A stretch of DNA of 64,000 nucleotides from positions 143,904,001-143,968,000 of the forward strand of contig NC_086097.1 of NCBI RefSeq assembly GCF_963921235.1. Direction: 5' to 3'. The position numbers and the translations under genes are program-made. Each line of letters opens with the position of its first letter. The stretch's first letter is position 1. Of this stretch, positions 1 to 64,000 are shown in pieces. The notes under the pieces are model-generated. The model was not told where the DNA came from. It did no database searches and saw only the letters and a program-made list of their open reading frames with translations. Source of the DNA: Mobula hypostoma. Its lineage: Eukaryota.

Positions 1-25
1 TTATGATCATGGCTGATCATCCAAC

Positions 26-3000
26 TCAGAACCCAGCCTTCCCTCCATACCCCCTGACCCCTGTAGCCACAAGGGCCATATCTAACTTCCTTTTAAACAT
101 AGCTAATGAACTGGCCTCAACAGTTTGCTGTGGCAGAGAATTCCACAGATTCACCACTCTCTGTGTGAAGAAGTTTTTCCTAATCTCGGTCCTAAAAGGC
201 TTCCCCTCTATCCTCAAACTGTGACCCCTCGTTCTGGACCTCCCCAACATCGGGAACAATCTTGCCGCATCTAGCCTGTCCAATCCCTTTAGGATCTTAT
301 ACGTTTCAATCAGATCCCCCCTCAATCTTCTAAATTCCAATGAGTACAAGCCCAGTTCATCCAGTCTTTCTTCATATGAAAGACCTGCCATCCCAGGAAT
401 CAATCTGGTGAACCTTCTTTGTACTCCCTCTATGGCAAAGATGTCTTTCCTCAGATTAGGGGACCAAAACTGCACACAATACTCCAGGTGTGGTCTCACC
501 AAGGCCTGGTACAACTGCAGTAGTACCTCCCTGCTCCTGTACTCGAATCCTCTCGCTATAAATGCCAGCATACCGTTCGCCTTTTTCACCGCCTGCTGTA
601 CCTGCATGCCCACTTTCAATGACTGGTGTATAATGACACCCAGGTCTCGTTGCACCTCCCCTTTTCCTAATCGGCCACCATTCAGATAATAATCTGTTTT
701 CCTATTTTTGCCACCAAAGTGGATAACTTCACATTTATCCACATTAAATTGCATCTGCCATGAGTTTGCCCACTCACCCAACCTATCCAAGTCACCCTGC
801 ATCCTCTTAGCATCCTCCTCACTGCTAACACTGCCACCCAGCTTCGTGTCATCCGCAAACTTGGAGATGCTGCATTTAATTCCCTCATCCAAGTCATTAA
901 TATATATTGTAAACAACTGGGGTCCCAGCACTGAGCCTTGCGGTACCCCACTAGTCACCGCCTGCCATTCTGAAAAGGTCCCGTTTATTCCCACTCTTTG
1001 CTTCCTGTCTGCTAACCAATTCTCCACCCACACCAATACCTTACCCCCAATACCGTGTGCTTTAAGTTTGCACACTAATCTCCTGTGTGGGACCTTGTCA
1101 AAAGCCTTTTGAAAATCCAAATATACCACATCCACTGGTTCTCCCCTATCCACTCTACTAGTTACATCCTCAAAAAATTCTATGAGATTCGTCAGACATG
1201 ATTTTCCTTTCACAAATCCATGCTGACTTGGTCCGATCATTTCACCGCTTTCCAAATGTGCTGTTATCACATCCTTGATAACTGACTCCAGCAGTTTCCC
1301 CACCACCGACGTTAGGCTAACCTGCCTATAATTCCCCGGTTTCTCTCTCCCTCCTTTTTTAAAAAGTGGGGTTACATTAGCCACCCTCCAATCCTCAGGA
1401 ACTAGTCCAGAATCTAACGAGTTTTGAAAAATTATCACTAATGCATCCACTATTTCTTGGGCTACTTCCTTAAGCACTCTGGGATGCAGACCATCTGGCC
1501 CTGGGGATTTATCTGCCTTCAATCCCTTCAATTTACCTAACACCACTTCCCTACTAACATGTATTTCACTCAGTTTCTCCATCTCACTGGGCCCTCTGTC
1601 CCTTACTATTTCTGGAAGATTATTTATGTCCTCCTTAGTGAAGACAGAACCAAAGTAATTATTCAATTGGTCTGCCATGTCCTTGCTCCCCATAATCAAT
1701 TCACCTGTTTCTGTTTGCAGGGGACCTACATTTGTCTTTATCAGTCTTTTCCTTTTTACATATCTATAAAAGCTTTTACAGTCCGTTTTTATGTTCTCTG
1801 CCAGTTTTCTCTCATAATCTTTTTTCCCCTTCCTAATTAAGCCCTTTGTCCTCCTCTGCTGAACTCTGAATTTCTCCCAGTCCTCAGGTGAGCCACTTTC
1901 TCTGGCTAATTTGTATGCTACTTCTTTGGAATTGATACTATCCCTAATTTCTCTTGTCAGCCACGGGTGCACTACCTTCCTTGATTTATTCTTTTGCCAA
2001 ACTGGGATGAACAATTGTTGTAGTTCATCCATGCAACCTTTAAATGCCTGCCATTGCATATCCACCGTCAATCCTTTAAGTGTCATTTGCCAGTCTATCT
2101 TAGCTAATTCACGACTCATACCTTCAAAGTTACCCCTCTTTAAGTTCAGAACCTTTGTTTCTGAATTAACTACGTCACTCTCCATGTTAATGAAGAATTC
2201 CACCATATTATGGTCACTCTTACCCAAGGGGCCTCTCACGACAAGATCGCTAATTAACCCTTCCTCATTGCTCAAAACCCAGTCCAGAATAGCCTGCTCT
2301 CTAGTCGGTTCCTCGACATGTTGGTTCAAAAAACCATCCCGCATACATTCCAAGAAATCCTCTTCCTCAGCACCTTTACCAATTTGGTTCACCCAGTCTA
2401 CATGTAGATTGAAGTCACCCATTATAACTGCTGTTCCTTTATTGCACACATTTCTAATTTCCTGTTTAATACCATCTCCGACCTCACTACTACTGTTAGG
2501 TGGCCTGTACACAACTCCCACCAGTGTCTTCTGCCCCTTAGTGTTACGCAGCTCTACCCATATCGATTCCACATCTTCCCGGCTTATGTCCTTCCTTTCT
2601 ATTGCGTTAATCTCTTTTTTAACCAGCAACGCCACCCCACCTCCCCTTCCTTCATGTCTATCCCTCCTGAATATTGAATATCCCTGAACGTTGAGCTCCC
2701 ATCCCTGGTCACCCTGGAGCCATGTCTCTGTGATCCCAACTATATCATAATCATTAATAACAATCTGCACTTTCAATTCATCCACCTTATTATGAATGCT
2801 CCTTGCATTGACACATAAAGCCTTCAGGCGCTCTTTTACAACTCTCTTAGCCCTTTTTAATGCTTGCCCTGGATTTGTCGGCCTGCCACTTTTACTTTTC
2901 CCCTTTGTACTTTTTGCTTCTACGCTCACTTTACACCCCTCTGTCTCTCTGCACTGGTTCCCATCCCTCTGTTGTGAACTAACCTCCTCACACCTAGCCT

Positions 3001-3040
3001 CTTTAATTTGATTCCCACCCCCCAACCATTCTAGTTTAAA
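26..3040 (-). CDS. LINE ORF2: APE endonuclease + reverse transcriptase (no AUG start; frame open from 3046)
   Basis: APE motifs CVNARS, GITETW, VYRPP, MGDFN, LDWVL, SDHN; RT motifs SPGPDG, QHGF, YLDFQKAFD, GVPQGSVLGP, FADD; CR1-type C-terminus NFFTQRVVNLWNSL. The track start at 3025 is TTG and the first Met is residue ~202. Confidence 0.95.
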   Translation of the reverse strand, partial: FKLEWLGGGNQIKEARCEEVSSQQRDGNQCRETEGCKVSVEAKSTKGKSKSGRPTNPGQALKRAKRVVKERLKALCVNARSIHNKVDELKVQIVINDYDIVGITETWLQGDQGWELNVQGYSIFRRDRHEGRGGGVALLVKKEINAIERKDISREDVESIWVELRNTKGQKTLVGVVYRPPNSSSEVGDGIKQEIRNVCNKGTAVIMGDFNLHVDWVNQIGKGAEEEDFLECMRDGFLNQHVEEPTREQAILDWVLSNEEGLISDLVVRGPLGKSDHNMVEFFINMESDVVNSETKVLNLKRGNFEGMSRELAKIDWQMTLKGLTVDMQWQAFKGCMDELQQLFIPVWQKNKSRKVVHPWLTREIRDSINSKEVAYKLARESGSPEDWEKFRVQQRRTKGLIRKGKKDYERKLAENIKTDCKSFYRYVKRKRLIKTNVGPLQTETGELIMGSKDMADQLNNYFGSVFTKEDINNLPEIVRDRGPSEMEKLSEIHVSREVVLGKLKGLKADKSPGPDGLHPRVLKEVAQEIVDALVIIFQNSLDSGLVPEDWRVANVTPLFKKGGREKPGNYRQVSLTSVVGKLLESVIKDVITAHLESGEMIGPSQHGFVKGKSCLTNLIEFFEDVTSRVDRGEPVDVVYLDFQKAFDKVPHRRLVCKLKAHGIGGKVLVWVENWLADRKQRVGINGTFSEWQAVTSGVPQGSVLGPQLFTIYINDLDEGIKCSISKFADDTKLGGSVSSEEDAKRMQGDLDRLGEWANSWQMQFNVDKCEVIHFGGKNRKTDYYLNGGRLGKGEVQRDLGVIIHQSLKVGMQVQQAVKKANGMLAFIARGFEYRSREVLLQLYQALVRPHLEYCVQFWSPNLRKDIFAIEGVQRRFTRLIPGMAGLSYEERLDELGLYSLEFRRLRGDLIETYKILKGLDRLDAARLFPMLGRSRTRGHSLRIEGKPFRTEIRKNFFTQRVVNLWNSLPQQTVEASSLAMFKRKLDMALVATGVRGYGGKAGF

Positions 3041-3966
3041 GTCACCTCAGTAGCCCCCGCTAATCTCCCTGCCAGGATATTGGTCCCCCTAGGATTTAAG
3101 TGTAACCCGTCCTTTTTGTACAGGTCACACCTGCGCCAAAAGAGGTCCCAATGATCCAAAAACTTGAATCCCTGCCCCCTGCTCCAATCCCTCAGCCACG
3201 CATTTATCCTCCACCTCATCGCATTCCTACTCTCACTGTCGCGTGGCAGAGGCAGTAATCCCGAGATTACTACCTTTGCGGTCCTTTTTCTCAGCTCCCT
3301 TCCTAGCTCCCTATATTCTTCTTTCAGGACCTCATCCCTTTTCCTACCTATGTCATTGGTACCTATATGTACCAGGACCTCTGGCTCTTCACCCTCCCAC
3401 TTCAGGATATCTTGGACACGATCAGAAATATCCCGGACCCTGGCACCAGGGAGGCAAACTACCATCCGAGTCTCTGGACTGCGTCCACAGAATCGCCTAT
3501 CTGACCCCCTTACTATCGAGTCCCCTATCACAACTGCCCTCCTCTTCCTTGCCCTACCCTTCTGAGCTACAGGGCCAGACTCTGTGCCGGAGGCAGGGCC
3601 ACTGTCGCTTCCCCCGGGTAAGCTGTCCCCTCCAACAGTACTCAAACAGGAGTACCTGTTGTTAAGGGGCACAGCTGCCGGGGTACTCCCCATCACCTGC
3701 CTTTTCCCCTTCCCCCTCCTAACCGTGACCCACTTGTCTGCCTCCTGTGGCCCCGGCGTGACCACCTGCCTTCCACTCCTCTCTATCACCTCCTCGCTCT
3801 CCCTGACCAGACGAAGGTCATCGAGCTGCAGCTCCAGTTCCGTAACGCGGTCCCTTAGGAGCTGCATCTCGATGCACTTGGCGCAGATGTAGACGTCCGG
3901 GAGGCTTGGAGACTCCAGGGCCTCCCACATCCGACACCGAGAACAGCAAACTGCCCTCACAGTCAT
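3031..3966 (-). CDS. LINE ORF1: Cys zinc finger, coiled coil, SGNH/GDSL esterase domain
   Basis: CSRC..CAKC, heptad LRDRVTELELQLDDL, VIGDSIV, HIGTNDI, DGLHLN; first ATG at 3966, matching the ATG position in the copy at 61227. Confidence 0.93.
   Translation of the reverse strand: MTVRAVCCSRCRMWEALESPSLPDVYICAKCIEMQLLRDRVTELELQLDDLRLVRESEEVIERSGRQVVTPGPQEADKWVTVRRGKGKRQVMGSTPAAVPLNNRYSCLSTVGGDSLPGGSDSGPASGTESGPVAQKGRARKRRAVVIGDSIVRGSDRRFCGRSPETRMVVCLPGARVRDISDRVQDILKWEGEEPEVLVHIGTNDIGRKRDEVLKEEYRELGRELRKRTAKVVISGLLPLPRDSESRNAMRWRINAWLRDWSRGQGFKFLDHWDLFWRRCDLYKKDGLHLNPRGTNILAGRLAGATEVTLN
3034..3040 (-). other. Candidate -1 programmed ribosomal frameshift site U_UUA_AAC
   Basis: ORF1 ends ACT TTA AAC TAG; the -1 frame TTT AAA CTA GAA TGG is ORF2. 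Confidence 0.7.
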
Positions 3967-4129
3967 AATGCCCCTCTCCTCAAATAGCAACAGAAAATGA
4001 ATGTCAAACCTTCCTCGCCTCGCCCGCTTCCGCCTAAGCCCGGTGAGCCGAAGCCCTTAAGTCTTCACTCTGCTCCCGGCTCACTCCGCCGCCCGCAAAC
4101 TACGCTGCCCGCTCTCTGAGGCTCTGTTC

Positions 4130-4185
4130 CTTTTAAATCTGCCGCGCTGCACTGCCCGACGTCACACGCCTGCGCAGTCCCGCCT
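4130..4185 (-). promoter_or_regulatory. Putative internal promoter of the CR1 5'UTR
   Basis: CpG-rich; NRF1-like TGCGCAGGCG (4167-4176), CRE-like TGACGTC (4158-4164), TATA-like ATTTAAAAG (~4130-4138). Confidence 0.4.
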
Positions 4186-4273
4186 CTCAGAAAGCCGTTG
4201 GAGAAAAAAAATAACGAAAATTTCAAAAATCTCTTTCTCGGCACTCCCACTCAGACTCTCAGACTCCTTCTTC

Positions 4274-4955
4274 GAATCAAATTGAGGTCGTTTATTGTAT
4301 CTGGTGCTTCTGATGAGGCCTCCTCTACATTGGTGTGACCTGACATAAACTGGGAGATCGCTTTGTCAAGCACCTTGGCTCCATCTGCAAAATGCAGGAT
4401 TTCCCAGTGGCCAACCATTTCAATTCCTATCCCCATTCCTGTTCTGACATGTCGGTCCATGGCTTTCTCTCTTGCCATGATGAGGCCACTCTCAGGGTGG
4501 AGGAGCAATTCATCCAGGTAGCCTCCAACCTAATGGCATGAACATCAATTTCTCCTGCCAGCAATTCTTTTCTTTTTCTTCCCCTTCCCTCCTCATCTAT
4601 TCCCCGCTCTGGCCTCTTACTACTTCTCCTCACCGGCCTATCACCTCCCTCTAGGGCCCCTCCTTCTGCTATTTCCCCAGAGTCCACTCTCCTCTCCTAT
4701 CAGGTTCCTTCTTCTCCAGCCCTTTGTCTTTTTCACCTATCACCTCCCAGCTTCTTACCTCATACTCCCTCCTTTGCTCACCTGGCTTCACCTATCACCT
4801 TCTAGCTTGTCCTCCTTCCCCTTCCCCTACCTTGTTTTTAATTCTGGCACCTTTTCCCTTCCTCTCCAGTCCTGATGAAGGGTCTCGGCCCAAAATGTCA
4901 ACTGTGTCGTTACTTCCAGAGACTTGCTGCATTCCTTAAATATTTTGTGTGTACA
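4274..4955 (+). mobile_element. Decayed Penelope-like 3' fragment (GIY-YIG end + pLTR)
   Basis: Homologous to 36975-37680; degenerate hammerhead at 4868-4903. Confidence 0.8.
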
Positions 4956-5227
4956 GCCCAAATGCCATATTTAAGTTTGCTGAGAATACCACCGTTGTAA
5001 GCTGAATCAAAGATGGTGATGGATCGGCATTTAGGAGGGAGGTTGAAAATCCGGTTGAATGCTGCCAGAACAACAACCTCTCACTCAAAGTCAGTAAAAT
5101 GTTAGAGCTGATTATTGGCTACAGAAGGAAAAAAACTGGAGGTCCCTGAGCCAGTTCTCTTGAGAGGATCAGAGGTGGAGAGGGCCAGTAACTTTAAATT
5201 TCTTGGTGTTACTATATCAGAGGATCT

Positions 5228-7495
5228 CAAAGTTCAATGTAAATGTATTATTAAAGTACATGTATGTCATCATATACAGCCCTAAGATTAATTTTCTTGT
5301 GGCCATTTAGTAAATAGAAATGAACACAATAGAATTGATGATAAAGCACACAAGACAGACGGACAAATAACCAATGTGCAAAAGACAACAAACTGCAAAT
5401 ACAAAAAGAAAATAATAATAATAATAAATAATTCAGTAATAACTATCAAGAACATGAGTTATTGAGTCCTTAAAAGTCAGTCTGTAGGTCGTGCAATCAG
5501 TTCAGTGTTGAGCTGTTCAAATTATCCTCTCTGATTCAAGGGCCTGATGGTTGATGGGTAATAACTGTTCCTAAACCTGGTGGTGTGGGTCCTGAGGCTC
5601 CTGAATTTTCTTCCTGATGGCAGCAGTGAGAAGAGAGCATGGGCTGAGTGCTATGGGTCATTGATGATGGATGCTGCTTTCATAGAAACATAGAAAACCT
5701 ACAGCACAATACAGGCCCTTCGGCCCACAAAGCTGTGCCAAACATGTCCCTACCTTAGAACTACCTAGGCTTTACCTATAGCCCTCTATTTTTCTAAGCT
5801 CCATGTAACCGTCCAGGAGTCTCTTAAAAGACCCTATCATTTCCGCCTCCACCACCGCTGCCGGCAGCACTCTCTACATAAAAAACTTACCCCTGACATC
5901 TCCCCTGTACCTGCTTACAGGCACCTTAAAACTATGCCCTCTCATGCTAGCCATTTCAGCCCTGGGGAAAAGCCTCTGACTATCCACATGATCAATGCCT
6001 CTCATTATCTTGTACACCTCTATCAGGTCACCTCTCATCCTCTGTCGCTCCAAGGAGAAAGGGCCGAGTTCACTCAACCTATTCTTATAAGGCATGCTCC
6101 CCAATCCAGGCAACATCCTTGTAAATCTCCTCTGCACACTTTCTATGGTTTCCACGTCCTTCCTGTAGTGAGGTGACCAGAACTGAGCACAGTACTCCAA
6201 GTGGGGTCTGACCAGGGTCCTTTATAGCTGCAACATTACCTCTCGGCTCCTAAACTCAATCCCACGATTGATGAAGGCCAATGCTCCATATGCTTTCTTA
6301 ACTACAGAGTCAACCTGCACAGCAGTTTTGAGTGTCCTATGGAATCGGACCCCAAGATCCCTCTGGTCCTCTACACTGCCAAGAATCTTACCATTAATGC
6401 TATATTCTGCCATCATATTTGACCTAGCAAAATGAATCACCTCATGCTTATCTGGGTTGAACTCCATCTGCCACTTCTCAGCCCAGTTTTGCATCCTATC
6501 AATGTCCCGTTGTAACCTCTGACAGCCCTCCACACTATCCACAACACCCCTAACCTTTGTGTCATCAGCAAATTTACTAACCCATTCTTCCACTTCCTCA
6601 TCCAGGTCATTTATAAAAATCACAAAGAGTAGGGGTCCCAGAACAGATCCCTGAGGCACATCACTGGCCTCCATGCAGAATATGACCCGTCTACAACCAC
6701 TCTTTGCCTTCTGTGGGCAAGCCAGTTCTAGATCAACAAAGCAATGTCCCCTTGGGTCCCATGCCTCCTTACTTTCTCAATAAGCCTTGCATGGGGTACC
6801 TTATCAAATGCCTTGCTAAAATCCATATACAGTACATCTACGGCTCTACCTTCATCAATGTGTTTAGTCACATCCTCAAAAAATTCAATCAGGTTCGTAA
6901 GGCACGACCTGCCTTTGACAAAGCCAGGCTGACTATTTCTAATCATATTATGCCTTTCCAAATGTTCACAAATCCTGCCTCTCAGGATCTTTCTCCATCA
7001 ACTTACCAACCACTGAAGTAAGACTCACTGGCCTATAATTTCCTGGGCTATCCCTACTCCCTTTCTTGACTAAGGGAACAACACCTGCAACCCTCCAATC
7101 CTCCAGACCCTCTCCCGTCCTCATTGATGATGCAAAGATCATTGCCAGAGGCTCAGCAATCTCCTCCCTCGCTTCCCACAGTAGCTTGGGGTACATCCTG
7201 TCCGGTCCCGGAGACTTATCCAACTTGATGCTTTCCAAAAGCTCCAGCACATCCTCTTCCTTAATATTTCCTGTGACAGTACTCCTTGTAAATGTGCTCA
7301 GTGGTGAGAAGGGCTTTACCAAAAATGTATCCGTTACTTCTTGTAGTTCTTTTTCTGTTCAGGGGCATTGGTATACTCATACCAGCCATGACGCAACCAG
7401 TCAATATATTCTCCACCACGTATCTATAGAAGTTTGTCAAAGATCTAGATGCGTTGCCAAACCTTGCAAGTGCCATTACAAAGAACGCATGGCAG
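5228..7495 (-). mobile_element. Rex/Babar-like LINE 3' fragment, split by a CR1 insertion
   Basis: LTNFYRYVVENILTGC motif (7261-7476); 3' part at 5228-5680 homologous to 63135-63600. Confidence 0.75.
5681..7265 (-). mobile_element. 5'-truncated, frameshifted CR1 ORF2 fragment with tail
   Basis: ORF pieces KSPGPD, YMDFSKAFD, PQGSVLGP/FADD, EYCAQFW; (catagaaa) tail at 5681. Confidence 0.92.
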
Positions 7496-9891
7496 TGCCT
7501 CTACTTTCTTAGATTTGGCATATCATTTCAAACTTAGAAAAATTTCTATAGATGCACCAAAGAGAGTATCCTGCATCACAGTCTGGTATGAAAACAACAG
7601 CAGAAATGCCTACAAGAAGTGGCAGATACAGCCCAGTCCTTCAGAGGAAAAGCCCTCCCCCCATCAAGCACATCTAAAAGAATGCTGGTGTCAGAAAGCA
7701 GCATCCATCATCAACAAACCCTACCATCCAGGCCACGCTTGCCTTTCGCTGCTGCCATCGGGAAGGAGGTACAGGAGACTTAGGTCCCCTGACACAAGGT
7801 TCAGAAACAATTATTACCCTTCAACCATCAGGTTCCTGAACCAGCATGGATAACTTCACTCATCTCAACCCTGAGCTGATTCTGTGGCCATCTTCATCGA
7901 CTCTACAGCTCATGTTCACAGTATAATTTATTCATTTATTATTATTATTAATATTGAATTTGCACAGATTTTCTTCTTTTGCACATTGGTCGTTTGTCAC
8001 TCTTTGTGTGTAATTTGTGATTGATTCTATTTCATTTCTGTGTTCTACTGTGAACATTTGCAAGAAAATCAATTTCAGTGTAGTATATGGTGACATATAC
8101 ATACTTTGCTAATACATTTACTTTGAACTTTGATTATACAGTGATAACTCCCCTGCAAAGATCCAATTACCCGACCAACTGGGCTAGCCCTTATTCAATT
8201 GACAGCAGTCCCATCTGTGGATCAAAAGGTTATGGGTGCAATTCTCATTCCAGTAAACTGAGAATACAGATAAGCAGATATAAGTATAAAAGGGAAAAAA
8301 ACAGGAAATTCCTGTCGGTGCACTGACAAATATTTATTCTTTATCCAACAGAGTCATAAAGAAAATCAGGACATTTGACTCACCGAGTCTATGCTAACCA
8401 TTATCTGCCATTTACATTAATTCTTCACTAATCTAGTTTTTCTTCTAGTTAATGTAGTAAACTTGAAATGCCTTGGGAAAGTGTATTAAAACTGCACATT
8501 AAAACTACAATAACAATCTGCCATCAGGATGTGACAGTACATAAAACTATTTTATGTCTGACCTCAACCTATATTTTTTTCAAATTAACCTCCCACATGA
8601 TCTGCAGATCAATAGTTAAATCAGGTGGAAGATAAAATTGTTTAGGCGGTACTTTAACAGCTCAATAAAGCCTTGCTGAAGGCTGGCATGGGCAGATGTA
8701 CTCAGATGATGATGTCAGTCTGCTTGTCTCCTCAGGCAAGATATCTCTAATTATTGGAAATCACCTTGCTTGTCCAGAGATGCAAGTAGTCGTTACTTTT
8801 TCAGCAGTTTCTATCTGATGTAGCCTTGATTCTGAGAGAGCTCCCTCAGTTATTCACTCACTGTGCAGAGTGAGCTACCAACTCTGAGGATATTATGAGT
8901 TGTTAGCTGTGATTAATCCCGATACAAGGAAGTTTCGTTGTCTCCAATCACTCTGCCCTAGTTTTCCTTCCATCGCTCACTTGTTGCTTTACTATCATGG
9001 TTTCAGAAGAAGTGCTTCCTAACAATTACGAAACTGTTCTGCTAAGTTACTTGGTTTCATTCAACATGAGTTCACTAATGCTGCTATGCACACTGGTTAA
9101 CGTGGGAGCCCTCCTGTTTCTTTCGACTACGGAAAGGAGTTCCTATTACATTGATCGCATTCCATTCAGTGATATCCAGGAGATCAATCTCCATTTCTTA
9201 CAGTGTTGATAACCTCTTTTCTACATTCCCATTCACTCTTTGTAAAACTTATGTAAGTCCAATAATGATGGTGATGTCAAAAAGAACAGAAGAACACAAG
9301 AAATAGGAGCAGTCGGCCATCTGGCCTATCGAGCCTGTTCTGCCATTCAATAAGATCATGGCTGATCTGGCCATGGACTCATCTCCACCTACCTGCCCTT
9401 TCCCCATAACCCTTAATTCCTCTACTATGCAAAAGAGAACTTAGAGAGTCAAAAATATTAGAGATAAGAGAGAAGAAGAACTTAGTACTGTTCATTGGTG
9501 TCTGTGTCAGACGTGTTTGTTAATTTTAAACAATGATCTAAAAAGTTGCCTTGAATTCAAAGCTCAATTGCCCTCCTTGAGTCTTTCCCATTTAACAGCC
9601 ATGGGTTTGCGTTTGTGCCTTGGTTAGGGACATTGAAATAGTCTAATCATTGTCCTTGTGTAATCCCATTTTTGAACAGCCAGAGGATATGCGGGGTAAA
9701 TAGTTTTTCTCTCTCGGAATCAAACTCTGACAAGTGACAGATGGCTTGCTTTGAGGTCTAATTCTATTCTTCCCCCCTCCCTCCCCTATAGCTCTGGGAA
9801 TAAAGGACATGACCAGCACCATCTGTTAGAGACAGCTGTCAGCACGCGTCTGGCTGGCTTCGAAGAGGCCATGGGAGGGAAATGAGAGTGC

Positions 9892-9905
9892 CTGCCACCT
9901 GCTGG
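9892..9905 (-). promoter_or_regulatory. CTCF consensus site
   Basis: CCAGCAGGTGGCAG matches CCASYAGRKGGCRS exactly, in apparently non-repeat DNA. Confidence 0.45.
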
Positions 9906-10039
9906 CAGCATTGTGGCACAGGGCAACCCATGCACCACAGCATATTGAATGGGGACCCACTTCACACAGACTCTTGGGGGTTGCAGCTGTGAGCAGAGGT
10001 GAGAAGGGCAGGCAGTTAAATAACCTTTACATCAAGAGG

Positions 10040-11435
10040 CAACAAAGTGGCAGATGGAAAACAGTGTAGGGAAGTGTATGGTCATGCACTTTGGTATAAG
10101 GAATAAAGGCACAGACACTTTTCTAAACGGAGTGAATTCAAAAATAAGAGGTGCAAAGGGTCTTGGAAGTCGAGTGCAGGGTTCACTAAAGGTTAACTTG
10201 CAGATTTAGTCGGTAGTAAGGGAGGCAAATGCCAAGTTAGCATTCATTTCCAGAGGACTAGAATAGAAAAGCAGACATGTAGTGCTGAAGTTTATAAAGC
10301 ATTGGTCAGAGTGCATTTCGAGTGTTGGGAATAGTTCTGGACCCTATTTCTAAGAAAGGATGTGCTGGCATAGGGGAGGGCCTGAGGAGATTAATGAGAA
10401 TGACCTTGGGAACAAAAGGGTTAACGTATGAGGCGCGTTTAAGGCTCTGGGCCTGTACTCACTGGTGTTAAGAAGAATGAGAGGGGGATCTCATTGAAAC
10501 CTAGAGAATACTGAAGGCCTAGATAGAGTGAGTTCCTTAAGGTTGATATAGTCGGGAGTGGCAGTAGGGATAAGCTCCTATTAAATGCTCCCAATGGCAA
10601 GCATCTCAAGTAGCCTCCACCAACCAAGTCTAGCTCCTGGTCTTCACGTGTGGCTTAGCTTCTAAGCCTGGCAAAGCCATTACTACTGATAGGAAAAGGG
10701 GTCAAAAGCAGGTTATTGGTGCCTTAAAGTCACTCACTTCAGGCAGATGGGGCTCATCAGCTGTGGTTGGCAGCTCATCGAGCAGAAGGAGAACTCTGAT
10801 CTCAAACCTCCGCTGCCTTGTGTCTACGCCCCAGGGAAGGCCTGAGGTAGGAAACTCTGAGGAAAAGTCCAGAGGTGGATTTCCTATGTTGAGTTCAACA
10901 TTGGCTGGCAACTCCAGTGATGGTGCTGGTGCCAAACTGTATTGGTCTCTGCCATTCCTTTAGATTTATCAGCTGCACGGAGAGGGGATCCTGATGTGTG
11001 GGCAACAGCTTGCCCACCATATTGTACTGGCCTGGCTTGCATTCTCTCACACAGACAGCTGGGACACAACATCCATGGTTGACCCCAACCAATGGAGGGT
11101 CTCAAGATAGTGTGAACATGGGGAGGATATTTCCCTAGTGGGGAAGGCTTGGACCGGAGGGCACAGCCTCAGAATATAGGGGCAGAGATGAAGGGGGATT
11201 CCCTTAGCCAGAGGGTGGTGAATCTCTGCAATTCATTGCACAGATGGCTCTGGAGACCAAGTCAACGAGTACATTTAAAGTGAAAGTTGATAGGTTCTTG
11301 ATTAGTAGGGGAATCAAAGGTTATGGGGAAAAGGCAGGAGAATGGGATTGAGAGAGAAAATAAATCATCCCTGATCAAATTATGGAGCAGACTCAATGGG
11401 CTAAAAATCCTCCTATGTCTTATTGTCTTATGGTC
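10040..11435 (+). mobile_element. Old CR1 3' fragment interrupted at 10532-11104
   Basis: Homologous to the ORF2 C-terminus and 3'UTR; tail (cttatggt)-like. Confidence 0.85.
10532..11104 (+). mobile_element. Non-coding inserted element, probably a non-autonomous RTE/Vingi-like retroelement
   Basis: 11-bp TSD agatagagtga/agatagtgtga (10521-10531, 11105-11115); GAAGGAGAACTCTGATCTCAAACC resembles RTE/Vingi 5' regions (from recall). Confidence 0.6.
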
Positions 11436-11974
11436 TAATGACCTTACCTTCCAAAGCAGTAAAGTGACAACAAGCATTATTGGCTAACATGGGTTGCCAG
11501 GCTAATGTGTTTTTCATGAAAACACTATTTCAGAAACTCAGAATAGAAAGAAGTACTGTACATGCTTGAGAAGTACCCTGTGCCGAATCTGTTTAATCTC
11601 AGTCAGTCTGCTGGCTTTGGGCTTTCGCACTTCTCTCAGCGGACTGATTTTTAATTGATAGATTGCGTGGGTTTGTAAAGTGGGGGTGGTAGATATGATA
11701 AAACATCAAGTCACCAGAAAGGCAGCAGCAATCCGACATTTGCAAGTCATTACAAGCTTTAATATGCCACTGGGCCAGATGGGACAACATGAAGATAGGC
11801 TCTTAGGTTCCCTGTGCTTCGCATGACCTGCTAATGAAAGCCAAGTGAGACTGCGGTGCCTTTTGAGAAGGTTCTGGAGCTGTCAGAGAGTCAATGAAGA
11901 GTGCATCCTTACACTGCTTTCCTGAGTGGCTTTATCAAGGCCATTCATGAAAAAACTTAGCCCTGTAACTTTAA

Positions 11975-12430
11975 TATAGACTATAGAACAGTACAGCACA
12001 GTATGGGCCCTTCAGCCACGCTGTTGTGTCGATCTTTTAACCTCGTCCACAATCAATCTATCATTTCCCTCCTGTGTAGGCCATAACCCTCCATTGTTCT
12101 TTCATCTACATGCCTATCTAAGAGCCTCTTACACATCCCTAATGTATCAGCCTCTACTACCATTCAAAGCACGTACCACTCTGAGTAAAACGCCTACCTC
12201 TGGTATCTCTGTAAACTTTCCTCCAGTCATCCTAAGCAGATTTCCTCTTGTGTTAGTCATTGTCATCCTGGGAAAAGGACACTGGCTGTCCTCTCTGCCT
12301 ATGCCACTTTCAATCGCATACAGCTTTATCAAGTTGCCTCTCATTCTCCTTTGCTCCAAAGAGAAAAAAACACAAACTTGCTCAGCCTTTCCTCAGAAGA
12401 CATTCTCTCTAATCAGGCAGCATCCTGGAA
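11975..12430 (-). mobile_element. CR1 3' fragment
   Basis: EQRRMRGNLIK peptide; CR1-type 3'UTR. Confidence 0.8.
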
Positions 12431-12599
12431 AAGGTTTACATTTGGTTTGTAAACTTTGGGATCCACAAGGGATCTGCAGTTTGGAAAGTTGAACTATATC
12501 TTGATGCCAGTTCTGCTGTTCCTACTGGATTTAATAAAGTCATGATGGGTTTGGAAAGCTAACTACAGAAATATTCTCATTAGCTACTCTAGGTGAAGA

Positions 12600-13450
12600 G
12601 GCACAGATCTCCACAGATAATTAAGCAGTCCACTCCCAAATGCGGCAAGTACTGGTCACTATCCAGGCCTGGGTTAATAGGAGACAAGTAATATTTGCAC
12701 CACACAGGTTCCAGATAATGAAGAAATCCACAAGTGAAAATTCACCCATCATCCCCTGACATTCAGTGGCACTGCCATCACTGAACCCCCCATTATCAAT
12801 ATCCTGGGTATTACCATTGACCAGAAATGGAACCAGAGACACCATATACACTATGTAAGATGGAAGGTCAGAGGCTAGTTATCACGTGGCAGGTAACTCA
12901 CCTCATAACTCTCAAAGTTATGATGCTTGTTCAGCATCTACAAGGCTCAAGAGAGGAGTGTGATGGAATACTTTCCACCTACCTGTATGAGTGCAGTTTC
13001 ACCAACATTCAAAAGCTCGACATCATAAAAGACATAGCAGACCACTTGAAAGGTGTTAATAGGTCATCCACAACCATTCACTCACTCCAGCACTGGCACA
13101 CTGTAGTAACAGATTCTTGCAGTGCATCTACAGGTTGCAACAACTTACAAAGTTGCCTTAGACAGCAGCTTTGAATCCCATTTCTTCTACCAGCTGGACA
13201 AAGACAGCAAAGGCATTGGAACACTATAACCTGGAGGATGCTCTCCAAGCCACTCACCCTCCTGACTTGTAAATATATTGCTGTTTCTTCACTGATACTG
13301 GTTCAAAATCCTAGAGCTGTCTTAATCTGCTGCGGAACAGGGGGCAGACCACACTTCGTGTTCTGCGGCGGATCAAGAAGGAAGCTCACCATCACCTTCT
13401 CAAGGAAGTTAAGTACTGACTGAGCTTGCATAACCCACATCCCTTAAATG
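12600..13450 (+). mobile_element. Very old CR1/L2-like RT C-terminal fragment
   Basis: ILGITID-like sequence; related to ~23040-23320, ~25300-25690 and ~25800-26200. Confidence 0.55.
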
Positions 13451-14189
13451 ATTATATGTAAAACAGAAACTGCAGGTGGACATTAAAGAAAGCCTTTTCC
13501 TGCAGGTTGGTGTAATCTGGCACTCAAATCCCATAAAGTAGTGGAAACAAAGCAAACAATTTCAAAAGAGTACTGTTCAGACACATAGGGGAAAATAATG
13601 TGCATATTTCTGATTGAGGTATTGCAGAGTGGAGCTGACTAGATTGCTCCTTTTGTAAAGTAATGACTCAACAATACTATGAGGACTAAAGTAAAGGAGA
13701 AGGGACATCCAAATTTTGGGCTGTAGCTGATATCCCTCAGGATAAGTGCAGGGTCCTATTGACAGCACGCACTCTACTCTATGGCAAACCAACCTTCCCT
13801 GGGATTTCTGCACCTAGAGTTAGGCTTGACAGTAGCTACTTGGAGACAAAGGACATTCATTTAAAAATGTACTGTCCTTGCCCCCACTGCCAACTCTTCC
13901 TCATTTGCGATGTCTTTGACCCTCGGTGAAAACTCTGCTCTCTAACAATTCCACCAAAGTGTGAATATCAGAGCCAAAGCGAGGATTCCCTGAGTATTGC
14001 GAAGGTGTACCACGGAGAGAGGGACCTCATGAGGTCTTATTTTTATTAAGCTGCAACATCTCCTGCTAGAAAAATAATGACATGAACCAAATCTGTAGAA
14101 ATAATGATGTTTTAAGTTATAATTATGCATGATGTTTTGCTTTCAGCTGAATTTAACTTAATCTGAATGAGTAGCGAAAGAGAGAGAGC

Positions 14190-14630
14190 GGAAGAGATTC
14201 ACCAGGATGTTGCCTGGAATGGACGGCTGTACATAGTTACTGTATCAGGAGAGAATGGATGGGTGAAGTTTATTCTCACTGGAACATGGGAGGCTGAGGG
14301 AGTGACCTTATAGATGTTTATAAGCTCATGAGGGCACAGATAGGATAAATAGTTGGAACTTTTTACCAACTGCCAGGGAGTCCAGAATGAGACAGTACAG
14401 GTTTAAGGTGAGAGGGATGACATTTACAGATTTGAGGGGTAAGGTTTTCAAGAAATTAGCTGCTGGAGAATGTAGAAGAGATGGTACTTTTTACATTTAA
14501 AATAATTTGGACAGATGCTGAATAGGAAAAGACTATAGGGATATAAGGCAAATGTTGGTAAATGGGATTAGGGTGCATAGGTATTATGATCGGCATTGAT
14601 AAGGTGGTCAAAAAGTTTTCATTTCTGTAC
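14190..14630 (+). mobile_element. CR1 3' fragment
   Basis: RFTRMLPG..RLR-DL sequence and 3'UTR. Confidence 0.75.
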
Positions 14631-14634
14631 TGTA

Positions 14635-15177
14635 CACTGAGTGGTCACTTTATTAGCTACCTCCCGTACTTAATAAAATGGCCACAGAGTGTGTACTTGT
14701 GGTCTTCTATTGCTGTAACCCATCCACTTCAAGGTGTGATGTGTTGTGCATTCAGAGGTGCACATCGCTGTTGTAACATGTGGTTATTTGAGTTACAGCC
14801 ACTTGACAGGGCATTAAGTTATCAATAATCTCTTGTTAATAAGCTACTTTTGCCCACAGAATTGCTGCTCAATTTATGTTTTTGTTTTTTACACCATTCT
14901 CTGTAAACTCGAGAGATTGTTGTGCGTGAAAATCCTAGGAGATCAGACGTTTCTGAGAGACTCATAGAATCCTATCTAACACCGACAATCATTCCACGGT
15001 CAAAGACACTTAGATCACATTTCTTCTCCATTTTGATGGTTGATCTGAACAACAACTGAACCTCTCGACCAGGTCTGCATGCCTTTATGCATTGAGTTGC
15101 TGCTATTTGATTGGTGGATTAGATATTCGCTTTATCGAGCTGTGTCAAGGTGTACCTAATAAAGTGGCCACTGCCTG
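14635..15177 (-). mobile_element. Non-autonomous Tc1/mariner element
   Basis: TIRs CACTGAGTGGTCACTTTATTAG / CTAATAAAGTGGCCACTGCCTG, TA on both sides, remnant transposase HTH sequence. Confidence 0.85.
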
Positions 15178-15929
15178 TATGTTTCTCTGAGTGTGAGGTG
15201 ACATACTCACCAGGTTGATCTAAATCCCTATTTCTCCAACTTAGCTTAGCTCCTGCAGGTGTTAATCTTGGAATTCCAGGAGGGCGACCTACAGTTTATG
15301 ATGGCATTCTATGTTCTTATCCTTTGTGAGGAGCACGGACTCCATACACCCCAATAATCTTTTCACATTTTAGAACATCCTTTTTAGAATGTGCATCTCT
15401 CAATATTTGAGCATCTAAAAACTCCTCCAAAAGCAGTGAAATTTAAAAATTTTGTGCCTGCTGAGGAACAGGAGACTCAGGGTACGAATATGAACACGCA
15501 GTCTGTAAACAGGATTAGAGCACTCAGTCTCTTGAACTACTCCGTCGTTCATTAAGGTCATGCTGAAATATTTGTAACCGGGGAAGGGTAGGAAACAGTC
15601 CCTTTACAGCATCCTGCTTTACATCCAGAGTCCTTTCAATTTTTGTCCTCCCAATCCAGAAACCACTATATTTAATACTTGCAATATTTCATTAAATGCA
15701 GATTTTCAATTGAATTTATCTACTGTTATCATGCTACAAAGAGTATGTTTCTGTTGTAGCATGGTTAAAAAGCCAATGACATGGCACACACTTGATATTT
15801 TCAGTAGAATACTGAGTGCTCCACTTGGACAGGCAAGGACAAAAGAATCCCAGGAGTCATTAGGAAAATTTTAATTTTGAAGGTACCTTTGAGAAAATCT
15901 TTGAATCTTCTGTCCACCTGGTAATCTCG

Positions 15930-16797
15930 TCCCTTTACTTTATACTTTATTGTCGCCAAACAATTGATACTAGAACGTAAAATCATCATAGTGATATTTG
16001 ATTCTGTGCTTTCCGCTCCCTGGATTACAAATCGATAGTAAATATTAAAAATTTAAATTATAAATCATAAATAGAAAATAGAAAAATGAAAATTAAGGTA
16101 GTGCAAAAAAACTGAGATGCAGGTCCAGATATTTGGAGGGTACGGCCCAGATCCGGGTCAGGATCCATTCAGCAGTCTTATCACAGTTGGAAAGAAGCTG
16201 TTCCCAAATCTGGCCGTACGAGTTTTCAAGCTCCTGAACCTTCTCCCGGAGGGAAGAGGGACGAAAAGTGTGTTGGTTGGGTGGGTCGTGTCCTTGATTA
16301 TCCTGGCAGCACTGCTCCAACAGCGTGCAATGTAAAGTGAGTCCAAGGATGGAAGATTGGTTTGTGTGATGTGCTGCGCTGTGTTCACGATCTTCTGCAG
16401 CTTCTTCCGGTCTTGGACAGGACAACTTCCATACCAGGTTGTGATGCACCCTAGAAGAATGCTTTGTACGGTGCATCTATAAAAATTAATGAGGGTTTTA
16501 GGGGACAGGCCAAATTTCTTTAGTTTTCTTAGAAAGTAAAGGTGCTGGTGGGCCTTCTTGGCAATGGACTCTGCTTGGTTAGACCAAGTCAGGTCATTTG
16601 TGATATTGACCCCGAGGAACTTAAAGCTTTTGACCTGTTCCACTTGCGCACCACTGATGTAAATTGGGTTGTGCGATCCACTACTCCTTCTGAAGTCAAC
16701 AACCAATTCCTTCGTCTTGCTGACATTGAGGGATAGGTTATTGTCTTCGCACCATGCCACCAGGTTCTTAATTTCCTCTCTGTACTCAAACTCATTC
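15930..16797 (-). mobile_element. Young 5'-truncated Rex/Babar-like LINE (RT C-terminus still open)
   Basis: NNLSLNVSKTKELVVDFR, FKFLGV, KKAHQHLYFLRKL, LPSGRR; AATAAA and (ataaagt) tail. Confidence 0.88.
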
Positions 16798-17107
16798 CTG
16801 ACAATATTCTTACAATTGTTTAACACCATTGAATGTACACTCAGTGACCACTTTGTTAGATACAGGAGTGGAATTGAGTGGGACCTTCTGTTGCTATAGC
16901 CCATGTTCAAGGTTTGATGTGCTTTGCATTCAGAGGTGCTCTTCTGCACATTATTGTTATTTGAGTTACTGTCACTTTTCTGTCAGCTTGAATCAGTCTC
17001 GCCATTCTTCTCTAATCTCTCTTATTAACAAGGCATTTTTGTCCACAGAACTGTCATTCACTGGATTTTTTTTTTATTTTTCACACCATTCTCTGTAAGC
17101 TCTAGAG

Positions 17108-17191
17108 CAGGAGTTCCCAACCATTTTTATGCCATGGATCATTTTATTCCATTAAGGAAGGGGTCTGTTAACCCCATTTTGGGAACCACTG
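17108..17191. mobile_element. 84-bp hAT (Charlie-like) MITE
   Basis: TIR CAGGAGTTCCCAA / TTGGGAACCACTG; 8-bp TSD ctctagag/ctcttgag. Confidence 0.85.
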
Positions 17192-17319
17192 CTCTTGAGA
17201 TTGTTATGCATGAAATTCTCAGGAGATGGGCAGTTTCTGAGATACTTAAACCCTGGCATCAGCAATCATGCTGCAGTAAAAGTCACTTGCGTCACATTTC
17301 TTCCCCATTCTGATGATTG

Positions 17320-17642
17320 CTCCATCATGGACACTAGCCTCCTTAGCATCAAGGACAACTTCAAAAGGCAATGGCCCAAAAAGGTAGCATCCATCATCAA
17401 GGACAACCATCACCCAGAACATGCCCTCTTCTCATTACTATCATCAAGGAGGAAGTACAGGAGCCTGAAGGCACACAACCAGCATCATAGGAGGACCTTC
17501 TTCCCCACTGCCATCAGATTTCGGAATGGACAATGAACCCATAGTAATTTATAGTTCTTATTATGTATTGTAATGTACTGTTGCCAAGAAACAACATATT
17601 TCGCAACTTATGCCAGTGATATTAAACCTGATTCTGATTCTG
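17320..17642 (+). mobile_element. Rex/Babar-like 3' fragment nested in the Tc1 element
   Basis: KVASIIKD..HPEHALFSLL; (ctgatt)n tail. Confidence 0.75.
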
Positions 17643-19964
17643 GTCTGAACAATTGAACCTCTTGACCATATCTGCATGCTTTTATACATTGACTTGCTGC
17701 AACATGATTGCCTGAGTAGATATTTGCATTAACAGGCAGGTGTACAGGTATACCTAATAAAGTGGCCACTGAGTGTAATAAACGCAAGCAAGTTCCTCTA
17801 AGCAGCAACATAAAAGTAAAATAGATAATTAGTATATTTGTGGCGTTGGTTGAGGACAACATTTTGACTGAGAAGCTGTTGGATTTTGTTCTTTTTCGAA
17901 AAGTATGTGGAACATGAAATGAAAACATAAATTGTGACACTCTAGGTCAGACAGTATCTGTGCAGGGAAAATGGTGCAGACTCCTTCATCAAAGCTTGCA
18001 AATCTGACATGGCACATGTGGCCTTGCCTTAACAGCTACCCAAAAAGACTCAACTTCCGCAGTGGAGAACCTTCCCAGAACTGTATCAGACTGGAATCCA
18101 CATTCAAGTTGTTTCGCGAGTAGAACGTAAATCCAGGACAGTTTATCTTGGAGTACTGTCCCCATTCTCATGATTCATACCTGACACTAGTTTCCAATGC
18201 ACTGGTGACCTATGATTACATCATGATTGCTGAGACCCTAAGCAGACAGTTGGAAAGTTTTGAATTTATGTGTTGATGACAGCCTCTCAACCTGTCTGTG
18301 CTTGTTTATAATGCCTTTGTTCAGTAATAAAAACTCCTGAAGTGAAATCACATCTCCATCAGAAGGCAGGGAGGACCAGACAGCGAGGATGACAGACGAA
18401 GGCTTTCGGGCAAATGTTGTGCTCACAGTGATTTACACTCAAAGCAGAATGCGGTGCTTTAAGGGGCCGGACATTGTCGTCAGAACGCTGGTATGCTGCT
18501 GACTGGTCATAATTGCACCTGAAGCTGACAGGGTTCCAACTATTTCAGATAAATGAAATTTCATGTTTCTCCAGCTGCAGGCCACATTGAAAGCTGAATG
18601 AGATCATTTAGCCCATCATATTGTTACGGGCGAGAGAACCAAAATCACTCACCAACCCATCATCAGTTTCAGTCCCAACATTCTGGACATTGAAGTTAAC
18701 CTGCCACCCCCTTAGACTAGTGAATATGGTACTTTAGAAGATTTTAATTAGCCCACTGGGAAAATTGCCACACTCGGAAGCCAAATCAATGGCCATTGCA
18801 TGTTGTTTTGTCGGCTGTGGGGTGAGGGAAAAATGTTGAATTAGACAGTAGAAGAAGAAGAAGGAACAAATTGCTTCCAATATAATAACATGCCTAGGTA
18901 TTTTACTTTAGAGGTGCCCGTTATCCACTGCAATATTCGGAAACATGGCAGGTAACTTATACACGGCAAAAACTACAACAGTGGAATAATGGTCAGACAG
19001 ATTATTTGTTTATAATGTTCCCTGTGTGATGAATATTGACCAGGACAATAGGTAAATTTTCTCGCACCTCTTTGAATAATGCCAAGTGATTTTTCATTGG
19101 GAGGGAAAGCAGTTTCTCTGTATTACAGCTCAGTGAAAAGTGGCTCTGATGAATGCGGCTCAGGAGTGTTCATTCACAATTTCTGTTCAAGACTTTGGAT
19201 GTGTTTATTCCCACAGTGATCAGGTTTAAATTCAGGTGTGTGCTGCAAACTAAGTCACAGCTGAAAGCACTTTCCTTTTCAATAGACATCTCAGCTCGAC
19301 ATCACAACTAGAGACAAAAGTAGGTATTTATAGCAGGTATCTAGTGATGGAGAAGCCAGCAGTTGGCTGGTTAGGTTCCCATCTGGAGAGTCTGTGGCTT
19401 GCTTGAATCTGCTCTTCCTTGTTCTTCCTCCATAATATCTGACATCATTTTATTCTGCGGCCAAGTGGAAGGGAACTGGAGGAGCTCTTGCCTGAAAGGG
19501 CCTGGCCCATATTCATAGCTGTGATAAGTGAGGTATTAGCAAATTAGTCTGAAAATAAAGCCAAGCAGTTAAATGCAGAAGACAGTAGAGTTCTGAACTG
19601 GTTCCATTTTGAATATAAACACTGGTACTGATCATTTTTTGTGAGGTTATTATACGGTTTGATTGAAGGGTGGGTAAACGGCACATGGATCATAGAATGG
19701 CAAGTCAGATGGCAGCAGAGAAATCTGAACTACCTTTTATCGTTCCAGTCCTGGCCAAAAGTGATGAGAATTTCGGCTGAAGAAGCATCCAGGTTTATCT
19801 GGGAAATGTAAAGTCTAAAAGCCCTGTACAGTTGCTGTGCTAGTGGAGATCACAGAATGTATGAGGTGTACAATATAAAGTTGATGCCTCAGTGTGTGGC
19901 TTGCTAAGCTGAACTCCAAAGTAAAGTTAGATTATCACTGGCAATGTTTCAGATTTGTAAATCT

Positions 19965-22256
19965 GACAAAGGTGAAGGTATAACCTATACAAAAGGGACG
20001 AGTTACACCTGAACTCAAGGGGAATCAATATCCTTTTGGGCAGGATTACTGGAACTACAGGGAGGGTTTGCACTAGTTTGGCAGGGGAATGATAAAGTGG
20101 AGGATGGGGCAAATGGTGTAAATGTATATGCAGCATGCAGAGAGACTGTGGGGAAAGACAGACCGTGGAAAGGGGCATCGTTGCAGTTGGATGGAATGAA
20201 ATGTGTCTATTTTCATGACGGAAGTATCAGGAACAAGGGCAATGAGCTTAGAGAATGGGTCAGTATATGGAACTACAACATTGTTGCCATTACAGAGGCT
20301 TGGCTATCACCAGGGCAGGAATGGCTCCTGGGTGTTCTGGGCTTTGGATGTTTCAAAAGGGACAGGGAGAGATGTAAAAGAGGTGGGGGAGTGACATTGC
20401 CAATCAGGGAGAACATCGCTGTTTCAGAAAGGGAGGATGCTGTAGAAGGATTGACTACTGAGACAGTACGGATAGGAGTCAGATACAAGAGAGCAAACAC
20501 TCTAGACCCACCAATAGCAATAGAGATACTTAGGTGAACATCACAAGGCTGATTTTGTAGGAAATTATGATGCAATTAGGCAGGAATTTTGGAGTGTAAA
20601 TTCATGATGGATGTGCACAACAGAAATGTGGAGATTGTCTAGGGAGCACCTGGATGGGGTCTGAATAGGTTTGTCCCATGGAGGCAGGCAAAGGATGGTG
20701 GGGTGAAGGAACCATGATTGGCAACAGATGTGCAACATCTAGTCGGGAGAAAGAAAGGAGTGTGCTTAAGGCTTAGGAAGCAAGGATCAGAATCACTAGA
20801 GAGTTACAAAATATCCAGGAAGGAACTTAAAAATAAACTTAGGGGAGCTCGAAGCAGTCATGAAAAGGGCTTGGCAAGAAAGATTAAGGAAAATCCCAGG
20901 GCATTCGACACATATGTGAAGAATAAGAGGATGACTAGAGTGAGGGTAGGACTGATTAGGGATAAAAGAGGAAACGTGTCTGCAGACAGAGGAGGGAGGG
21001 GAGGTCCCTAATGAATATTTGCTTCAGTATTCACCAGTGAGAGGGACCTTGATGAATGTGAGGTCAGCGTAGTGAGCAATGTGAGGCTAATATGCTGGAT
21101 CATATCAATGTTAAGGAAAGAAGATGTGCTGAAACTTCTGAAAAACATTAGGATAGGTAAGTCCCCAGGGCCAGATGAGAATTATAGATAGATGAGAGTC
21201 ACAGTAGTGCTGGGCAAACTACTGGAAATGAATCTTAGGCACTGGATATACGAGCATTTGGAGAAGCACAGTCTGACTATGGATAGCCAGCATGGTCTTG
21301 TGAGGGACAGGTTGTACCTCATGAACTGATTGAATTCTTCGAGGAAGTGACATAACAAATTGATGACGGCAGAGCAGTGGATGTAGTGTATGTGGATTTT
21401 AGTCAGGTGTTCGACATGGCTCTCATGGAAGACGCACTCAGAAAATCAGGAGGCATGGGACCCTGAGAAAAATGGATTCAGAACTAGCTTGCCCACAAAA
21501 GGCAGGAGGTGGTAGTTGATGGAATGCATCCTGCCTGGAGGCTGGTGACCAGTGTTGCCCCACAGGGATCTGATCTGGGAGCCCTTCCATTTCTGATTTT
21601 TATAAACAACTTGGTTGAGGTGGGTTAATGAGCGTGCGGGTAACATGAAGGCTGGTGGTGTCGTGGATAGTGCAGTGGTTGTTGCAGGTTACAACAGGAC
21701 ATTGATAGGATGCAAAGCTGGGCAGAGTGGTGGCAGATAAAGTTCAATCTGTGGTGATTCACACTGGAAAGTCCAAATTGAAGTAGAATACAGTGTTAAT
21801 GGCATGATTCTTAACAATGTGGAGGAATGGAGGGATCTTGTGGTTCACACCCATAGCTTGCAGCACAAGCTGATAAGGTTGTTAAGGCGTATGTTATGTT
21901 GGCTTTCATTAGTCAGGGGATTGAATTCAAGAGACGCAGCTCTATAAAATTCTGGTTAGATCATATTTGATTTATTGTGTTCAGTTCTGGTCACCTCATT
22001 ATCCGAAAGATGTGGAAGCTTTAAATAAGGACGGAGGAGATTTACTGGGATGCTGCTTGGATTATAGAACATGTGTTATGAGGATAGGATGAGCCAGCTC
22101 GGGCTTTTCTCTCTGGAGTGAAGGAGGATGTGAGGTGACTTGATAAATGTATATCAGATGATAAGAGGCGTGGATACAGTGGACAGCCAAGGGGCTTTTT
22201 TCCCCCAGGGTAGAAGTGACTAATATGACGTGGCAAATTTTTAAGGTGATTGGAGG
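19965..22256 (+). mobile_element. Decayed, internally deleted CR1 (ORF1 end through ORF2)
   Basis: ORF1 end DELHLN..EGLH*, APE VAITEAW/RGGGV, RT remnants. Confidence 0.88.
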
Positions 22257-22887
22257 AAAGTCTAGGGCACATACATATAGCTAGAGTGCCTAAGAATTGC
22301 GCGCAGTACTGTAGTAATTTTATGTGATGATGAACCCGATTCTGATTGTGATATGGGTCTCTGTTATGGACTGAGTGTGGGAAGGGTTCAGGGAGAGGGG
22401 AATTATGGTTTGGAAAAGAGGAAGAGAGAGGGGAGGGAGCAGGAAGCACATTCTGTAAGAGAGACAGGAGAGACATTCTGTAATGATCAATAAACCAATT
22501 ACTGAGAATCTGATGACCTTCTCAGGGCTGACTGTGTCTGCACCTGCATCACCCCCTGCCACTGGCACTCCCTCTCTGCCAACTGTCCCACACCCTTCCC
22601 GTGGCGCTCCACCCTTGCCGTTCCCAACACCCTTTGCTCCTGCCAAAGGGTCTTGGCCCAAGACATCGACTGTACTCTTTCCATAGATGCTGCCTGGCCT
22701 GCTGAGTTCCTCCAGCATTTTGTCTGTGTTGCTCGGATTTCCAGCATCTGCTGATTTTCTCGTTTACCCTTTGCTCCTGCCAGATTTACAAACTTTCTCT
22801 CCGCTTCACATTGACAAATACGGTACTGTGCAAAAGTCATAGGCACCCTAGCTATATACATGTACCTAAGACTTTCGCACAGTACTG
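22257..22887. mobile_element. Composite Tc1-like element bounded by two inverted palindromic mini-MITEs
   Basis: Units 22257-22311 (left end truncated) and 22821-22887 are each self-complementary and mutually inverted. Confidence 0.65.
22646..22765 (+). mobile_element. 120-bp Penelope pLTR fragment with 17-bp TSD
   Basis: accctttgctcctgcca at 22629-22645 and 22766-22782. Confidence 0.85.
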
Positions 22888-23334
22888 AACCTCACACACA
22901 TGAAGGGGGTTGCTGTTGTCTGCAGTCAGTCATTCCATCTTCAGATATTACTACTGAGCTTCCTCAGGGCAGAGTCCTAGGCTCATAATCTTTTACCTTC
23001 TTCATTTCATCATAATATCTGGCATGGGCGTGTTTGCTGATGGCTCCACAACCTCTTCCCAGCTCCTCAGCAAATGAAGGAGTCCCTGTCTGCACGCAGC
23101 AACATCCACACAGCAATTAGGCATAAACCGATAAACGGAAAGAAATATTTGTACCAGGCAATAACCATTCCCAACAAGAAAATAAATCCAGCCATCTGGC
23201 CTTGATATAATACTGTACTGCAGTTATTTATCCAGCAAATTTCATTCCACAACTTCTATCATCAATGGGGACAAGGACTGCAAGCACCCTCAGGGTTCCC
23301 TCCAACTTCACATACCATCCTTCATGATCTCTAA

Positions 23335-23979
23335 ATCGAATTAGATTATGAAGATACTCAGTCCTCGTTTATTGTCATTTAGAAATGCATGCATTAAAAA
23401 ATGATATAATGTTCCTCCAGAAAGATATCACAGAAACACAGGACAAACCAAGACTAAAATTGACAAAACTACATAATTATAACATATAGTTACAACAGTG
23501 CAAAGCAATATTGTAATTTGATAAAGAGCAGACCATAGGCACGGTAAAAAAAGTCTCAAGTCCCGATAGCCCCATCATCTCACACAGACGGTAGAAAGGA
23601 GAAACTCTCCCGGCCATGAACTCCAAGCACCGCCAACTTGCTGATGCATTGGAAGCCCCCGACCGCAGCCGACCCTGAGTCTGTCCGAAAACTTCGAGCC
23701 TCTGACCAGCCCTCCGACACCGAGCACCATCCACTGCCGAGCGCTTCGACCCCACCCCGGCCGCAAAGCAACAAGCAAAGCCAAGGACTCGGGGCCTTCC
23801 CCTCCAGAGATTCTGGATCACACAGTAGCAGCAGGCATTTCAGGAGTTTCACCAGATGTTCCTCCGTGCTCTCATGTCTGTCTCCATCAAATCAGGATTG
23901 TGCACGGCACCCTACTTGACAGATAACAGATATCATTCACCGGAGTGGCCACTGCAAGCTGCGTTGCGCCGCCATCTTC
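23335..23979 (-). mobile_element. Non-autonomous LINE-derived retroelement (GC-rich 5' part, AATAAA 3' part)
   Basis: Starts GAAGATGGCGGCG (YY1-like); ends AATAAA..(aatct); interrupts an old LINE fragment. Confidence 0.6.
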
Positions 23980-24518
23980 ATGGAATTGCATACCCAAAAA
24001 CACTGGGAAAGAGCTTTTGCTAGTGGGATTGCAGTGATTCAAGAAAGCAGTTTGCAGTCATTTTCTCAAGGGCAATAATTTCAAATTGCTATTGTGGCTG
24101 GCTCCATGCGGCCAAGTTTCATTGCTAATCACTTACCATTGGCTCCCTTTATGCAAGAGCTCCATGGGGTTCAGAAATGTACTTCATATTCTTTGCTTCT
24201 CTCAGCAAGTTACAAAGTCTGGGGATTTGCTGAATGGGACAATTGATCAGCTATTTGTACATTTATTTATATAGGATGGCTCTTGCAGTTGAGCCGTCAG
24301 TTCTGACATACTTACTCATACCCACTGCCCATTGCAGTCATTCCCCTGTTGGAAACAACCCCTTCAGTAAATGCTGGAGATTAGATTTTCCAGTCATTCT
24401 CCTTCCTTCCCTAATGGGAATTTTCCCACTTCAGGGCCCCTCCCACCTAGCTGTGTTATTTCTCAGCATCAGCAATCTGTCAGGGACAAACTTCTCCTTT
24501 CTCAACACCGAGGCAACA

Positions 24519-24531
24519 GTTGCTAAGCAAC
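24519..24531. promoter_or_regulatory. RFX X-box-like palindrome
   Basis: GTTGCTAAGCAAC with adjacent GGCAAC half-site. Confidence 0.35.
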
Positions 24532-27500
24532 GTAGGTAAGCTCATTTAAAAAGACTGAAGTAATGGACTTGCCCTAGAGAAACACAGAGAGGAGGTGTGG
24601 AGAGATAATTTGCTCAGTCAGCTGCCAGTGTGCATTGTTAGAGTGACACTGCCTAGAGCTCACACCCTCCCTTTCCTATTCCATAGTCAGCTTCCCACAA
24701 AATATCTCAAATATAAAAATTCCAGTTTTACTTAATGTTTCAGGAAAAGTTCAGTGAACTGGCTAAATAAATGATCATTTTAGCCAGTGAAAGTGACAGC
24801 CAGAAAAAGCCCAGATGACTAGCGAAGCCTGCGCCACACGCCATGGTTTTATTTGTCACCCCCGCCCCTTGTCTCACTGACAAGTGAAATCCTGATAAGG
24901 CACAAGAACCAGATAAAAATTAAGCTAGATAGACAGAAGATTCTTTCCTTAATGATTCAAAATTGGTCTAGTAAGCCACACCATCCATTGTGAAAAGGGA
25001 CATCACTGTAACTATTACAATACGAAAGAATCTGTTAAGCCTTTATAGGTGCCTCACACTGACAGCTGAAAGCACTAGCAGTTGTCCATAGTGAGAGCTA
25101 CAGCCAGCCCAAGCTCACTCTTCCACTTCCATGCCCACATCGTCGCCAGGACCTACCCCGAGTCTGATACAGCAACAACACTGGACAGGTTTTGCCAGCT
25201 TGCATCCCGCGAGCTTCTTTGCCATGTTTGTTTGATGCCTCAGCTGCTGCTTCTGTTACTGAAGGGAGGCCCAGACCCAAAAAAATAGGCCTGGTGACTG
25301 TGAAGGATTGGCGATATACTGTATCTCCACTCCACTTCAGGACGACATGTGACCAGGAGAGAAAGGTGCTGCTGGTTGGGTTCCTTTGCATCTGCTGCTC
25401 TTGTGCTTATTTGCAATCGAGGCCGTGGCTTGGAAGGCGCTGTCAGAGGAGTCTGGGAGGATAATGCCATACATTTTATTGGCGGGACACAATGCAGTCT
25501 CTTTGACTGATGGTGGAGGGAAGAAGTGTTTCGAATGGTTGATGGGATGCTATCAAAATGGAGTGCTTTGTCCCGGGTGGTGTTGAAACTCTGGAGAGAT
25601 GCTGGTGCTGCACTAAAACAGGCAAGCGCAGAGTACTCCATCACACTCATATGATTCGTAGGTTTGGTGAAAAGCCTTTGTATGAAATAATTGCTATACT
25701 TGCTATCCATCTGGGGCAAAACTAATTCATTCTCTAGAAGAGTTGACTAACATGACTACATTCCTGTACCCAAGTTAGAAATTGAAATCCCAGTATAGGT
25801 ATTCTTCTCTTGCTCGGATGAATTTAACTCCAAAAGCACTTCAAGAACACCATCCAGACAAAGTTGTGTACTTGGCTGACACCCGGCACACCATCCTAAA
25901 AATTCATTATTTCCATTACCTGCACACCATAGCTGTAAAATAAGCCACCGGCAAAATGCATTGATTTTGACCAAAGGACAGGAACCACACATCCCAAGCT
26001 TGCAGTTTCTACCACCAAGAAGGGCAGGTAGAGAAGGAGAATGAGAAGGCGACTAACTCTCCTGAAGTGGAAATATATTAGCATTCCTTCATCAACTTTG
26101 GGTCTAAATTTCAGAAGAAGGCAGCTCAACTGCATTCACAACAATAATGAGGACTGAGAAATAAACATCGCCCCTGTCAGACAAGGCCTTATTCTGTTAA
26201 TGAATTAAATAATACATTCTAGGGATATGTTTATCTTTGCGATAGAAATTTTCTAGTTTTTTCACAACATTCATCCCATCGAGTCTACACCAGCTCTCTG
26301 AGCAATTTCACCTACCCCGCTCTCTGCACTTAACTCCCCCAACCCAATGGTTCTACCACTACTCTACACTAAGAGTAATTTTCTGTAGACAATTAATCCA
26401 CCAAATCACACTCTTTGAGATGTGGGAGAAAACCTTAGCATCTAGTCTAAGCCCACATTGGTTACAAGGAAAATGTATGGATTCCATACAAACAGCACCT
26501 GAAATCAGGATTATACCCAGATCACTGGAGTGTGAGGTAGGAAAACTACCTGCTGTACCACCATGCAAGTGAATCAACTATCAGATGAGACATTAAAGCA
26601 AAATGTTCTGTGCTTGTTTCCATTGATGTTCTAAGTTTACTGGCATTTTTTTTAAGAACACAGAGCTTCCCTGGCTGAAGTTCTTCCCTCAAAGTAAAAC
26701 ACCTGAAAAAAACTAGATTATTCTGGGACAATACACAAAATGCCAGAGGAACTAAGCAGGTCAGGCAGCATTTATGGAGGGGAAAGAACAGCCAACGTTC
26801 CATTAGATTATTCTAGAATCTTAGTCTACAGAAACTTCTTGCTGCTTCAGTTCATGAACAATAAGGGCCAACTACACAGAGTACACCTGGAGCTACATAA
26901 GGGATAGCACTGGTTCAAAAGTAACAGGTTGATTTACAAAATTAAAAAGATTAGCTTTAATTGTCACCTGTACATTGAAATATCGAAACATTTGTGTCAG
27001 TAACCAACGTAGCCTGAATAGGTGCTGAGGCAGCTCACAAGTGTCACCAAGCTTCCGGTGCAAACATAACATAACCACAAATCATTAAACTGAACCCTCT
27101 TTGGAATTATCTAATTTTGTGTCCACTTCTTACATAAGTCCAGCACCTTCCATAGACACTTTCTACCGGTAATTGCAAACTTACCAGTGTTATAACATTT
27201 TATAATTTGCTGTGGTGGGAATGAGCTTGTATTGTTTATACAACATACAGTCAACAACCACATCCACCTGTAATTAACTAACTCCTTCCACACACATTAC
27301 TTTTCTCTTAATTGCCAAAATTGACATTCAGCATTGAGAAACCTCTGGTGGGAATAGGTTTACTCGGTCTTCTGAGAGCAATTTAATTTGGCTAACAAAT
27401 CATTTGAGACCTAAAGAGATGCTGGTGAGGAAAGGAACTTGACTGAAACCCATTACATCTCTTTGTTTGTTGTAATTTGGTCAGATATCCAAGATTCAAG

Positions 27501-28534
27501 GCAGTCAGATTATTTAAAGATACAAATTGTTCTTTTTTTAAATTTTCTTCATGAAGAATGGGAAAAATTCCAACATGCAGCATTCATTGTCAGCATCAAG
27601 TTTTGCCTGAATGGGAACTGTATCGATTAGATATAGAACAAAGCTCCTTCTGTGTTGTCCTGTCAGACCTTTGAAGGCCGTTGTCCTGTCCCCAAACCAT
27701 ACAAGCCTCCTTGTAACTACAGAGCTCTTCTTTGGCTCGGTGCCTTCCAACTAAACCTGTTATCACAATTGTACCACATAGCTTAGATTAAGGTAATGAA
27801 TCTCAGCCTGGCTGGCAACCCTGAAGGCTACTTACCACTGTGTTTTCCACATTGCAAAAAAACCCTTTCTAGTACTTCTGGCACAAATCGGACGGAAGAA
27901 TGACAGTAGACTGTCCAGGCCCTTGTGACAATGACCCACCTTACTGAAATATAAATCTCAGTGCTGATTATTCAAATCGATCTGACCTACATAGCTTGTC
28001 AGAGGGAGTGTGTTACATTTCCATTGCCATTTGTAAGAAGTTCTTCCAAAATACAGGACTGAACAGTATGACTTCAATTTTGAAATTGCAACTCATTTAT
28101 TGACCTACTAGAAGAAGTCATCTGTATGTGGCTGTGTGCAATCGTTTTATCATCTTAAACACTTCGATCCCTTTCACATTGATCTTATAAAAATAAAGGG
28201 CAGAAAAACAGATCTTTATTGTAACTTCTGCCTTAAAGAAAACAATAATGAAAATAGGTACTCACTGCTGAACATATGTGCGATGAAACTCATCCGGAGG
28301 GGAAATATGACCTCGGTTGCAAAAAGCATTTATTATTATTTATGGAGTTAACAAATTCTGGTAATCACAGATGGAGATAATTTACGAACTTTAAGAGGTT
28401 GCAATTTCCTAGGCTCTTCCACAGAAACTGCTTGATAATGGTACATTGTTAAGAGTCTCATCGGTCAAATATATTGAATGATTCAAATCTCATTACTTGC
28501 CAGGATGTAGTGACTGAACTTGACAATAAATAAA

Positions 28535-29060
28535 GGAAACACAAGAGATTCTGCAAATGCTGGAAAGCAGGAAATCATAAGCAATTCGCACAAAATGCAG
28601 GAGAAACTCGACAAGTCAGGCAATATCTAAGGAGGGGAATAAACACTTGATGCTTTGGGCTGAGACCCTTCATCAGAACTTCAGAAGAGGAAAGAAGCCA
28701 GTATAAGAAGGTGGGGAAGGGGGAAGAAATACAAGCTAGAAGGTGATAGGTAAAACCACGTGAGGAGGGGAAAGGAGGGGAGATGGAGGAGGGAGGATGA
28801 AGTAAGAAGCTGGGAGTTGATAGCCGAAGGAGGTAAGGGGTTGAAGAAGAAGGAATCTAATGGTAGAGGATAGTAGATCATGGAAGAAAGGGAAGGAGGA
28901 GAAGAGAAGGGGTAAGAGAAGAGAATGGACACAGAGAGAAAGGGAAGGGGGAAAAATTACCATAAGTTAGAGAAGTCAATATTCATGCAATCAAGTTGGA
29001 GGCTACCCAGATGAAATATGAGGTGTTGCTTCTCCAACCTGAGTGTGACCTCATCATGTA
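28535..29060 (-). mobile_element. Penelope pLTR fragment
   Basis: Homologous to 37190-37716; degenerate hammerhead at ~28645-28680. Confidence 0.8.
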
Positions 29061-31053
29061 AGTCTTCATTACAGCAAATAATTTTTCTAGTGTTGAAAAT
29101 TAACACTTGCAAGTGTAGAGACTTAATCCTTCATATTTTATAAGACTTTAAGCGTAATGGTTAACTTTTCTCAGGGCCTAGTAACTCTGGAAGTTTGAGA
29201 AGGCTGATCCTGCTACTTCTCAAACTGTTTTCAGCATCCAGCTGAAATAAACAGTGCAATATGATTATATTTCTAGGCATTTGAAAAGATATTGAAGATA
29301 ATATTTTACTTTATAATCTTTTTAAACCTGAAGGACTGATTCTCTATGTTTGGAGAAGTTAATTTTCAACATCAGGAAGTTTGGCAGTAATTAAGACTCG
29401 CTAAAGGATTTCTACACTAAAAACGTCTAATTAAAATGGATTTAACCCTATATTTTTCTTGTCAAAGTAGAGGTAGATAATACATTTCCAGCATCAAAAG
29501 TAGTCCTAATGACATCATTCCTGATATAATATTGTGGTTTATCATTCCCTAGTGAAATTCAGTGATGTTTTTTCCAAAGTTTGACTGTCATTGGTCACTC
29601 ATTGTTCATACAGGTCTCCATAACTCTGCTTTTCATCAGTTGTGTGATTGAAGGGGCCACTTCTACTCTCAGTTGCAGGTTTTGAAGTCTGTTGCAGAGC
29701 AGTGTGCAGGCTGTTTGCTCATTCTTAAACCTAGTTTTAATCACCACCCAGAGTTTAGCTCGGCTTCACTGAATATTCAGAACTTGGAAATTGCTTTCAA
29801 TTGGCGCTTGTGTGCTGGCTTCGCTACAATTCTTGGAGCATGGGAAGATGTGGCCATAGCCATGGAGAGGTATACCAAGCAAAAAGGCTCACTGATGCAG
29901 TCCTTGTCCCTGCAGGCTCCTCCGTGACCCAAGCTATGGAGGGCTATGGTCCTGATGCAGGTTGATGAGAGTAGCAGTTTAAATGGTTTGTCACTGACTT
30001 GATAGGCTGAAGGGCCTGTTTCTGTGCTGTACTTTTCTATGATTCTATGACTCTAAGCTCATAGTCTAGCCTCGCTGAGGAGCAATGTCTCTGTAGGCTA
30101 ATGGTTCTCTAGATGGTGGTCATGGAGATCTCCAGAAGTCTCCAGGCTCACACATGCTCTGACAAGCAAGAACAAGATCGCTTCCAGTCAAGCTTGCCCT
30201 TTCTTGTAAATCTTGGGATGTCAATATGGGACATTTGTCCAAGGGCTCACGTAGACAGGTTGGTCAAAGCAGACTCTAATCAACAAGCGGCACTTTGACT
30301 GAACTTGCACCCTCAGCCCCAGAGAATGGTGCTACTGGTATGACTGCTATTTAACTCAATGGCAGCAGAAGCACACAGTGATGAGGGGCGAGTGAAGTTG
30401 GGAATTTTCTCTTGTGAAGCAATATTTTCTGTTCAGTCTTCAATAAGTAGGCAGTAAATTTGATACGAGACCCAATCTCTGTTCAGTGCTTTTCATGTGG
30501 ATTCAAATCCTGTGACTAGGGAAAGACCCAGCCAGCCCGTGATATTTGGGATACATTCTGCGAAGAGTCCAGACTCCTGATGAACTCAAAAGCTGTCTGT
30601 GTAAATGCAATCACACGATATCTGAGAATAAATACATTGAAGTCTATTTTTCACAAAATTGAGAAAGTTAGGAATTCCACAGCAAAAATGTCAGAATGTC
30701 ACAGCACAGCTTCCAAGTAAAGGCAGCCTTAGACTAATACAGTGGATAATTTAATCAAGAGGAACCCCTGGATATGAATGAGCCCATTCTCTGAACTTAT
30801 TACAGGAAAAGAAAATATCTTTCTGTTTTCTAGCTAAAGTATTGACTTCTGATTTACATTTAAATTTATATCATGGAGAGAAGTGAGGGAGGTCATTAGG
30901 TTTACATACTTCCTCCTAATGTGCACCTCTCCCTCTTCCATCGCTTGCAGTCTTCTTCCTTTTCACCCTCTGCATTAAGCAATTCCTCGAATGACATCAG
31001 AACCTCTGGGAAATCTCCAGCACATTGGGTTTGTTCTAGTCATTGGTGACACC

Positions 31054-31475
31054 CAGGGGTGCAGTGCTAGCCGGAGCACGTCCGGCACCTCTTTAAGAAA
31101 AAAGCCAAAATAAACAAGCTAATTAATTAGGTGCCACCCAGGGTGATTTGAGTATTTCAGAAACTGCTGATCTGCTGAGATTTTTACGCACAACAGACTC
31201 CGGAGTTTACAAAGAATGGTGCCAAAAACAAAAAAAAACATCCAGCGAGTGGATTTAACAAGATATTTTCGCTCACAGAACAGCCACTCGCTGGATGCTT
31301 TTTTGTTCTGGATTCTTTGTAAACTCGGGAGTCTGTTGTGCATAAAAATCCCAAGAGATCAGCAGTTTCTGAGATACTCAAATCACCCTGGGCGGCACCT
31401 AATTAATTAGCTTGTTTATTTCAGCTTTTTTTTTGAAGATGTGCCGGATGCACTCCAGCTAGCACTGTACCACTG
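31054..31475. mobile_element. Fold-back hAT-type MITE containing Tc1 transposase-derived sequence
   Basis: ~200-bp inverted arms; ends CAGGGG/CCACTG; 8-bp TSD gtgacacc/gtgacaca; inner arms encode SISETADLLGF. Confidence 0.85.
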
Positions 31476-34400
31476 GTGACACAACAGTATGTTTAGTACT
31501 TTGGGCACATCTAGGAAACCGCTTTAATGTAGAGAAGGCTCAGGGCAGGACATTAAATAAGCAAAACCTCAGGAGAGAGCTACACCCAACTGATAAACCA
31601 CAGGAAGGGGCAATATTAGAAACTATTGAGTGGTGATGGCTCAAATTATAATTGTGGGCTTAGGAGGAAGATTCACACGAGGTGGTTTTCCATATTAACT
31701 AAAACCTCTTTATTGAGTGGCATAATGGTGCAACAATTGGTGTGTGATGGACATTCACTGTCCTAGGCTGGGGTACCTTTTTGTCAAGCTCAGCTTTCTA
31801 CCACAGAGGCTGACACTTCTAGAGAGCTAAGAATTGTTTTTGAGTAAGTTAAACTTCTAACCAATATTCCGTGCTCCACTACCTGCCGGCCCACAGCATG
31901 GAGCTGGCTACTCAAGAGACGCAGTGTAAGATAATGGGGTGATGTTAATGCTTGTGGTGTGACTGTGATCAAAGTCACTGGAGAGACCCTGAAGCTGATG
32001 ATATAGAAGTCCTGTTCAGCACAACTAGCAGATATCATATTGGAGTCACTCTCAGAAGAGGCTCACAAACCCAAAGGTACATCACATTATATACCAAAGG
32101 CAACAACTGGTGGTTCAATACAATTTTCAATAGTTACAATGATACTGTTTACTTCAATACTTTAGGTAGACAAAATGGTTCTATTAGAAGCACATTGTAA
32201 TTGATAGGATGCCTCTGAAGGTCCAGACACCTTTGGGAGAAACTAATTAACACAAATATTCTAAAATCTTTTGATGACAGAGAGCTAGGCGCCAAAAATT
32301 AATCTGAAACAAGAGAAAAGCTGCAGATGCTGGAAATCCAATACTGCTCCTTACTCTGATGCTGCCTCTTCCTTTCCAGTCCTCATGACGAATCTCATCC
32401 CAAAACATCGACTGTTTACTCTTTTCCATAGATGCTGCCTGGCCTGCTGAGTTGCTCTAGCATCTTGTATGTATTACCCAAAGTCAATGTTGTCAGGGCC
32501 GTCTCTGAGTACTCAAATATTATAGGTACACAAAAACTATTGATTACCTATACTCGTAACCATGTTTGATATGCTAAGTGGCCACATCCATCTGGTCTGC
32601 CAGCTTGCACTCAAATCACAATGGTGCAAATGACTTGCAATGTTGCTGGCTTGATGCAAGCTAATTAACTCAATCGCATTGTTTTAACGCTCAGCTCTTG
32701 CATATGCAATCTCTTAGCCTGTGGAGCAGCCTGTGACTTTAACTTCAAATTACTGCTTGCAATTTACAAGTAAAAATTTTAGGCTAATTGCAAGCTTCCT
32801 GAATCTACTTTCATTTACAATAAGAATTGAGGCCTGATTCTTGTTTGAATTAATATCTGCTAAATCCATGTAATTCCAAACTACTACCTAACAACCTGCA
32901 TCATACACTGGCTAAATTATTTAATTCAAGGAAGCTTGCAGACCAGATTGATAACTATCACTTAGCATATCAAAGAGCTGAACTATCAATAGTTGGAAGA
33001 TTTGTGCACTCAGAGAATCAGCCTTCACAGCAGTAACTTTGGGTGTCTGTGATATGCGTCCCCAGAATCCTTTAAAGCAACTGTGTGAAGAGATAGCTGA
33101 AAAAAAAATCACATGCATGTGAAGTCATAAAGTTGCTAAAGCAGTGTAAATGTAAAAGAGTGGTCAGGCTTGTTAAGAATGGTCAAGGAACAGCAAAAAG
33201 AATGACAGAAAGATGTGGCGAATTAGAATCTATTCCTTTGCCTTGGGTTTCTCTGATGGATAATTCATTCATCTGCAAAACATTGGTATGTCTTTTTAGC
33301 TTAGAAGAATTGTACCTGTGCTTTGGAAATCCTTTGTGTTTTAGAAATCAATTGTAATTTAGAAACATTTTATAAGATAGAAATCCTCTGAGAGGATATG
33401 TTTATTAAGAATTTTATTTAAATTTAAGTGTATATCATTAAAAATAAATGAACGGTGTTTAATCTACTTAGTTAGCTGGATGTATCGCCTCCTTGGTAGG
33501 GATGGGGGGATCCACCACGCAAATAATGGTATCAGCAGCTAAACTTGTCATGGATGATAAACAAGGAAGTGACCTAGCCTTTGAAGGGTAGGTGGATATG
33601 AGCTTAAAATCACTGTTTGAATGTAAAACTTGGTGGTCAGCAATTTTAACACCGTCGCAGATGTAGGTTCAGTCCTCCTCTTAGCTATTTGACTGGAGCT
33701 TCCACATTCTCCCCGAGAACACAAAGACTTCCACTGGGCGCTCCCATTTCCAACTGTACCTGAAAGGCACATGGCCAGTTAATTGGCTGCTGTAAATTAC
33801 CCCTCATTATGGCTTAATGGCAAAGACAATCAAATGGGAGTTGATGGGCATTTGAAGGAGAATGAGTTGTGGGAGTATGGGGAAATAAAGAGAGAGCAAT
33901 GGGACTGATTGAAATGATCCGTGGGGAGACACATGGGTACAATGGGCCAAATGGCCTCCTTCTCTGTCACTGTAAGTAAGTGAGTTGAACACCCAGAATT
34001 GTTCCCTTGTAATATGAAGCAGGCCACTTCTTCGAAGCAAATAACACACACAAAATGTTGGAGGAACTCAGCAAGTCAAGCAGCATCTATGGAGGGGAAT
34101 ATGCAGTGGACATTTTGGGCTGAGACCCTTCATCAGGATGCTTCACCCTGGCTTGTTGAGTTCTTCCAGCACTTTATATGTGTTGCTCTAGATTTTCAGC
34201 ATCTGCAGAATCTCTTGTGTTTTAATAATGTTGACCTGCTTTTGAGGCAAATACAACCCTGTTACCATCAAAACCTTGGTGCAAAGTTAATTTCTAAGGA
34301 GTAGCTTAAAACAGGAATGTAAAAAAATAGAGGTGACGAGATTTAGGGAGGCATTTTAGGAGTTGACAGCTAATGGTAGGGTCCCTATTGTTGATGTGAT

Positions 34401-35006
34401 TAAGATCAAGGATGGTTCACCCACAATTAAAACAGCTCAGATATATTTCGAGTTTGGGGTCCTGGAGAAGATTTCAGACATAGTGAAGATCTAGGTCATG
34501 GAAGGATTTGAAAACAGGGATGCGAGCTTTGCTATTGAGGTTTTGCTTAACTTAAGGTCAATATAGGCAAGCAAGAGTTCAGGAGTAAGCTGCAAACATC
34601 TGAAATAAAATTCAGAAAACACCAGAAAGATCAGTCAATATATGAGAGAGAAAAAAATGCATTTCGGATGGAGGCTTTCCACCAAAAAGAACAACCAAAA
34701 TGTACTTCATAACTGTGCCATCCCTTTTTCTATCAGTGCAAAGAGACAGTGTAAAGCCTGAGAAAAAAAATAGAAAGTAATAGGACAAACCAGAGGGAAA
34801 GGACCATGATTAATGTTTGCAGTATTTATGGGAACCTTCCTGTTCTATTTCTCACAGAAAAGCAATATGCATCAGAATCCAACGTTCGGGAATAGGGGTA
34901 ACTTGCTGAATCCACATAGTCAGTAGTCCTAGGCTGGGAATAAGCATGGACCATTGAAGTTGCTGGTGAACGCAGCAGGCCAGGCAGCATCTCTAGGAAG
35001 AGGTAC

Positions 35007-35042
35007 AGTCGACGTTTCAGGCCGAGACCCTTCGTCAGGACT
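35007..35042 (-). ncRNA. Minimal type I hammerhead ribozyme (intact core)
   Basis: AGUC-CUGACGA-AGGGUCUCGGCCU-GAAAC-GUC-GACU. Confidence 0.8.
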
Positions 35043-35441
35043 AACTGAAGGAAGGTCTAGTAAGAGATTTGAAAGTGGGAGGGGGAGGGGGAGATCCAAA
35101 ATGATAGGAGAAGACAGGAGGGGGAGGGATGGAGCCAAGAGCTGGACAGGTGATTGGCAAAAGGGATATGAGAGGATCATGGGACAGGAGGCCCAGGGAG
35201 AAGGAAAGGGGGGAGGGGGGGGGAAAACCCAGAGGATGGGCAAGGGGTATAGTGAGAGGGACAGAGGGAGAAAAAGGAGAGAGAGAGAAAGAATGTGTGT
35301 ATATAAATAAATAACGGATGGGGTACAAGGGGGAGGTGGGGCATTAACAGAAGTTTGAGAAATCAATGTTCATGCCATCAGGTTGGAGGCTATCCAGACG
35401 GAATATAAGGTGTTGTTCCTCCAGCCTGAGTGTGGCTTCAT

Positions 35442-37277
35442 CTCCACTCCCTCCGCGCTAATCCTAACCTCACTATAAAACCAGCCGATAAGGGGGGTGC
35501 TGTTGTAGTCTGGCGTACTGACCTCTACCTTGCTGAGGCACAGTGACAACTCGCGGATACCTCCTCTTATTTATCCCTCGATCGTGACCCCACTAAGGAG
35601 CACCAGGCCATTGTCTCCCACACCATCACCGACTTTATCCGCTCAGGGGATCTCCCATCCACTGCTACCAACCTTATAGTTCCCACACCCCGCACTTCCC
35701 GTTCCTACCTTCTACCCAAGATCCACAAACCTGCCTGTCCTGGCCGACCTATTGTCTCAGCTTGCTCCTGCCCCACCAAACTCGTTTCTGCATACTTCGA
35801 CACGGTTTTATCCCCTCTTGTTCAATCCCTTCCTACCTATGTTCGTGACACTTCTCACGCTCTTAAACTTTTCGATGATTTTAAGTTCCCTGGCCCCCAC
35901 CGCTTTATTTTCACCATGGATGTCCAGTCCTTATATACTTCCATCCCCCATCAGGAAGGTCTCAAAGCTCTCCGCTTCTTTTTGGATTCCAGACCTAACC
36001 AGTTCTCCTCTACCACCACTCTGCTCTGTCTAGCAGAATTAGTCCTTACTCTTAATAATTTCTCCTTTGGCTCCTCCCACTTCCTCCAAACTAAAGGTGT
36101 AGCTATGGGCACCCGTATGGGTCCTAGCTATGCCTGCCTTTTTGTTGGGTTTGTGGAACAATCTATGTTCCAAACCTATTCTGGTATCTGTCCCCCACTT
36201 TTCCTTCGCTACATCGACGACTGCATTGGCGCTGCTTCCTGCACGCATGCTGAGCTCGTTGACTTCATTAACTTTGCCTCCAACTTTCACCCTGCCCTCA
36301 AGTTTATCTGGTCCATTTCCAACACCTCCCTCCCCTTTCTAGATCTTTCTGTCTCTGTCTCTGGAGACAGCTTATCCACTGATGTCTACTATAAGCCTAC
36401 TGACTCTCACAGCTATCTGGACTATTCTTCTTCTCACCCTGTCTCTTGCAAAAATGCCATCCACTTCTCGTGATTCCTCCGTCTCCGCCTCATCTGCTCT
36501 CAGGATGAGGCTTTTCATTCCAGGACGAGGGAGATGTCCTCTTTTTTTAAAGAAAGGAGCTTCCCTTCCTCCACTATCAACTCTGCTCTCAAATGCATCT
36601 CCCCCATTTCATGCACATCTGCTCTCACTCCATCCTCCTGCCACCCCACTAGGAATAGGATTCCCCTTGTCCTCACCTACCACCCCACCAGCCTCCGGGT
36701 CCAACATATTATTCTCCGTAACTTCCGCCACCTCCAACGGGATCCCAGCACTAAGCACACCTTTCCCTCCCCCCCCCCTTCTGCTTACCACAGGGATTGC
36801 TCCCTACACGACTCCTTTGTCCATTCGTTCCCCCCATCCCTCCCCACTGATCTCCCTCCTGGCACTTATCCTTGTAAGCGGAACAAGTGCTACACATGCC
36901 CTTACACTTCCTCCCTTACCACCATTCAGGGCCCCAGACAGTCCTTCCAGGTGAGGCGACACTTCACCTGTGAGTCGGCTAGGGTGATATATTGCGTCTG
37001 GTGCTCCCGATGCGGCCTTCTATATATTGGCGAGACCGGACGCAGACTGGGAGATCGTTTCACTGAACACCTACGCTCTGTCCGCCAGAGAAAGCAGGAT
37101 CTCCAACTGGCCACACATTTTAATTCCACGTCCCATTCCCATTCTGATATGTCAATCCACAGCCTCCTCTACTGTAAAGATGAAGCCACACTCAGGCTGG
37201 AGGAACAACACCTTATATTCCGTCTGGGTAGCCTCCAACCTGATGGCATGAACATCGACTTCTCTAACTTCCGCTAA
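35442..37277 (+). pseudogene. PLE RT + GIY-YIG endonuclease frame with two in-frame TGA stops
   Basis: IKPADKG, MDVQSLY, GVAMG, RYIDD, CKRNKCYTC linker, VIY..YIGET; TGA at 35544 and 36471. Confidence 0.92.
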
Positions 37278-37582
37278 TGCCCCACCTCCCCCTTGTACCC
37301 CATCTGTTATTTATTTATATACACACATTCTTTCTCTTTCTCTCCTTTTTCTCCCTCTGTCCCCCTCACTATACCCCTTGCCCATCCTCTGGGCTTTTTC
37401 CCCCCCCTCCCCCCTTGTCTTTCTCCCTGGGCCTCCTGTCCCATGATCCTCTCGTATCCCTTTTGCCAATCAACTGTCCAGCTCTTGGCTCCATCCCTCC
37501 CCCTCCTGTCTTCTCCTATCATTTTGGATCTCTCCCCCTCTCCCTCCCACTTTCAAATCTCTTACTAGCTCTTCCTTCAGTT

Positions 37583-37618
37583 AGTCCTGATGAAGAGTCT
37601 CGGCCTGAAACGTCGACT
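37583..37618 (+). ncRNA. Minimal type I hammerhead ribozyme (intact core, one stem II change)
   Basis: AGUC-CUGAUGA-AGAGUCUCGGCCU-GAAAC-GUC-GACU. Confidence 0.75.
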
Positions 37619-37879
37619 GTACCTCTTCCTAGAGATGCTGCCTGGCCTGCTGCATTCACCAGCAACTTTGATGTGTGTTGCTTGAATTTCCAGCATCTGC
37701 AGAATTCCTGGTGTTTGCATGGACCATTGAACTTGGGCTAAATTACAGTGTCTTTGGTCTGATTTATACTCATCTCCTTAGCTACTGTTGGCATTGCAGA
37801 ATTATGAGATTACTTCTGTATTCTGACTTCCAACACGCAGCTTTCAGATGTTTTTCAGTCCCAAGTGGTAATGCATTGC

Positions 37880-38195
37880 AACAGTGGTATACAGGGAACT
37901 TTAAAATCTATAATTTATCTGATTGGGGATGTTTGATGGGCTGTACAAAAGGAGCTTTATTTTGTGCGTTATCCAGGCTGCATCCATCCCTGATGAAATT
38001 CTGAAGTGGGAAGAGTTTTATTCTGTATCTAACCACTGAAATATTTAAGAGGGCAGTATAGAGGGGCCTTTATCCTACACAAATCCTATACTGTAGTTAT
38101 TCTTGGATTATTTTTTATAATTCAACATAGAGGAAGCTTTATTCCCTTATCTATAATGCTGTTTTTGCTTTGGGAATGTTTGACAAGAACTGTAC
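37880..38195 (+). repeat. Degenerate ~65-bp tandem repeat remnant
   Basis: Recurring ggagctttatt..tatct and gggaatgtttga motifs. Confidence 0.5.
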
Positions 38196-38329
38196 TTGCA
38201 GTATAGTCTATCCAATATATACTGTTTTTCATTGGCATTCCCAGACTTAGGTCAAGAATTATTTAGCTCCACTCTTGTGTTGTGGCTTTTATGCCAGATA
38301 TAGTCTTCAAATACCCCATTCAATTATCA

Positions 38330-38730
38330 ACTAGAAAGTGTGCTGGTGCAGTAAAGCTGACAGTGAATTTTATCATGAATGTCTGCTCTCACCAAAAGGT
38401 GGCTTCCTAGATTTGGGAAGTGGTTCAAATTTTCCATGGTTTTGCTGTGAACCTTGGTTGTTATACAGCAATGTAGCAGAGTAGGAATAGGTCCAGTGGA
38501 AGACCCTTGCTCATGTTTGATGTGTGGCCTACCCACCCCTGAGCTTCACTAAACAAATTAAAATTTGCTTGGAGCTCCACATTTGCACATGCCAAGCAGC
38601 AGCGTTGTGTGCCTTCTGCAGCTTGCTTACTGAAGTCTGGGTGTCGGAGTGTGGTCACCAGGAGTTCAATAGATTCTCAGTCATTCTGAAGATTAGCCCC
38701 ATTTCCACAGGAAGATTGTTGGAGGTGAAT
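38330..38730 (-). mobile_element. Old RTE-clade LINE fragment
   Basis: ENLNHFPNLGSHLLVRADIHDKIH resembles the RTE RT C-terminal region. Confidence 0.65.
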
Positions 38731-38740
38731 GGTTATGTTT

Positions 38741-40420
38741 TGTAACAACAAAACATACAAGCTAATTGAAAGGCAAACCAGGGAACTAGGAGATAATTTA
38801 TGCACATTAAGTTTTACTTTAAATTGGACTGGGAGAGGAAACTGGAGCACCCAGAGGCTAGACTTGTGACTGTGAAACAATCCCAGGTTCTGGGGCTTTC
38901 CTCTGTAGTGGTTGTAGGAGTTGACTCTGGGACTGCAGGAAGTGGTTCTGACAGCTCTGACCACCTTTCTTCTCTAACAATTGACTCTGCTCTCCTAAAC
39001 TGATCGATGTGTCATCTTCCAATGATATCAGACACAATCTTCACGGTGTAGGAGAGTGGTCCAGTTCTGTCCTTATTCTTTCTGAGAATCCACTTTTGAT
39101 CAAATCTGTAGTCCCTCACCAGGACTGCTTGTTCAGGAGTGAAACATCGAACCTCTTTGTTTGGGGAGCCTTTAATTTGTCACAATTCTTCGTCCTGCAT
39201 AGTTCTTCTGAGATTGGATTTGAGGAGGTCCAAGTGTAAACAAATGCAGGGGAAAGCCCAGGAAAAGCTTAGCTGGTGAGTTGCTTGTTGTGGAGTGTGC
39301 TGCATTGCAATATGCCAGGAGGAAATTGGTAAACTTCTGATTCAGTGGCAGTGTAGTGTGTGCTGCTGACATTGCTTGCAGTGCATTCCTTAGAGTCTGA
39401 ACAAACCTTTCTGCTGATGGTGACCTTAAAATCATCGTAGATCCAGACAGACCCATTCTTCTTGCCTACTGGGACACCGGTGTTGTCCATAGGCTCCACT
39501 CAATCTCAGAAAGAATTCCATCGGCCTGCATGCGATCGAGCTCACTGGCTACTTAATCATGGATATTATAATGAACTGGAAGAGCTTTGCAAAACTTGGG
39601 TGCGGCATTTTCATTTAACATTATTTTATCCTTGATATGTTTGAGTTTTCCATTGCCATCCTTGAACGCTACTGTGGCATCATCCAGTACCGTTCTTAAT
39701 TCGCTTTCAGTTGGCTTTATTTCCAGGGACGTGGCACGCAAATGGTGGATGGATCTCCAATCAGGCTGTAGTCGTCTCAGCCAATCACAGCCCCACAATG
39801 CAGGCCTTCTGTTTTTATCACATGCACACCCAATGTGGCTGTTGATTATTGTATGTCATTGTTACAAATACCATTCCCACAGGAGTTACCTTTTCTCCAG
39901 TATACGTTCTTAGTCGGATATCTGCAGGCTTCAGTTCAGTATCTTTGAAATGCTGTTCACACTCATTTTGTGGAATGGAAACAGCTGAGCCAGTGTCCAA
40001 TTCCATTTTAATTAATTTGCTGTTCACTTCTGGTGTAAGCCATATTGTTAGTCTCCTGTTAGTTTTCACATTGTACGTTAATCTCAAGGCCACCCCGTCC
40101 TGTGTCACTGTCATCATTATCAGATTTTTCATTAGCAGCTTGCAGATTAGTGCTCTTTTTGAAACTGCAAGTTGACTTTCTACCTTTATCTCTTCCTTGG
40201 GCAGTCCATTTATTTTTTGTCTGCCCGATATTGTATATGAACTAGACTATGGCACTTCCTGTAAGCTTCATTCACCTTTAAATCTGTTTTGGTCTGGTGT
40301 ATGTGAGCCGGTGCCAAATGGTAACACAGTTTGTTTGGCTAGGCCAGTTTCTGCTTAGATGCTGTAATTTTCTTCACTGAAATTAGCTCCTTTGTAGACC
40401 TATTGGTTCATATCATGCCT
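38741..40420 (-). mobile_element. Internally deleted Gypsy LTR retrotransposon remnant
   Basis: Protease MELDTGSAVS, GCDWL, RT start VPVGKKNGSV..DFKVTI joined directly to integrase end AERFVQT..FLLAY..HSTT; possible LTR end TGTTACA at 38741. Confidence 0.88.
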
Positions 40421-43400
40421 TATGCTGTCAGAAATAGAGACAAGTGCCTGTAGACAACCAAGCTTGAGGGGGTTTTTGCAGTAGCTCCCAGGAGTCTAAA
40501 GAAAGCCTTGCACAGAGGCTGGAGCAGCTCCCAGAACTTCTTCTGGAGTGGTGGGGTGGCACTGGCCAGGCCTCCTGTGCCTGTGAGTGGGCAGGACCCA
40601 CACTCCGACAGGACGCCGTTGTGATGAGATTGTGCTTCCCTTCAGCCGGTGTGTTCACAGGAAACCATTGAACAACTGCTGTGCATACATCATTGCTGAC
40701 TTTCGGCCCCGAGCCACAGGAGGCAAATGTCAGCGGCAGTTTGGAGGTCGGAAGCTGTTCCGTCTGTATCGCCGACTCAGTACCCAGTCCACTAATGGAG
40801 CAGGAATATCCTGAGCTGATGGCCAGATGCTCAGTATACTTGTAGATGTAGCTGGTCCCTTGGCTTTATGCCAAGGATGTTTGGCATTCGTAATACAACC
40901 TAGACGTGGTATGGCCGGTAATGATAGAAAGTTAAGTGGTGAAAAGTTCTTACCTTTATTTTTATACTAACTTCTTAAATTCAGTTCTAACATTTAAAGG
41001 CTAGCAGCCGCTGCCTAAGGCCAGCTCATCCCTTGTGGCCTGCTCCACTTTGTGGGATGGCCACAGGGGAGAGGCACCCAGGACAAACAGACTGTGCCCA
41101 GGGCACGGCGGATGGTTGGGGGCACAGGGAAGAGGCAGGCTGCAGACAGGATCGAAAGTGATCTTGTCCCAGTGGCACTTCCAGCTGAATACTTACCATA
41201 CTTTCCTCTTCTAAAAGTATCTAATCATGCTGTTCTTTTTGTAATCTTTAACTTCTATTATTTCAGGAATCATTTACCACTGGAGATCAATGTCAGCAAT
41301 CCAATCCAGTGCCATATGCGCGGCAAGAAACGCACAGTTGGGGTGGAGAGGAGGATTGAGCAACCAGAGCCAGACTTCAAGAAAAATCCCAAAGGCTTCA
41401 CATTGTACTGTTCGGAGATATGACAAGTACACAGTTGTGGATTCAGTGGTTAAAAACACAGGCTGTTGTTTATTTTTATTTTTAAGATTTGCTTTTTTAA
41501 TAAAATAAATTCTATTCTCTCTCTATTCGCTCATTCTTGGATTGAAAAAGCTGCCCAGAATGGAGCAATGTGATTGAAAAGCACTTTCCTACATCCCACC
41601 CTCACCCAGCATCGCTAACAGCAAGGCTTTGCCATCTGTGGGATCTTGCTGTGCACTGAATGACGACTACATTTTCTGCTTTACACCAATAACTATTGTA
41701 CTTCAAGTAACTTGGGGTTTTTTTTGTGGCCGAGAAACACAGTAAATGAATGGAGGGGTTTTTTTTTGCCTCATTGTCAATACTTCATATTTCACAGAAG
41801 GTCCATCAAATCAACGGCATCTCTCAGAGCAACACTAACTCACCCCATCCCCTCATTTCCTTGAAACCTATTCTCACACGCATACCACGCTGATCCTCCC
41901 ACCAGGACTAAAATTAGTTTACAGTGCTAATTCACCTACCAACCAGTTCTGCAAGGACCCCAAAACATCTGGGGAAGTCCCACCTAGGCATTTGGGGAAG
42001 CTCCACACAGAAAGCGTAAGATATCAGAATGGAAGCTGGGCCGCCGGAGTGGTGAGGCCGCAGGACAGAGTGATGAGCCAGCACACTGGGAAATCTGACA
42101 GTAGCCATCAGTTCAATGAGCAGCACCCTCCTCAGTAGATCCTGCTATTGACTAATTAGATGACAGCCACAGTTCTAGCCAAGTGTAAGATAACTAACAT
42201 GATACCACCTTACGGGGAAAAGGTGATTCTTAATTTCCGTTCAATGTTGGCTTGCACTGAGCAGAACTGCAAACACTACGGCAGGAATATTCAACAATTT
42301 AAAGGTAAAAGTTCGAAGTAAGTTTATTATCAAAGTATCTACATGTCAACTAGCACAACTCTGAGATTCACTTTCTTGCAGGCATTCACAGGAGAATAAA
42401 GATATACGATAGGCTCAATGAAAAACTACACACAAATGAAGACTGACAGACACTTGATGATTTTAGGTGCTCATGTCCACTGATGGATCAATAATCATTA
42501 ACGTTAAATTAAACTCCTTCTCCTCCTGCCTTGCAGCTCTTACTGCAGTACATACAAACGGGTGAGTGAATCCTTTACTTACACATCAGAAGAAGAGTAC
42601 AGGTCCTCTACAAGTTACCACAGAATTCTGTTCTCGAGAACTTTTGTCACCTAAACTGGTCACAAGTCAGAAATGCAGCCAGGAACTGAGTTCAAACACA
42701 GCAGAAACTGCCTACAAAGGCAATTAAAGGGAGCCTCATAATCCCATGGGAGTAGATAGTCTGAAGAAGCATTTCAAATCTCATTTTGCCATTATTCATT
42801 ATTAAGCTCATATGAATTTAGCCCAAGCCTTTCATGGCCAAATAACACTCTTTTAAAAAGATTTAACTGCAGATGAGGCTTTAACTGCTTTTGACGGTTT
42901 TAAAAATGACACTGCCACTGCTCCCAAATAGAACTTGCAAAATGGACATCAACACCTATGTATAATGCACTCTGCTGGGTTTAATACAGCCCAATGTTCA
43001 TAAGCTGTGGAAGATCTGTATCCAAAATTCAATAGCACCTGCCGTAACAGTTACAGATCTAAGAGAAGAAAATGCCTTAAACCCTCAGTGGATCAGATAG
43101 CATCTATCAAGAGAGAATCATTCAACCTTTCTGGATGATGTGATATCGTTAACTCAGGTCACTCTGGGATGAGATTCTGATAACCTTGCCGAATTGGGTT
43201 GGATTGAAACTGATACAACCAGTATCAAAATCGTTTCATGAAACACAAAGCATTCTGAAACACCCAATTCCATGTTTCACAGATCTGAGGCAGCTAACAG
43301 GATTTATGGTAGATATTAGGATGCAGCTCTTTTATTCTGACTTTCCCAGCAGGACTTGCATTTATTTCTCATCCCAGATCCAATCAAGAATGTACCTGTA

Positions 43401-43629
43401 CAGATCGCTGAACCCCTGGTGGGGAGGCTACCTTCACAGAGCAATCAGTTACATGATTTTGATCCCTCCATCAGAACAAAATACTGATTCATTTTAAGTC
43501 AGTGCCTAATTGAGCAACTTGTGGGCAACATTCAAGTAATGGTGATTGGTTGTCTTGGTTCCTCACGATGACTGAGGACACAGGTTTGGGAGCGGCTGTC
43601 AAAGGGACACTTAGTAATGGACAATTGGG

Positions 43630-44050
43630 TGTGTTATTGTCACATGTACCATGATACAGTGTAAACCTATATTGCATGCCATTGATACAGGTCATTTCAC
43701 CACATTAGCATATCAAGGTAGTACAAAGGAAAAGCAATCACAGAATACCGAACATCATGTACAGACACAGAGGAAGTGCAGGCATACAATTAGTGCAGAG
43801 CCATGATAAATTGTGAGGTCAAGAGTCCATCCTATTGTCCAAGAGGTCAGTTTGATAGTCTAATAGCAGAGGCAAAAAAACCTGTCCTTGAGCCTTCAGA
43901 CTTTTGTATCCTCTTCCCCAGTGGGAGGTGGGAGAAATGGGAATGTCTAGGATGGGTGGGCTCTTTGGTTATGTTGGTTGCTTTACCAAGGTTCTTGCAG
44001 TGCATTGTGCAGATTATACATACTGCAAGCATAGTGTACAGGTGGTGGTA
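43630..44050 (-). mobile_element. Old Rex/Babar-like 3' fragment
   Basis: KATNITKEPTHPRH..LPLGKR..FFASAIRL. Confidence 0.65.
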
Positions 44051-44109
44051 GTTAACTTTCCTTTGTAGGAAAAGAGTAGACTTTGAACTGATTTGAGGAG
44101 CTTCAACCA

Positions 44110-46535
44110 ATAAGACCATAGGACAGTAAAGCAGAATGAGGCCATTCGGCCCATCAACACTGATACACTATTTCATCATGGCTACTCCATTTTCCCTCTC
44201 AAACCCATTCTCCTACCTTCTCCCCGTAACCTTTCATGCCTTGACTAATCACAAACCTATTAACCTCTGCTTTAAATACATCAAATGACCTGGCCACCAC
44301 AGCCATCTGTGGCAATGAATTCCACAAATCCACCAACCCCTAGCTAAATAAATTTCTGTTCTAAATGAACATCCGTCTAATCTGAGGATGTGCCCTTTGG
44401 TACTAGACACCCCCACTATAGGAAACATAATTTCTACTGAGCCCTTTCAACATTCAGTAGGTTTCAATGAGATACCCTCCCCCCCCCAACGATTCTTCTA
44501 AATTCTACAAGTAAAGGCACAAAGCCATCAAATGCTCCTCATGCAATAATCATTTAATCCCCAGAATCATTCTTGTGAAACTCCTCTGAAACTTCTCCAA
44601 TGTCAGGACATCCTTTCTTAAATAAGGTGCCCAAAACTTCTCATAATATTCCAAGTGAGGCCTCATCAATGCCTCATAAAACCTCGGCATTACATTGTTT
44701 CTTTTATATTCTAATTCTCTCAAAATGAATGCTAACATTGCCTTGCCTTCACTTCTACTGACTCAAACTGCAAGTTAAACTTTAAAGAATCCTACACAAG
44801 GACTACTAATTCCCTTTGCATTTGGATTTCTGAATTTTTTTCCCCATTTAGAAAATAGTCTATGCTCTTATTCCTTTTACCACAAGTGCATGACCATACA
44901 CTTCCCAGCACTGTACTCTATCTGCCACTTCTTTGTCTATTCTTTGAATCTGTCTAAGTATTTCTGCAGCCTACCTGCCACTCCATGTATCTTTGGGATG
45001 TATCTATTCTGTGCCTTCTGATTGCCCACCCCCACCCGCCCCCCCGCCCGAAACTCCAGCCATTGATTTTCTGCCATCATCCTGCTATTTTCCCTTTCAG
45101 TCATCTTTGGCCAGCTCCTCTCCCATGCCTCTGCAATTCCCTTTACATCTGACTTCTCCCTCTGAAATTTCCGGGTGAATCTTATCATATCATGGTCACT
45201 GCCGCCTGAGTGTTCCTTTACCTTAAGCTCCCTAATCATCACTGTCTCCTGAGTGTTCTTTTACCTTAAGCTCCCTAATCAAATCCAGTTCATTATACAA
45301 CACTCAATTCTGAAAAGCCTTTCCCCTTGTGGACTCAACCACAAACTGTTCGAAAAAGCCATCTCATAGGAATTCCACAAATTCTCTCTCTTGACATCCA
45401 GTACCAATCTGATTTTTCCAGTCTACCTGCATATTGAAATCCTATGACTATTGTACCATAGGGCTTTGACATGCCTTTTCTATCTCCCATTGTAATTTGT
45501 AGCCCACATCCTGGCTACTGTCCCGAAGCCTGTATCTAACTCCCATCACGGTTTGTTTACCCTTACAGTTTCTTAACTTACTCCTTCCGATCCTATGTCA
45601 CTTCTTTCTAAGGACTTGATTTCATTTTTTACCCATAGAACCATGGCACCTTCTCTGCCTGCCTGCCTTTATTTTTTGCTACAATGTGTATACTTGGTTG
45701 TTAAGCTTCCAACTATAATCTTCTTCAAGCCATGACTCAGTGATGCCCATTATGTCATAACTGCCAATATTTAACTGCACTACAAGATCATCTACCCTAT
45801 TCCACATACTGCGTGCTTTGAAATATATGCACCTTCAATCCTGTATCCATCACCCTTTTGGATTTTGTCACCATGTTACACTGCAACTCATCTCACTGAC
45901 TGTAATTTTGCCCTGTCATCTGCCTGTCCTGCCTGACAACTTCACTACACATTGCATCTGCAGCCACATCACCCCAGTTCCCAACTCTGTCAAATTAATT
46001 TAAACCCTCCCTACCCACAAGGACATTGGTCCCTCCAATGTTCAGGTGTAACTCATCCATTTTGTACAGAACATACTTCGGCCAGAAGAGATCCCAATGA
46101 TCCAGAAATCTGAAGTCCTGCCCCCTGCACCAGTTCCTCAGCCACACATCTGTCTGCCAACTTATCCTATTCTTAGCTTCACTGGCACCTAGCAGTGGCA
46201 GCAATCCATAGATTACTATTTACTTTTCAACTTTTTACCTAACTGACTAAATTCTCTCTTCAGGACCTCCTCCCTTTTCCTACCTATGTAATTTGGTGCC
46301 AGTATGTACCAAGACCACCAGATGCTCACCATCCCCCTTCAGAAAGTCATGGACCCAATCTGAAATGTCACTGACCTTGGCACTTGGGAGGCAACATACC
46401 ACCTGGGTATCTCTTTCACATCCACAGAACCTCGTGTCCACTCCCCTAACTATGGTATCCCCTATCACTACTACACTCCTCTTCCCCCTTCTTCCCTTCT
46501 GAGCCACAGCACCAAACTCAGTGCCAGGGACCCGG
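44110..46535 (-). mobile_element. Decayed, internally deleted CR1 (ORF1 esterase to 3' tail)
   Basis: VIGDTIVRG, FLDHWD..LHLN..GLN*, GSDHDM, RPHLEY; (taagacca) tail. Confidence 0.9.
45196..45281. repeat. 43-bp direct tandem duplication
   Basis: tcactg..taccttaagctccctaatca occurs twice. Confidence 0.85.
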
Positions 46536-46671
46536 TAGGAAGGGAGATGAGAAAAATGCCTCTATGAAATACTAGGGAACGTCAGGTAAAAATGGGCAAA
46601 CAAAGGAGAAGTCAGAGACACAAATTTATCAGTGGAAAGCTTAAACAAGTAAAAACTCTTGGCATTTCTTG

Positions 46672-47557
46672 GGTGGCATAGTGACAAAGCTAGTCAAACG
46701 TCTGGCTCACAGATCCAGTAATCCACGTTCAAAGCTGACCTCCAGGTTCATAGTTCATAGTTCAAAGCACATTTATTATCAAGGTATGTATACTATATAC
46801 AACCTTGAGTTTCATCTCCTGACAGGCAGCCACAAAACAAAGAAATCCATAGAACCCATTAAAGAAAGAAGCCTGACAGACACTCAATGTGTGGAAAAGA
46901 AAACAAATTGTGTGAACAATAAAAGTAAGCAAATAACATTCAGAACTGAAGTTCACAAAAGTGAGTCCACAGCCACAAAGCCAGTTTCAGCTAATCCAGG
47001 AGCCTGTTAGTTGCAGACCACAGCCTCAGTTCAGTGCAGAGATTAATAAGTGAGCCTCACACTGGCCTGTCTATCTCATCTGGTCCCGACACCCTAACCT
47101 TTTTAATCTGGCCCAGAGCTCAAATCGGCCAAACAGCAGGTCGTTCCTCAATCTCGGACCTGGCCTTGCTACTTCGATACACTCTTGGGCCTGGGACCTG
47201 CTGCCTCGCTCTGGCTAATACCCAACCTTTCTGATCTGCCCCAGCGCTTAAATCAGTCAGACATCGGCCTGTCCTCGCTTTCGGGCCTGGGTGCTGTCAG
47301 TGTGGAGTTTGCAAGCTCTCCATGTCACCAGAGAAGTTTTCCCTGAGCGTTCTAGTCTTCTTCCTCATCTCACAGACATGCTGGTTGGTTAGCAAAGTGG
47401 CAACTGTGAATCACTCCCAGAGTGGGAGGAGGATGTGATGAGAGGACATGGAAACATTAATGGAATATGGGGAGGATAAAATGGGATTAGTGCAGGACTA
47501 CTATATGATAATCAGTATGGAAGTGGTGTTTTGAAGAGTTGTTGTATGACTCTGTGA
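46672..47557 (+). mobile_element. tRNA-derived (HE1-like) SINE split by a minus-strand non-autonomous insert (~46746-47290)
   Basis: A/B-box-like head 46672-46745, SINE core resumes at ~47295, CR1-like tail; related remnants at ~26280-26575, ~33700-33980, ~41800-42090 and ~58790-58940. Confidence 0.5.
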
Positions 47558-48328
47558 CCTTGAACTCAGAAGAAATAGCTTCAAGGGACAATAAAGCCAG
47601 ATGGTTAGCTTCCTTGCCCAAAGAGAATAGTGTGAAGAAAAGATTAATATCTGAAATCCAGCTCCAGATTCAGACTCTATTTCTGTTTGCTGTGAAGCAT
47701 ATAGAAATGACCAATGATGTAGTGAGAACACAATGAAAGATTATGGGACCCTAAACTGATAATAGCTGAGATCCTATAGGAGTCATGGGCCAGTGCTGAG
47801 TATTACATTTACACCAGGAGAGGTTGCAAGGTCTGTACTTGCATCAGTAAAATCACAGTACAAAGAGCCGACCAGCCAGTAGATGTTAAACTCTTTTCAA
47901 AACTACTTTTCTCAGAATTGCTTGAGGTCACAAAATGTCCCCATTTCTCTACACCCTTGGCCACTGCAGAACTGTTTCCTCCAAGTTCTCTCCGACCTCT
48001 CCTTGCACTGGCATTTATTGGTTGACTCCCTGAGCAAAGAAGTGTTTGTTGATATAGAAAATAGTTAAAGCAGTCTAAGAGTCAACCATGGTGGGATTTA
48101 GTTTCCATCATGTTTACACCATAAGTTCCTGTGCCTATAATGCCTATTGTGCTCTCATTTTTAAAGAGAATTAAAGTTTTAAATATGTGTGTCGTCAAAT
48201 GCTTTATCAGACAGGACACCTCTGTGCTTGGAACAGGGAACCATAATATATAGATCCTATTATGGGCACGTACCATATACTGTATATACAGTATATATTA
48301 TATATCTGCATATACTGTATAATGTATA

Positions 48329-49134
48329 TAGTGGCCATTGGTTAATCAGGGCAGCTGCTAATTTGAGAATACTCTTAAAAAACAAACTAGTAAGAGAAAA
48401 TAGCTGGACACTGTTTCTTTATTCAGGACACTATACCACTTAATTGGGGCAGGAGACTGTTGCTGAACAGTCTCTAACTGGCATCAGTCACCACACCTGT
48501 GTGGCCATTAGACACTACACCGTGCTAGAGCAATCAGATTTTAAATAGCGTCAGTTGCTTGGGCTTTTGTTATGTTATCCATTTGGGCCGACAGGTGCTG
48601 ATTCAGAGAGCAGTGATTTTTGATAATTTTGTTTTTAATGTTGACTTTAAAAAACTTCAGACCCTTGCCAAGATGCCACAAACAGATTTGAGACTATTCG
48701 AAAAACTTACCCTACCAGACCAAATTAAAGGCTATCCACTAAGACCACTCATCGTCAACTGGCAAGGGAAATTTATTGTTGGATTATGGCATGACTTCAT
48801 GCAGCAAGGCAATGAAGGCGGTCCATTATCTGCAGTGATTTTGCTCATTTACAGGCAATCAAAGGAACTTGGCAGTGTACAGAGGATGAATTCCTCTGTT
48901 TATAATGATTAGGAACTAATGTAGTTGTATAGTACTGTGTAGCAGTATTGGTAGTGTTCTACTTTGTTCTGTATTTCACTTGAATATATAATTTGTTACT
49001 TAGTTAAATGGTCATTTGTCTTTTTATTCACTCTTTAAACTATTTCCATGAAACTTCAGCTAATTGGGAGGGCTGCTTTATTGGGCCAAAAATACACTAG
49101 TCTCAGTCTGTCCCAATTAACAGGTCTAACCCTG
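48329..49134 (+). mobile_element. Non-autonomous pogo/Tigger-like DNA transposon
   Basis: Degenerate TIRs (AGTGG..GGTTAAT / CCCAATTAAC..CTG), subterminal TAATTGGG repeats, HTH-like remnant KLTL..HRQLA. Confidence 0.55.
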
Positions 49135-49139
49135 GTTCC

Positions 49140-49870
49140 AATGGCCCTGAGTGGATGCAGACCTTGGATACCACCACTACCACCTCTGGTTCCTATAACC
49201 CCAGTCGCCTTCAGACTGCAAAATGCGTAGCTCCCAGCTCCGACTCCAGCTTGGATCTCGGGAGCCAGCACCTCCAGGCTGAGACTTCCCTCGCTGTTGC
49301 TGGGCCCACAGGCTCCCTTTTCCCCACTACCACTCTCCAACCCTGGGTCTCTCAGGCAACCCCATCACCCCTTGGGTCCTCGGAGCCTCCATCTTCCTCA
49401 CACTCCACCTTCCCTAAACACCCTAACCCAGAGTTTCCCAACCTTTTTAACCATCAGGTTCGAGGCATGAATATCGATTTCTCAAACTTTCTGTAATGCC
49501 CCATCACCCCCCCCCCACTTTACCATTCCACATCTCCCTTTCCCTCTCTCACCTCATATCCTTGCCCACCCATCACCTCCCTCTGGTGCTCCTCCCCCCT
49601 TTTTCTTTCTTTCATGATCTTCTGTCCTCTCCTACTAGATTCCCCCTTCTCCAGCCCTGTTCTCTTTCACCAATCAACTTCCCAAATTCACCCCGCCCAC
49701 TCCTGGTTTCACCTAGCACCTTGAGCTTCTCCCTTTCCTCCCTCCCCCCACCTTTTACATCAACTCCTCATCTTTTTTTTACAGTCCTGATGATGGGTCT
49801 CGGTCCAAAACTTTGACTGTACGCTTTTCCATTGATGCTGCCTAGCCTGCCGAGTTCCTCCAGCATTTTT
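49140..49870 (+). mobile_element. Internally deleted Penelope fragment with pLTR
   Basis: GMNIDFSNF* C-terminus; degenerate hammerhead at ~49783-49818. Confidence 0.75.
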
Positions 49871-50954
49871 TGTTCAGCATTATCTCCTTGTTTTTATATT
49901 CTATTCCCCTTGAAATAAATGCCAACATTGCATTTGCCTTCACAGACTCCAACTGTAAATTAACCTTCTGGTAGTCTTGCACGAGGACTCCTAAGCCCAC
50001 TTGCCCTTCTGATGTTTGAATTTCCTCTCCATTTAGATAATAGTCTGCACTATTGTTCCTTTTATGAAAATTAATTATCAGAATTAATTATCATACATTT
50101 CCCAACACTTCATTCCATCTGCCATATTTCTGCCCATTCTTCCTCAGCACTACCTACCCCTCCACCCATCTTTGTATCATCTGCAAACTTTTCCACAAAG
50201 CCATCAATTCCACCATCTAAATCAATGTGAAAAGTAGCAGTCCCAATACTGACCCCTAAGGAACACCACTAGTTCCTGGCAACCAACCAGAAAAGGCCCC
50301 CTTTATTCCCACTCACTGCTTCTTGCCGGTCAGCTATTCCTCTATCCATGCTAGTACCTTTCTGTAACACCATAGGATTTTACCTTGTTAAGCAGCCTCA
50401 TGTGAGGCGCTTTATCAAATACCTTCTGAAAATCCAAATAAATAACATCCACTGCCTCTCTTTTGTCCACCCTGCTTGCTACTTCCTCGAAGAACTCTAA
50501 CAGATATGTCAGGCAAGATTTCCCTTCACAGAAACCATGTGACTTTGACTTACTTAATCATTAGTCTCCAAATAAACCAAAACCTCATCCTTAATAATAG
50601 ACTCCAACACTTTCCCAACCACTGAAGTTTGGCTAACTGCCCTATAATTTCCCTTCTTTTGCCTTCCTTATTTCTTAAAGAGTGGAGTGACATTTGCAAT
50701 TTTCCAGTCTTCCCAGTCGATGCCAGAATCAAATAATTCTTGAAAGATCATGACCAATGCATCCATTATCTCTTCAGCAACCTCTTCAGGACTCTGGGAT
50801 GTAAGGTGGCGTATCCACCTTAAGACTTTTCACTTTGCCCTGTACATTTTCCGTTGTTGTAGCAATGGCACTCATGGTCCTCTGTCATACAGCTAATATC
50901 TTGCACAGTAAAGACTTCTGTGGGACATGCCTATCTTATGCCTTGTGAACAACT

Positions 50955-51525
50955 GGAATTCTGCAGATGCTGGAAATTCAAGCAACATACATCAAAGTTG
51001 CTGGTGAACGCAGCAGGCTAGGCAGCATCTGTAGGAAGAGGTGCAGTCGACGTTTCAGGCCGAGACCCTTCGTCAGGACTAACTGAAGGAAGAGTGAGTA
51101 AGGGATTTGAAAGTTGGAGGGGGAGGGGGAGATGCAAAATGATAGGAGAAGACAGGAGGGGGAGGGATAGAGCCGAGAGCTGGACAGGTGATAGGCAAAA
51201 GGGGATACGAGAGGATCATGGGACAGGAGGCCCAGAGAAGGAAAAGGGGGAGGGGGGGGTAAAAACCCAGAGGATGGGCAAGGGGTATAGTCAGAGGGAC
51301 AGAGGGAGAAAAAGGAGAGAGAAAGAAAGAACGTGTGTATATAAATAAATAACGGATGGGGTACGAGTGGGAGGTGGGGCATGAGCGGAAGTTAGAGAAG
51401 TCGATGTTCATGCCATCAGGTTGGAGGCTACCCAGACGGAATATAAGATGATGTTCCTCCAACCTGAGTGTGGCTTCATCTTTACAGTAGAGGAGGCCGT
51501 GGATAGACATATCAGAATGGGAATA
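50955..51525 (-). mobile_element. Young Penelope 3' fragment/pLTR
   Basis: Near-identical to 37140-37710. Confidence 0.9.
51045..51080 (-). ncRNA. Minimal type I hammerhead ribozyme (intact core)
   Basis: Identical to the motif at 35007-35042. Confidence 0.8.
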
Positions 51526-52096
51526 AAATCTAAGATTGCCTGTCCCCTAGACGGCTTGAGCACAGGCTGCTCTAAAAAACCATCTCGTAGGCATTCAACA
51601 AATTCTCTCTCTTGCAATCCAACAGCAACCTGATTTTCCCAATCCTCTGCATATTGAAGTCCCCTATTACAATCGTGACATTACCCTTATAACATGCCTT
51701 CTCCAGCACCCTTTGCAACCTCAACCACATCTTGGTTACTATTTGGAGTCCTATATATGATTCCCATAAAGGTTTTTTCACCCTTGCAGTTTCTCAACTC
51801 CACCCACAAAGATTTGACATTCTCTGACCCTATCTCACCTCTTTCTAAAGATGTAATTCCATCTCTTATCAACAGAGCTACACCACCGCCTATGCCTTCC
51901 TGCCTGTCCTTTGATACAAAGTATATCCTTTGATGTTAAGCTCCCAACTATAGCCTTCTTTCAGCCATGACTCAGTGATGCCCACAATGTCATACTGACC
52001 AATCAGTAATTGCACCACGAGTTCATCCATCTTATTCCAAATGCTACACGCATTTAAATGCAGCGCCTTCAGTCTTGCATTCTTCACCATTTAGAA

Positions 52097-52628
52097 ACAT
52101 AGAAAATAGGTGCAGGAGTAGGCCATTCGGCCCTTCGAGCCTGCACCGCCATTCAGTATGATCATGGCTGATCATCCAACTCAGAACCCCACCCCAGCCT
52201 TCCCTCCATATCCCCGATCCCTTTAGCCACAAGGGCCATATCTAACTCCCTCTTAAATATAGCCAATGAACTGGCCTCAACTGTTTCCTGTGGCAGAGAA
52301 TTCCACAGATTCACCACTCTCTGTGTGAAGAAGTTTTTCCTAATCTTAGTCCTAAAAGGCTTCCCCTTTATCCTCAATCTGTGACCCCTCGTTCTGGACT
52401 TCCCCAACATCGGGAACAAGCTTCCTGCATCTAACCTGTCCAATCCCTTTAGGATTTTATACATTTCAATCAGATCCCCTCTCAATCTTCTAAATTCCAA
52501 CGAGTGTAAGCCTAGTTCATCCAGTCTTTCTTCATATGAAAGTCCTGCCATCCCAGGAATCAATCTGGTGAACCTTCTTTGTACTCCCTCTATGGCAAGA
52601 ATGTCTTTCCTCAGATTAGGGGACCAAA
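52097..52628 (-). mobile_element. Young 5'-truncated copy of the same CR1 family as 1-4273
   Basis: High identity to 1-470; 3' stem-loop GGTGCAGG..CCTGCACC; candidate TSD atttagaa (52089-52096, 52629-52636). Confidence 0.92.
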
Positions 52629-53175
52629 ATTTAGAATTTTGTCTTGTGATACAAATTAACTCTTTGCTCTGTTTACAGTAGTACCCAATCACTGATTTGT
52701 CCTTCCTTAGATTCATATTACATATTACATCATCTACTTGTAAACCTGCTGGCTCATCCTCAGCTCTATCATATTGGTTCCTGTGCCCCTGCCATATTAG
52801 TCTAAACCACTCCCAACAGCTCCAGCAAACCTACCCACAAGGATATTGGTCCGTCTCAGATTTATGCAACCCCTCCATTTTGGACAGATAACATCTGCCC
52901 CAGAAGAGGTCCCAATGATCCAGAAATCTGAATCCCTGCCCCCTGCTCCAATTCTTCAGCCACGCATTTATCCGCCACCTCATTCTATTCCTAACCTCTC
53001 TGTCACATGGTACAGGCAGCAATCCGGAGATTACTACCCTTGAGGTCCTGCTTCTCAGCTTCCTTCCTAACTCCCTGTATTCTATTTTCAGGAGCTCCTC
53101 CCCTTTTCTTCCTATGTCGTTGGTACCAATATGTACCACAACCTCTGGCTACTCACCCTCCCTTTTCAGGATATT

Positions 53176-53985
53176 CATGCACAACAGTCTCTAGAGTTTA
53201 CAGTAAATGGTGTGATAGGCAAAAAAAATCCAGTGAGTGAAATGAGAGGATTTAGAGGAGAATAACCAGACTGATTGAAGATGACAGAATCAGATTTATT
53301 ATCACCGGCATGTGACATGAAATTTGTTAGTTTAGCAGCAGCAGTTCAATGCAATACAAAATCTAGCAGAGAGAGAAAAAAAAAATAAAATAAAACATAA
53401 TAATAAACAAGTAATTCAATTACATACATTGAATAGATTTTAAAAATGCACAAAAATAGAAATACTGTATATTATAAAAGTGAGGTAGTGTTCAAAGCTT
53501 TAATGTCCATTTAGGAATCGGATGGCAGAGGGGAAGGAGCTGTTCCTGAATCGCTGAGTGTGTGCCTTCAGGCTTCTGTATCTCCTACCTGATGGTAACA
53601 GTGAGAAAAGGGCATGCCCTGGGTGCTGGAGGTCCTTAATAATGGACGTTGCCTTTCTGAGACACTGCTCCCGAAAGATGTCCTGGGTGCTTTGTAGGCT
53701 AGTGCCCAAGATGGAGCTGACTAGATTTACAAACTTCTGCAGCTTCTTTTGATCCTGTGCAGTAGCCCCTCCATACCAGACAGTGATGCGGCCTGTCAGA
53801 ATGCTCTCCACAGTACAACTATAGAAGTTTTTGAGTGTATTGAAGACCAAGATAACGCAAATAACCATGCATTACAACAGTGGTGTGCAGAAGAGCAGCT
53901 TTGAATGCACACCACATTGAACCTTGAAGTGGTAGGTTACAGCAGCAGAAAATCATGAACATAAAGTGGCTACTTTATTCAGTAC
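53176..53985 (+). mobile_element. Tc1-family remnant interrupted by a Rex/Babar fragment (53287-53842, minus strand)
   Basis: TTVSRVYSKW remnant and AAAGTGGC repeat; insert encodes NFYSCTVESILTG..LPSGRRYRSL. Confidence 0.75.
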
Positions 53986-54736
53986 AGGAGTCAAGCAATA
54001 ACTTGAATTGTTGGTATTTGAACTCATAGCTTGTTTACAGAGCTTTGTGTATTTTGTCACAGGCTATCTGAAATGCCTTTTCTCTTTATAGTCTCACAGT
54101 CTAATACATCAAATTAATTAAATTAATTGAGAAAATGTTGTCTGCTGTACTCAGCCTCATCCCTGACTCGTGTGTGCTTTCCTAAATGGTCAATGTTATT
54201 GAAAAGGTAGAATAAGAAAACAGCGTAAACCACTCAAATCCATGCCATCATTGTTAAAACAGCTTAGGTGAAAATTAGGGCTTAACTTGTACAAAGCAGG
54301 CAGGTCTTATCTCTAAAAATAACCCCAGGGACAGGTGTTTGAGTGCATGGGCCAAGCACCTTTCAAATCCACTCCACTAAGTACAATAAGTACATGGATA
54401 CACCACTACTTCAAACTACACTCTGTCACATCTCAACCTGAACCACAGAACTCAGCACGTCAAGTAGCATCTGTGGAGTAATAGATGGTTAATGTTTCGG
54501 GTTGAAACCCTGTATCACCAGTTCAGACACGTCAAATGTCAGTCATTGATACTAGACCAGAATCCTGGAAGTATCGTGGCAGCATTCTAACAGCAAGACT
54601 CATTTCTGTAACTCAGAAAGAGATGAACTTTGGACAGCAATTGAAAGCTTTAGCTACATAACCATGTCTCTAGAATAGGATTTGAACAAATAAACTTCTG
54701 ACTCTGAGGGAAATGTGTTATTACTAGAGATATATA

Positions 54737-56171
54737 CATTGTCTAAAATAAGTATTCTCCCCCTTCAAGTCAGTATTTAGTAGATGCACCTTTGGCAGAA
54801 ATTACAGCCTTGAATCTGTGTGGATAGGCCTCTATCAGCTTTGCACATCTGGACACTGCAATTTTTCCCAATTTTTCTTGACAGAACCACTCAAACTTTC
54901 TTAGATTGCATGGGGATCATGAGGGAACAGCCCTTTTCAAGTCCAGCCACACATTTTCAATTGGATTGAGGTATGGACTCTGATTTGACCACTCCAGGAC
55001 ATTAATTTTGTTGTATTAAGCCATTCCAGTGTAACTTTGGCTTTATGCTTGGGGTCATTGTCTTGCTGGAAAACAAATCTTTTCCCAAATTTCAGTTCTC
55101 TTGCAGACTGAATCAGGTTTTCCTCCAGGATCTCCCTGTATTTTGCTGCGTTCATTTTACCCTCTACCTTCACAAGCTTCCAGGGCCTGTTGCAGTGAAG
55201 CATCCTCACAGAATGATGCAGCCACCACCATGCTTCATGGTAGGATAGTCTGTTTTTGATGATGTGACGTGTTTGGCTTATGTCAAACATTGTGTTTAGT
55301 CTGATGGCCAAAAAGCTCAATTTTGGTTTCATCAGACCATTGAACCTTCTTCCAGCTCACTTCAGAGTCTCCCACATGCCTTCTGTCAAATGCTAGCCAA
55401 TATTTCACATGAGATTTTTTTCCACCCAACAGTGGCTTTCTCTTTGCCACTCTCCCATAAAGCTGTGACTGGTGAAGCACTCAGCCAACAGTTGTTGTAT
55501 GTGCAGTCTCTCCCATCTCAGCCACTGAAGCTTGTAACTCCTCCAGAGTTGTCATAGGTCTCTTGCTGGCCTCTCTCACTAGTCCCCTTCTTGCACAGTT
55601 ACTCAGTTTTTGAGGACGACCTGCTCTAGGCAGATTTACAGCTGTGCCATATTCATTTTCTATCTTGATGATTCACTTAACTGTACTCCAAAGGGATATT
55701 CAGTGCCGGAAATTTTCTTGTATCTATCTCCTGACTTATGCTTCTCAATAACCTTTTTGCAGAGTTGCTTGGAGTGTTCTTTTGACTTCATGGTGTAGTT
55801 TTTGCCAGGATACTGACTCACCAGCAGTTGGACCATCCAGATACGGGTGTATTTTTACTATAATTAATTGAAACACCTTGACTGCACACAGGCGATTTCT
55901 ATTTAACTAATTGCGCAACTTCTAAAACCAATTGGCTGCAGCAGCGATGACTTGATGTGTCATATTAAAGGGAATGAATACTTAATGGAATCAATTATTT
56001 TGTTTTATATTTGTAATTATTTTAGATCAATTTGTTTTCACTTTGACACAATAAAGTTTTTTTCTGTTGATCAATGTGAAAAAAGCCAAATTAAATCTAC
56101 TGTGATTCAATGCTGTAAAACAATAAAACATAAAAACTTCCAAGGGGGATGAATACTTTTTATAAGCACTG
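54737..56171 (-). mobile_element. Tc1-family DNA transposon with decayed transposase
   Basis: GRVAKRKPLL, WSDETKIELFG, FQQDNDPKH; inverted ends AGTATTCTCCCCCTT / AAGGGGGATGAATACT; TA flanks. Confidence 0.92.
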
Positions 56172-56904
56172 TATTTTTGTCCCTACTTCCACATAATGAC
56201 ATAGATTAATAGTCAATGCATCACAAATGACAGTGAAGGAATTCTGCTAATAATGCATTTAAAATGGGCCAGCACAGATGCCCCTAATTAAATGCCCAAC
56301 AAGAACATGATATCTGTGGAACACAGACAAAATCCTGGAGGAACTCAGTAGGTCAGGCAGCATCTATGGAGAGGAATCAATAATTGACATTTCAGGTTGA
56401 GACCTTTCATCAGGACTTAAAGGAGGGAGGCAGAGGCCAGAATAAGAAGATAAGGGATGGGGAAGGAGTCCAAGTGATATTGAGAAGACCATACCAGAAT
56501 CACCATGTTTTGTGTGTGTTCCTCAAGATTTCCTGCATCAGCAAACTCTCTTGTGCTTATGATTATCTGTGTGGATCACTCTGCCATTAGGAGAAGCGCC
56601 TAATAGTGTTAACCCAAGGGGCAATCCTTGCATAAGACCTCCCCCGAGTAAGGGACTTCATTAAGAGTTAGAAGTACAGCTGCAGGCTTCCCTACATTAG
56701 AGAAACTTTCCTTGTGGGTGGTTGCAAATTGCAAATTAATGTTTTTATTAGAATATAATAAAATGATACCAAATATTTTTATAAACTTAATTTCAGAATA
56801 TCAAAATCACTAGCAAAGCAATGTCTACTGCCTTTACCTAATCTCCCGAAAAAGTAATAGACTGATAAGCTGCACTGATCTGATGTAATTGAGATCAACA
56901 TTCA

Positions 56905-57365
56905 AAATTCTAAGTAAATTTATTTTCAAAGTAGATACATGTCACCATATACTATCCTGAGATTCATTTTCCATGAGCATTCACAGTAAATATGAAGAAA
57001 CACCACAGAATCAATGAAATCTGAGCACAAAACGGACAAACAACCAATGTACAAAAGACAAAAAACTTCAAATACTAAAAGAAAAAAACAAACAAAATAA
57101 TAACAATAAATAAATAAAAAATAGACATCGAGAACCTGAGATGAAGAGTCCTTGAAAGTGAGAACAGTTCAGTTTTGGGGTGAGGCAAGTTATCCCCTTT
57201 GGTTCAAGAGCCTGATGGCTGAGGGGTAATAACTGTTCTTGAACGTGGTGGTGTGGATCCTGAGGGCCCCGTACCTCTTTCCTGATAGCAGCAGTGAGAA
57301 GAGTGTGAGGTCTTGGTGGTGGGGCTCCTTGATGATGGATGCTGCATTCCTGTGATGGCACTCCT
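56905..57365 (-). mobile_element. Rex/Babar-like 3' fragment
   Basis: Homologous to 5228-5680 and 63135-63600. Confidence 0.75.
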
Positions 57366-58164
57366 TCTGTTGTCAGTTAAAAAGCAGTTAATGTTCGACT
57401 ATATTTTTGTAAGACAGGAGTCACATTTCTTTCTTCTCCACACCTTTCTTGCTCTATAATACAAATTCTTCCTGTGGTGCCATACCTTGTAAAGTGCTTT
57501 AAATTTCTGCCAATAATTTCTACAAAAACCTAACAATGCAATCATCACATTTATTGATAATAACTTCTTGTTCCTCAACCTTGAAATCTGAATATATATT
57601 CTGAAATACCTTACTATGTCCCTTTGATATTCCAAAGTATTTTTCAGAAGTTTAAATAATATCGCAAATGATGGGTGAATTTATACCTGAAGCTGTTTAT
57701 CACCGTATCATTAACAAATGGAATAAATATAAACATTAATTATACTAGAAGCCAGCTTCCAAGTCATGGGTTATGATGTGCATAGCTGCTTATATGATGG
57801 TTCAAATTACAATAAATGAAATGTTATGGATTCCAGGTGTTTTTATTTAAAATTAAGATAGTCTTACAAATGCTAAAGCTCCTTCCATTGTAGGGGAGTA
57901 GATACATGACAAGTGTGCACTCCAGTTCTGACAATTTTTCGTACCACTGGACCAAGATTTCTGAGGTCTAGAGAGTGGCACTGCCAAGTGCAACGGCCTT
58001 TTCACTATAAAACCCCTCCTGCACAGGTCTTTCTCCGTGCAACTCTTCACACAGTTGATGAGCTACACAGACAAACGTCATCATCGGAAACAACGGACAA
58101 CCAACCCACACTCAGCTAACTGACTGATTACTGGTTTGACTTGCAGGAATAAATTGAGATAAAA

Positions 58165-58680
58165 AAGAACGAGGTGTCGAGAAGAGGACGACCAGGATGT
58201 TTCCTGGATTTGAAGACAAGTGCTATAAGGTGAAGATGGACAGACTTGGGTTTTTTCTCCGGAGCAGTGGAAGCTGAGAAAAGACTTATTAGAAGCACAT
58301 AAAATTATGACAAGCCTCAGCAGAACAGACAGCTGGTATCCTTTTCCCAGGGTGGAAATGTTTAATCCTAGAGGACATGCATTTAAGTTGAGGGTGGAAA
58401 GCTCAAAGGAGTTGAGTGGGAAAATTTTATTTTTGCACAGAGAGTGTGAGGTGACGATGCTGGAATGTGCTTCCGGGGTGGTAGAGGAAGCAGGTGCGAA
58501 AGAGGCTTTTGAAAGGCTCTTGGGTAAGCATATGAATATGCAGAGAATGGGGGTGGGGGTGGGGAGATGTGGGTCATATACGCACAGAAGGGAATAGGTA
58601 TCATTAGCTTCATTAGGTTGGCACAACGTTGTGCACCCACAGACCTGTTCCTGTTCTGCACTGTTATGTGTTCGATGTTC
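58165..58680 (+). mobile_element. CR1 3' fragment
   Basis: FPRVEMFNPRGHAFK; 3'UTR and tail. Confidence 0.75.
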
Positions 58681-59299
58681 TCTAAAAGATCTGGAGGGGA
58701 TTATAGGCAACAATAGGCAAGAAGTCAAAAGAGAGAGGATGCAGACAAATTATGGAGAATAAAAAGAAAATGATGAGCTGAAAAGAAAGGTAGAGGAGAT
58801 CAGCTTGTAGAGGACAGCATCAGGATGCTGCTTCCTCAGAGCACCATCAACCTGGCTCAGTTGAGACTTCCAGTGCTCTTTGTATGGGGTTTGCATGCTT
58901 CCTTTCAGATTACATTGGTTTCTCACTGGTCCTTCATTTACTTGCATAGTCCTAAGGCATTTAGTCATAGAGTAACTCAACAAGGAAGCCAGCTCTTCGG
59001 CCCAACTTAACATGCTGACCAAGATGACCATCTAAGCTAGTCCCATTTGCCCTCACATATCCTATATTCCTCTGAACCATCCTTAACCACATACGTGTCC
59101 AAGTGCCTTTGAAAATGCTGATTGGTAGGCTAATTGTCTCCTATAATCAATGTAGACGCTAGGAGAATTTGGGCGGAGTTCAAGGGTAGGTGAAAAAGAA
59201 TGCGTAACAGGGAAATAACTGGGAGAATGTGATTGACAGATAGATGTGCGAGCAGCATAGATTTGACGGAGTGAATGGCATTCTTCCATGTTGTAAGAG

Positions 59300-59640
59300 A
59301 ATTTAAGAGAAAGCAAAGATTTCAGGAGACGGTGAAAAGGGAAGAGTGGAGCAAGAATTAAAACACCAAAACAACAAAGGTGGGGGAGTGGTCAGAGTGA
59401 GAAGGGACAAATAAATAAGCAGAGAAAAGAGAAGGAAAGAGAGAAAAGTGGAAAGGAAGATTGTGGAAGGAAATAGAAAATCAAGAGGGAAGGCAGAGAG
59501 GAAACCAAACTGAAGAAAGGGAATGAAGAGTATTGGTGGTATAAGCAAAAAATGAAAAAATACATGAGAGAAAGAAGGAAAAGAGAATCTGAGGGCAGGA
59601 AAGCAAAGAGGGAGGAAAAGAGAAAATAGGAGGAAAATTA
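59300..59640 (+). repeat. Purine-rich (GA) low-complexity tract
   Basis: Base composition. Confidence 0.7.
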
Positions 59641-60949
59641 CTGTAATGGAGCACCTCATCACTTATTCACATGATGATGAGTTTTGCCACAGCAGTTTCC
59701 CACATTACAAATGAGACAAATGGCTAGTCAGTGTGTTTATGTTGATGTGGTGAGGAGATAATAGCCACAGTAAAAGGTGCTGTCAGAACTTTTAATCCTT
59801 GTAGCTGGGGCAATCATCCAACGAGAGATGTCTCCTCCTATACAGTATTTCAATGAAATGGACAGGAAGAGGACCAGCAACAGGGGAAGGGCAGAAAGAT
59901 TTCGCAGAGAAATGATGACACAAAAAAGAAACTAGTGAGGACAAATAAAGTGAAAGACAAGAAATGCAATTGTAACTCTTCCTGCGTTTTGCTGTTCTTC
60001 TGGAAATACGTTGAATAACGATGACATCATTTACAATTAAATAATGCACACTGTTGGTTTCAGTTACTCAAAATATTTATGACTAGTGCCATAGTGTAGA
60101 GCTATAATTAGATAAGAGCTGATGCAGGAACAGAGCAGAGTCATGCATCATCCCAGCTTCACTTCACTTCGCTTCCCTTCTCTCCTCCTCACCAAGCCTA
60201 CTCTTCTCATCCAGTTCCCCTCCCACCACACTGGAGCCAGTCAACAACAACTAATTATCACTTGCTGGAGACACTGGGTGTGTGAATTTTTTTCTGTCTT
60301 CATCTCACAGCAGCATATCACATTTCTCTGGTAATATTTGGTTCTCAGACCTCCACCTGCCATTCCTGACATTCTTTGCCTGAGTTCTTGAGGAAGGATT
60401 GTGGACTGAATACAAATGGTGTTGTCCCTTTACACACTTACTTCGCCTGGCTTCACTATGAAGCCACTATTACTTTAATATAATCACCAACCACCTTGCA
60501 GAACAATGGCACAGGATTCATCTGAACAGGCTGCTGCACAGATAAAAATGACTTTAACATAGCATTCAGCAAGTTGGATCATATTTCTGGGAGGGTCAAC
60601 ACCAGTCATTAATGTAGGATGACTTTTTACACAAGATTGTTTTGTACTTTGGTGCGTCTCTGGTGTCTAAGTGAGGTCAGCAGTTCTATAGCGCTAGAAA
60701 TTCATCTCAATTCAGTTTACTAACAATTGGCATTGGTATTGGTTTATTATTGTCATGTACCGAGATACAGTGAAAAGCTTGTCTTAAATCCTATTTATAC
60801 AGATAAAATCATGACACAGACTGCACAACAGTAACAATGCAGATTAAAGAGTAAAATCTACCAAAAGAGCACGGTACAGGTAAACGATAAAGTGCAAGAG
60901 TGAAGTAGATCGTGAAGCCAAGAATCCATCTGGTGGGCTGCAATCAGCC

Positions 60950-63130
60950 AGAGAGGTCGTTTGTTGGTGACACAGCACCAAGGTTAAAAGGAGCTCCGGC
61001 GCTTTCGGCTCTTTTTGGCAGGCTGCAATCAGCACGCGGCCAATAAAAAGAAGGGAGGAGTAAGTGGAACCATCAAGGTTGGAGTCGGCAAGAGTTAGAG
61101 TGGTCTGGCTTTGGCTCAGCAGGCTTAGGCGAGAACAAGTTTGGGCAAAAGCACAGGCGGAGGTTTGAAGCAAGTAAGTAGTTTCTATTAAGTTTTTGTT
61201 GTTAGTATATAACTAGTGTACGGAGAATGAGCCCAGAGTTAGTGATTTGTTCCGTGTGTGAGATGTAGGAAATCTGGGAGACCTTCAGTCTCCTTGATAA
61301 CTACATCTGCATGAAATGCACTGAGCTGCAGCTCCTTAGAGACTGTGTTAAGGAACTGGAGATGCAGCTCAATGACCTTGAGTTCTTATGGAAAAGTAAG
61401 GTGGCGATAGTTAGGAACTACAGGAAGGCAGTTCCCCTAAGTTGCAGGAGGCAGTACCTGGGTGACTGTTAGGAGCAGGAAAGAGTTTAAGCAACCAGCG
61501 CAGAGTGCCATTCCCCTCTATAATAAATGTATTGCTTTGGATAATGTGGGAGACGACCTACCACAGGAAAGCCACAGCGACCATGTCTCCAGCACTGGGT
61601 CTGGCTCTGTGGCTCAGAAAGGAAGGTGGAAAGTGGGAAAGGGGAGTGCTGTGGTGATAGGGGGTCCTATGATGCTGAGATACATCCTAGGATGTGCTGG
61701 GACACATCATTAGTGACGTAACTTGGGGCCATCGTGCGTTTCGGGCCTTCAACATCAGATACTCTCGCCCAGGCGAGTCAACCAGGGTTGATCAGGCCCT
61801 GGCTTGTGTCCAACCAGCTTTGGTCTAAGGGTCACACCTCTTGATCCATAGCCACCTGGAGGCTCACTCAACAACCCCTGTGACAGTCCACTTGGCTCTT
61901 TTCATTGCAGCCTTTATTATGCCAAGGAGAGAGTAGGTTCTGCGGAGCGAGCAGTCAGGAAAACCTCAACACCCCACCTCTATAGTCTCACATCGTGCCA
62001 TCCTCCCCTGTCTCTGACACTGCCTTGCCAGCTCCTAGCACTTGGCTTTCTTACACTCAAGCACCTCCTCAATCTGGTCTTCCCAAAGTACTGGCAGTCC
62101 TACCGTGACCACCTGCTTTGAGGTTTCTGATAGATTGACGATGTCAGGCCCCAGTGGTGATGATGTAATAAAGTCAGGGAACTCTAACTGCTTGCCAAGA
62201 TTGACTTTCAGTTGCCAGTCAGATGTTGTGGCGAGAAAGCCTGCTGATGATCTGAGCTGAGGCTGGGGTTGACAAAGGCTATGGGCTCTCTGTGTTGGTG
62301 GAGCTGCTTACAGTTGTTAATGGCCAAGGAGGCATTCTCTGCTACTACTTTCATCATCTGGTTATGAGGCCAGCGGTAGCGTTCTTCTCCCAAGGCTTTT
62401 GAGGATGTGTTCCAGGGTCTGTCTGCCAGAACAGAGAGGACATGATGGCACCTCACACTTGCGCCAAGTAAAAAGGTTCGCTGGGCTAGGCAGGACATCA
62501 GGGACAACAAACACAGCCTGGATCATGAACTCAATGCACTAAGGTTCTGCCTGCTAGATGTTGGACCAGATTTTTCCCTTTAGCGCACCTTTGCACCTTG
62601 TGCAAGCTCCCAGCTGCCCTATTCCTTTAACTAGAAGAGTAGAAAGCAGGTTCTACAAACGTGAAAGAGACACCCGGATGGTATGTTGCCTCTCAGGTCG
62701 AGGGTCAGGGATGTCTCGGATGGGGTCCATGGCATTCGAGAGGGGAAGGGTGAGCAGCCAGAAGACATGGCACAGATTGGTACCAATGACTTCAGTAGGT
62801 AAAGGGAGGAGGTCCTGAAGAGAGAGGGAGTTTGGCAGAAAGGTGAAGAGTAGGACCTCAGGGGTAGTGATCTCTGGATTGCTGACTGTGCCATGTGCCA
62901 TTGAGGGTAAGGATATGATGAACGGGTGACTGAAGTACTGGTGTGGCAGCAGGGTTTCAATGTCGACGTCATTGGGACAGGTTACACCTGAACCCGAGGG
63001 GGACCAATATCCTTGTGGATGGGTTTCCCAGAGCTGTGGGGAAGGGCTTAAACTAATTTGGCAAGGGGTTGGGAACCTGGGTGATAGGGTTAAGGACGGG
63101 GCAGTAGCTATACTGTACAACTAGATGCAG
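60950..63130 (+). mobile_element. 5' part of a decayed CR1 (5'UTR, ORF1, ORF1/ORF2 junction) interrupted at ~61670-62620
   Basis: MSPELVICSVC, YICMKC..QLLRD, AVVIG, MVCCL, IGTND, GLN*. Confidence 0.88.
61672..62560 (-). mobile_element. Hero-like (R2 group, restriction-like endonuclease) non-LTR fragment
   Basis: KALGEERYRWPHNQ, then DWQLKVNLG..FP..GPDIV..LPVLWED..KKAK..IEVG (degenerate PD-(D/E)xK RLE). Confidence 0.8.
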
Positions 63131-63134
63131 TGTG

Positions 63135-64000
63135 TTCAAAGTCCAAAATAAATTTATTCTCAAATTGCATATCTTTCACCATATATAACCCTGAGATTCA
63201 TTTCTTGTGGGCATACTCAGTAAATCTAAGAACCATAATAGAATCGATGAAAGACCGCACCCAGCAGGACAGACAAACAACCAATGTGCAAAAAGCAACA
63301 AACTGCACAAATACAAAAGAAAAATGACAGAAATAAATATAATAAATAAATAAATGATTAATAAATATCAAGAACATGAGACGACAAGTCCTTGAAAGTG
63401 GGTCCATAAGTTGTGGAAACAGTTCTGTGACGGGGCAAGTGAAGTGGAGTGAAGTTATCCCGAGTGGTTCAAGGGTCTGATGGTTGAGGGGTAATAACTG
63501 TTCATGAACCTGGTTGTGTGGGTCCTGAGGCTCCTGTACCTTCTTCCTGATGGCAGCAGCAAGAAGAGAGCATGACCTGGGTGATGGGGGACCTTGATGT
63601 TGCTTTCCTGCGACAGCACTCCATGTGGATGAGCTCAATGGTGGGAAAGGCTTAACCTGTGATGTTCTGGGCTGTATTCACTACTGCTTGTAGGATTTTC
63701 CATTCGATGGCATTGGTGTTTCCATACCAGGTTATGATGCAACCAGTCAGTATACTGTCTTCCATGCATCTATAGAGGTCTGTCAAAGTTTTAGATGCCA
63801 TGCCGAATCTTTGCAAATTTCTATGGAAATAGAGGTGCTTCCATAATTTCTTTGTAATTGCACTTACATACTGGGCCTAGGACAGCTCCTCTGAAATGAT
63901 AACACTGAGCAATTTAAAGTTGCTGATGTTCTCTATCTTTGACGCTGGATGAGAACTCTGGGCGCCCAGTTTCCTTCTCCTGAAGTCAATGACCTGCTTC
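63135..64000 (-). mobile_element. Rex/Babar-like 3' fragment running off the window end
   Basis: IDFRRR, FKLL, LYFHRNLQRFGM, LPSGRR remnants; (actttga)-like tail. Confidence 0.8.

Follow-up and report, generated by a model that had tools for sequence, protein, structure and literature searches.

The window analyzed here, a 64,000-nt stretch of the Mobula hypostoma genome (contig NC_086097.1, positions 143,904,001 to 143,968,000 of the forward strand), opens with a CR1-type LINE on the minus strand. The features of the element, in window coordinates, are as follows.

1..4282, minus strand: CR1-type LINE, full-length and intact, of a young high-copy family (copy alignment)
3967..4282, minus strand: 5' UTR, 316 nt, without an AUG (sequence)
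3031..3966, minus strand: ORF1, 311 aa, from AUG 3966 to UAG 3033-3031
3085..3531, minus strand: SGNH/GDSL esterase domain (lipase-type match, PF13472, E 5.4e-16)
3047..3049, minus strand: TGA closing the -1 frame upstream, so that ORF1 and ORF2 overlap by only 13 nt ahead of the ORF1 stop
3034..3040, minus strand: slippery heptamer U_UUA_AAC (sequence; conserved in relatives)
3031..3033, minus strand: ORF1 stop UAG, directly 3' of the heptamer (sequence)
26..3046, minus strand: ORF2 frame, stop to stop, 1006 aa
3027..3029, minus strand: AUG out of frame, closing after 8 codons
3014..3023, minus strand: G-run (G6-U-G3 in the window), candidate stimulator, starting 10 nt 3' of the heptamer
2810..3034, minus strand: linker without an AUG, 75 codons in the ORF2 frame, running from the shift as far as the first Asn of the endonuclease
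2200..2827, minus strand: APE endonuclease domain, approximate ends (PF03372, Exo_endo_phos; L1 endonuclease structures, E about 8e-7)
2420..2422, minus strand: first in-frame AUG of ORF2, aligned to Met143 of the L1 endonuclease
698..1351, minus strand: reverse transcriptase (RT) domain (RVT_1, PF00078, E 4.3e-33)

The CR1 clade is marked by a 3' UTR hairpin and a short tandem-repeat tail that replaces poly(A). In the family of the window element, both extend to about 70 nt past window position 1, as read in copy L130, and the 5' end at 4282 is common to 9 of 29 copies, with 6 more ending at 4273-4278 (98.6-99.6% identity). Assignment to the CR1 clade with an esterase ORF1 follows from the domains and the tail rather than from an RT tree: an APE domain precedes the RT, ORF1 combines zinc finger, zipper and esterase, and the hairpin and repeat tail are present. 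ORF1 consists of a Cys-rich, zinc-finger-like N-terminus, a predicted coiled-coil stretch (the coiled coil or leucine zipper being read from the sequence only), the SGNH esterase and a tail ending in Thr-Leu-Asn-stop; its profile matched 4C1B, the ZfL2-1 ORF1 esterase, with E 2.7e-46. With the endonuclease as a single query sequence, no solved structure was matched; the profile search did find matches. The ORF2 product is 44-45% identical to those of the bird-type elements L073 and L082, and ORF1 homologues occur in rays, coelacanth, frogs, turtles, squamates and birds. The family is copying now, and polymorphism within it is mostly post-insertion decay; a target-site duplication flanking the window copy was sought and none was established.

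Re-reading of the minus strand confirmed the junction as laid out in the initial annotation. ORF1 ends in ACT TTA AAC TAG, that is, U_UUA_AAC_UAG; ORF2 lies in the -1 frame relative to ORF1 and stays open for 1006 codons between the TGA at 3049-3047 and position 26; reading from the out-of-frame AUG at 3029 meets a stop after 8 codons; and joining the two ORFs by a -1 shift would yield a fusion of 1313 aa. ORF1 and ORF2 together contain no canonical in-frame X_XXY_YYZ site other than this U_UUA_AAC, and a canonical heptamer would occur by chance at one fixed in-frame position with a probability of 0.3% under the codon usage of the element itself. As is characteristic of frameshift signals, the heptamer is in the 0 frame within the ORF overlap, and the -1 ORF is open from it onward. 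Because all 30 copies compared (the window copy and 29 others, chosen as the top 30 of 40 that were scored among 1265 candidates) show an identical heptamer, stop and frame, the junction is not a copy-specific indel. Among the joints and indels listed from four sets of assembled contigs, none of 15 joints (of 126) had canonical splice ends and none of 12 indels (of 25) fell at the heptamer, counts that carry no weight either way.

The window family has no usable AUG for ORF2. The first AUG of the element RNA is that of ORF1, and the first in-frame AUG of ORF2 is located well inside the APE domain, as originally claimed; its position in the protein, previously given as residue ~202, is corrected here to residue 209 counted stop to stop, or 205 from the shift (position 2422). 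The residues that match the catalytic-site N14, E43 and Y115 of L1 all precede this methionine. In a comparison of the AUG-less part of ORF2 with ray family L114, the residue was kept in 50 of the 80 aligned codons, and in 27 of those 50 the codon had changed. Because residues were kept while codons changed, ORF2 upstream of its first Met is, by this comparison, translated and under purifying selection.

The alignment of junctions across vertebrates, which the initial annotation had put forward as a check, bore out the slippery site. The heptamer was found in all 21 junctions with available DNA, as UUUAAAC in 20 and as GUUAAAC in one, that is, with TTA and AAC each in 21/21 and the preceding base T in 20 and G in one; the 21 are a chosen set, 6 of which were located by the heptamer itself, 4 of these 6 first by in-frame reading. 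The adjacent ORF1 stop is UAG in 16 junctions and UAA in 5. Among 18 metagenome loci readable through the ORF1 end, 13 read in frame into N TTA AAC and a stop; of the remaining 5, three have the heptamer beside an indel, one has lost the stop and one is without the heptamer. Further ray families gave the same in-frame reading in all 7 of the regions parsed (of 8 retrieved). Between the heptamer and the endonuclease, no stop interrupts the -1 frame at any of nine linker lengths, from 37 to 88 codons, and in one more family this frame is open over 305 nt.

At the protein level, Leu-Asn-stop ends 74 of the 79 scorable ORF1 homologues among 120 listed and 49 of the 103 scorable representatives of 50% clusters (of 150), with no terminal Asn in 37 of the 103. 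Some distant homologues end in Gly-Asn or Lys-Asn instead, and the preceding residue fits G_GGA_AAC or A_AAA_AAC, respectively, as far as protein sequences can tell. Residues with codons ending only in A or G precede Leu-Asn in 2 of 69 distinct tails, against a background of 19%, and precede Gly-Asn in 8 of 11 (Gln); this bias is as U_UUA_AAC and G_GGA_AAC require. The Lys-Asn ends, together with an internal Lys-Asn clade recovered in a quick tree, similarly fit A_AAA_AAC at the protein level. A search for DNA of the Gly-Asn and Lys-Asn families found none in viral contigs and 8 loci in prokaryote genomes, 0 of them with an ORF2 match. Thus, the distant homologues show apparent swaps to other canonical heptamers. 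Passages of PMC5009743 rank heptamers for -1 shift sites and name U_UUA_AAC, G_GGA_AAC, A_AAA_AAC, G_GGU_UUU and, for equine arteritis virus, G_UUA.

The -1 frameshift proposed in the initial annotation accordingly has strong comparative support, in the heptamer codons fixed across diverged families, the apparent protein-level swaps and the lack of an AUG before the endonuclease in the window family. Because there is no usable start codon and the slippery sequence is kept in relatives, the enzyme is most likely made by a -1 slip, and we consider programmed -1 ribosomal frameshifting the best explanation for ORF2 of this LINE, and a probable one. Under this model, ribosomes would initiate at the ORF1 AUG and the majority would stop at the UAG, releasing the 311-aa ORF1 protein. 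A minority would slip one base back on U_UUA_AAC, with tRNA-Leu and tRNA-Asn re-pairing from UUA AAC to UUU AAA, and would read CUA next, producing, as in Gag-Pol, a fusion of ORF1-esterase, linker, endonuclease and RT. From this arrangement we infer the slip, the fusion protein and the ratio of the fusion to the ORF1 protein.

The principal alternative is termination at the UAG followed by restart just downstream, on an AUG in some bird families and on a near-cognate or other codon here, such that ORF2 would be a separate protein and the conserved bases would serve termination or reinitiation. L1 ORF2 is made by reinitiation, which tolerates loss of its AUG. The start codons near the CR1 junctions fit such a scheme in part. 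The window family lacks an AUG in the ORF2 frame at or next to the ORF1 stop. Such an AUG occurs in 4 of 20 junctions: in three bird-type loci it lies two bases past the stop, and in one more locus stop and start overlap; GUG or UUG occupies the codon two bases after the stop in 5 others, and the window itself has the in-frame UUG at 3025. An open -1 linker is compatible with reinitiation, too. Both observations that the initial annotation had set against frameshifting bear on this point: UUG is not a conserved start codon across the junctions, whereas an in-frame AUG before the APE domain, lacking in the window family, does exist in several other CR1 families. Specifically, an in-frame linker Met occurs in 7 of the 14 junctions with a parsed endonuclease start, in one sister ray family an AUG lies in frame within the linker, at +48 nt, and many turtle, lizard and bird ORF2 predictions begin at a linker Met, in a set biased toward Met starts. 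However, in 12 of the 20 junctions the codon two bases after the stop is neither AUG, GUG nor UUG, and reinitiation leaves unexplained the fixed X_XXY_YYZ, the U-ending codon before it and the Gln-Gly-Asn and Lys-Asn alternatives. We therefore consider reinitiation unlikely as the route to ORF2 in the window family; in families with an AUG, it may operate alongside frameshifting. A natural protein with esterase and RT in frame was found neither among 4 matches nor among 120 listed of 879.

Alternatively, Leu-Asn could be a protein requirement of the ORF1 C-terminus, with the codons inherited by chance and ORF2 initiated by leaky or internal initiation at a non-AUG linker codon. Near-cognates are indeed available in the ORF2 frame of the linker (UUG 3025, GUG 2929, CUG 2827), copies from one set of assembled contigs carry an AUG at 2929, and some synonymous sites are conserved elsewhere, such as an endonuclease Asn that is AAT in 11/11 sequences without a known signal. 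Nevertheless, TTA and AAC are minority codons in the background (26 of 146 Leu and 16 of 56 Asn), yet are fixed at the junction, whereas the invariant Leu of DGLHL, examined as a control in 17 of the junctions, is encoded by six codons, with TTA used twice. The junction counts are not independent because the junctions are related by descent; with this relatedness, the heptamer is conserved at the nucleotide level beyond protein need. Furthermore, the distance from the esterase DGxH motif to Leu-Asn varies from 25 to 39 aa, which links the pair to the stop rather than to the fold; it follows the stop over tails of differing length and changes to Gly-Asn and Lys-Asn. The 4C1B esterase aligns up to profile position 320, short of columns 323-324, which hold Leu-Asn. 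Taking these lines of evidence into account, we regard a pure protein requirement as very unlikely.

Two further possibilities are extremely improbable. In the first, ORF2 would be translated from a spliced or subgenomic transcript, the AG of UAG serving as a splice acceptor that brings in an upstream AUG. The window junction does contain a pyrimidine-AG, but no polypyrimidine tract lies ahead of it and the acceptor fails in the UAA families, which have no AG. Equally implausible is that the full ORF2 goes untranslated in the window family, which would be mobilized in trans by the sister ray family with the AUG at +48 nt and a very similar 3' UTR; against this, ORF2 is intact over its whole length, its part before the first Met appears to be under purifying selection, and the sister family also keeps the heptamer, in 19 of 20 copies.

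Frameshifting at the heptamer raises the question of a stimulator, for which the initial annotation had suggested the downstream G-rich tract. The tract is conserved at a fixed 10-nt spacing: GGGGG occupies the same five positions in 17 of 20 junctions, and each of positions +10 to +14 is G in 18-19 of 19. RNA structure, which the initial annotation had put forward for checking, was not borne out: the tract forms neither a conserved G-quadruplex nor conserved local structure. A stem-loop or pseudoknot 5-9 nt downstream was sought in 18 junctions, where fold z-scores ranged from -2.7 to +1.5 and were about 0 in the window, and folding without pseudoknot modelling found no shared first stem. The G-quadruplex was rejected as stimulator, the three-tier motif being present in 0 of 20 junctions and a two-tier one, sought with a simple pattern, in 7 of 20. 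Pairing at a distance between the G-run and the 3' UTR was also rejected for now. For the window junction, pairing of the G-run with the 3' end of the element gives a -20 kcal/mol duplex, but this value is also reached by 41 of 368 G-matched windows, the partner strand lies within the UTR's own hairpin, and in a 10 x 10 matrix of junctions against UTRs the own 3' UTR was no better than foreign ones (p 0.34-0.86). If frameshifting occurs, the stimulator could tentatively be the adjacent stop, through slow termination, together with the unstructured G5 element 10 nt downstream; within this weakly inferred reading, G5 is most likely a putative protein-binding site rather than part of a pseudoknot.

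The proposed arrangement has counterparts in several known systems. Frameshifting by -1 on U_UUA_AAC is described for PRRSV ORF1ab in passages of PMC9000960. Retroviral gag-pol or pro-pol and nidovirus ORF1a/1b resemble the CR1 junction in the heptamer, the -1 geometry and the fusion of a structural or accessory ORF to a polymerase ORF at a low ratio (fusion and ratio being putative in CR1); in contrast, the CR1 host is a non-LTR retrotransposon, no pseudoknot lies 5-9 nt downstream, and the 0-frame stop directly follows the heptamer. The arterivirus nsp2 frameshift, according to the same passages, has PCBP and nsp1beta as stimulators, which act on a C-rich motif 10 nt past the slippery site. 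CR1 has a comparable conserved, unstructured, homopolymer-like motif about 10 nt past the heptamer, but the likeness is one of spacing only: the CR1 motif is G-rich and only a candidate for protein binding, and the heptamer differs. LTR retrotransposons and PEG10, covered in part of PMC5009743, likewise have a retroelement pol in the -1 frame behind a classical heptamer, although those are of Ty3/gypsy type and the window element is an APE-type LINE with an esterase ORF1. Mammalian L1, whose ORF2 translation is treated there as well, shares the bicistronic ORF1-ORF2 RNA and low ORF2 output; in L1, however, a spacer lies between the ORFs and two separate proteins result, whereas the frames of the window element overlap at the slippery site, with no ORF2 AUG ahead of the catalytic residues of the endonuclease. 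Recoding has also been suggested from the ORF layout of other non-LTR elements, as a frameshift proposed in HeT-A gag (PMC5009743) and as '+1 frameshifting or re-initiation' in Paramecium LINE groups 1-2 (PMC5405496); these belong to other clades, the events are +1 or within gag, and the passages concerned name no conserved -1 heptamer at the ORF1 stop. The closest match in ORF1 and ORF2 domain order is CR1 subgroup 7, with a type IVB ORF1 of zinc finger/leucine zipper and esterase as described in part of PMC4120745; the esterase structure is given in PMC3905857, and the word 'frameshift' is absent from the main text of both.

How CR1 ORF2 is translated appears to be unsettled in the literature; we found no report of -1 frameshifting for CR1, an earlier mention in the classic CR1 papers (Haas 1997; Kajikawa 1997; Kapitonov and Jurka 2003) being possible. 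CR1 is a dominant LINE of many vertebrate genomes. A much broader proposition is doubtful. In it, -1 frameshifting would be the ancestral and general route to the RT in esterase-type CR1 LINEs, both in jawed vertebrates and in animals further removed, and U_UUA_AAC, G_GGA_AAC and A_AAA_AAC would have replaced one another as the slippery site. The stimulus would come from the adjacent stop and from G5, to which a host protein or ORF1p would bind, rather than from RNA structure. For the window family, the 30-nt junction makes frameshifting directly testable in a standard reporter. If confirmed, the active CR1 enzyme would be a 1313-aa ORF1-ORF2 fusion carrying the esterase and multimerizing parts, like Gag-Pol, which would change the understanding and annotation of CR1 particles and ORF2 boundaries. 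The known frameshifts would then be joined by a conserved one on U_UUA_AAC that is chromosomal and has an unusual stimulator without structure. Should a host protein or ORF1p bind G5, the CR1 junction would be a case of protein-stimulated frameshifting in a chromosomal retroelement, giving rise to a Gag-Pol-like esterase-endonuclease-RT protein.

The window comes from a genome of 3.48 Gb and contains, on the minus strand, an intact LINE running from 4282 to slightly past position 1, which is of CR1 type by its domains and tail. The family is young, with 98.6-99.6% identity in long alignments of the 29 other fetched copies, 15 of which place the 5' end at 4273-4282; among the matches listed, the protein nearest to ORF1 is a devil-ray record (98% identity). 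The 316-nt 5' UTR of the element contains no AUG.

Features of the window
3966-3031, minus strand: ORF1, 311 aa, SGNH esterase, last codons ACT TTA AAC TAG
Opening past the TGA at 3049-3047, minus strand: ORF2 frame, -1 relative to ORF1, 1006 codons, APE endonuclease and RT
5778-7268, 44211-46525 and 49875-53178, minus strand: broken CR1-like fragments of several ages
20196-22217 and 61227-63053, plus strand: broken CR1-like fragments of several ages
35547-37277, plus strand: Penelope-like element, RT then a weak GIY-YIG match, one stop between
16161-16982, minus strand: open frame matching Pfam PF09004 (ALKBH8_N), probably derived from a repeat

As the initial annotation stated, ORF1 ends on the heptamer U_UUA_AAC (3040-3034) and a stop, with ORF2 in the -1 frame; this holds for all 30 fetched family copies, the window's own included. 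The heptamer is the sole canonical in-frame slippery site across ORF1 and ORF2 of the element, and the chance of a canonical heptamer at a fixed position is 0.3%. The first Met of ORF2, at 2422 (same place in 29 of the 30 copies), aligns to L1 Met143 in a profile alignment with solved L1 endonucleases, beyond the residues matching the catalytic N14, E43 and Y115. The claims that ORF2 lacks an AUG before the interior of the APE domain and that the AUG near the stop (3029) lies outside its frame were thus borne out, and the two frames would give the anticipated fusion of 1313 aa. Upstream of the first Met, the residue is kept at 50 of 80 codons relative to another ray family, 27 of these 50 with an altered codon; the sequence comparison indicates that this AUG-less part is under purifying selection. 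In one set of copies, from another organism's assembled contigs, the GUG at 2929 (minus strand) is replaced by an AUG in the ORF2 frame. ORF2 itself (29-3034, minus strand) contains zero canonical in-frame heptamers in approximately 1000 codons, with about three expected, a weak hint of avoidance. Four decayed older CR1 fragments (approximately 46004-45995 and 52800-52790, minus strand; 63045-63057 and 20070-20080, plus strand) still display a worn heptamer-plus-stop junction, followed by a G-rich run in three.

Comparison of CR1 junctions, suggested by the initial annotation, favoured the site both in DNA, with TTTAAAC in 20 of 21 chosen junctions (GTTAAAC in one; next stop TAG in 16, TAA in 5), and in protein, with a Leu-Asn end in 74 of the 79 scored among 120 listed ORF1 homologues. 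As controls, the invariant Leu of DGLHL (17 of the 21 junctions) uses six codons, TTA twice, and His and Asp use both of theirs; single fixed synonymous sites do occur, because the endonuclease Asn is AAT in 11/11. No stop interrupts the -1 frame between heptamer and endonuclease in linkers of 37, 42, 47, 48, 52, 65, 70, 75 and 88 codons. Within the ray genome, heptamer and stop are present in 19/20 copies of a second young family, in 10/20 of an old decayed one, and in 7/7 junctions from further regions (7 of 8 parsed). Scanning metagenomes with a pattern placed inside the esterase, apart from the ORF1 end, recovered 43 loci (19 without an ORF1-end match, 6 running off the locus, 18 readable); 13 of the 18 continue in frame through N TTA AAC to a stop, three keep the heptamer beside an indel, one has lost the stop and one lacks the heptamer.

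In the second ray family, four of the 20 copies (L052, L063, L051, L065) carry an indel, apparently within the G-run immediately 5' of the heptamer, that joins the ORF1 and ORF2 frames. Their DNA then reads through as a fusion up to a later stop; this is probably decay and possibly a source of fused protein. The same junction occurs in six esterase-type CR1 loci (L071, L072, L074, L075, L091, L108) whose ORF1 shares 31-40% identity with that of the ray and which the tree does not place in its vertebrate-named cluster; the available text of PMC4120745 reports esterase-type ORF1 solely from vertebrate groups.

In the scored homologues, 20-34 residues separate the esterase DGxH motif from the C-terminus (the other 41 lack the motif pattern or are truncated or extended), and named hosts include rays, sharks, coelacanth, frogs, turtles, a snake, lizards and a hummingbird. 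The five remaining ends are Gly-Asn (two), Ile-Asn, Val-Asn and one other. A second set, found with a profile that took in both terminal (Leu-Asn) columns, comprises 150 representatives of clusters at 50% identity; 112 have the motif and 103 an end 20-40 residues past it. Of these 103 ends, 49 are Leu-Asn, 11 Gly-Asn, 3 Lys-Asn and 3 other Asn ends, and 37 lack a final Asn. Because its distance from DGxH varies from 25 to 39 residues, Leu-Asn tracks the ORF1 stop. In a rapidly built esterase-core tree, tails cut off (109 rows), Gly-Asn and Lys-Asn ends share one clade, with a Phe-Leu-Asn end nested inside; in a second clade, Lys-Asn lies about ten residues ahead of the stop in 12 of 17 rows. 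Residues with only A/G-ending codons precede Leu-Asn in 2 of 69 distinct tails versus 19% at neighbouring positions, and Gln precedes Gly-Asn in 8 of 11, counts whose significance is overstated because tails share descent. At the protein level, these residues match what U_UUA_AAC, G_GGA_AAC and A_AAA_AAC would predict; a search for DNA of the Gly-Asn or Lys-Asn classes found none. In its available text, a 2016 review lists these three heptamers and G_GGU_UUU as the most shift-prone, and G_UUA as an equine arteritis virus variant (PMC5009743). A distant ORF1 subclade (P0195, P0112, P0161, P0213, P0234, P0240) has Phe-Phe-x ends or a near-terminal Gly-Phe, a pattern that slippery sites of the G_GGU_UUU or U-run kind could explain. 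Two bacterial-named records (P0021, P0274) are probably animal DNA because they are close relatives of the window's CR1 ORF1 (60%) and ORF2 (40%).

The proposal that the adjacent stop and G-rich tract stimulate slippage fared unevenly: the tract is conserved, whereas the suggested pseudoknot and G-quadruplex predictions yielded no favoured local structure at the junctions on folding and a three-tier G-quadruplex motif in 0/20. The G run begins exactly 10 nt past the heptamer; each of its five positions is G in 18-19 of 19 junctions, and GGGGG is present in 17/20. The -1 frame residues on either side of it are variable, with Leu, Gln, Lys or Arg preceding and Gly, Asp, Glu, Ala or Val following. 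The spacing has a parallel in PRRSV, where the nsp2 frameshift makes use of a C-rich, unstructured motif that lies 10 nt past the slippery site and is bound by PCBP and nsp1beta (PMC9000960, available text); this likeness is a lead rather than a test. Pairing of the junction with the element's 3' end was dropped, since the value for the window (-20 kcal/mol) was equalled by 41/368 G-matched windows and, in ten elements, own 3' UTRs were no better partners than foreign ones (p 0.34-0.86). In L071 (~1239-1262, -31.6 kcal/mol) and L082 (~1500-1520), the best own-3'-UTR partner is the coding stretch just ahead of the endonuclease SDH motif; this stretch is a moderate partner in L073 and does not stand out in the window or L074, and the pairing may be due to chance.

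Programmed -1 frameshifting at U_UUA_AAC, as initially proposed, is probably what makes the ORF1-ORF2 fusion, favoured by anatomy and conservation. Reinitiation at the junction is unlikely: an AUG lies two bases past the stop in three bird-type loci, one more locus has an overlapping stop-start, and the codon at that place is GUG or UUG in 5/20 junctions, but it is none of the three in 12/20 and the window's family has no usable AUG. Of the 14 junctions in which the endonuclease start could be parsed, 7 have an in-frame Met within the linker, and many amniote ORF2 predictions, a set biased toward such starts, begin there. Because all elements with such start codons and readable junctions keep the heptamer, some lineages may use reinitiation alongside frameshifting. 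Protein constraint on the ORF1 end combined with a non-AUG start of ORF2 is very improbable, and ORF2 from a spliced RNA or mobilisation in trans is more improbable still.

A full-text literature search, beyond whose reach the founding CR1 papers lie, found no paper on CR1 frameshifting; an earlier remark on the ORF1/ORF2 overlap in those papers is conceivable, at about one chance in three. In their available text, PMC5009743 gives HeT-A and TART as the non-LTR cases and does not mention CR1, PMC3905857 and PMC4120745 lack the word 'frameshift' in the main text, PMC5006619 mentions DIRS-1 alone, and for Paramecium LINEs PMC5405496 proposes either +1 frameshifting or reinitiation; PMC4255032 uses 'frameshift' for decayed copies only.

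The junction is a real, deeply conserved feature and probably a CR1 variant of an already known mechanism. It would share the working principle of retroviral and nidoviral -1 frameshifting, although, unlike those sites, it does not conform to the classical need for downstream structure. Ribosomes would slip at the programmed site and yield a minor ORF1-ORF2 fusion, with abundant ORF1 protein alongside.

Follow-up and report, generated by a model that had tools for sequence, protein, structure and literature searches.

How LINEs translate their second open reading frame has been described as an open question (PMC3894237). The prevailing models invoke reinitiation, and one argument holds that production of ORF1 has to be separate from that of ORF2 (PMC3708506). 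In the Dictyostelium elements TRE5-A and TRE3-A, ORF2 requires a −1 frameshift according to a passage of a review (PMC5911963), so a LINE precedent for such a step exists. These elements are APE-type non-LTR retrotransposons like CR1 and differ from it in host group and in ORF1. In most vertebrates the dominant retrotransposons belong to the CR1 group, as stated in a passage of PMC13343379, and canonical vertebrate CR1 elements with an esterase ORF1 have the same two reading frames as the copy analysed here, an esterase ORF1 and an APE-reverse transcriptase (RT) ORF2 (PMC13343379, PMC3905857). The word 'frameshift' is absent from the main text of these two papers and of PMC4316615. We found no report of −1 frameshifting in CR1 in the literature searched, a scope that does not extend to the 1997 and 2001 CR1 papers.

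Here we analyse CR1 copies in a 64-kb stretch of DNA (the window) together with outside sequences, and argue that programmed −1 ribosomal frameshifting on the final two codons of ORF1 is probably how esterase-type CR1 LINEs express ORF2, giving an ORF1–ORF2 fusion. The proposal is drawn from sequence, where it has four supports: an in-frame U_UUA_AAC at the stop codon, an ORF2 in the −1 frame, the lack of a usable AUG in the intact copy, and conservation at synonymous sites. If it is right, the CR1 enzyme would be redefined as a fusion, the annotated start of ORF2 would be corrected and the calling of 'intact' CR1 copies would change; CR1 would also be a source of many natural frameshift cassettes whose stimulator is unexplained.

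An intact CR1 copy and the entry into ORF2

The intact copy lies on the minus strand at positions 3966–26, its 3′ end clipped by the window edge, and is preceded by a probable 5′ untranslated region (provisionally 3967–4270, minus strand) recognized from the sequence. ORF1 (3031–3966, minus strand) encodes 311 residues with CxxC pairs, a long helix and an SGNH esterase domain (PF13472, E 5e-16), and the ORF1 profile A1 matches the solved structure 4c1b (E 6e-43). ORF2 (26–3046, minus strand) is in the −1 frame, spans 1006 codons from stop to stop and encodes an APE endonuclease and a reverse transcriptase, with PF03372 and PF00078 both above cut-off; a phmmer search of its N terminus against solved structures gave no match. 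Canonical features of CR1 are thus present, namely APE and RT domains in ORF2 and Zn-finger-like cysteines, a long helix and an SGNH esterase in ORF1, and this layout, with the amniote relatives of ORF1, points to a CR1 LINE.

ORF1 ends in Leu-Asn-stop. Its last codons form the putative slippery heptamer T TTA AAC (3034–3040, minus strand), which has the X_XXY_YYZ form, in the zero frame, that defines −1 frameshift sites (PMC3542737). A TAG stop (3033–3031) follows directly, and a G-rich tract that is a candidate stimulator (3014–3023, minus strand) begins at +11 after the heptamer.

The first ATG of ORF2 in the intact copy (2422–2420) is residue 209, which falls within the endonuclease and behind the motifs NARS (residue 80), ETW (107) and YRPP (180). 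None of the five ATGs within 260 nt past the ORF1 stop is in the ORF2 frame. Upstream, the −1 frame is closed two codons before the Phe-Lys-Leu (F-K-L) of the junction in the intact copy and in the outside loci L008, L015, L016 and L032, and five codons before it in L007. A long open −1 frame with no upstream or early AUG occurs in the intact copy and in L007, and both lack a SART1-type AUG beside the ORF1 stop. An in-frame Met precedes the endonuclease at codon 5 in L008, L016 and L032, at codon 23 in L015, and also in the database proteins P0036 and P0121; in lineages with such an early Met, initiation could occur there.

These observations bear on termination–reinitiation, in which translation ends at the ORF1 TAG and the ribosomes resume on ORF2 close by, at an AUG or a non-AUG codon, with the conserved bases serving termination or restart. 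Reviews describe such a route in SART1, where it is shown, and in L1, where it is proposed and does not depend on the AUG; it fits the in-frame ATG three codons past the stop in L008, L016 and L032, the in-frame TTG, ATT, GTG and CTG ahead of the endonuclease in the intact copy, and the absence of a frameshift-type stem. However, an ATG three codons past the stop is confined to those three loci, the codon at the ATG position varies between copies (M, S, W, R, D or A), and reinitiation predicts neither an X_XXY_YYZ heptamer in the ORF1 frame nor the switch between two heptamers with a matching preceding residue that is described below. We regard it as improbable.

Conservation of the ORF1–ORF2 junction

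The preliminary description placed the same junction in four old CR1 copies of the window and read it as constrained in the manner of a recoding signal. On re-reading, all four heptamers and stops agree with it. They are TTTGCAC TAG (20067–20076, plus strand; heptamer 20067–20073), a decayed junction in a copy whose −1 frame continues into APE-like sequence; TTTAAAT TAA (45995–46004, minus strand; heptamer 45998–46004), in a copy that is decayed as claimed, 18 nt having been deleted upstream and stops being present downstream; TTTAGAC TAA (52797–52806, minus strand; heptamer 52800–52806), in an internally deleted or chimeric copy; and CTTAAAC TAA (63047–63056, plus strand; heptamer 63047–63053), likewise a decayed junction. 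Sequence aligning to the 3′ part of ORF1 lies upstream of every one of these sites. The departure from TTTAAAC falls at a different position in each copy, and TTTAAAT still fits the canonical X XXY YYZ pattern. Mean pairwise identity among the window copies (10 pairs) is 0.69 at −7 to +15, 0.65 at −90 to −8, 0.56 at +16 to +45 and 0.51 farther on. The junction is barely more conserved than the preceding ORF1, and the four copies by themselves therefore do not distinguish recoding from ordinary conservation of ORF1; the claim of constraint stands through outside sequences instead.

The −1-frame peptides also read as reported (LEWLGGGNQ in the intact copy; LIWQGHRNQ, LIWQGVGNL and LVWQGNDK), but the conserved peptide is short, and beyond rays and sharks it shrinks to F-K-L, which the heptamer and stop dictate, plus Gly at codon 7. 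A side effect of heptamer, stop codon and G-rich tract explains it better than constraint on the peptide itself.

Our DNA set comprises 25 junctions, including 20 outside loci retrieved by an upstream motif that excludes the heptamer. These 20 remain from 28 metagenome loci after removal of five chance matches (L011, L017, L020, L027 and L031), one locus with no junction (L025), one whose contig ends (L030) and a near-duplicate of L018 (L028). TTTAAAC is exact in 15 of the 25 junctions; position by position, the wobble T is kept in 22, TTA in 20 and the final C in 23. Two upstream residues that are invariant in the same copies serve as controls: the Leu is CTG in 13, CTT in 5 and TTA in 2 (n = 20), and the Gly uses all four codons. 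The codon background is 38/369 for TTA among Leu codons, 72/147 for AAC among Asn codons and 0.23 for T at four-fold wobbles. A search of clean copies for Leu or Asn codons that break the heptamer, which the preliminary description had named as the refuting observation, found none: all five copies whose frames are open over a long stretch (the intact copy, L007, L015, L016 and L032) keep T TTA AAC TAG, behind codons as different as Thr ACT, His CAT, Ala GCT, Ser TCT and Cys TGT. This pattern supports constraint on the junction at the nucleotide level, as a −1 recoding signal would impose. Descent accounts for part of the codon conservation, because a single assembly contributed 13 of the 20 outside loci, which are related by ancestry, and the wobble base of an upstream Asp codon is likewise kept (GAT in 18/20).

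Binomial p-values on 14 'lineage' representatives were set aside as overstating independence, since the ungapped filter lets indel copies through. Contigs of four runs (40 of 150 rows) showed no variant at 3031–3043, a result that carries no evidential weight. In the viral and prokaryote collections, protein-based locus scans found no vertebrate CR1 and DNA-pattern searches gave chance matches only. One invertebrate-type element (L001) was seen in a protein-based locus scan.

At the protein level, Leu-Asn is the ORF1 C terminus in 87 of 120 homologues among the matches listed, and the named matches come from rays, sharks, coelacanth, frogs, turtles, squamates and a hummingbird. For 118 ORF1 tails, most of them representatives at 50% identity, the last three residues fit U_UUA_AAC, G_GGA_AAC, A_AAA_AAC or G_GGU_UUU in 73 cases, against an interior tripeptide background of 0.8%, and 20 tails show no compatible tripeptide; a passage of PMC5009743 names these four among the shiftiest heptamers. 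The residue before a terminal LN lacks a U-ending codon in only 1 of 54 cases, and the residue before a terminal GN is Gln in 13 of 18, with a G-ending codon possible in 18/18. The preceding residue thus appears to switch with heptamer type, xLN versus QGN; a search for DNA of QGN families found none, and the G_GGA_AAC class is deduced from protein alone. Within LN enders, a test on residue −3 gave p 0.009 at 80% dereplication, and 0.21 and 1.0 (not significant) at 70% and 60%.

Frame-fused database proteins from rays (P0036, P0056 and P0121), together with P0173 and the distant family P0150, carry F-K-L at the junction, so the underlying DNA must be T TTA AA. A search for natural ORF1–ORF2 fusions returned four longer proteins, with esterase and endonuclease joined only in P0121, which looks like an indel copy.

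Could protein constraint and common ancestry explain the junction, with ORF1p needing a C-terminal Leu-Asn and its codons merely inherited? Within the window the junction is only about as conserved as upstream ORF1, some upstream wobbles are conserved too, and Leu310, which closes the last predicted helix of ORF1 in the model, may be under protein constraint as well. Yet the wobble T is held across Ala, Ser, His, Cys, Thr and Gly codons, TTA is far commoner at the junction (20/25) than at the other invariant Leu (2/20), and LN stays terminal over tails of 25–39 residues and gives way to QGN in another clade. In addition, the alignment of the crystallised ZfL2-1 esterase stops at profile position 319 of 323, and one fully supported clade of nine tails in a quick tree has no terminal LN or GN, indicating that the esterase fold does not need Leu-Asn. 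This explanation is largely refuted, and we consider it very unlikely.

Downstream sequence and a proposed mechanism

Classic −1 sites have a structure 5–9 nt downstream (PMC3542737). Folding without pseudoknots revealed no conserved stem at this distance in 22 junctions, and a conserved 3′ hairpin as stimulator was rejected on z-scores of −2.4 to +1.4 for the 90 nt downstream in these junctions. Long-range pairing of the G-tract was also rejected, there being no partner common to five clean copies. The tract itself is conserved at wobble positions, with G at +11 in 21/25 and at +14 in 23/25 junctions (GGG makes up 74/217 background Gly codons). A two-tier G-quadruplex is predicted in only 4/22 junctions; natural G-quadruplex stimulators were anticipated, not known, as of 2016, according to a passage of PMC5009743. 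Another RNA signal in the heptamer and G-tract (transcriptional slippage, splicing or packaging), with ORF2 reached otherwise, would suit wobble conservation without a partner stem, but the signal keeps to the reading frame of ORF1 and to its stop codon, the shift site has no long homopolymer and the alternation is between known ribosomal heptamers, making this explanation highly improbable.

Under programmed −1 frameshifting, most ribosomes would terminate and release ORF1p (311 aa). With the P site occupied by Leu-tRNA and the A site by Asn-tRNA, a minority would slip back one base and go on to produce a fusion of 311 + 1002 = 1313 aa. The ratio of ORF1p to ORF2p would thereby be set high, as in gag–pol. 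Given the lack of a conserved stem 5–9 nt downstream, the shift would be either weak and heptamer-driven or aided by the G-tract at +11. More speculatively, esterase-type CR1 elements across vertebrates and several distant animal lineages may long have kept −1 frameshifting while swapping the four shiftiest heptamers, with the esterase–endonuclease–RT fusion as the working enzyme and, in vertebrates, an unstructured +11 G-tract (protein-bound or forming a G-quadruplex) rather than a stem as stimulator; this wider version is possible, though we hold it only tentatively.

Comparison with known systems

The esterase of ZfL2-1, a member of the L2 clade, is related to CR1 ORF1 through the 4c1b match, but its chain has no Leu-Asn end. 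L1 and SART1 face the same task as CR1, translation of the second ORF on a bicistronic LINE RNA. They make a separate ORF2p, in SART1 at UAAUG, whereas the CR1 frames overlap at the heptamer and an AUG is missing or variable. In PRRSV, according to a passage of PMC5009743, frameshifting is stimulated by an unstructured motif located 11 nt on the 3′ side of the shift site, and the CR1 G-tract also starts at +11; the likeness is an analogy only, as the PRRSV motif is C-rich and binds nsp1beta with PCBP, whereas the CR1 tract is G-rich and has no known binder. Compared with gag–pol, CR1 belongs to the non-LTR class and pairs an esterase ORF1 with an APE-RT ORF2, with no known protease for the fusion and no 3′ stem or pseudoknot found. 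Retroviral and LTR gag–pol (Rous sarcoma virus; compare the U_UUA_AAC of coronavirus IBV) nevertheless resembles CR1 in having a heptamer near the end of the first ORF and the enzyme ORF in the −1 frame, and its fusion is made at a low ratio, as would be the CR1 counterpart that we propose from sequence alone.

Junctions of the CR1 copies in the window

The intact CR1 reference copy (about 4270-1, minus strand), which lies outside the range of the feature first reported, carries a 311-aa ORF1 (3966-3031, minus) matching the SGNH esterase family PF13472 and a 1006-codon ORF2 (3046-26, minus) matching APE and RT families. Its closest ORF1 relative among the matches listed is a Mobula hypostoma protein (98% identical). 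ORF1 ends ACT TTA AAC TAG, and ORF2 occupies the -1 frame, in which the heptamer together with the stop encodes F-K-L; a stop two codons ahead of the Phe closes this frame. The 260 nt past the ORF1 stop contain five ATGs, all out of frame with ORF2. The first ORF2 Met is residue 209, adjoining GDFN at 210, and the APE motifs at residues 80, 107 and 180 all precede it. Given the usual roles of such motifs in APE domains, a start at Met 209 would give a protein without most of the endonuclease. Tandem slippage at the heptamer would give a product of 1313 aa (311 + 1002).

Four older junctions occur as the preliminary description had listed them: TTTGCAC TAG (20067-20073, plus), TTTAAAT TAA (45998-46004, minus), TTTAGAC TAA (52800-52806, minus) and CTTAAAC TAA (63047-63053, plus), each preceded by sequence aligning to the 3' part of ORF1. 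Their constraint had also been read as that of a recoding signal. This does not follow from the four copies alone, which cannot separate recoding from ordinary coding conservation because the five window copies average 0.69 identity at the junction versus 0.65 in ORF1 just upstream (downstream, 0.56 then 0.51); it gains its support from the outside DNA and proteins below.

One CR1 copy (52157-53178, minus) has its junction and linker joined straight to the ORF2 3' end; identity to the intact copy is 81% over the 5' part and 93% over the 3' part, so the copy has either lost an internal segment or combines two subfamilies as a chimera. The window also contains a Penelope-like element (35547-37277, plus), in which a single in-frame stop (36471-36473) parts the RT (PF00078) from a GIY-YIG-like domain just under the cut-off, a second GIY-YIG-end fragment near 51079-51546 (minus), and the 3' part of another LINE-like ORF (16158-16982, minus) with a PF09004 domain and weak similarity to CR1 ORF2.

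Codon use at junctions from other loci

A metagenome scan using the upstream ORF1 motif without the heptamer returned at least 28 loci. Eight of 28 were dropped (five chance matches, one without a junction, one cut off, one near-duplicate), leaving 20, of which 13 came from a single assembly. Most look amniote-type, and their ORF1 tails suggest bird origin. With the five window copies added, and indel-bearing junctions positioned by eye, exact TTTAAAC occurs in 15 of 25 junctions; 22 retain the first T, 20 the TTA and 23 the final C. This first T, a wobble base, is preserved whether the codon it ends specifies Ala, Ser, His, Cys, Thr or Gly. In the 20 copies with a readable control motif, an invariant upstream Leu is CTG in 13, CTT in 5 and TTA in 2, and an invariant Gly is spread over all four codons; an upstream Asp is GAT in 18/20, so descent too conserves some wobbles. 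Background codon use predicts T, TTA and AAC jointly at about 0.012.

All five clean copies, with long open frames (the window copy, L007, L015, L016 and L032), have T TTA AAC TAG and a -1 frame stop 2-5 codons upstream. The first ORF2 Met is inside the endonuclease in the window copy and L007 and ahead of it in L015, L016 and L032, leaving room for initiation in those lineages.

ORF1 protein ends

Leu-Asn ends ORF1 in 87 of 120 homologues among the matches listed, with rays, sharks, coelacanth, frogs, turtles, squamates and a hummingbird among the named sources. A profile search of 50%-identity representatives gave 12,411 matches; among the 150 listed, a block-V motif could be recognised in 108, and 93 have tails 22-45 aa long, 48 of them ending in LN and 10 in GN. 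The LN columns in the profile slightly favour LN enders but not others. Pooling these tails with a further set and four earlier matches gave 118. The terminal tripeptide fits U_UUA_AAC, G_GGA_AAC, A_AAA_AAC or G_GGU_UUU in 73/118, compared with 0.8% of interior tripeptides. Among the 46 tails ending in neither LN nor GN, 14 contain a fitting tripeptide (3.2 expected), 12 fit more weakly and 20 do not fit.

The residue before LN lacks a U-ending codon in just 1 of 54 cases; that before GN is Gln in 13/18 and limited to pyrimidine-ending codons in 0/18. At the protein level, the residue preceding the dipeptide shifts as the heptamer demands, and the GN class would use G_GGA_AAC. The -3 residue test inside LN enders alone is weaker after dereplication. 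Proteins with an indel-fused frame, from rays and from the distant family P0150, carry F-K-L at the junction, so the underlying DNA there must be T TTA AA. On a quick tree of 114 of the 118 tails (SH-aLRT support only), LN enders fall into the vertebrate clade and into three or more further positions, one of them surrounded by QGN rows (support 82). One SKN row pairs with an SGN row as its sister (97), and a fully supported clade of nine rows is without terminal LN or GN. For the crystallised ZfL2-1 esterase, the match stops at profile position 319 of 323.

One clade (P0231, P0242, P0262, P0265, P0120) has a Lys-Asn pair about 10 codons ahead of the ORF1 stop, compatible with an A_AAA_AAC not adjoining it; a separate clade ends FF(R/H) or GF. 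CR1 ORF1 sequences also occur under unrelated names or hosts (P0021, P0080, P0026 and P0121, labelled as Pseudomonas hydrolase, flatworm protein, ribosomal protein S24 and hydroxyacid oxidase isoforms) and are contamination or gene-model errors.

Proposed frameshifting, its rivals and known systems

The feature is real and characterises esterase-type CR1 elements generally, not just the four window copies. The heptamer most likely signals a -1 frameshift, and frameshifting at the ORF1 end, which would yield an ORF1-ORF2 fusion, is the best explanation and a probable one. Reinitiation at ORF2 has precedent among LINEs and agrees with the ATG found early in ORF2 in some lineages; it leaves the frame-locked, type-switching heptamer unexplained and is unlikely. 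Protein constraint with shared ancestry agrees with the window data and a predicted last ORF1 helix, but fits neither the codon bias nor the variable tail length and is very improbable.

Pseudoknot-free folding of the 90 nt downstream of 22 junctions found no shared stem near the site (z-scores -2.4 to +1.4), so the structure classically expected of a -1 site did not emerge; a two-tier quadruplex is predicted in 4/22. G is conserved at +11 to +15 (21, 22, 24, 23 and 21 of 25 junctions), some of these bases being wobbles in the -1 frame, and the five clean copies showed no common long-range partner for this tract. If frameshifting operates, it may be weak, which could suffice because ORF2p is thought to be needed in small amounts only (PMC3894237).

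A literature search found no link between CR1 and ribosomal frameshifting; Haas 1997/2001, Kajikawa 1997, supplements and Repbase entries could mention one. 'CR1' is absent from the first 300,000 characters of PMC5009743, a portion that describes unusual initiation in mammalian LINEs. The mechanism is classic; CR1 as a host element, the switching of heptamers and the missing stem are without description in the literature examined. An intact invertebrate-type esterase/APE-RT element within a bacterial genome bin (L001, 584-5661), probably host contamination, is arranged unlike vertebrate CR1: its ORF1 and ORF2, offset by -1, share 157 nt and come with an imperfect G AAT TTT site as well as an ATG in strong context in the ORF2 frame. 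TRE5-A and TRE3-A need a -1 frameshift, according to a figure legend in PMC5911963. By analogy, the CR1 G-tract may work like the unstructured motif that lies 11 nt downstream of the PRRSV shift site, as described in PMC5009743.
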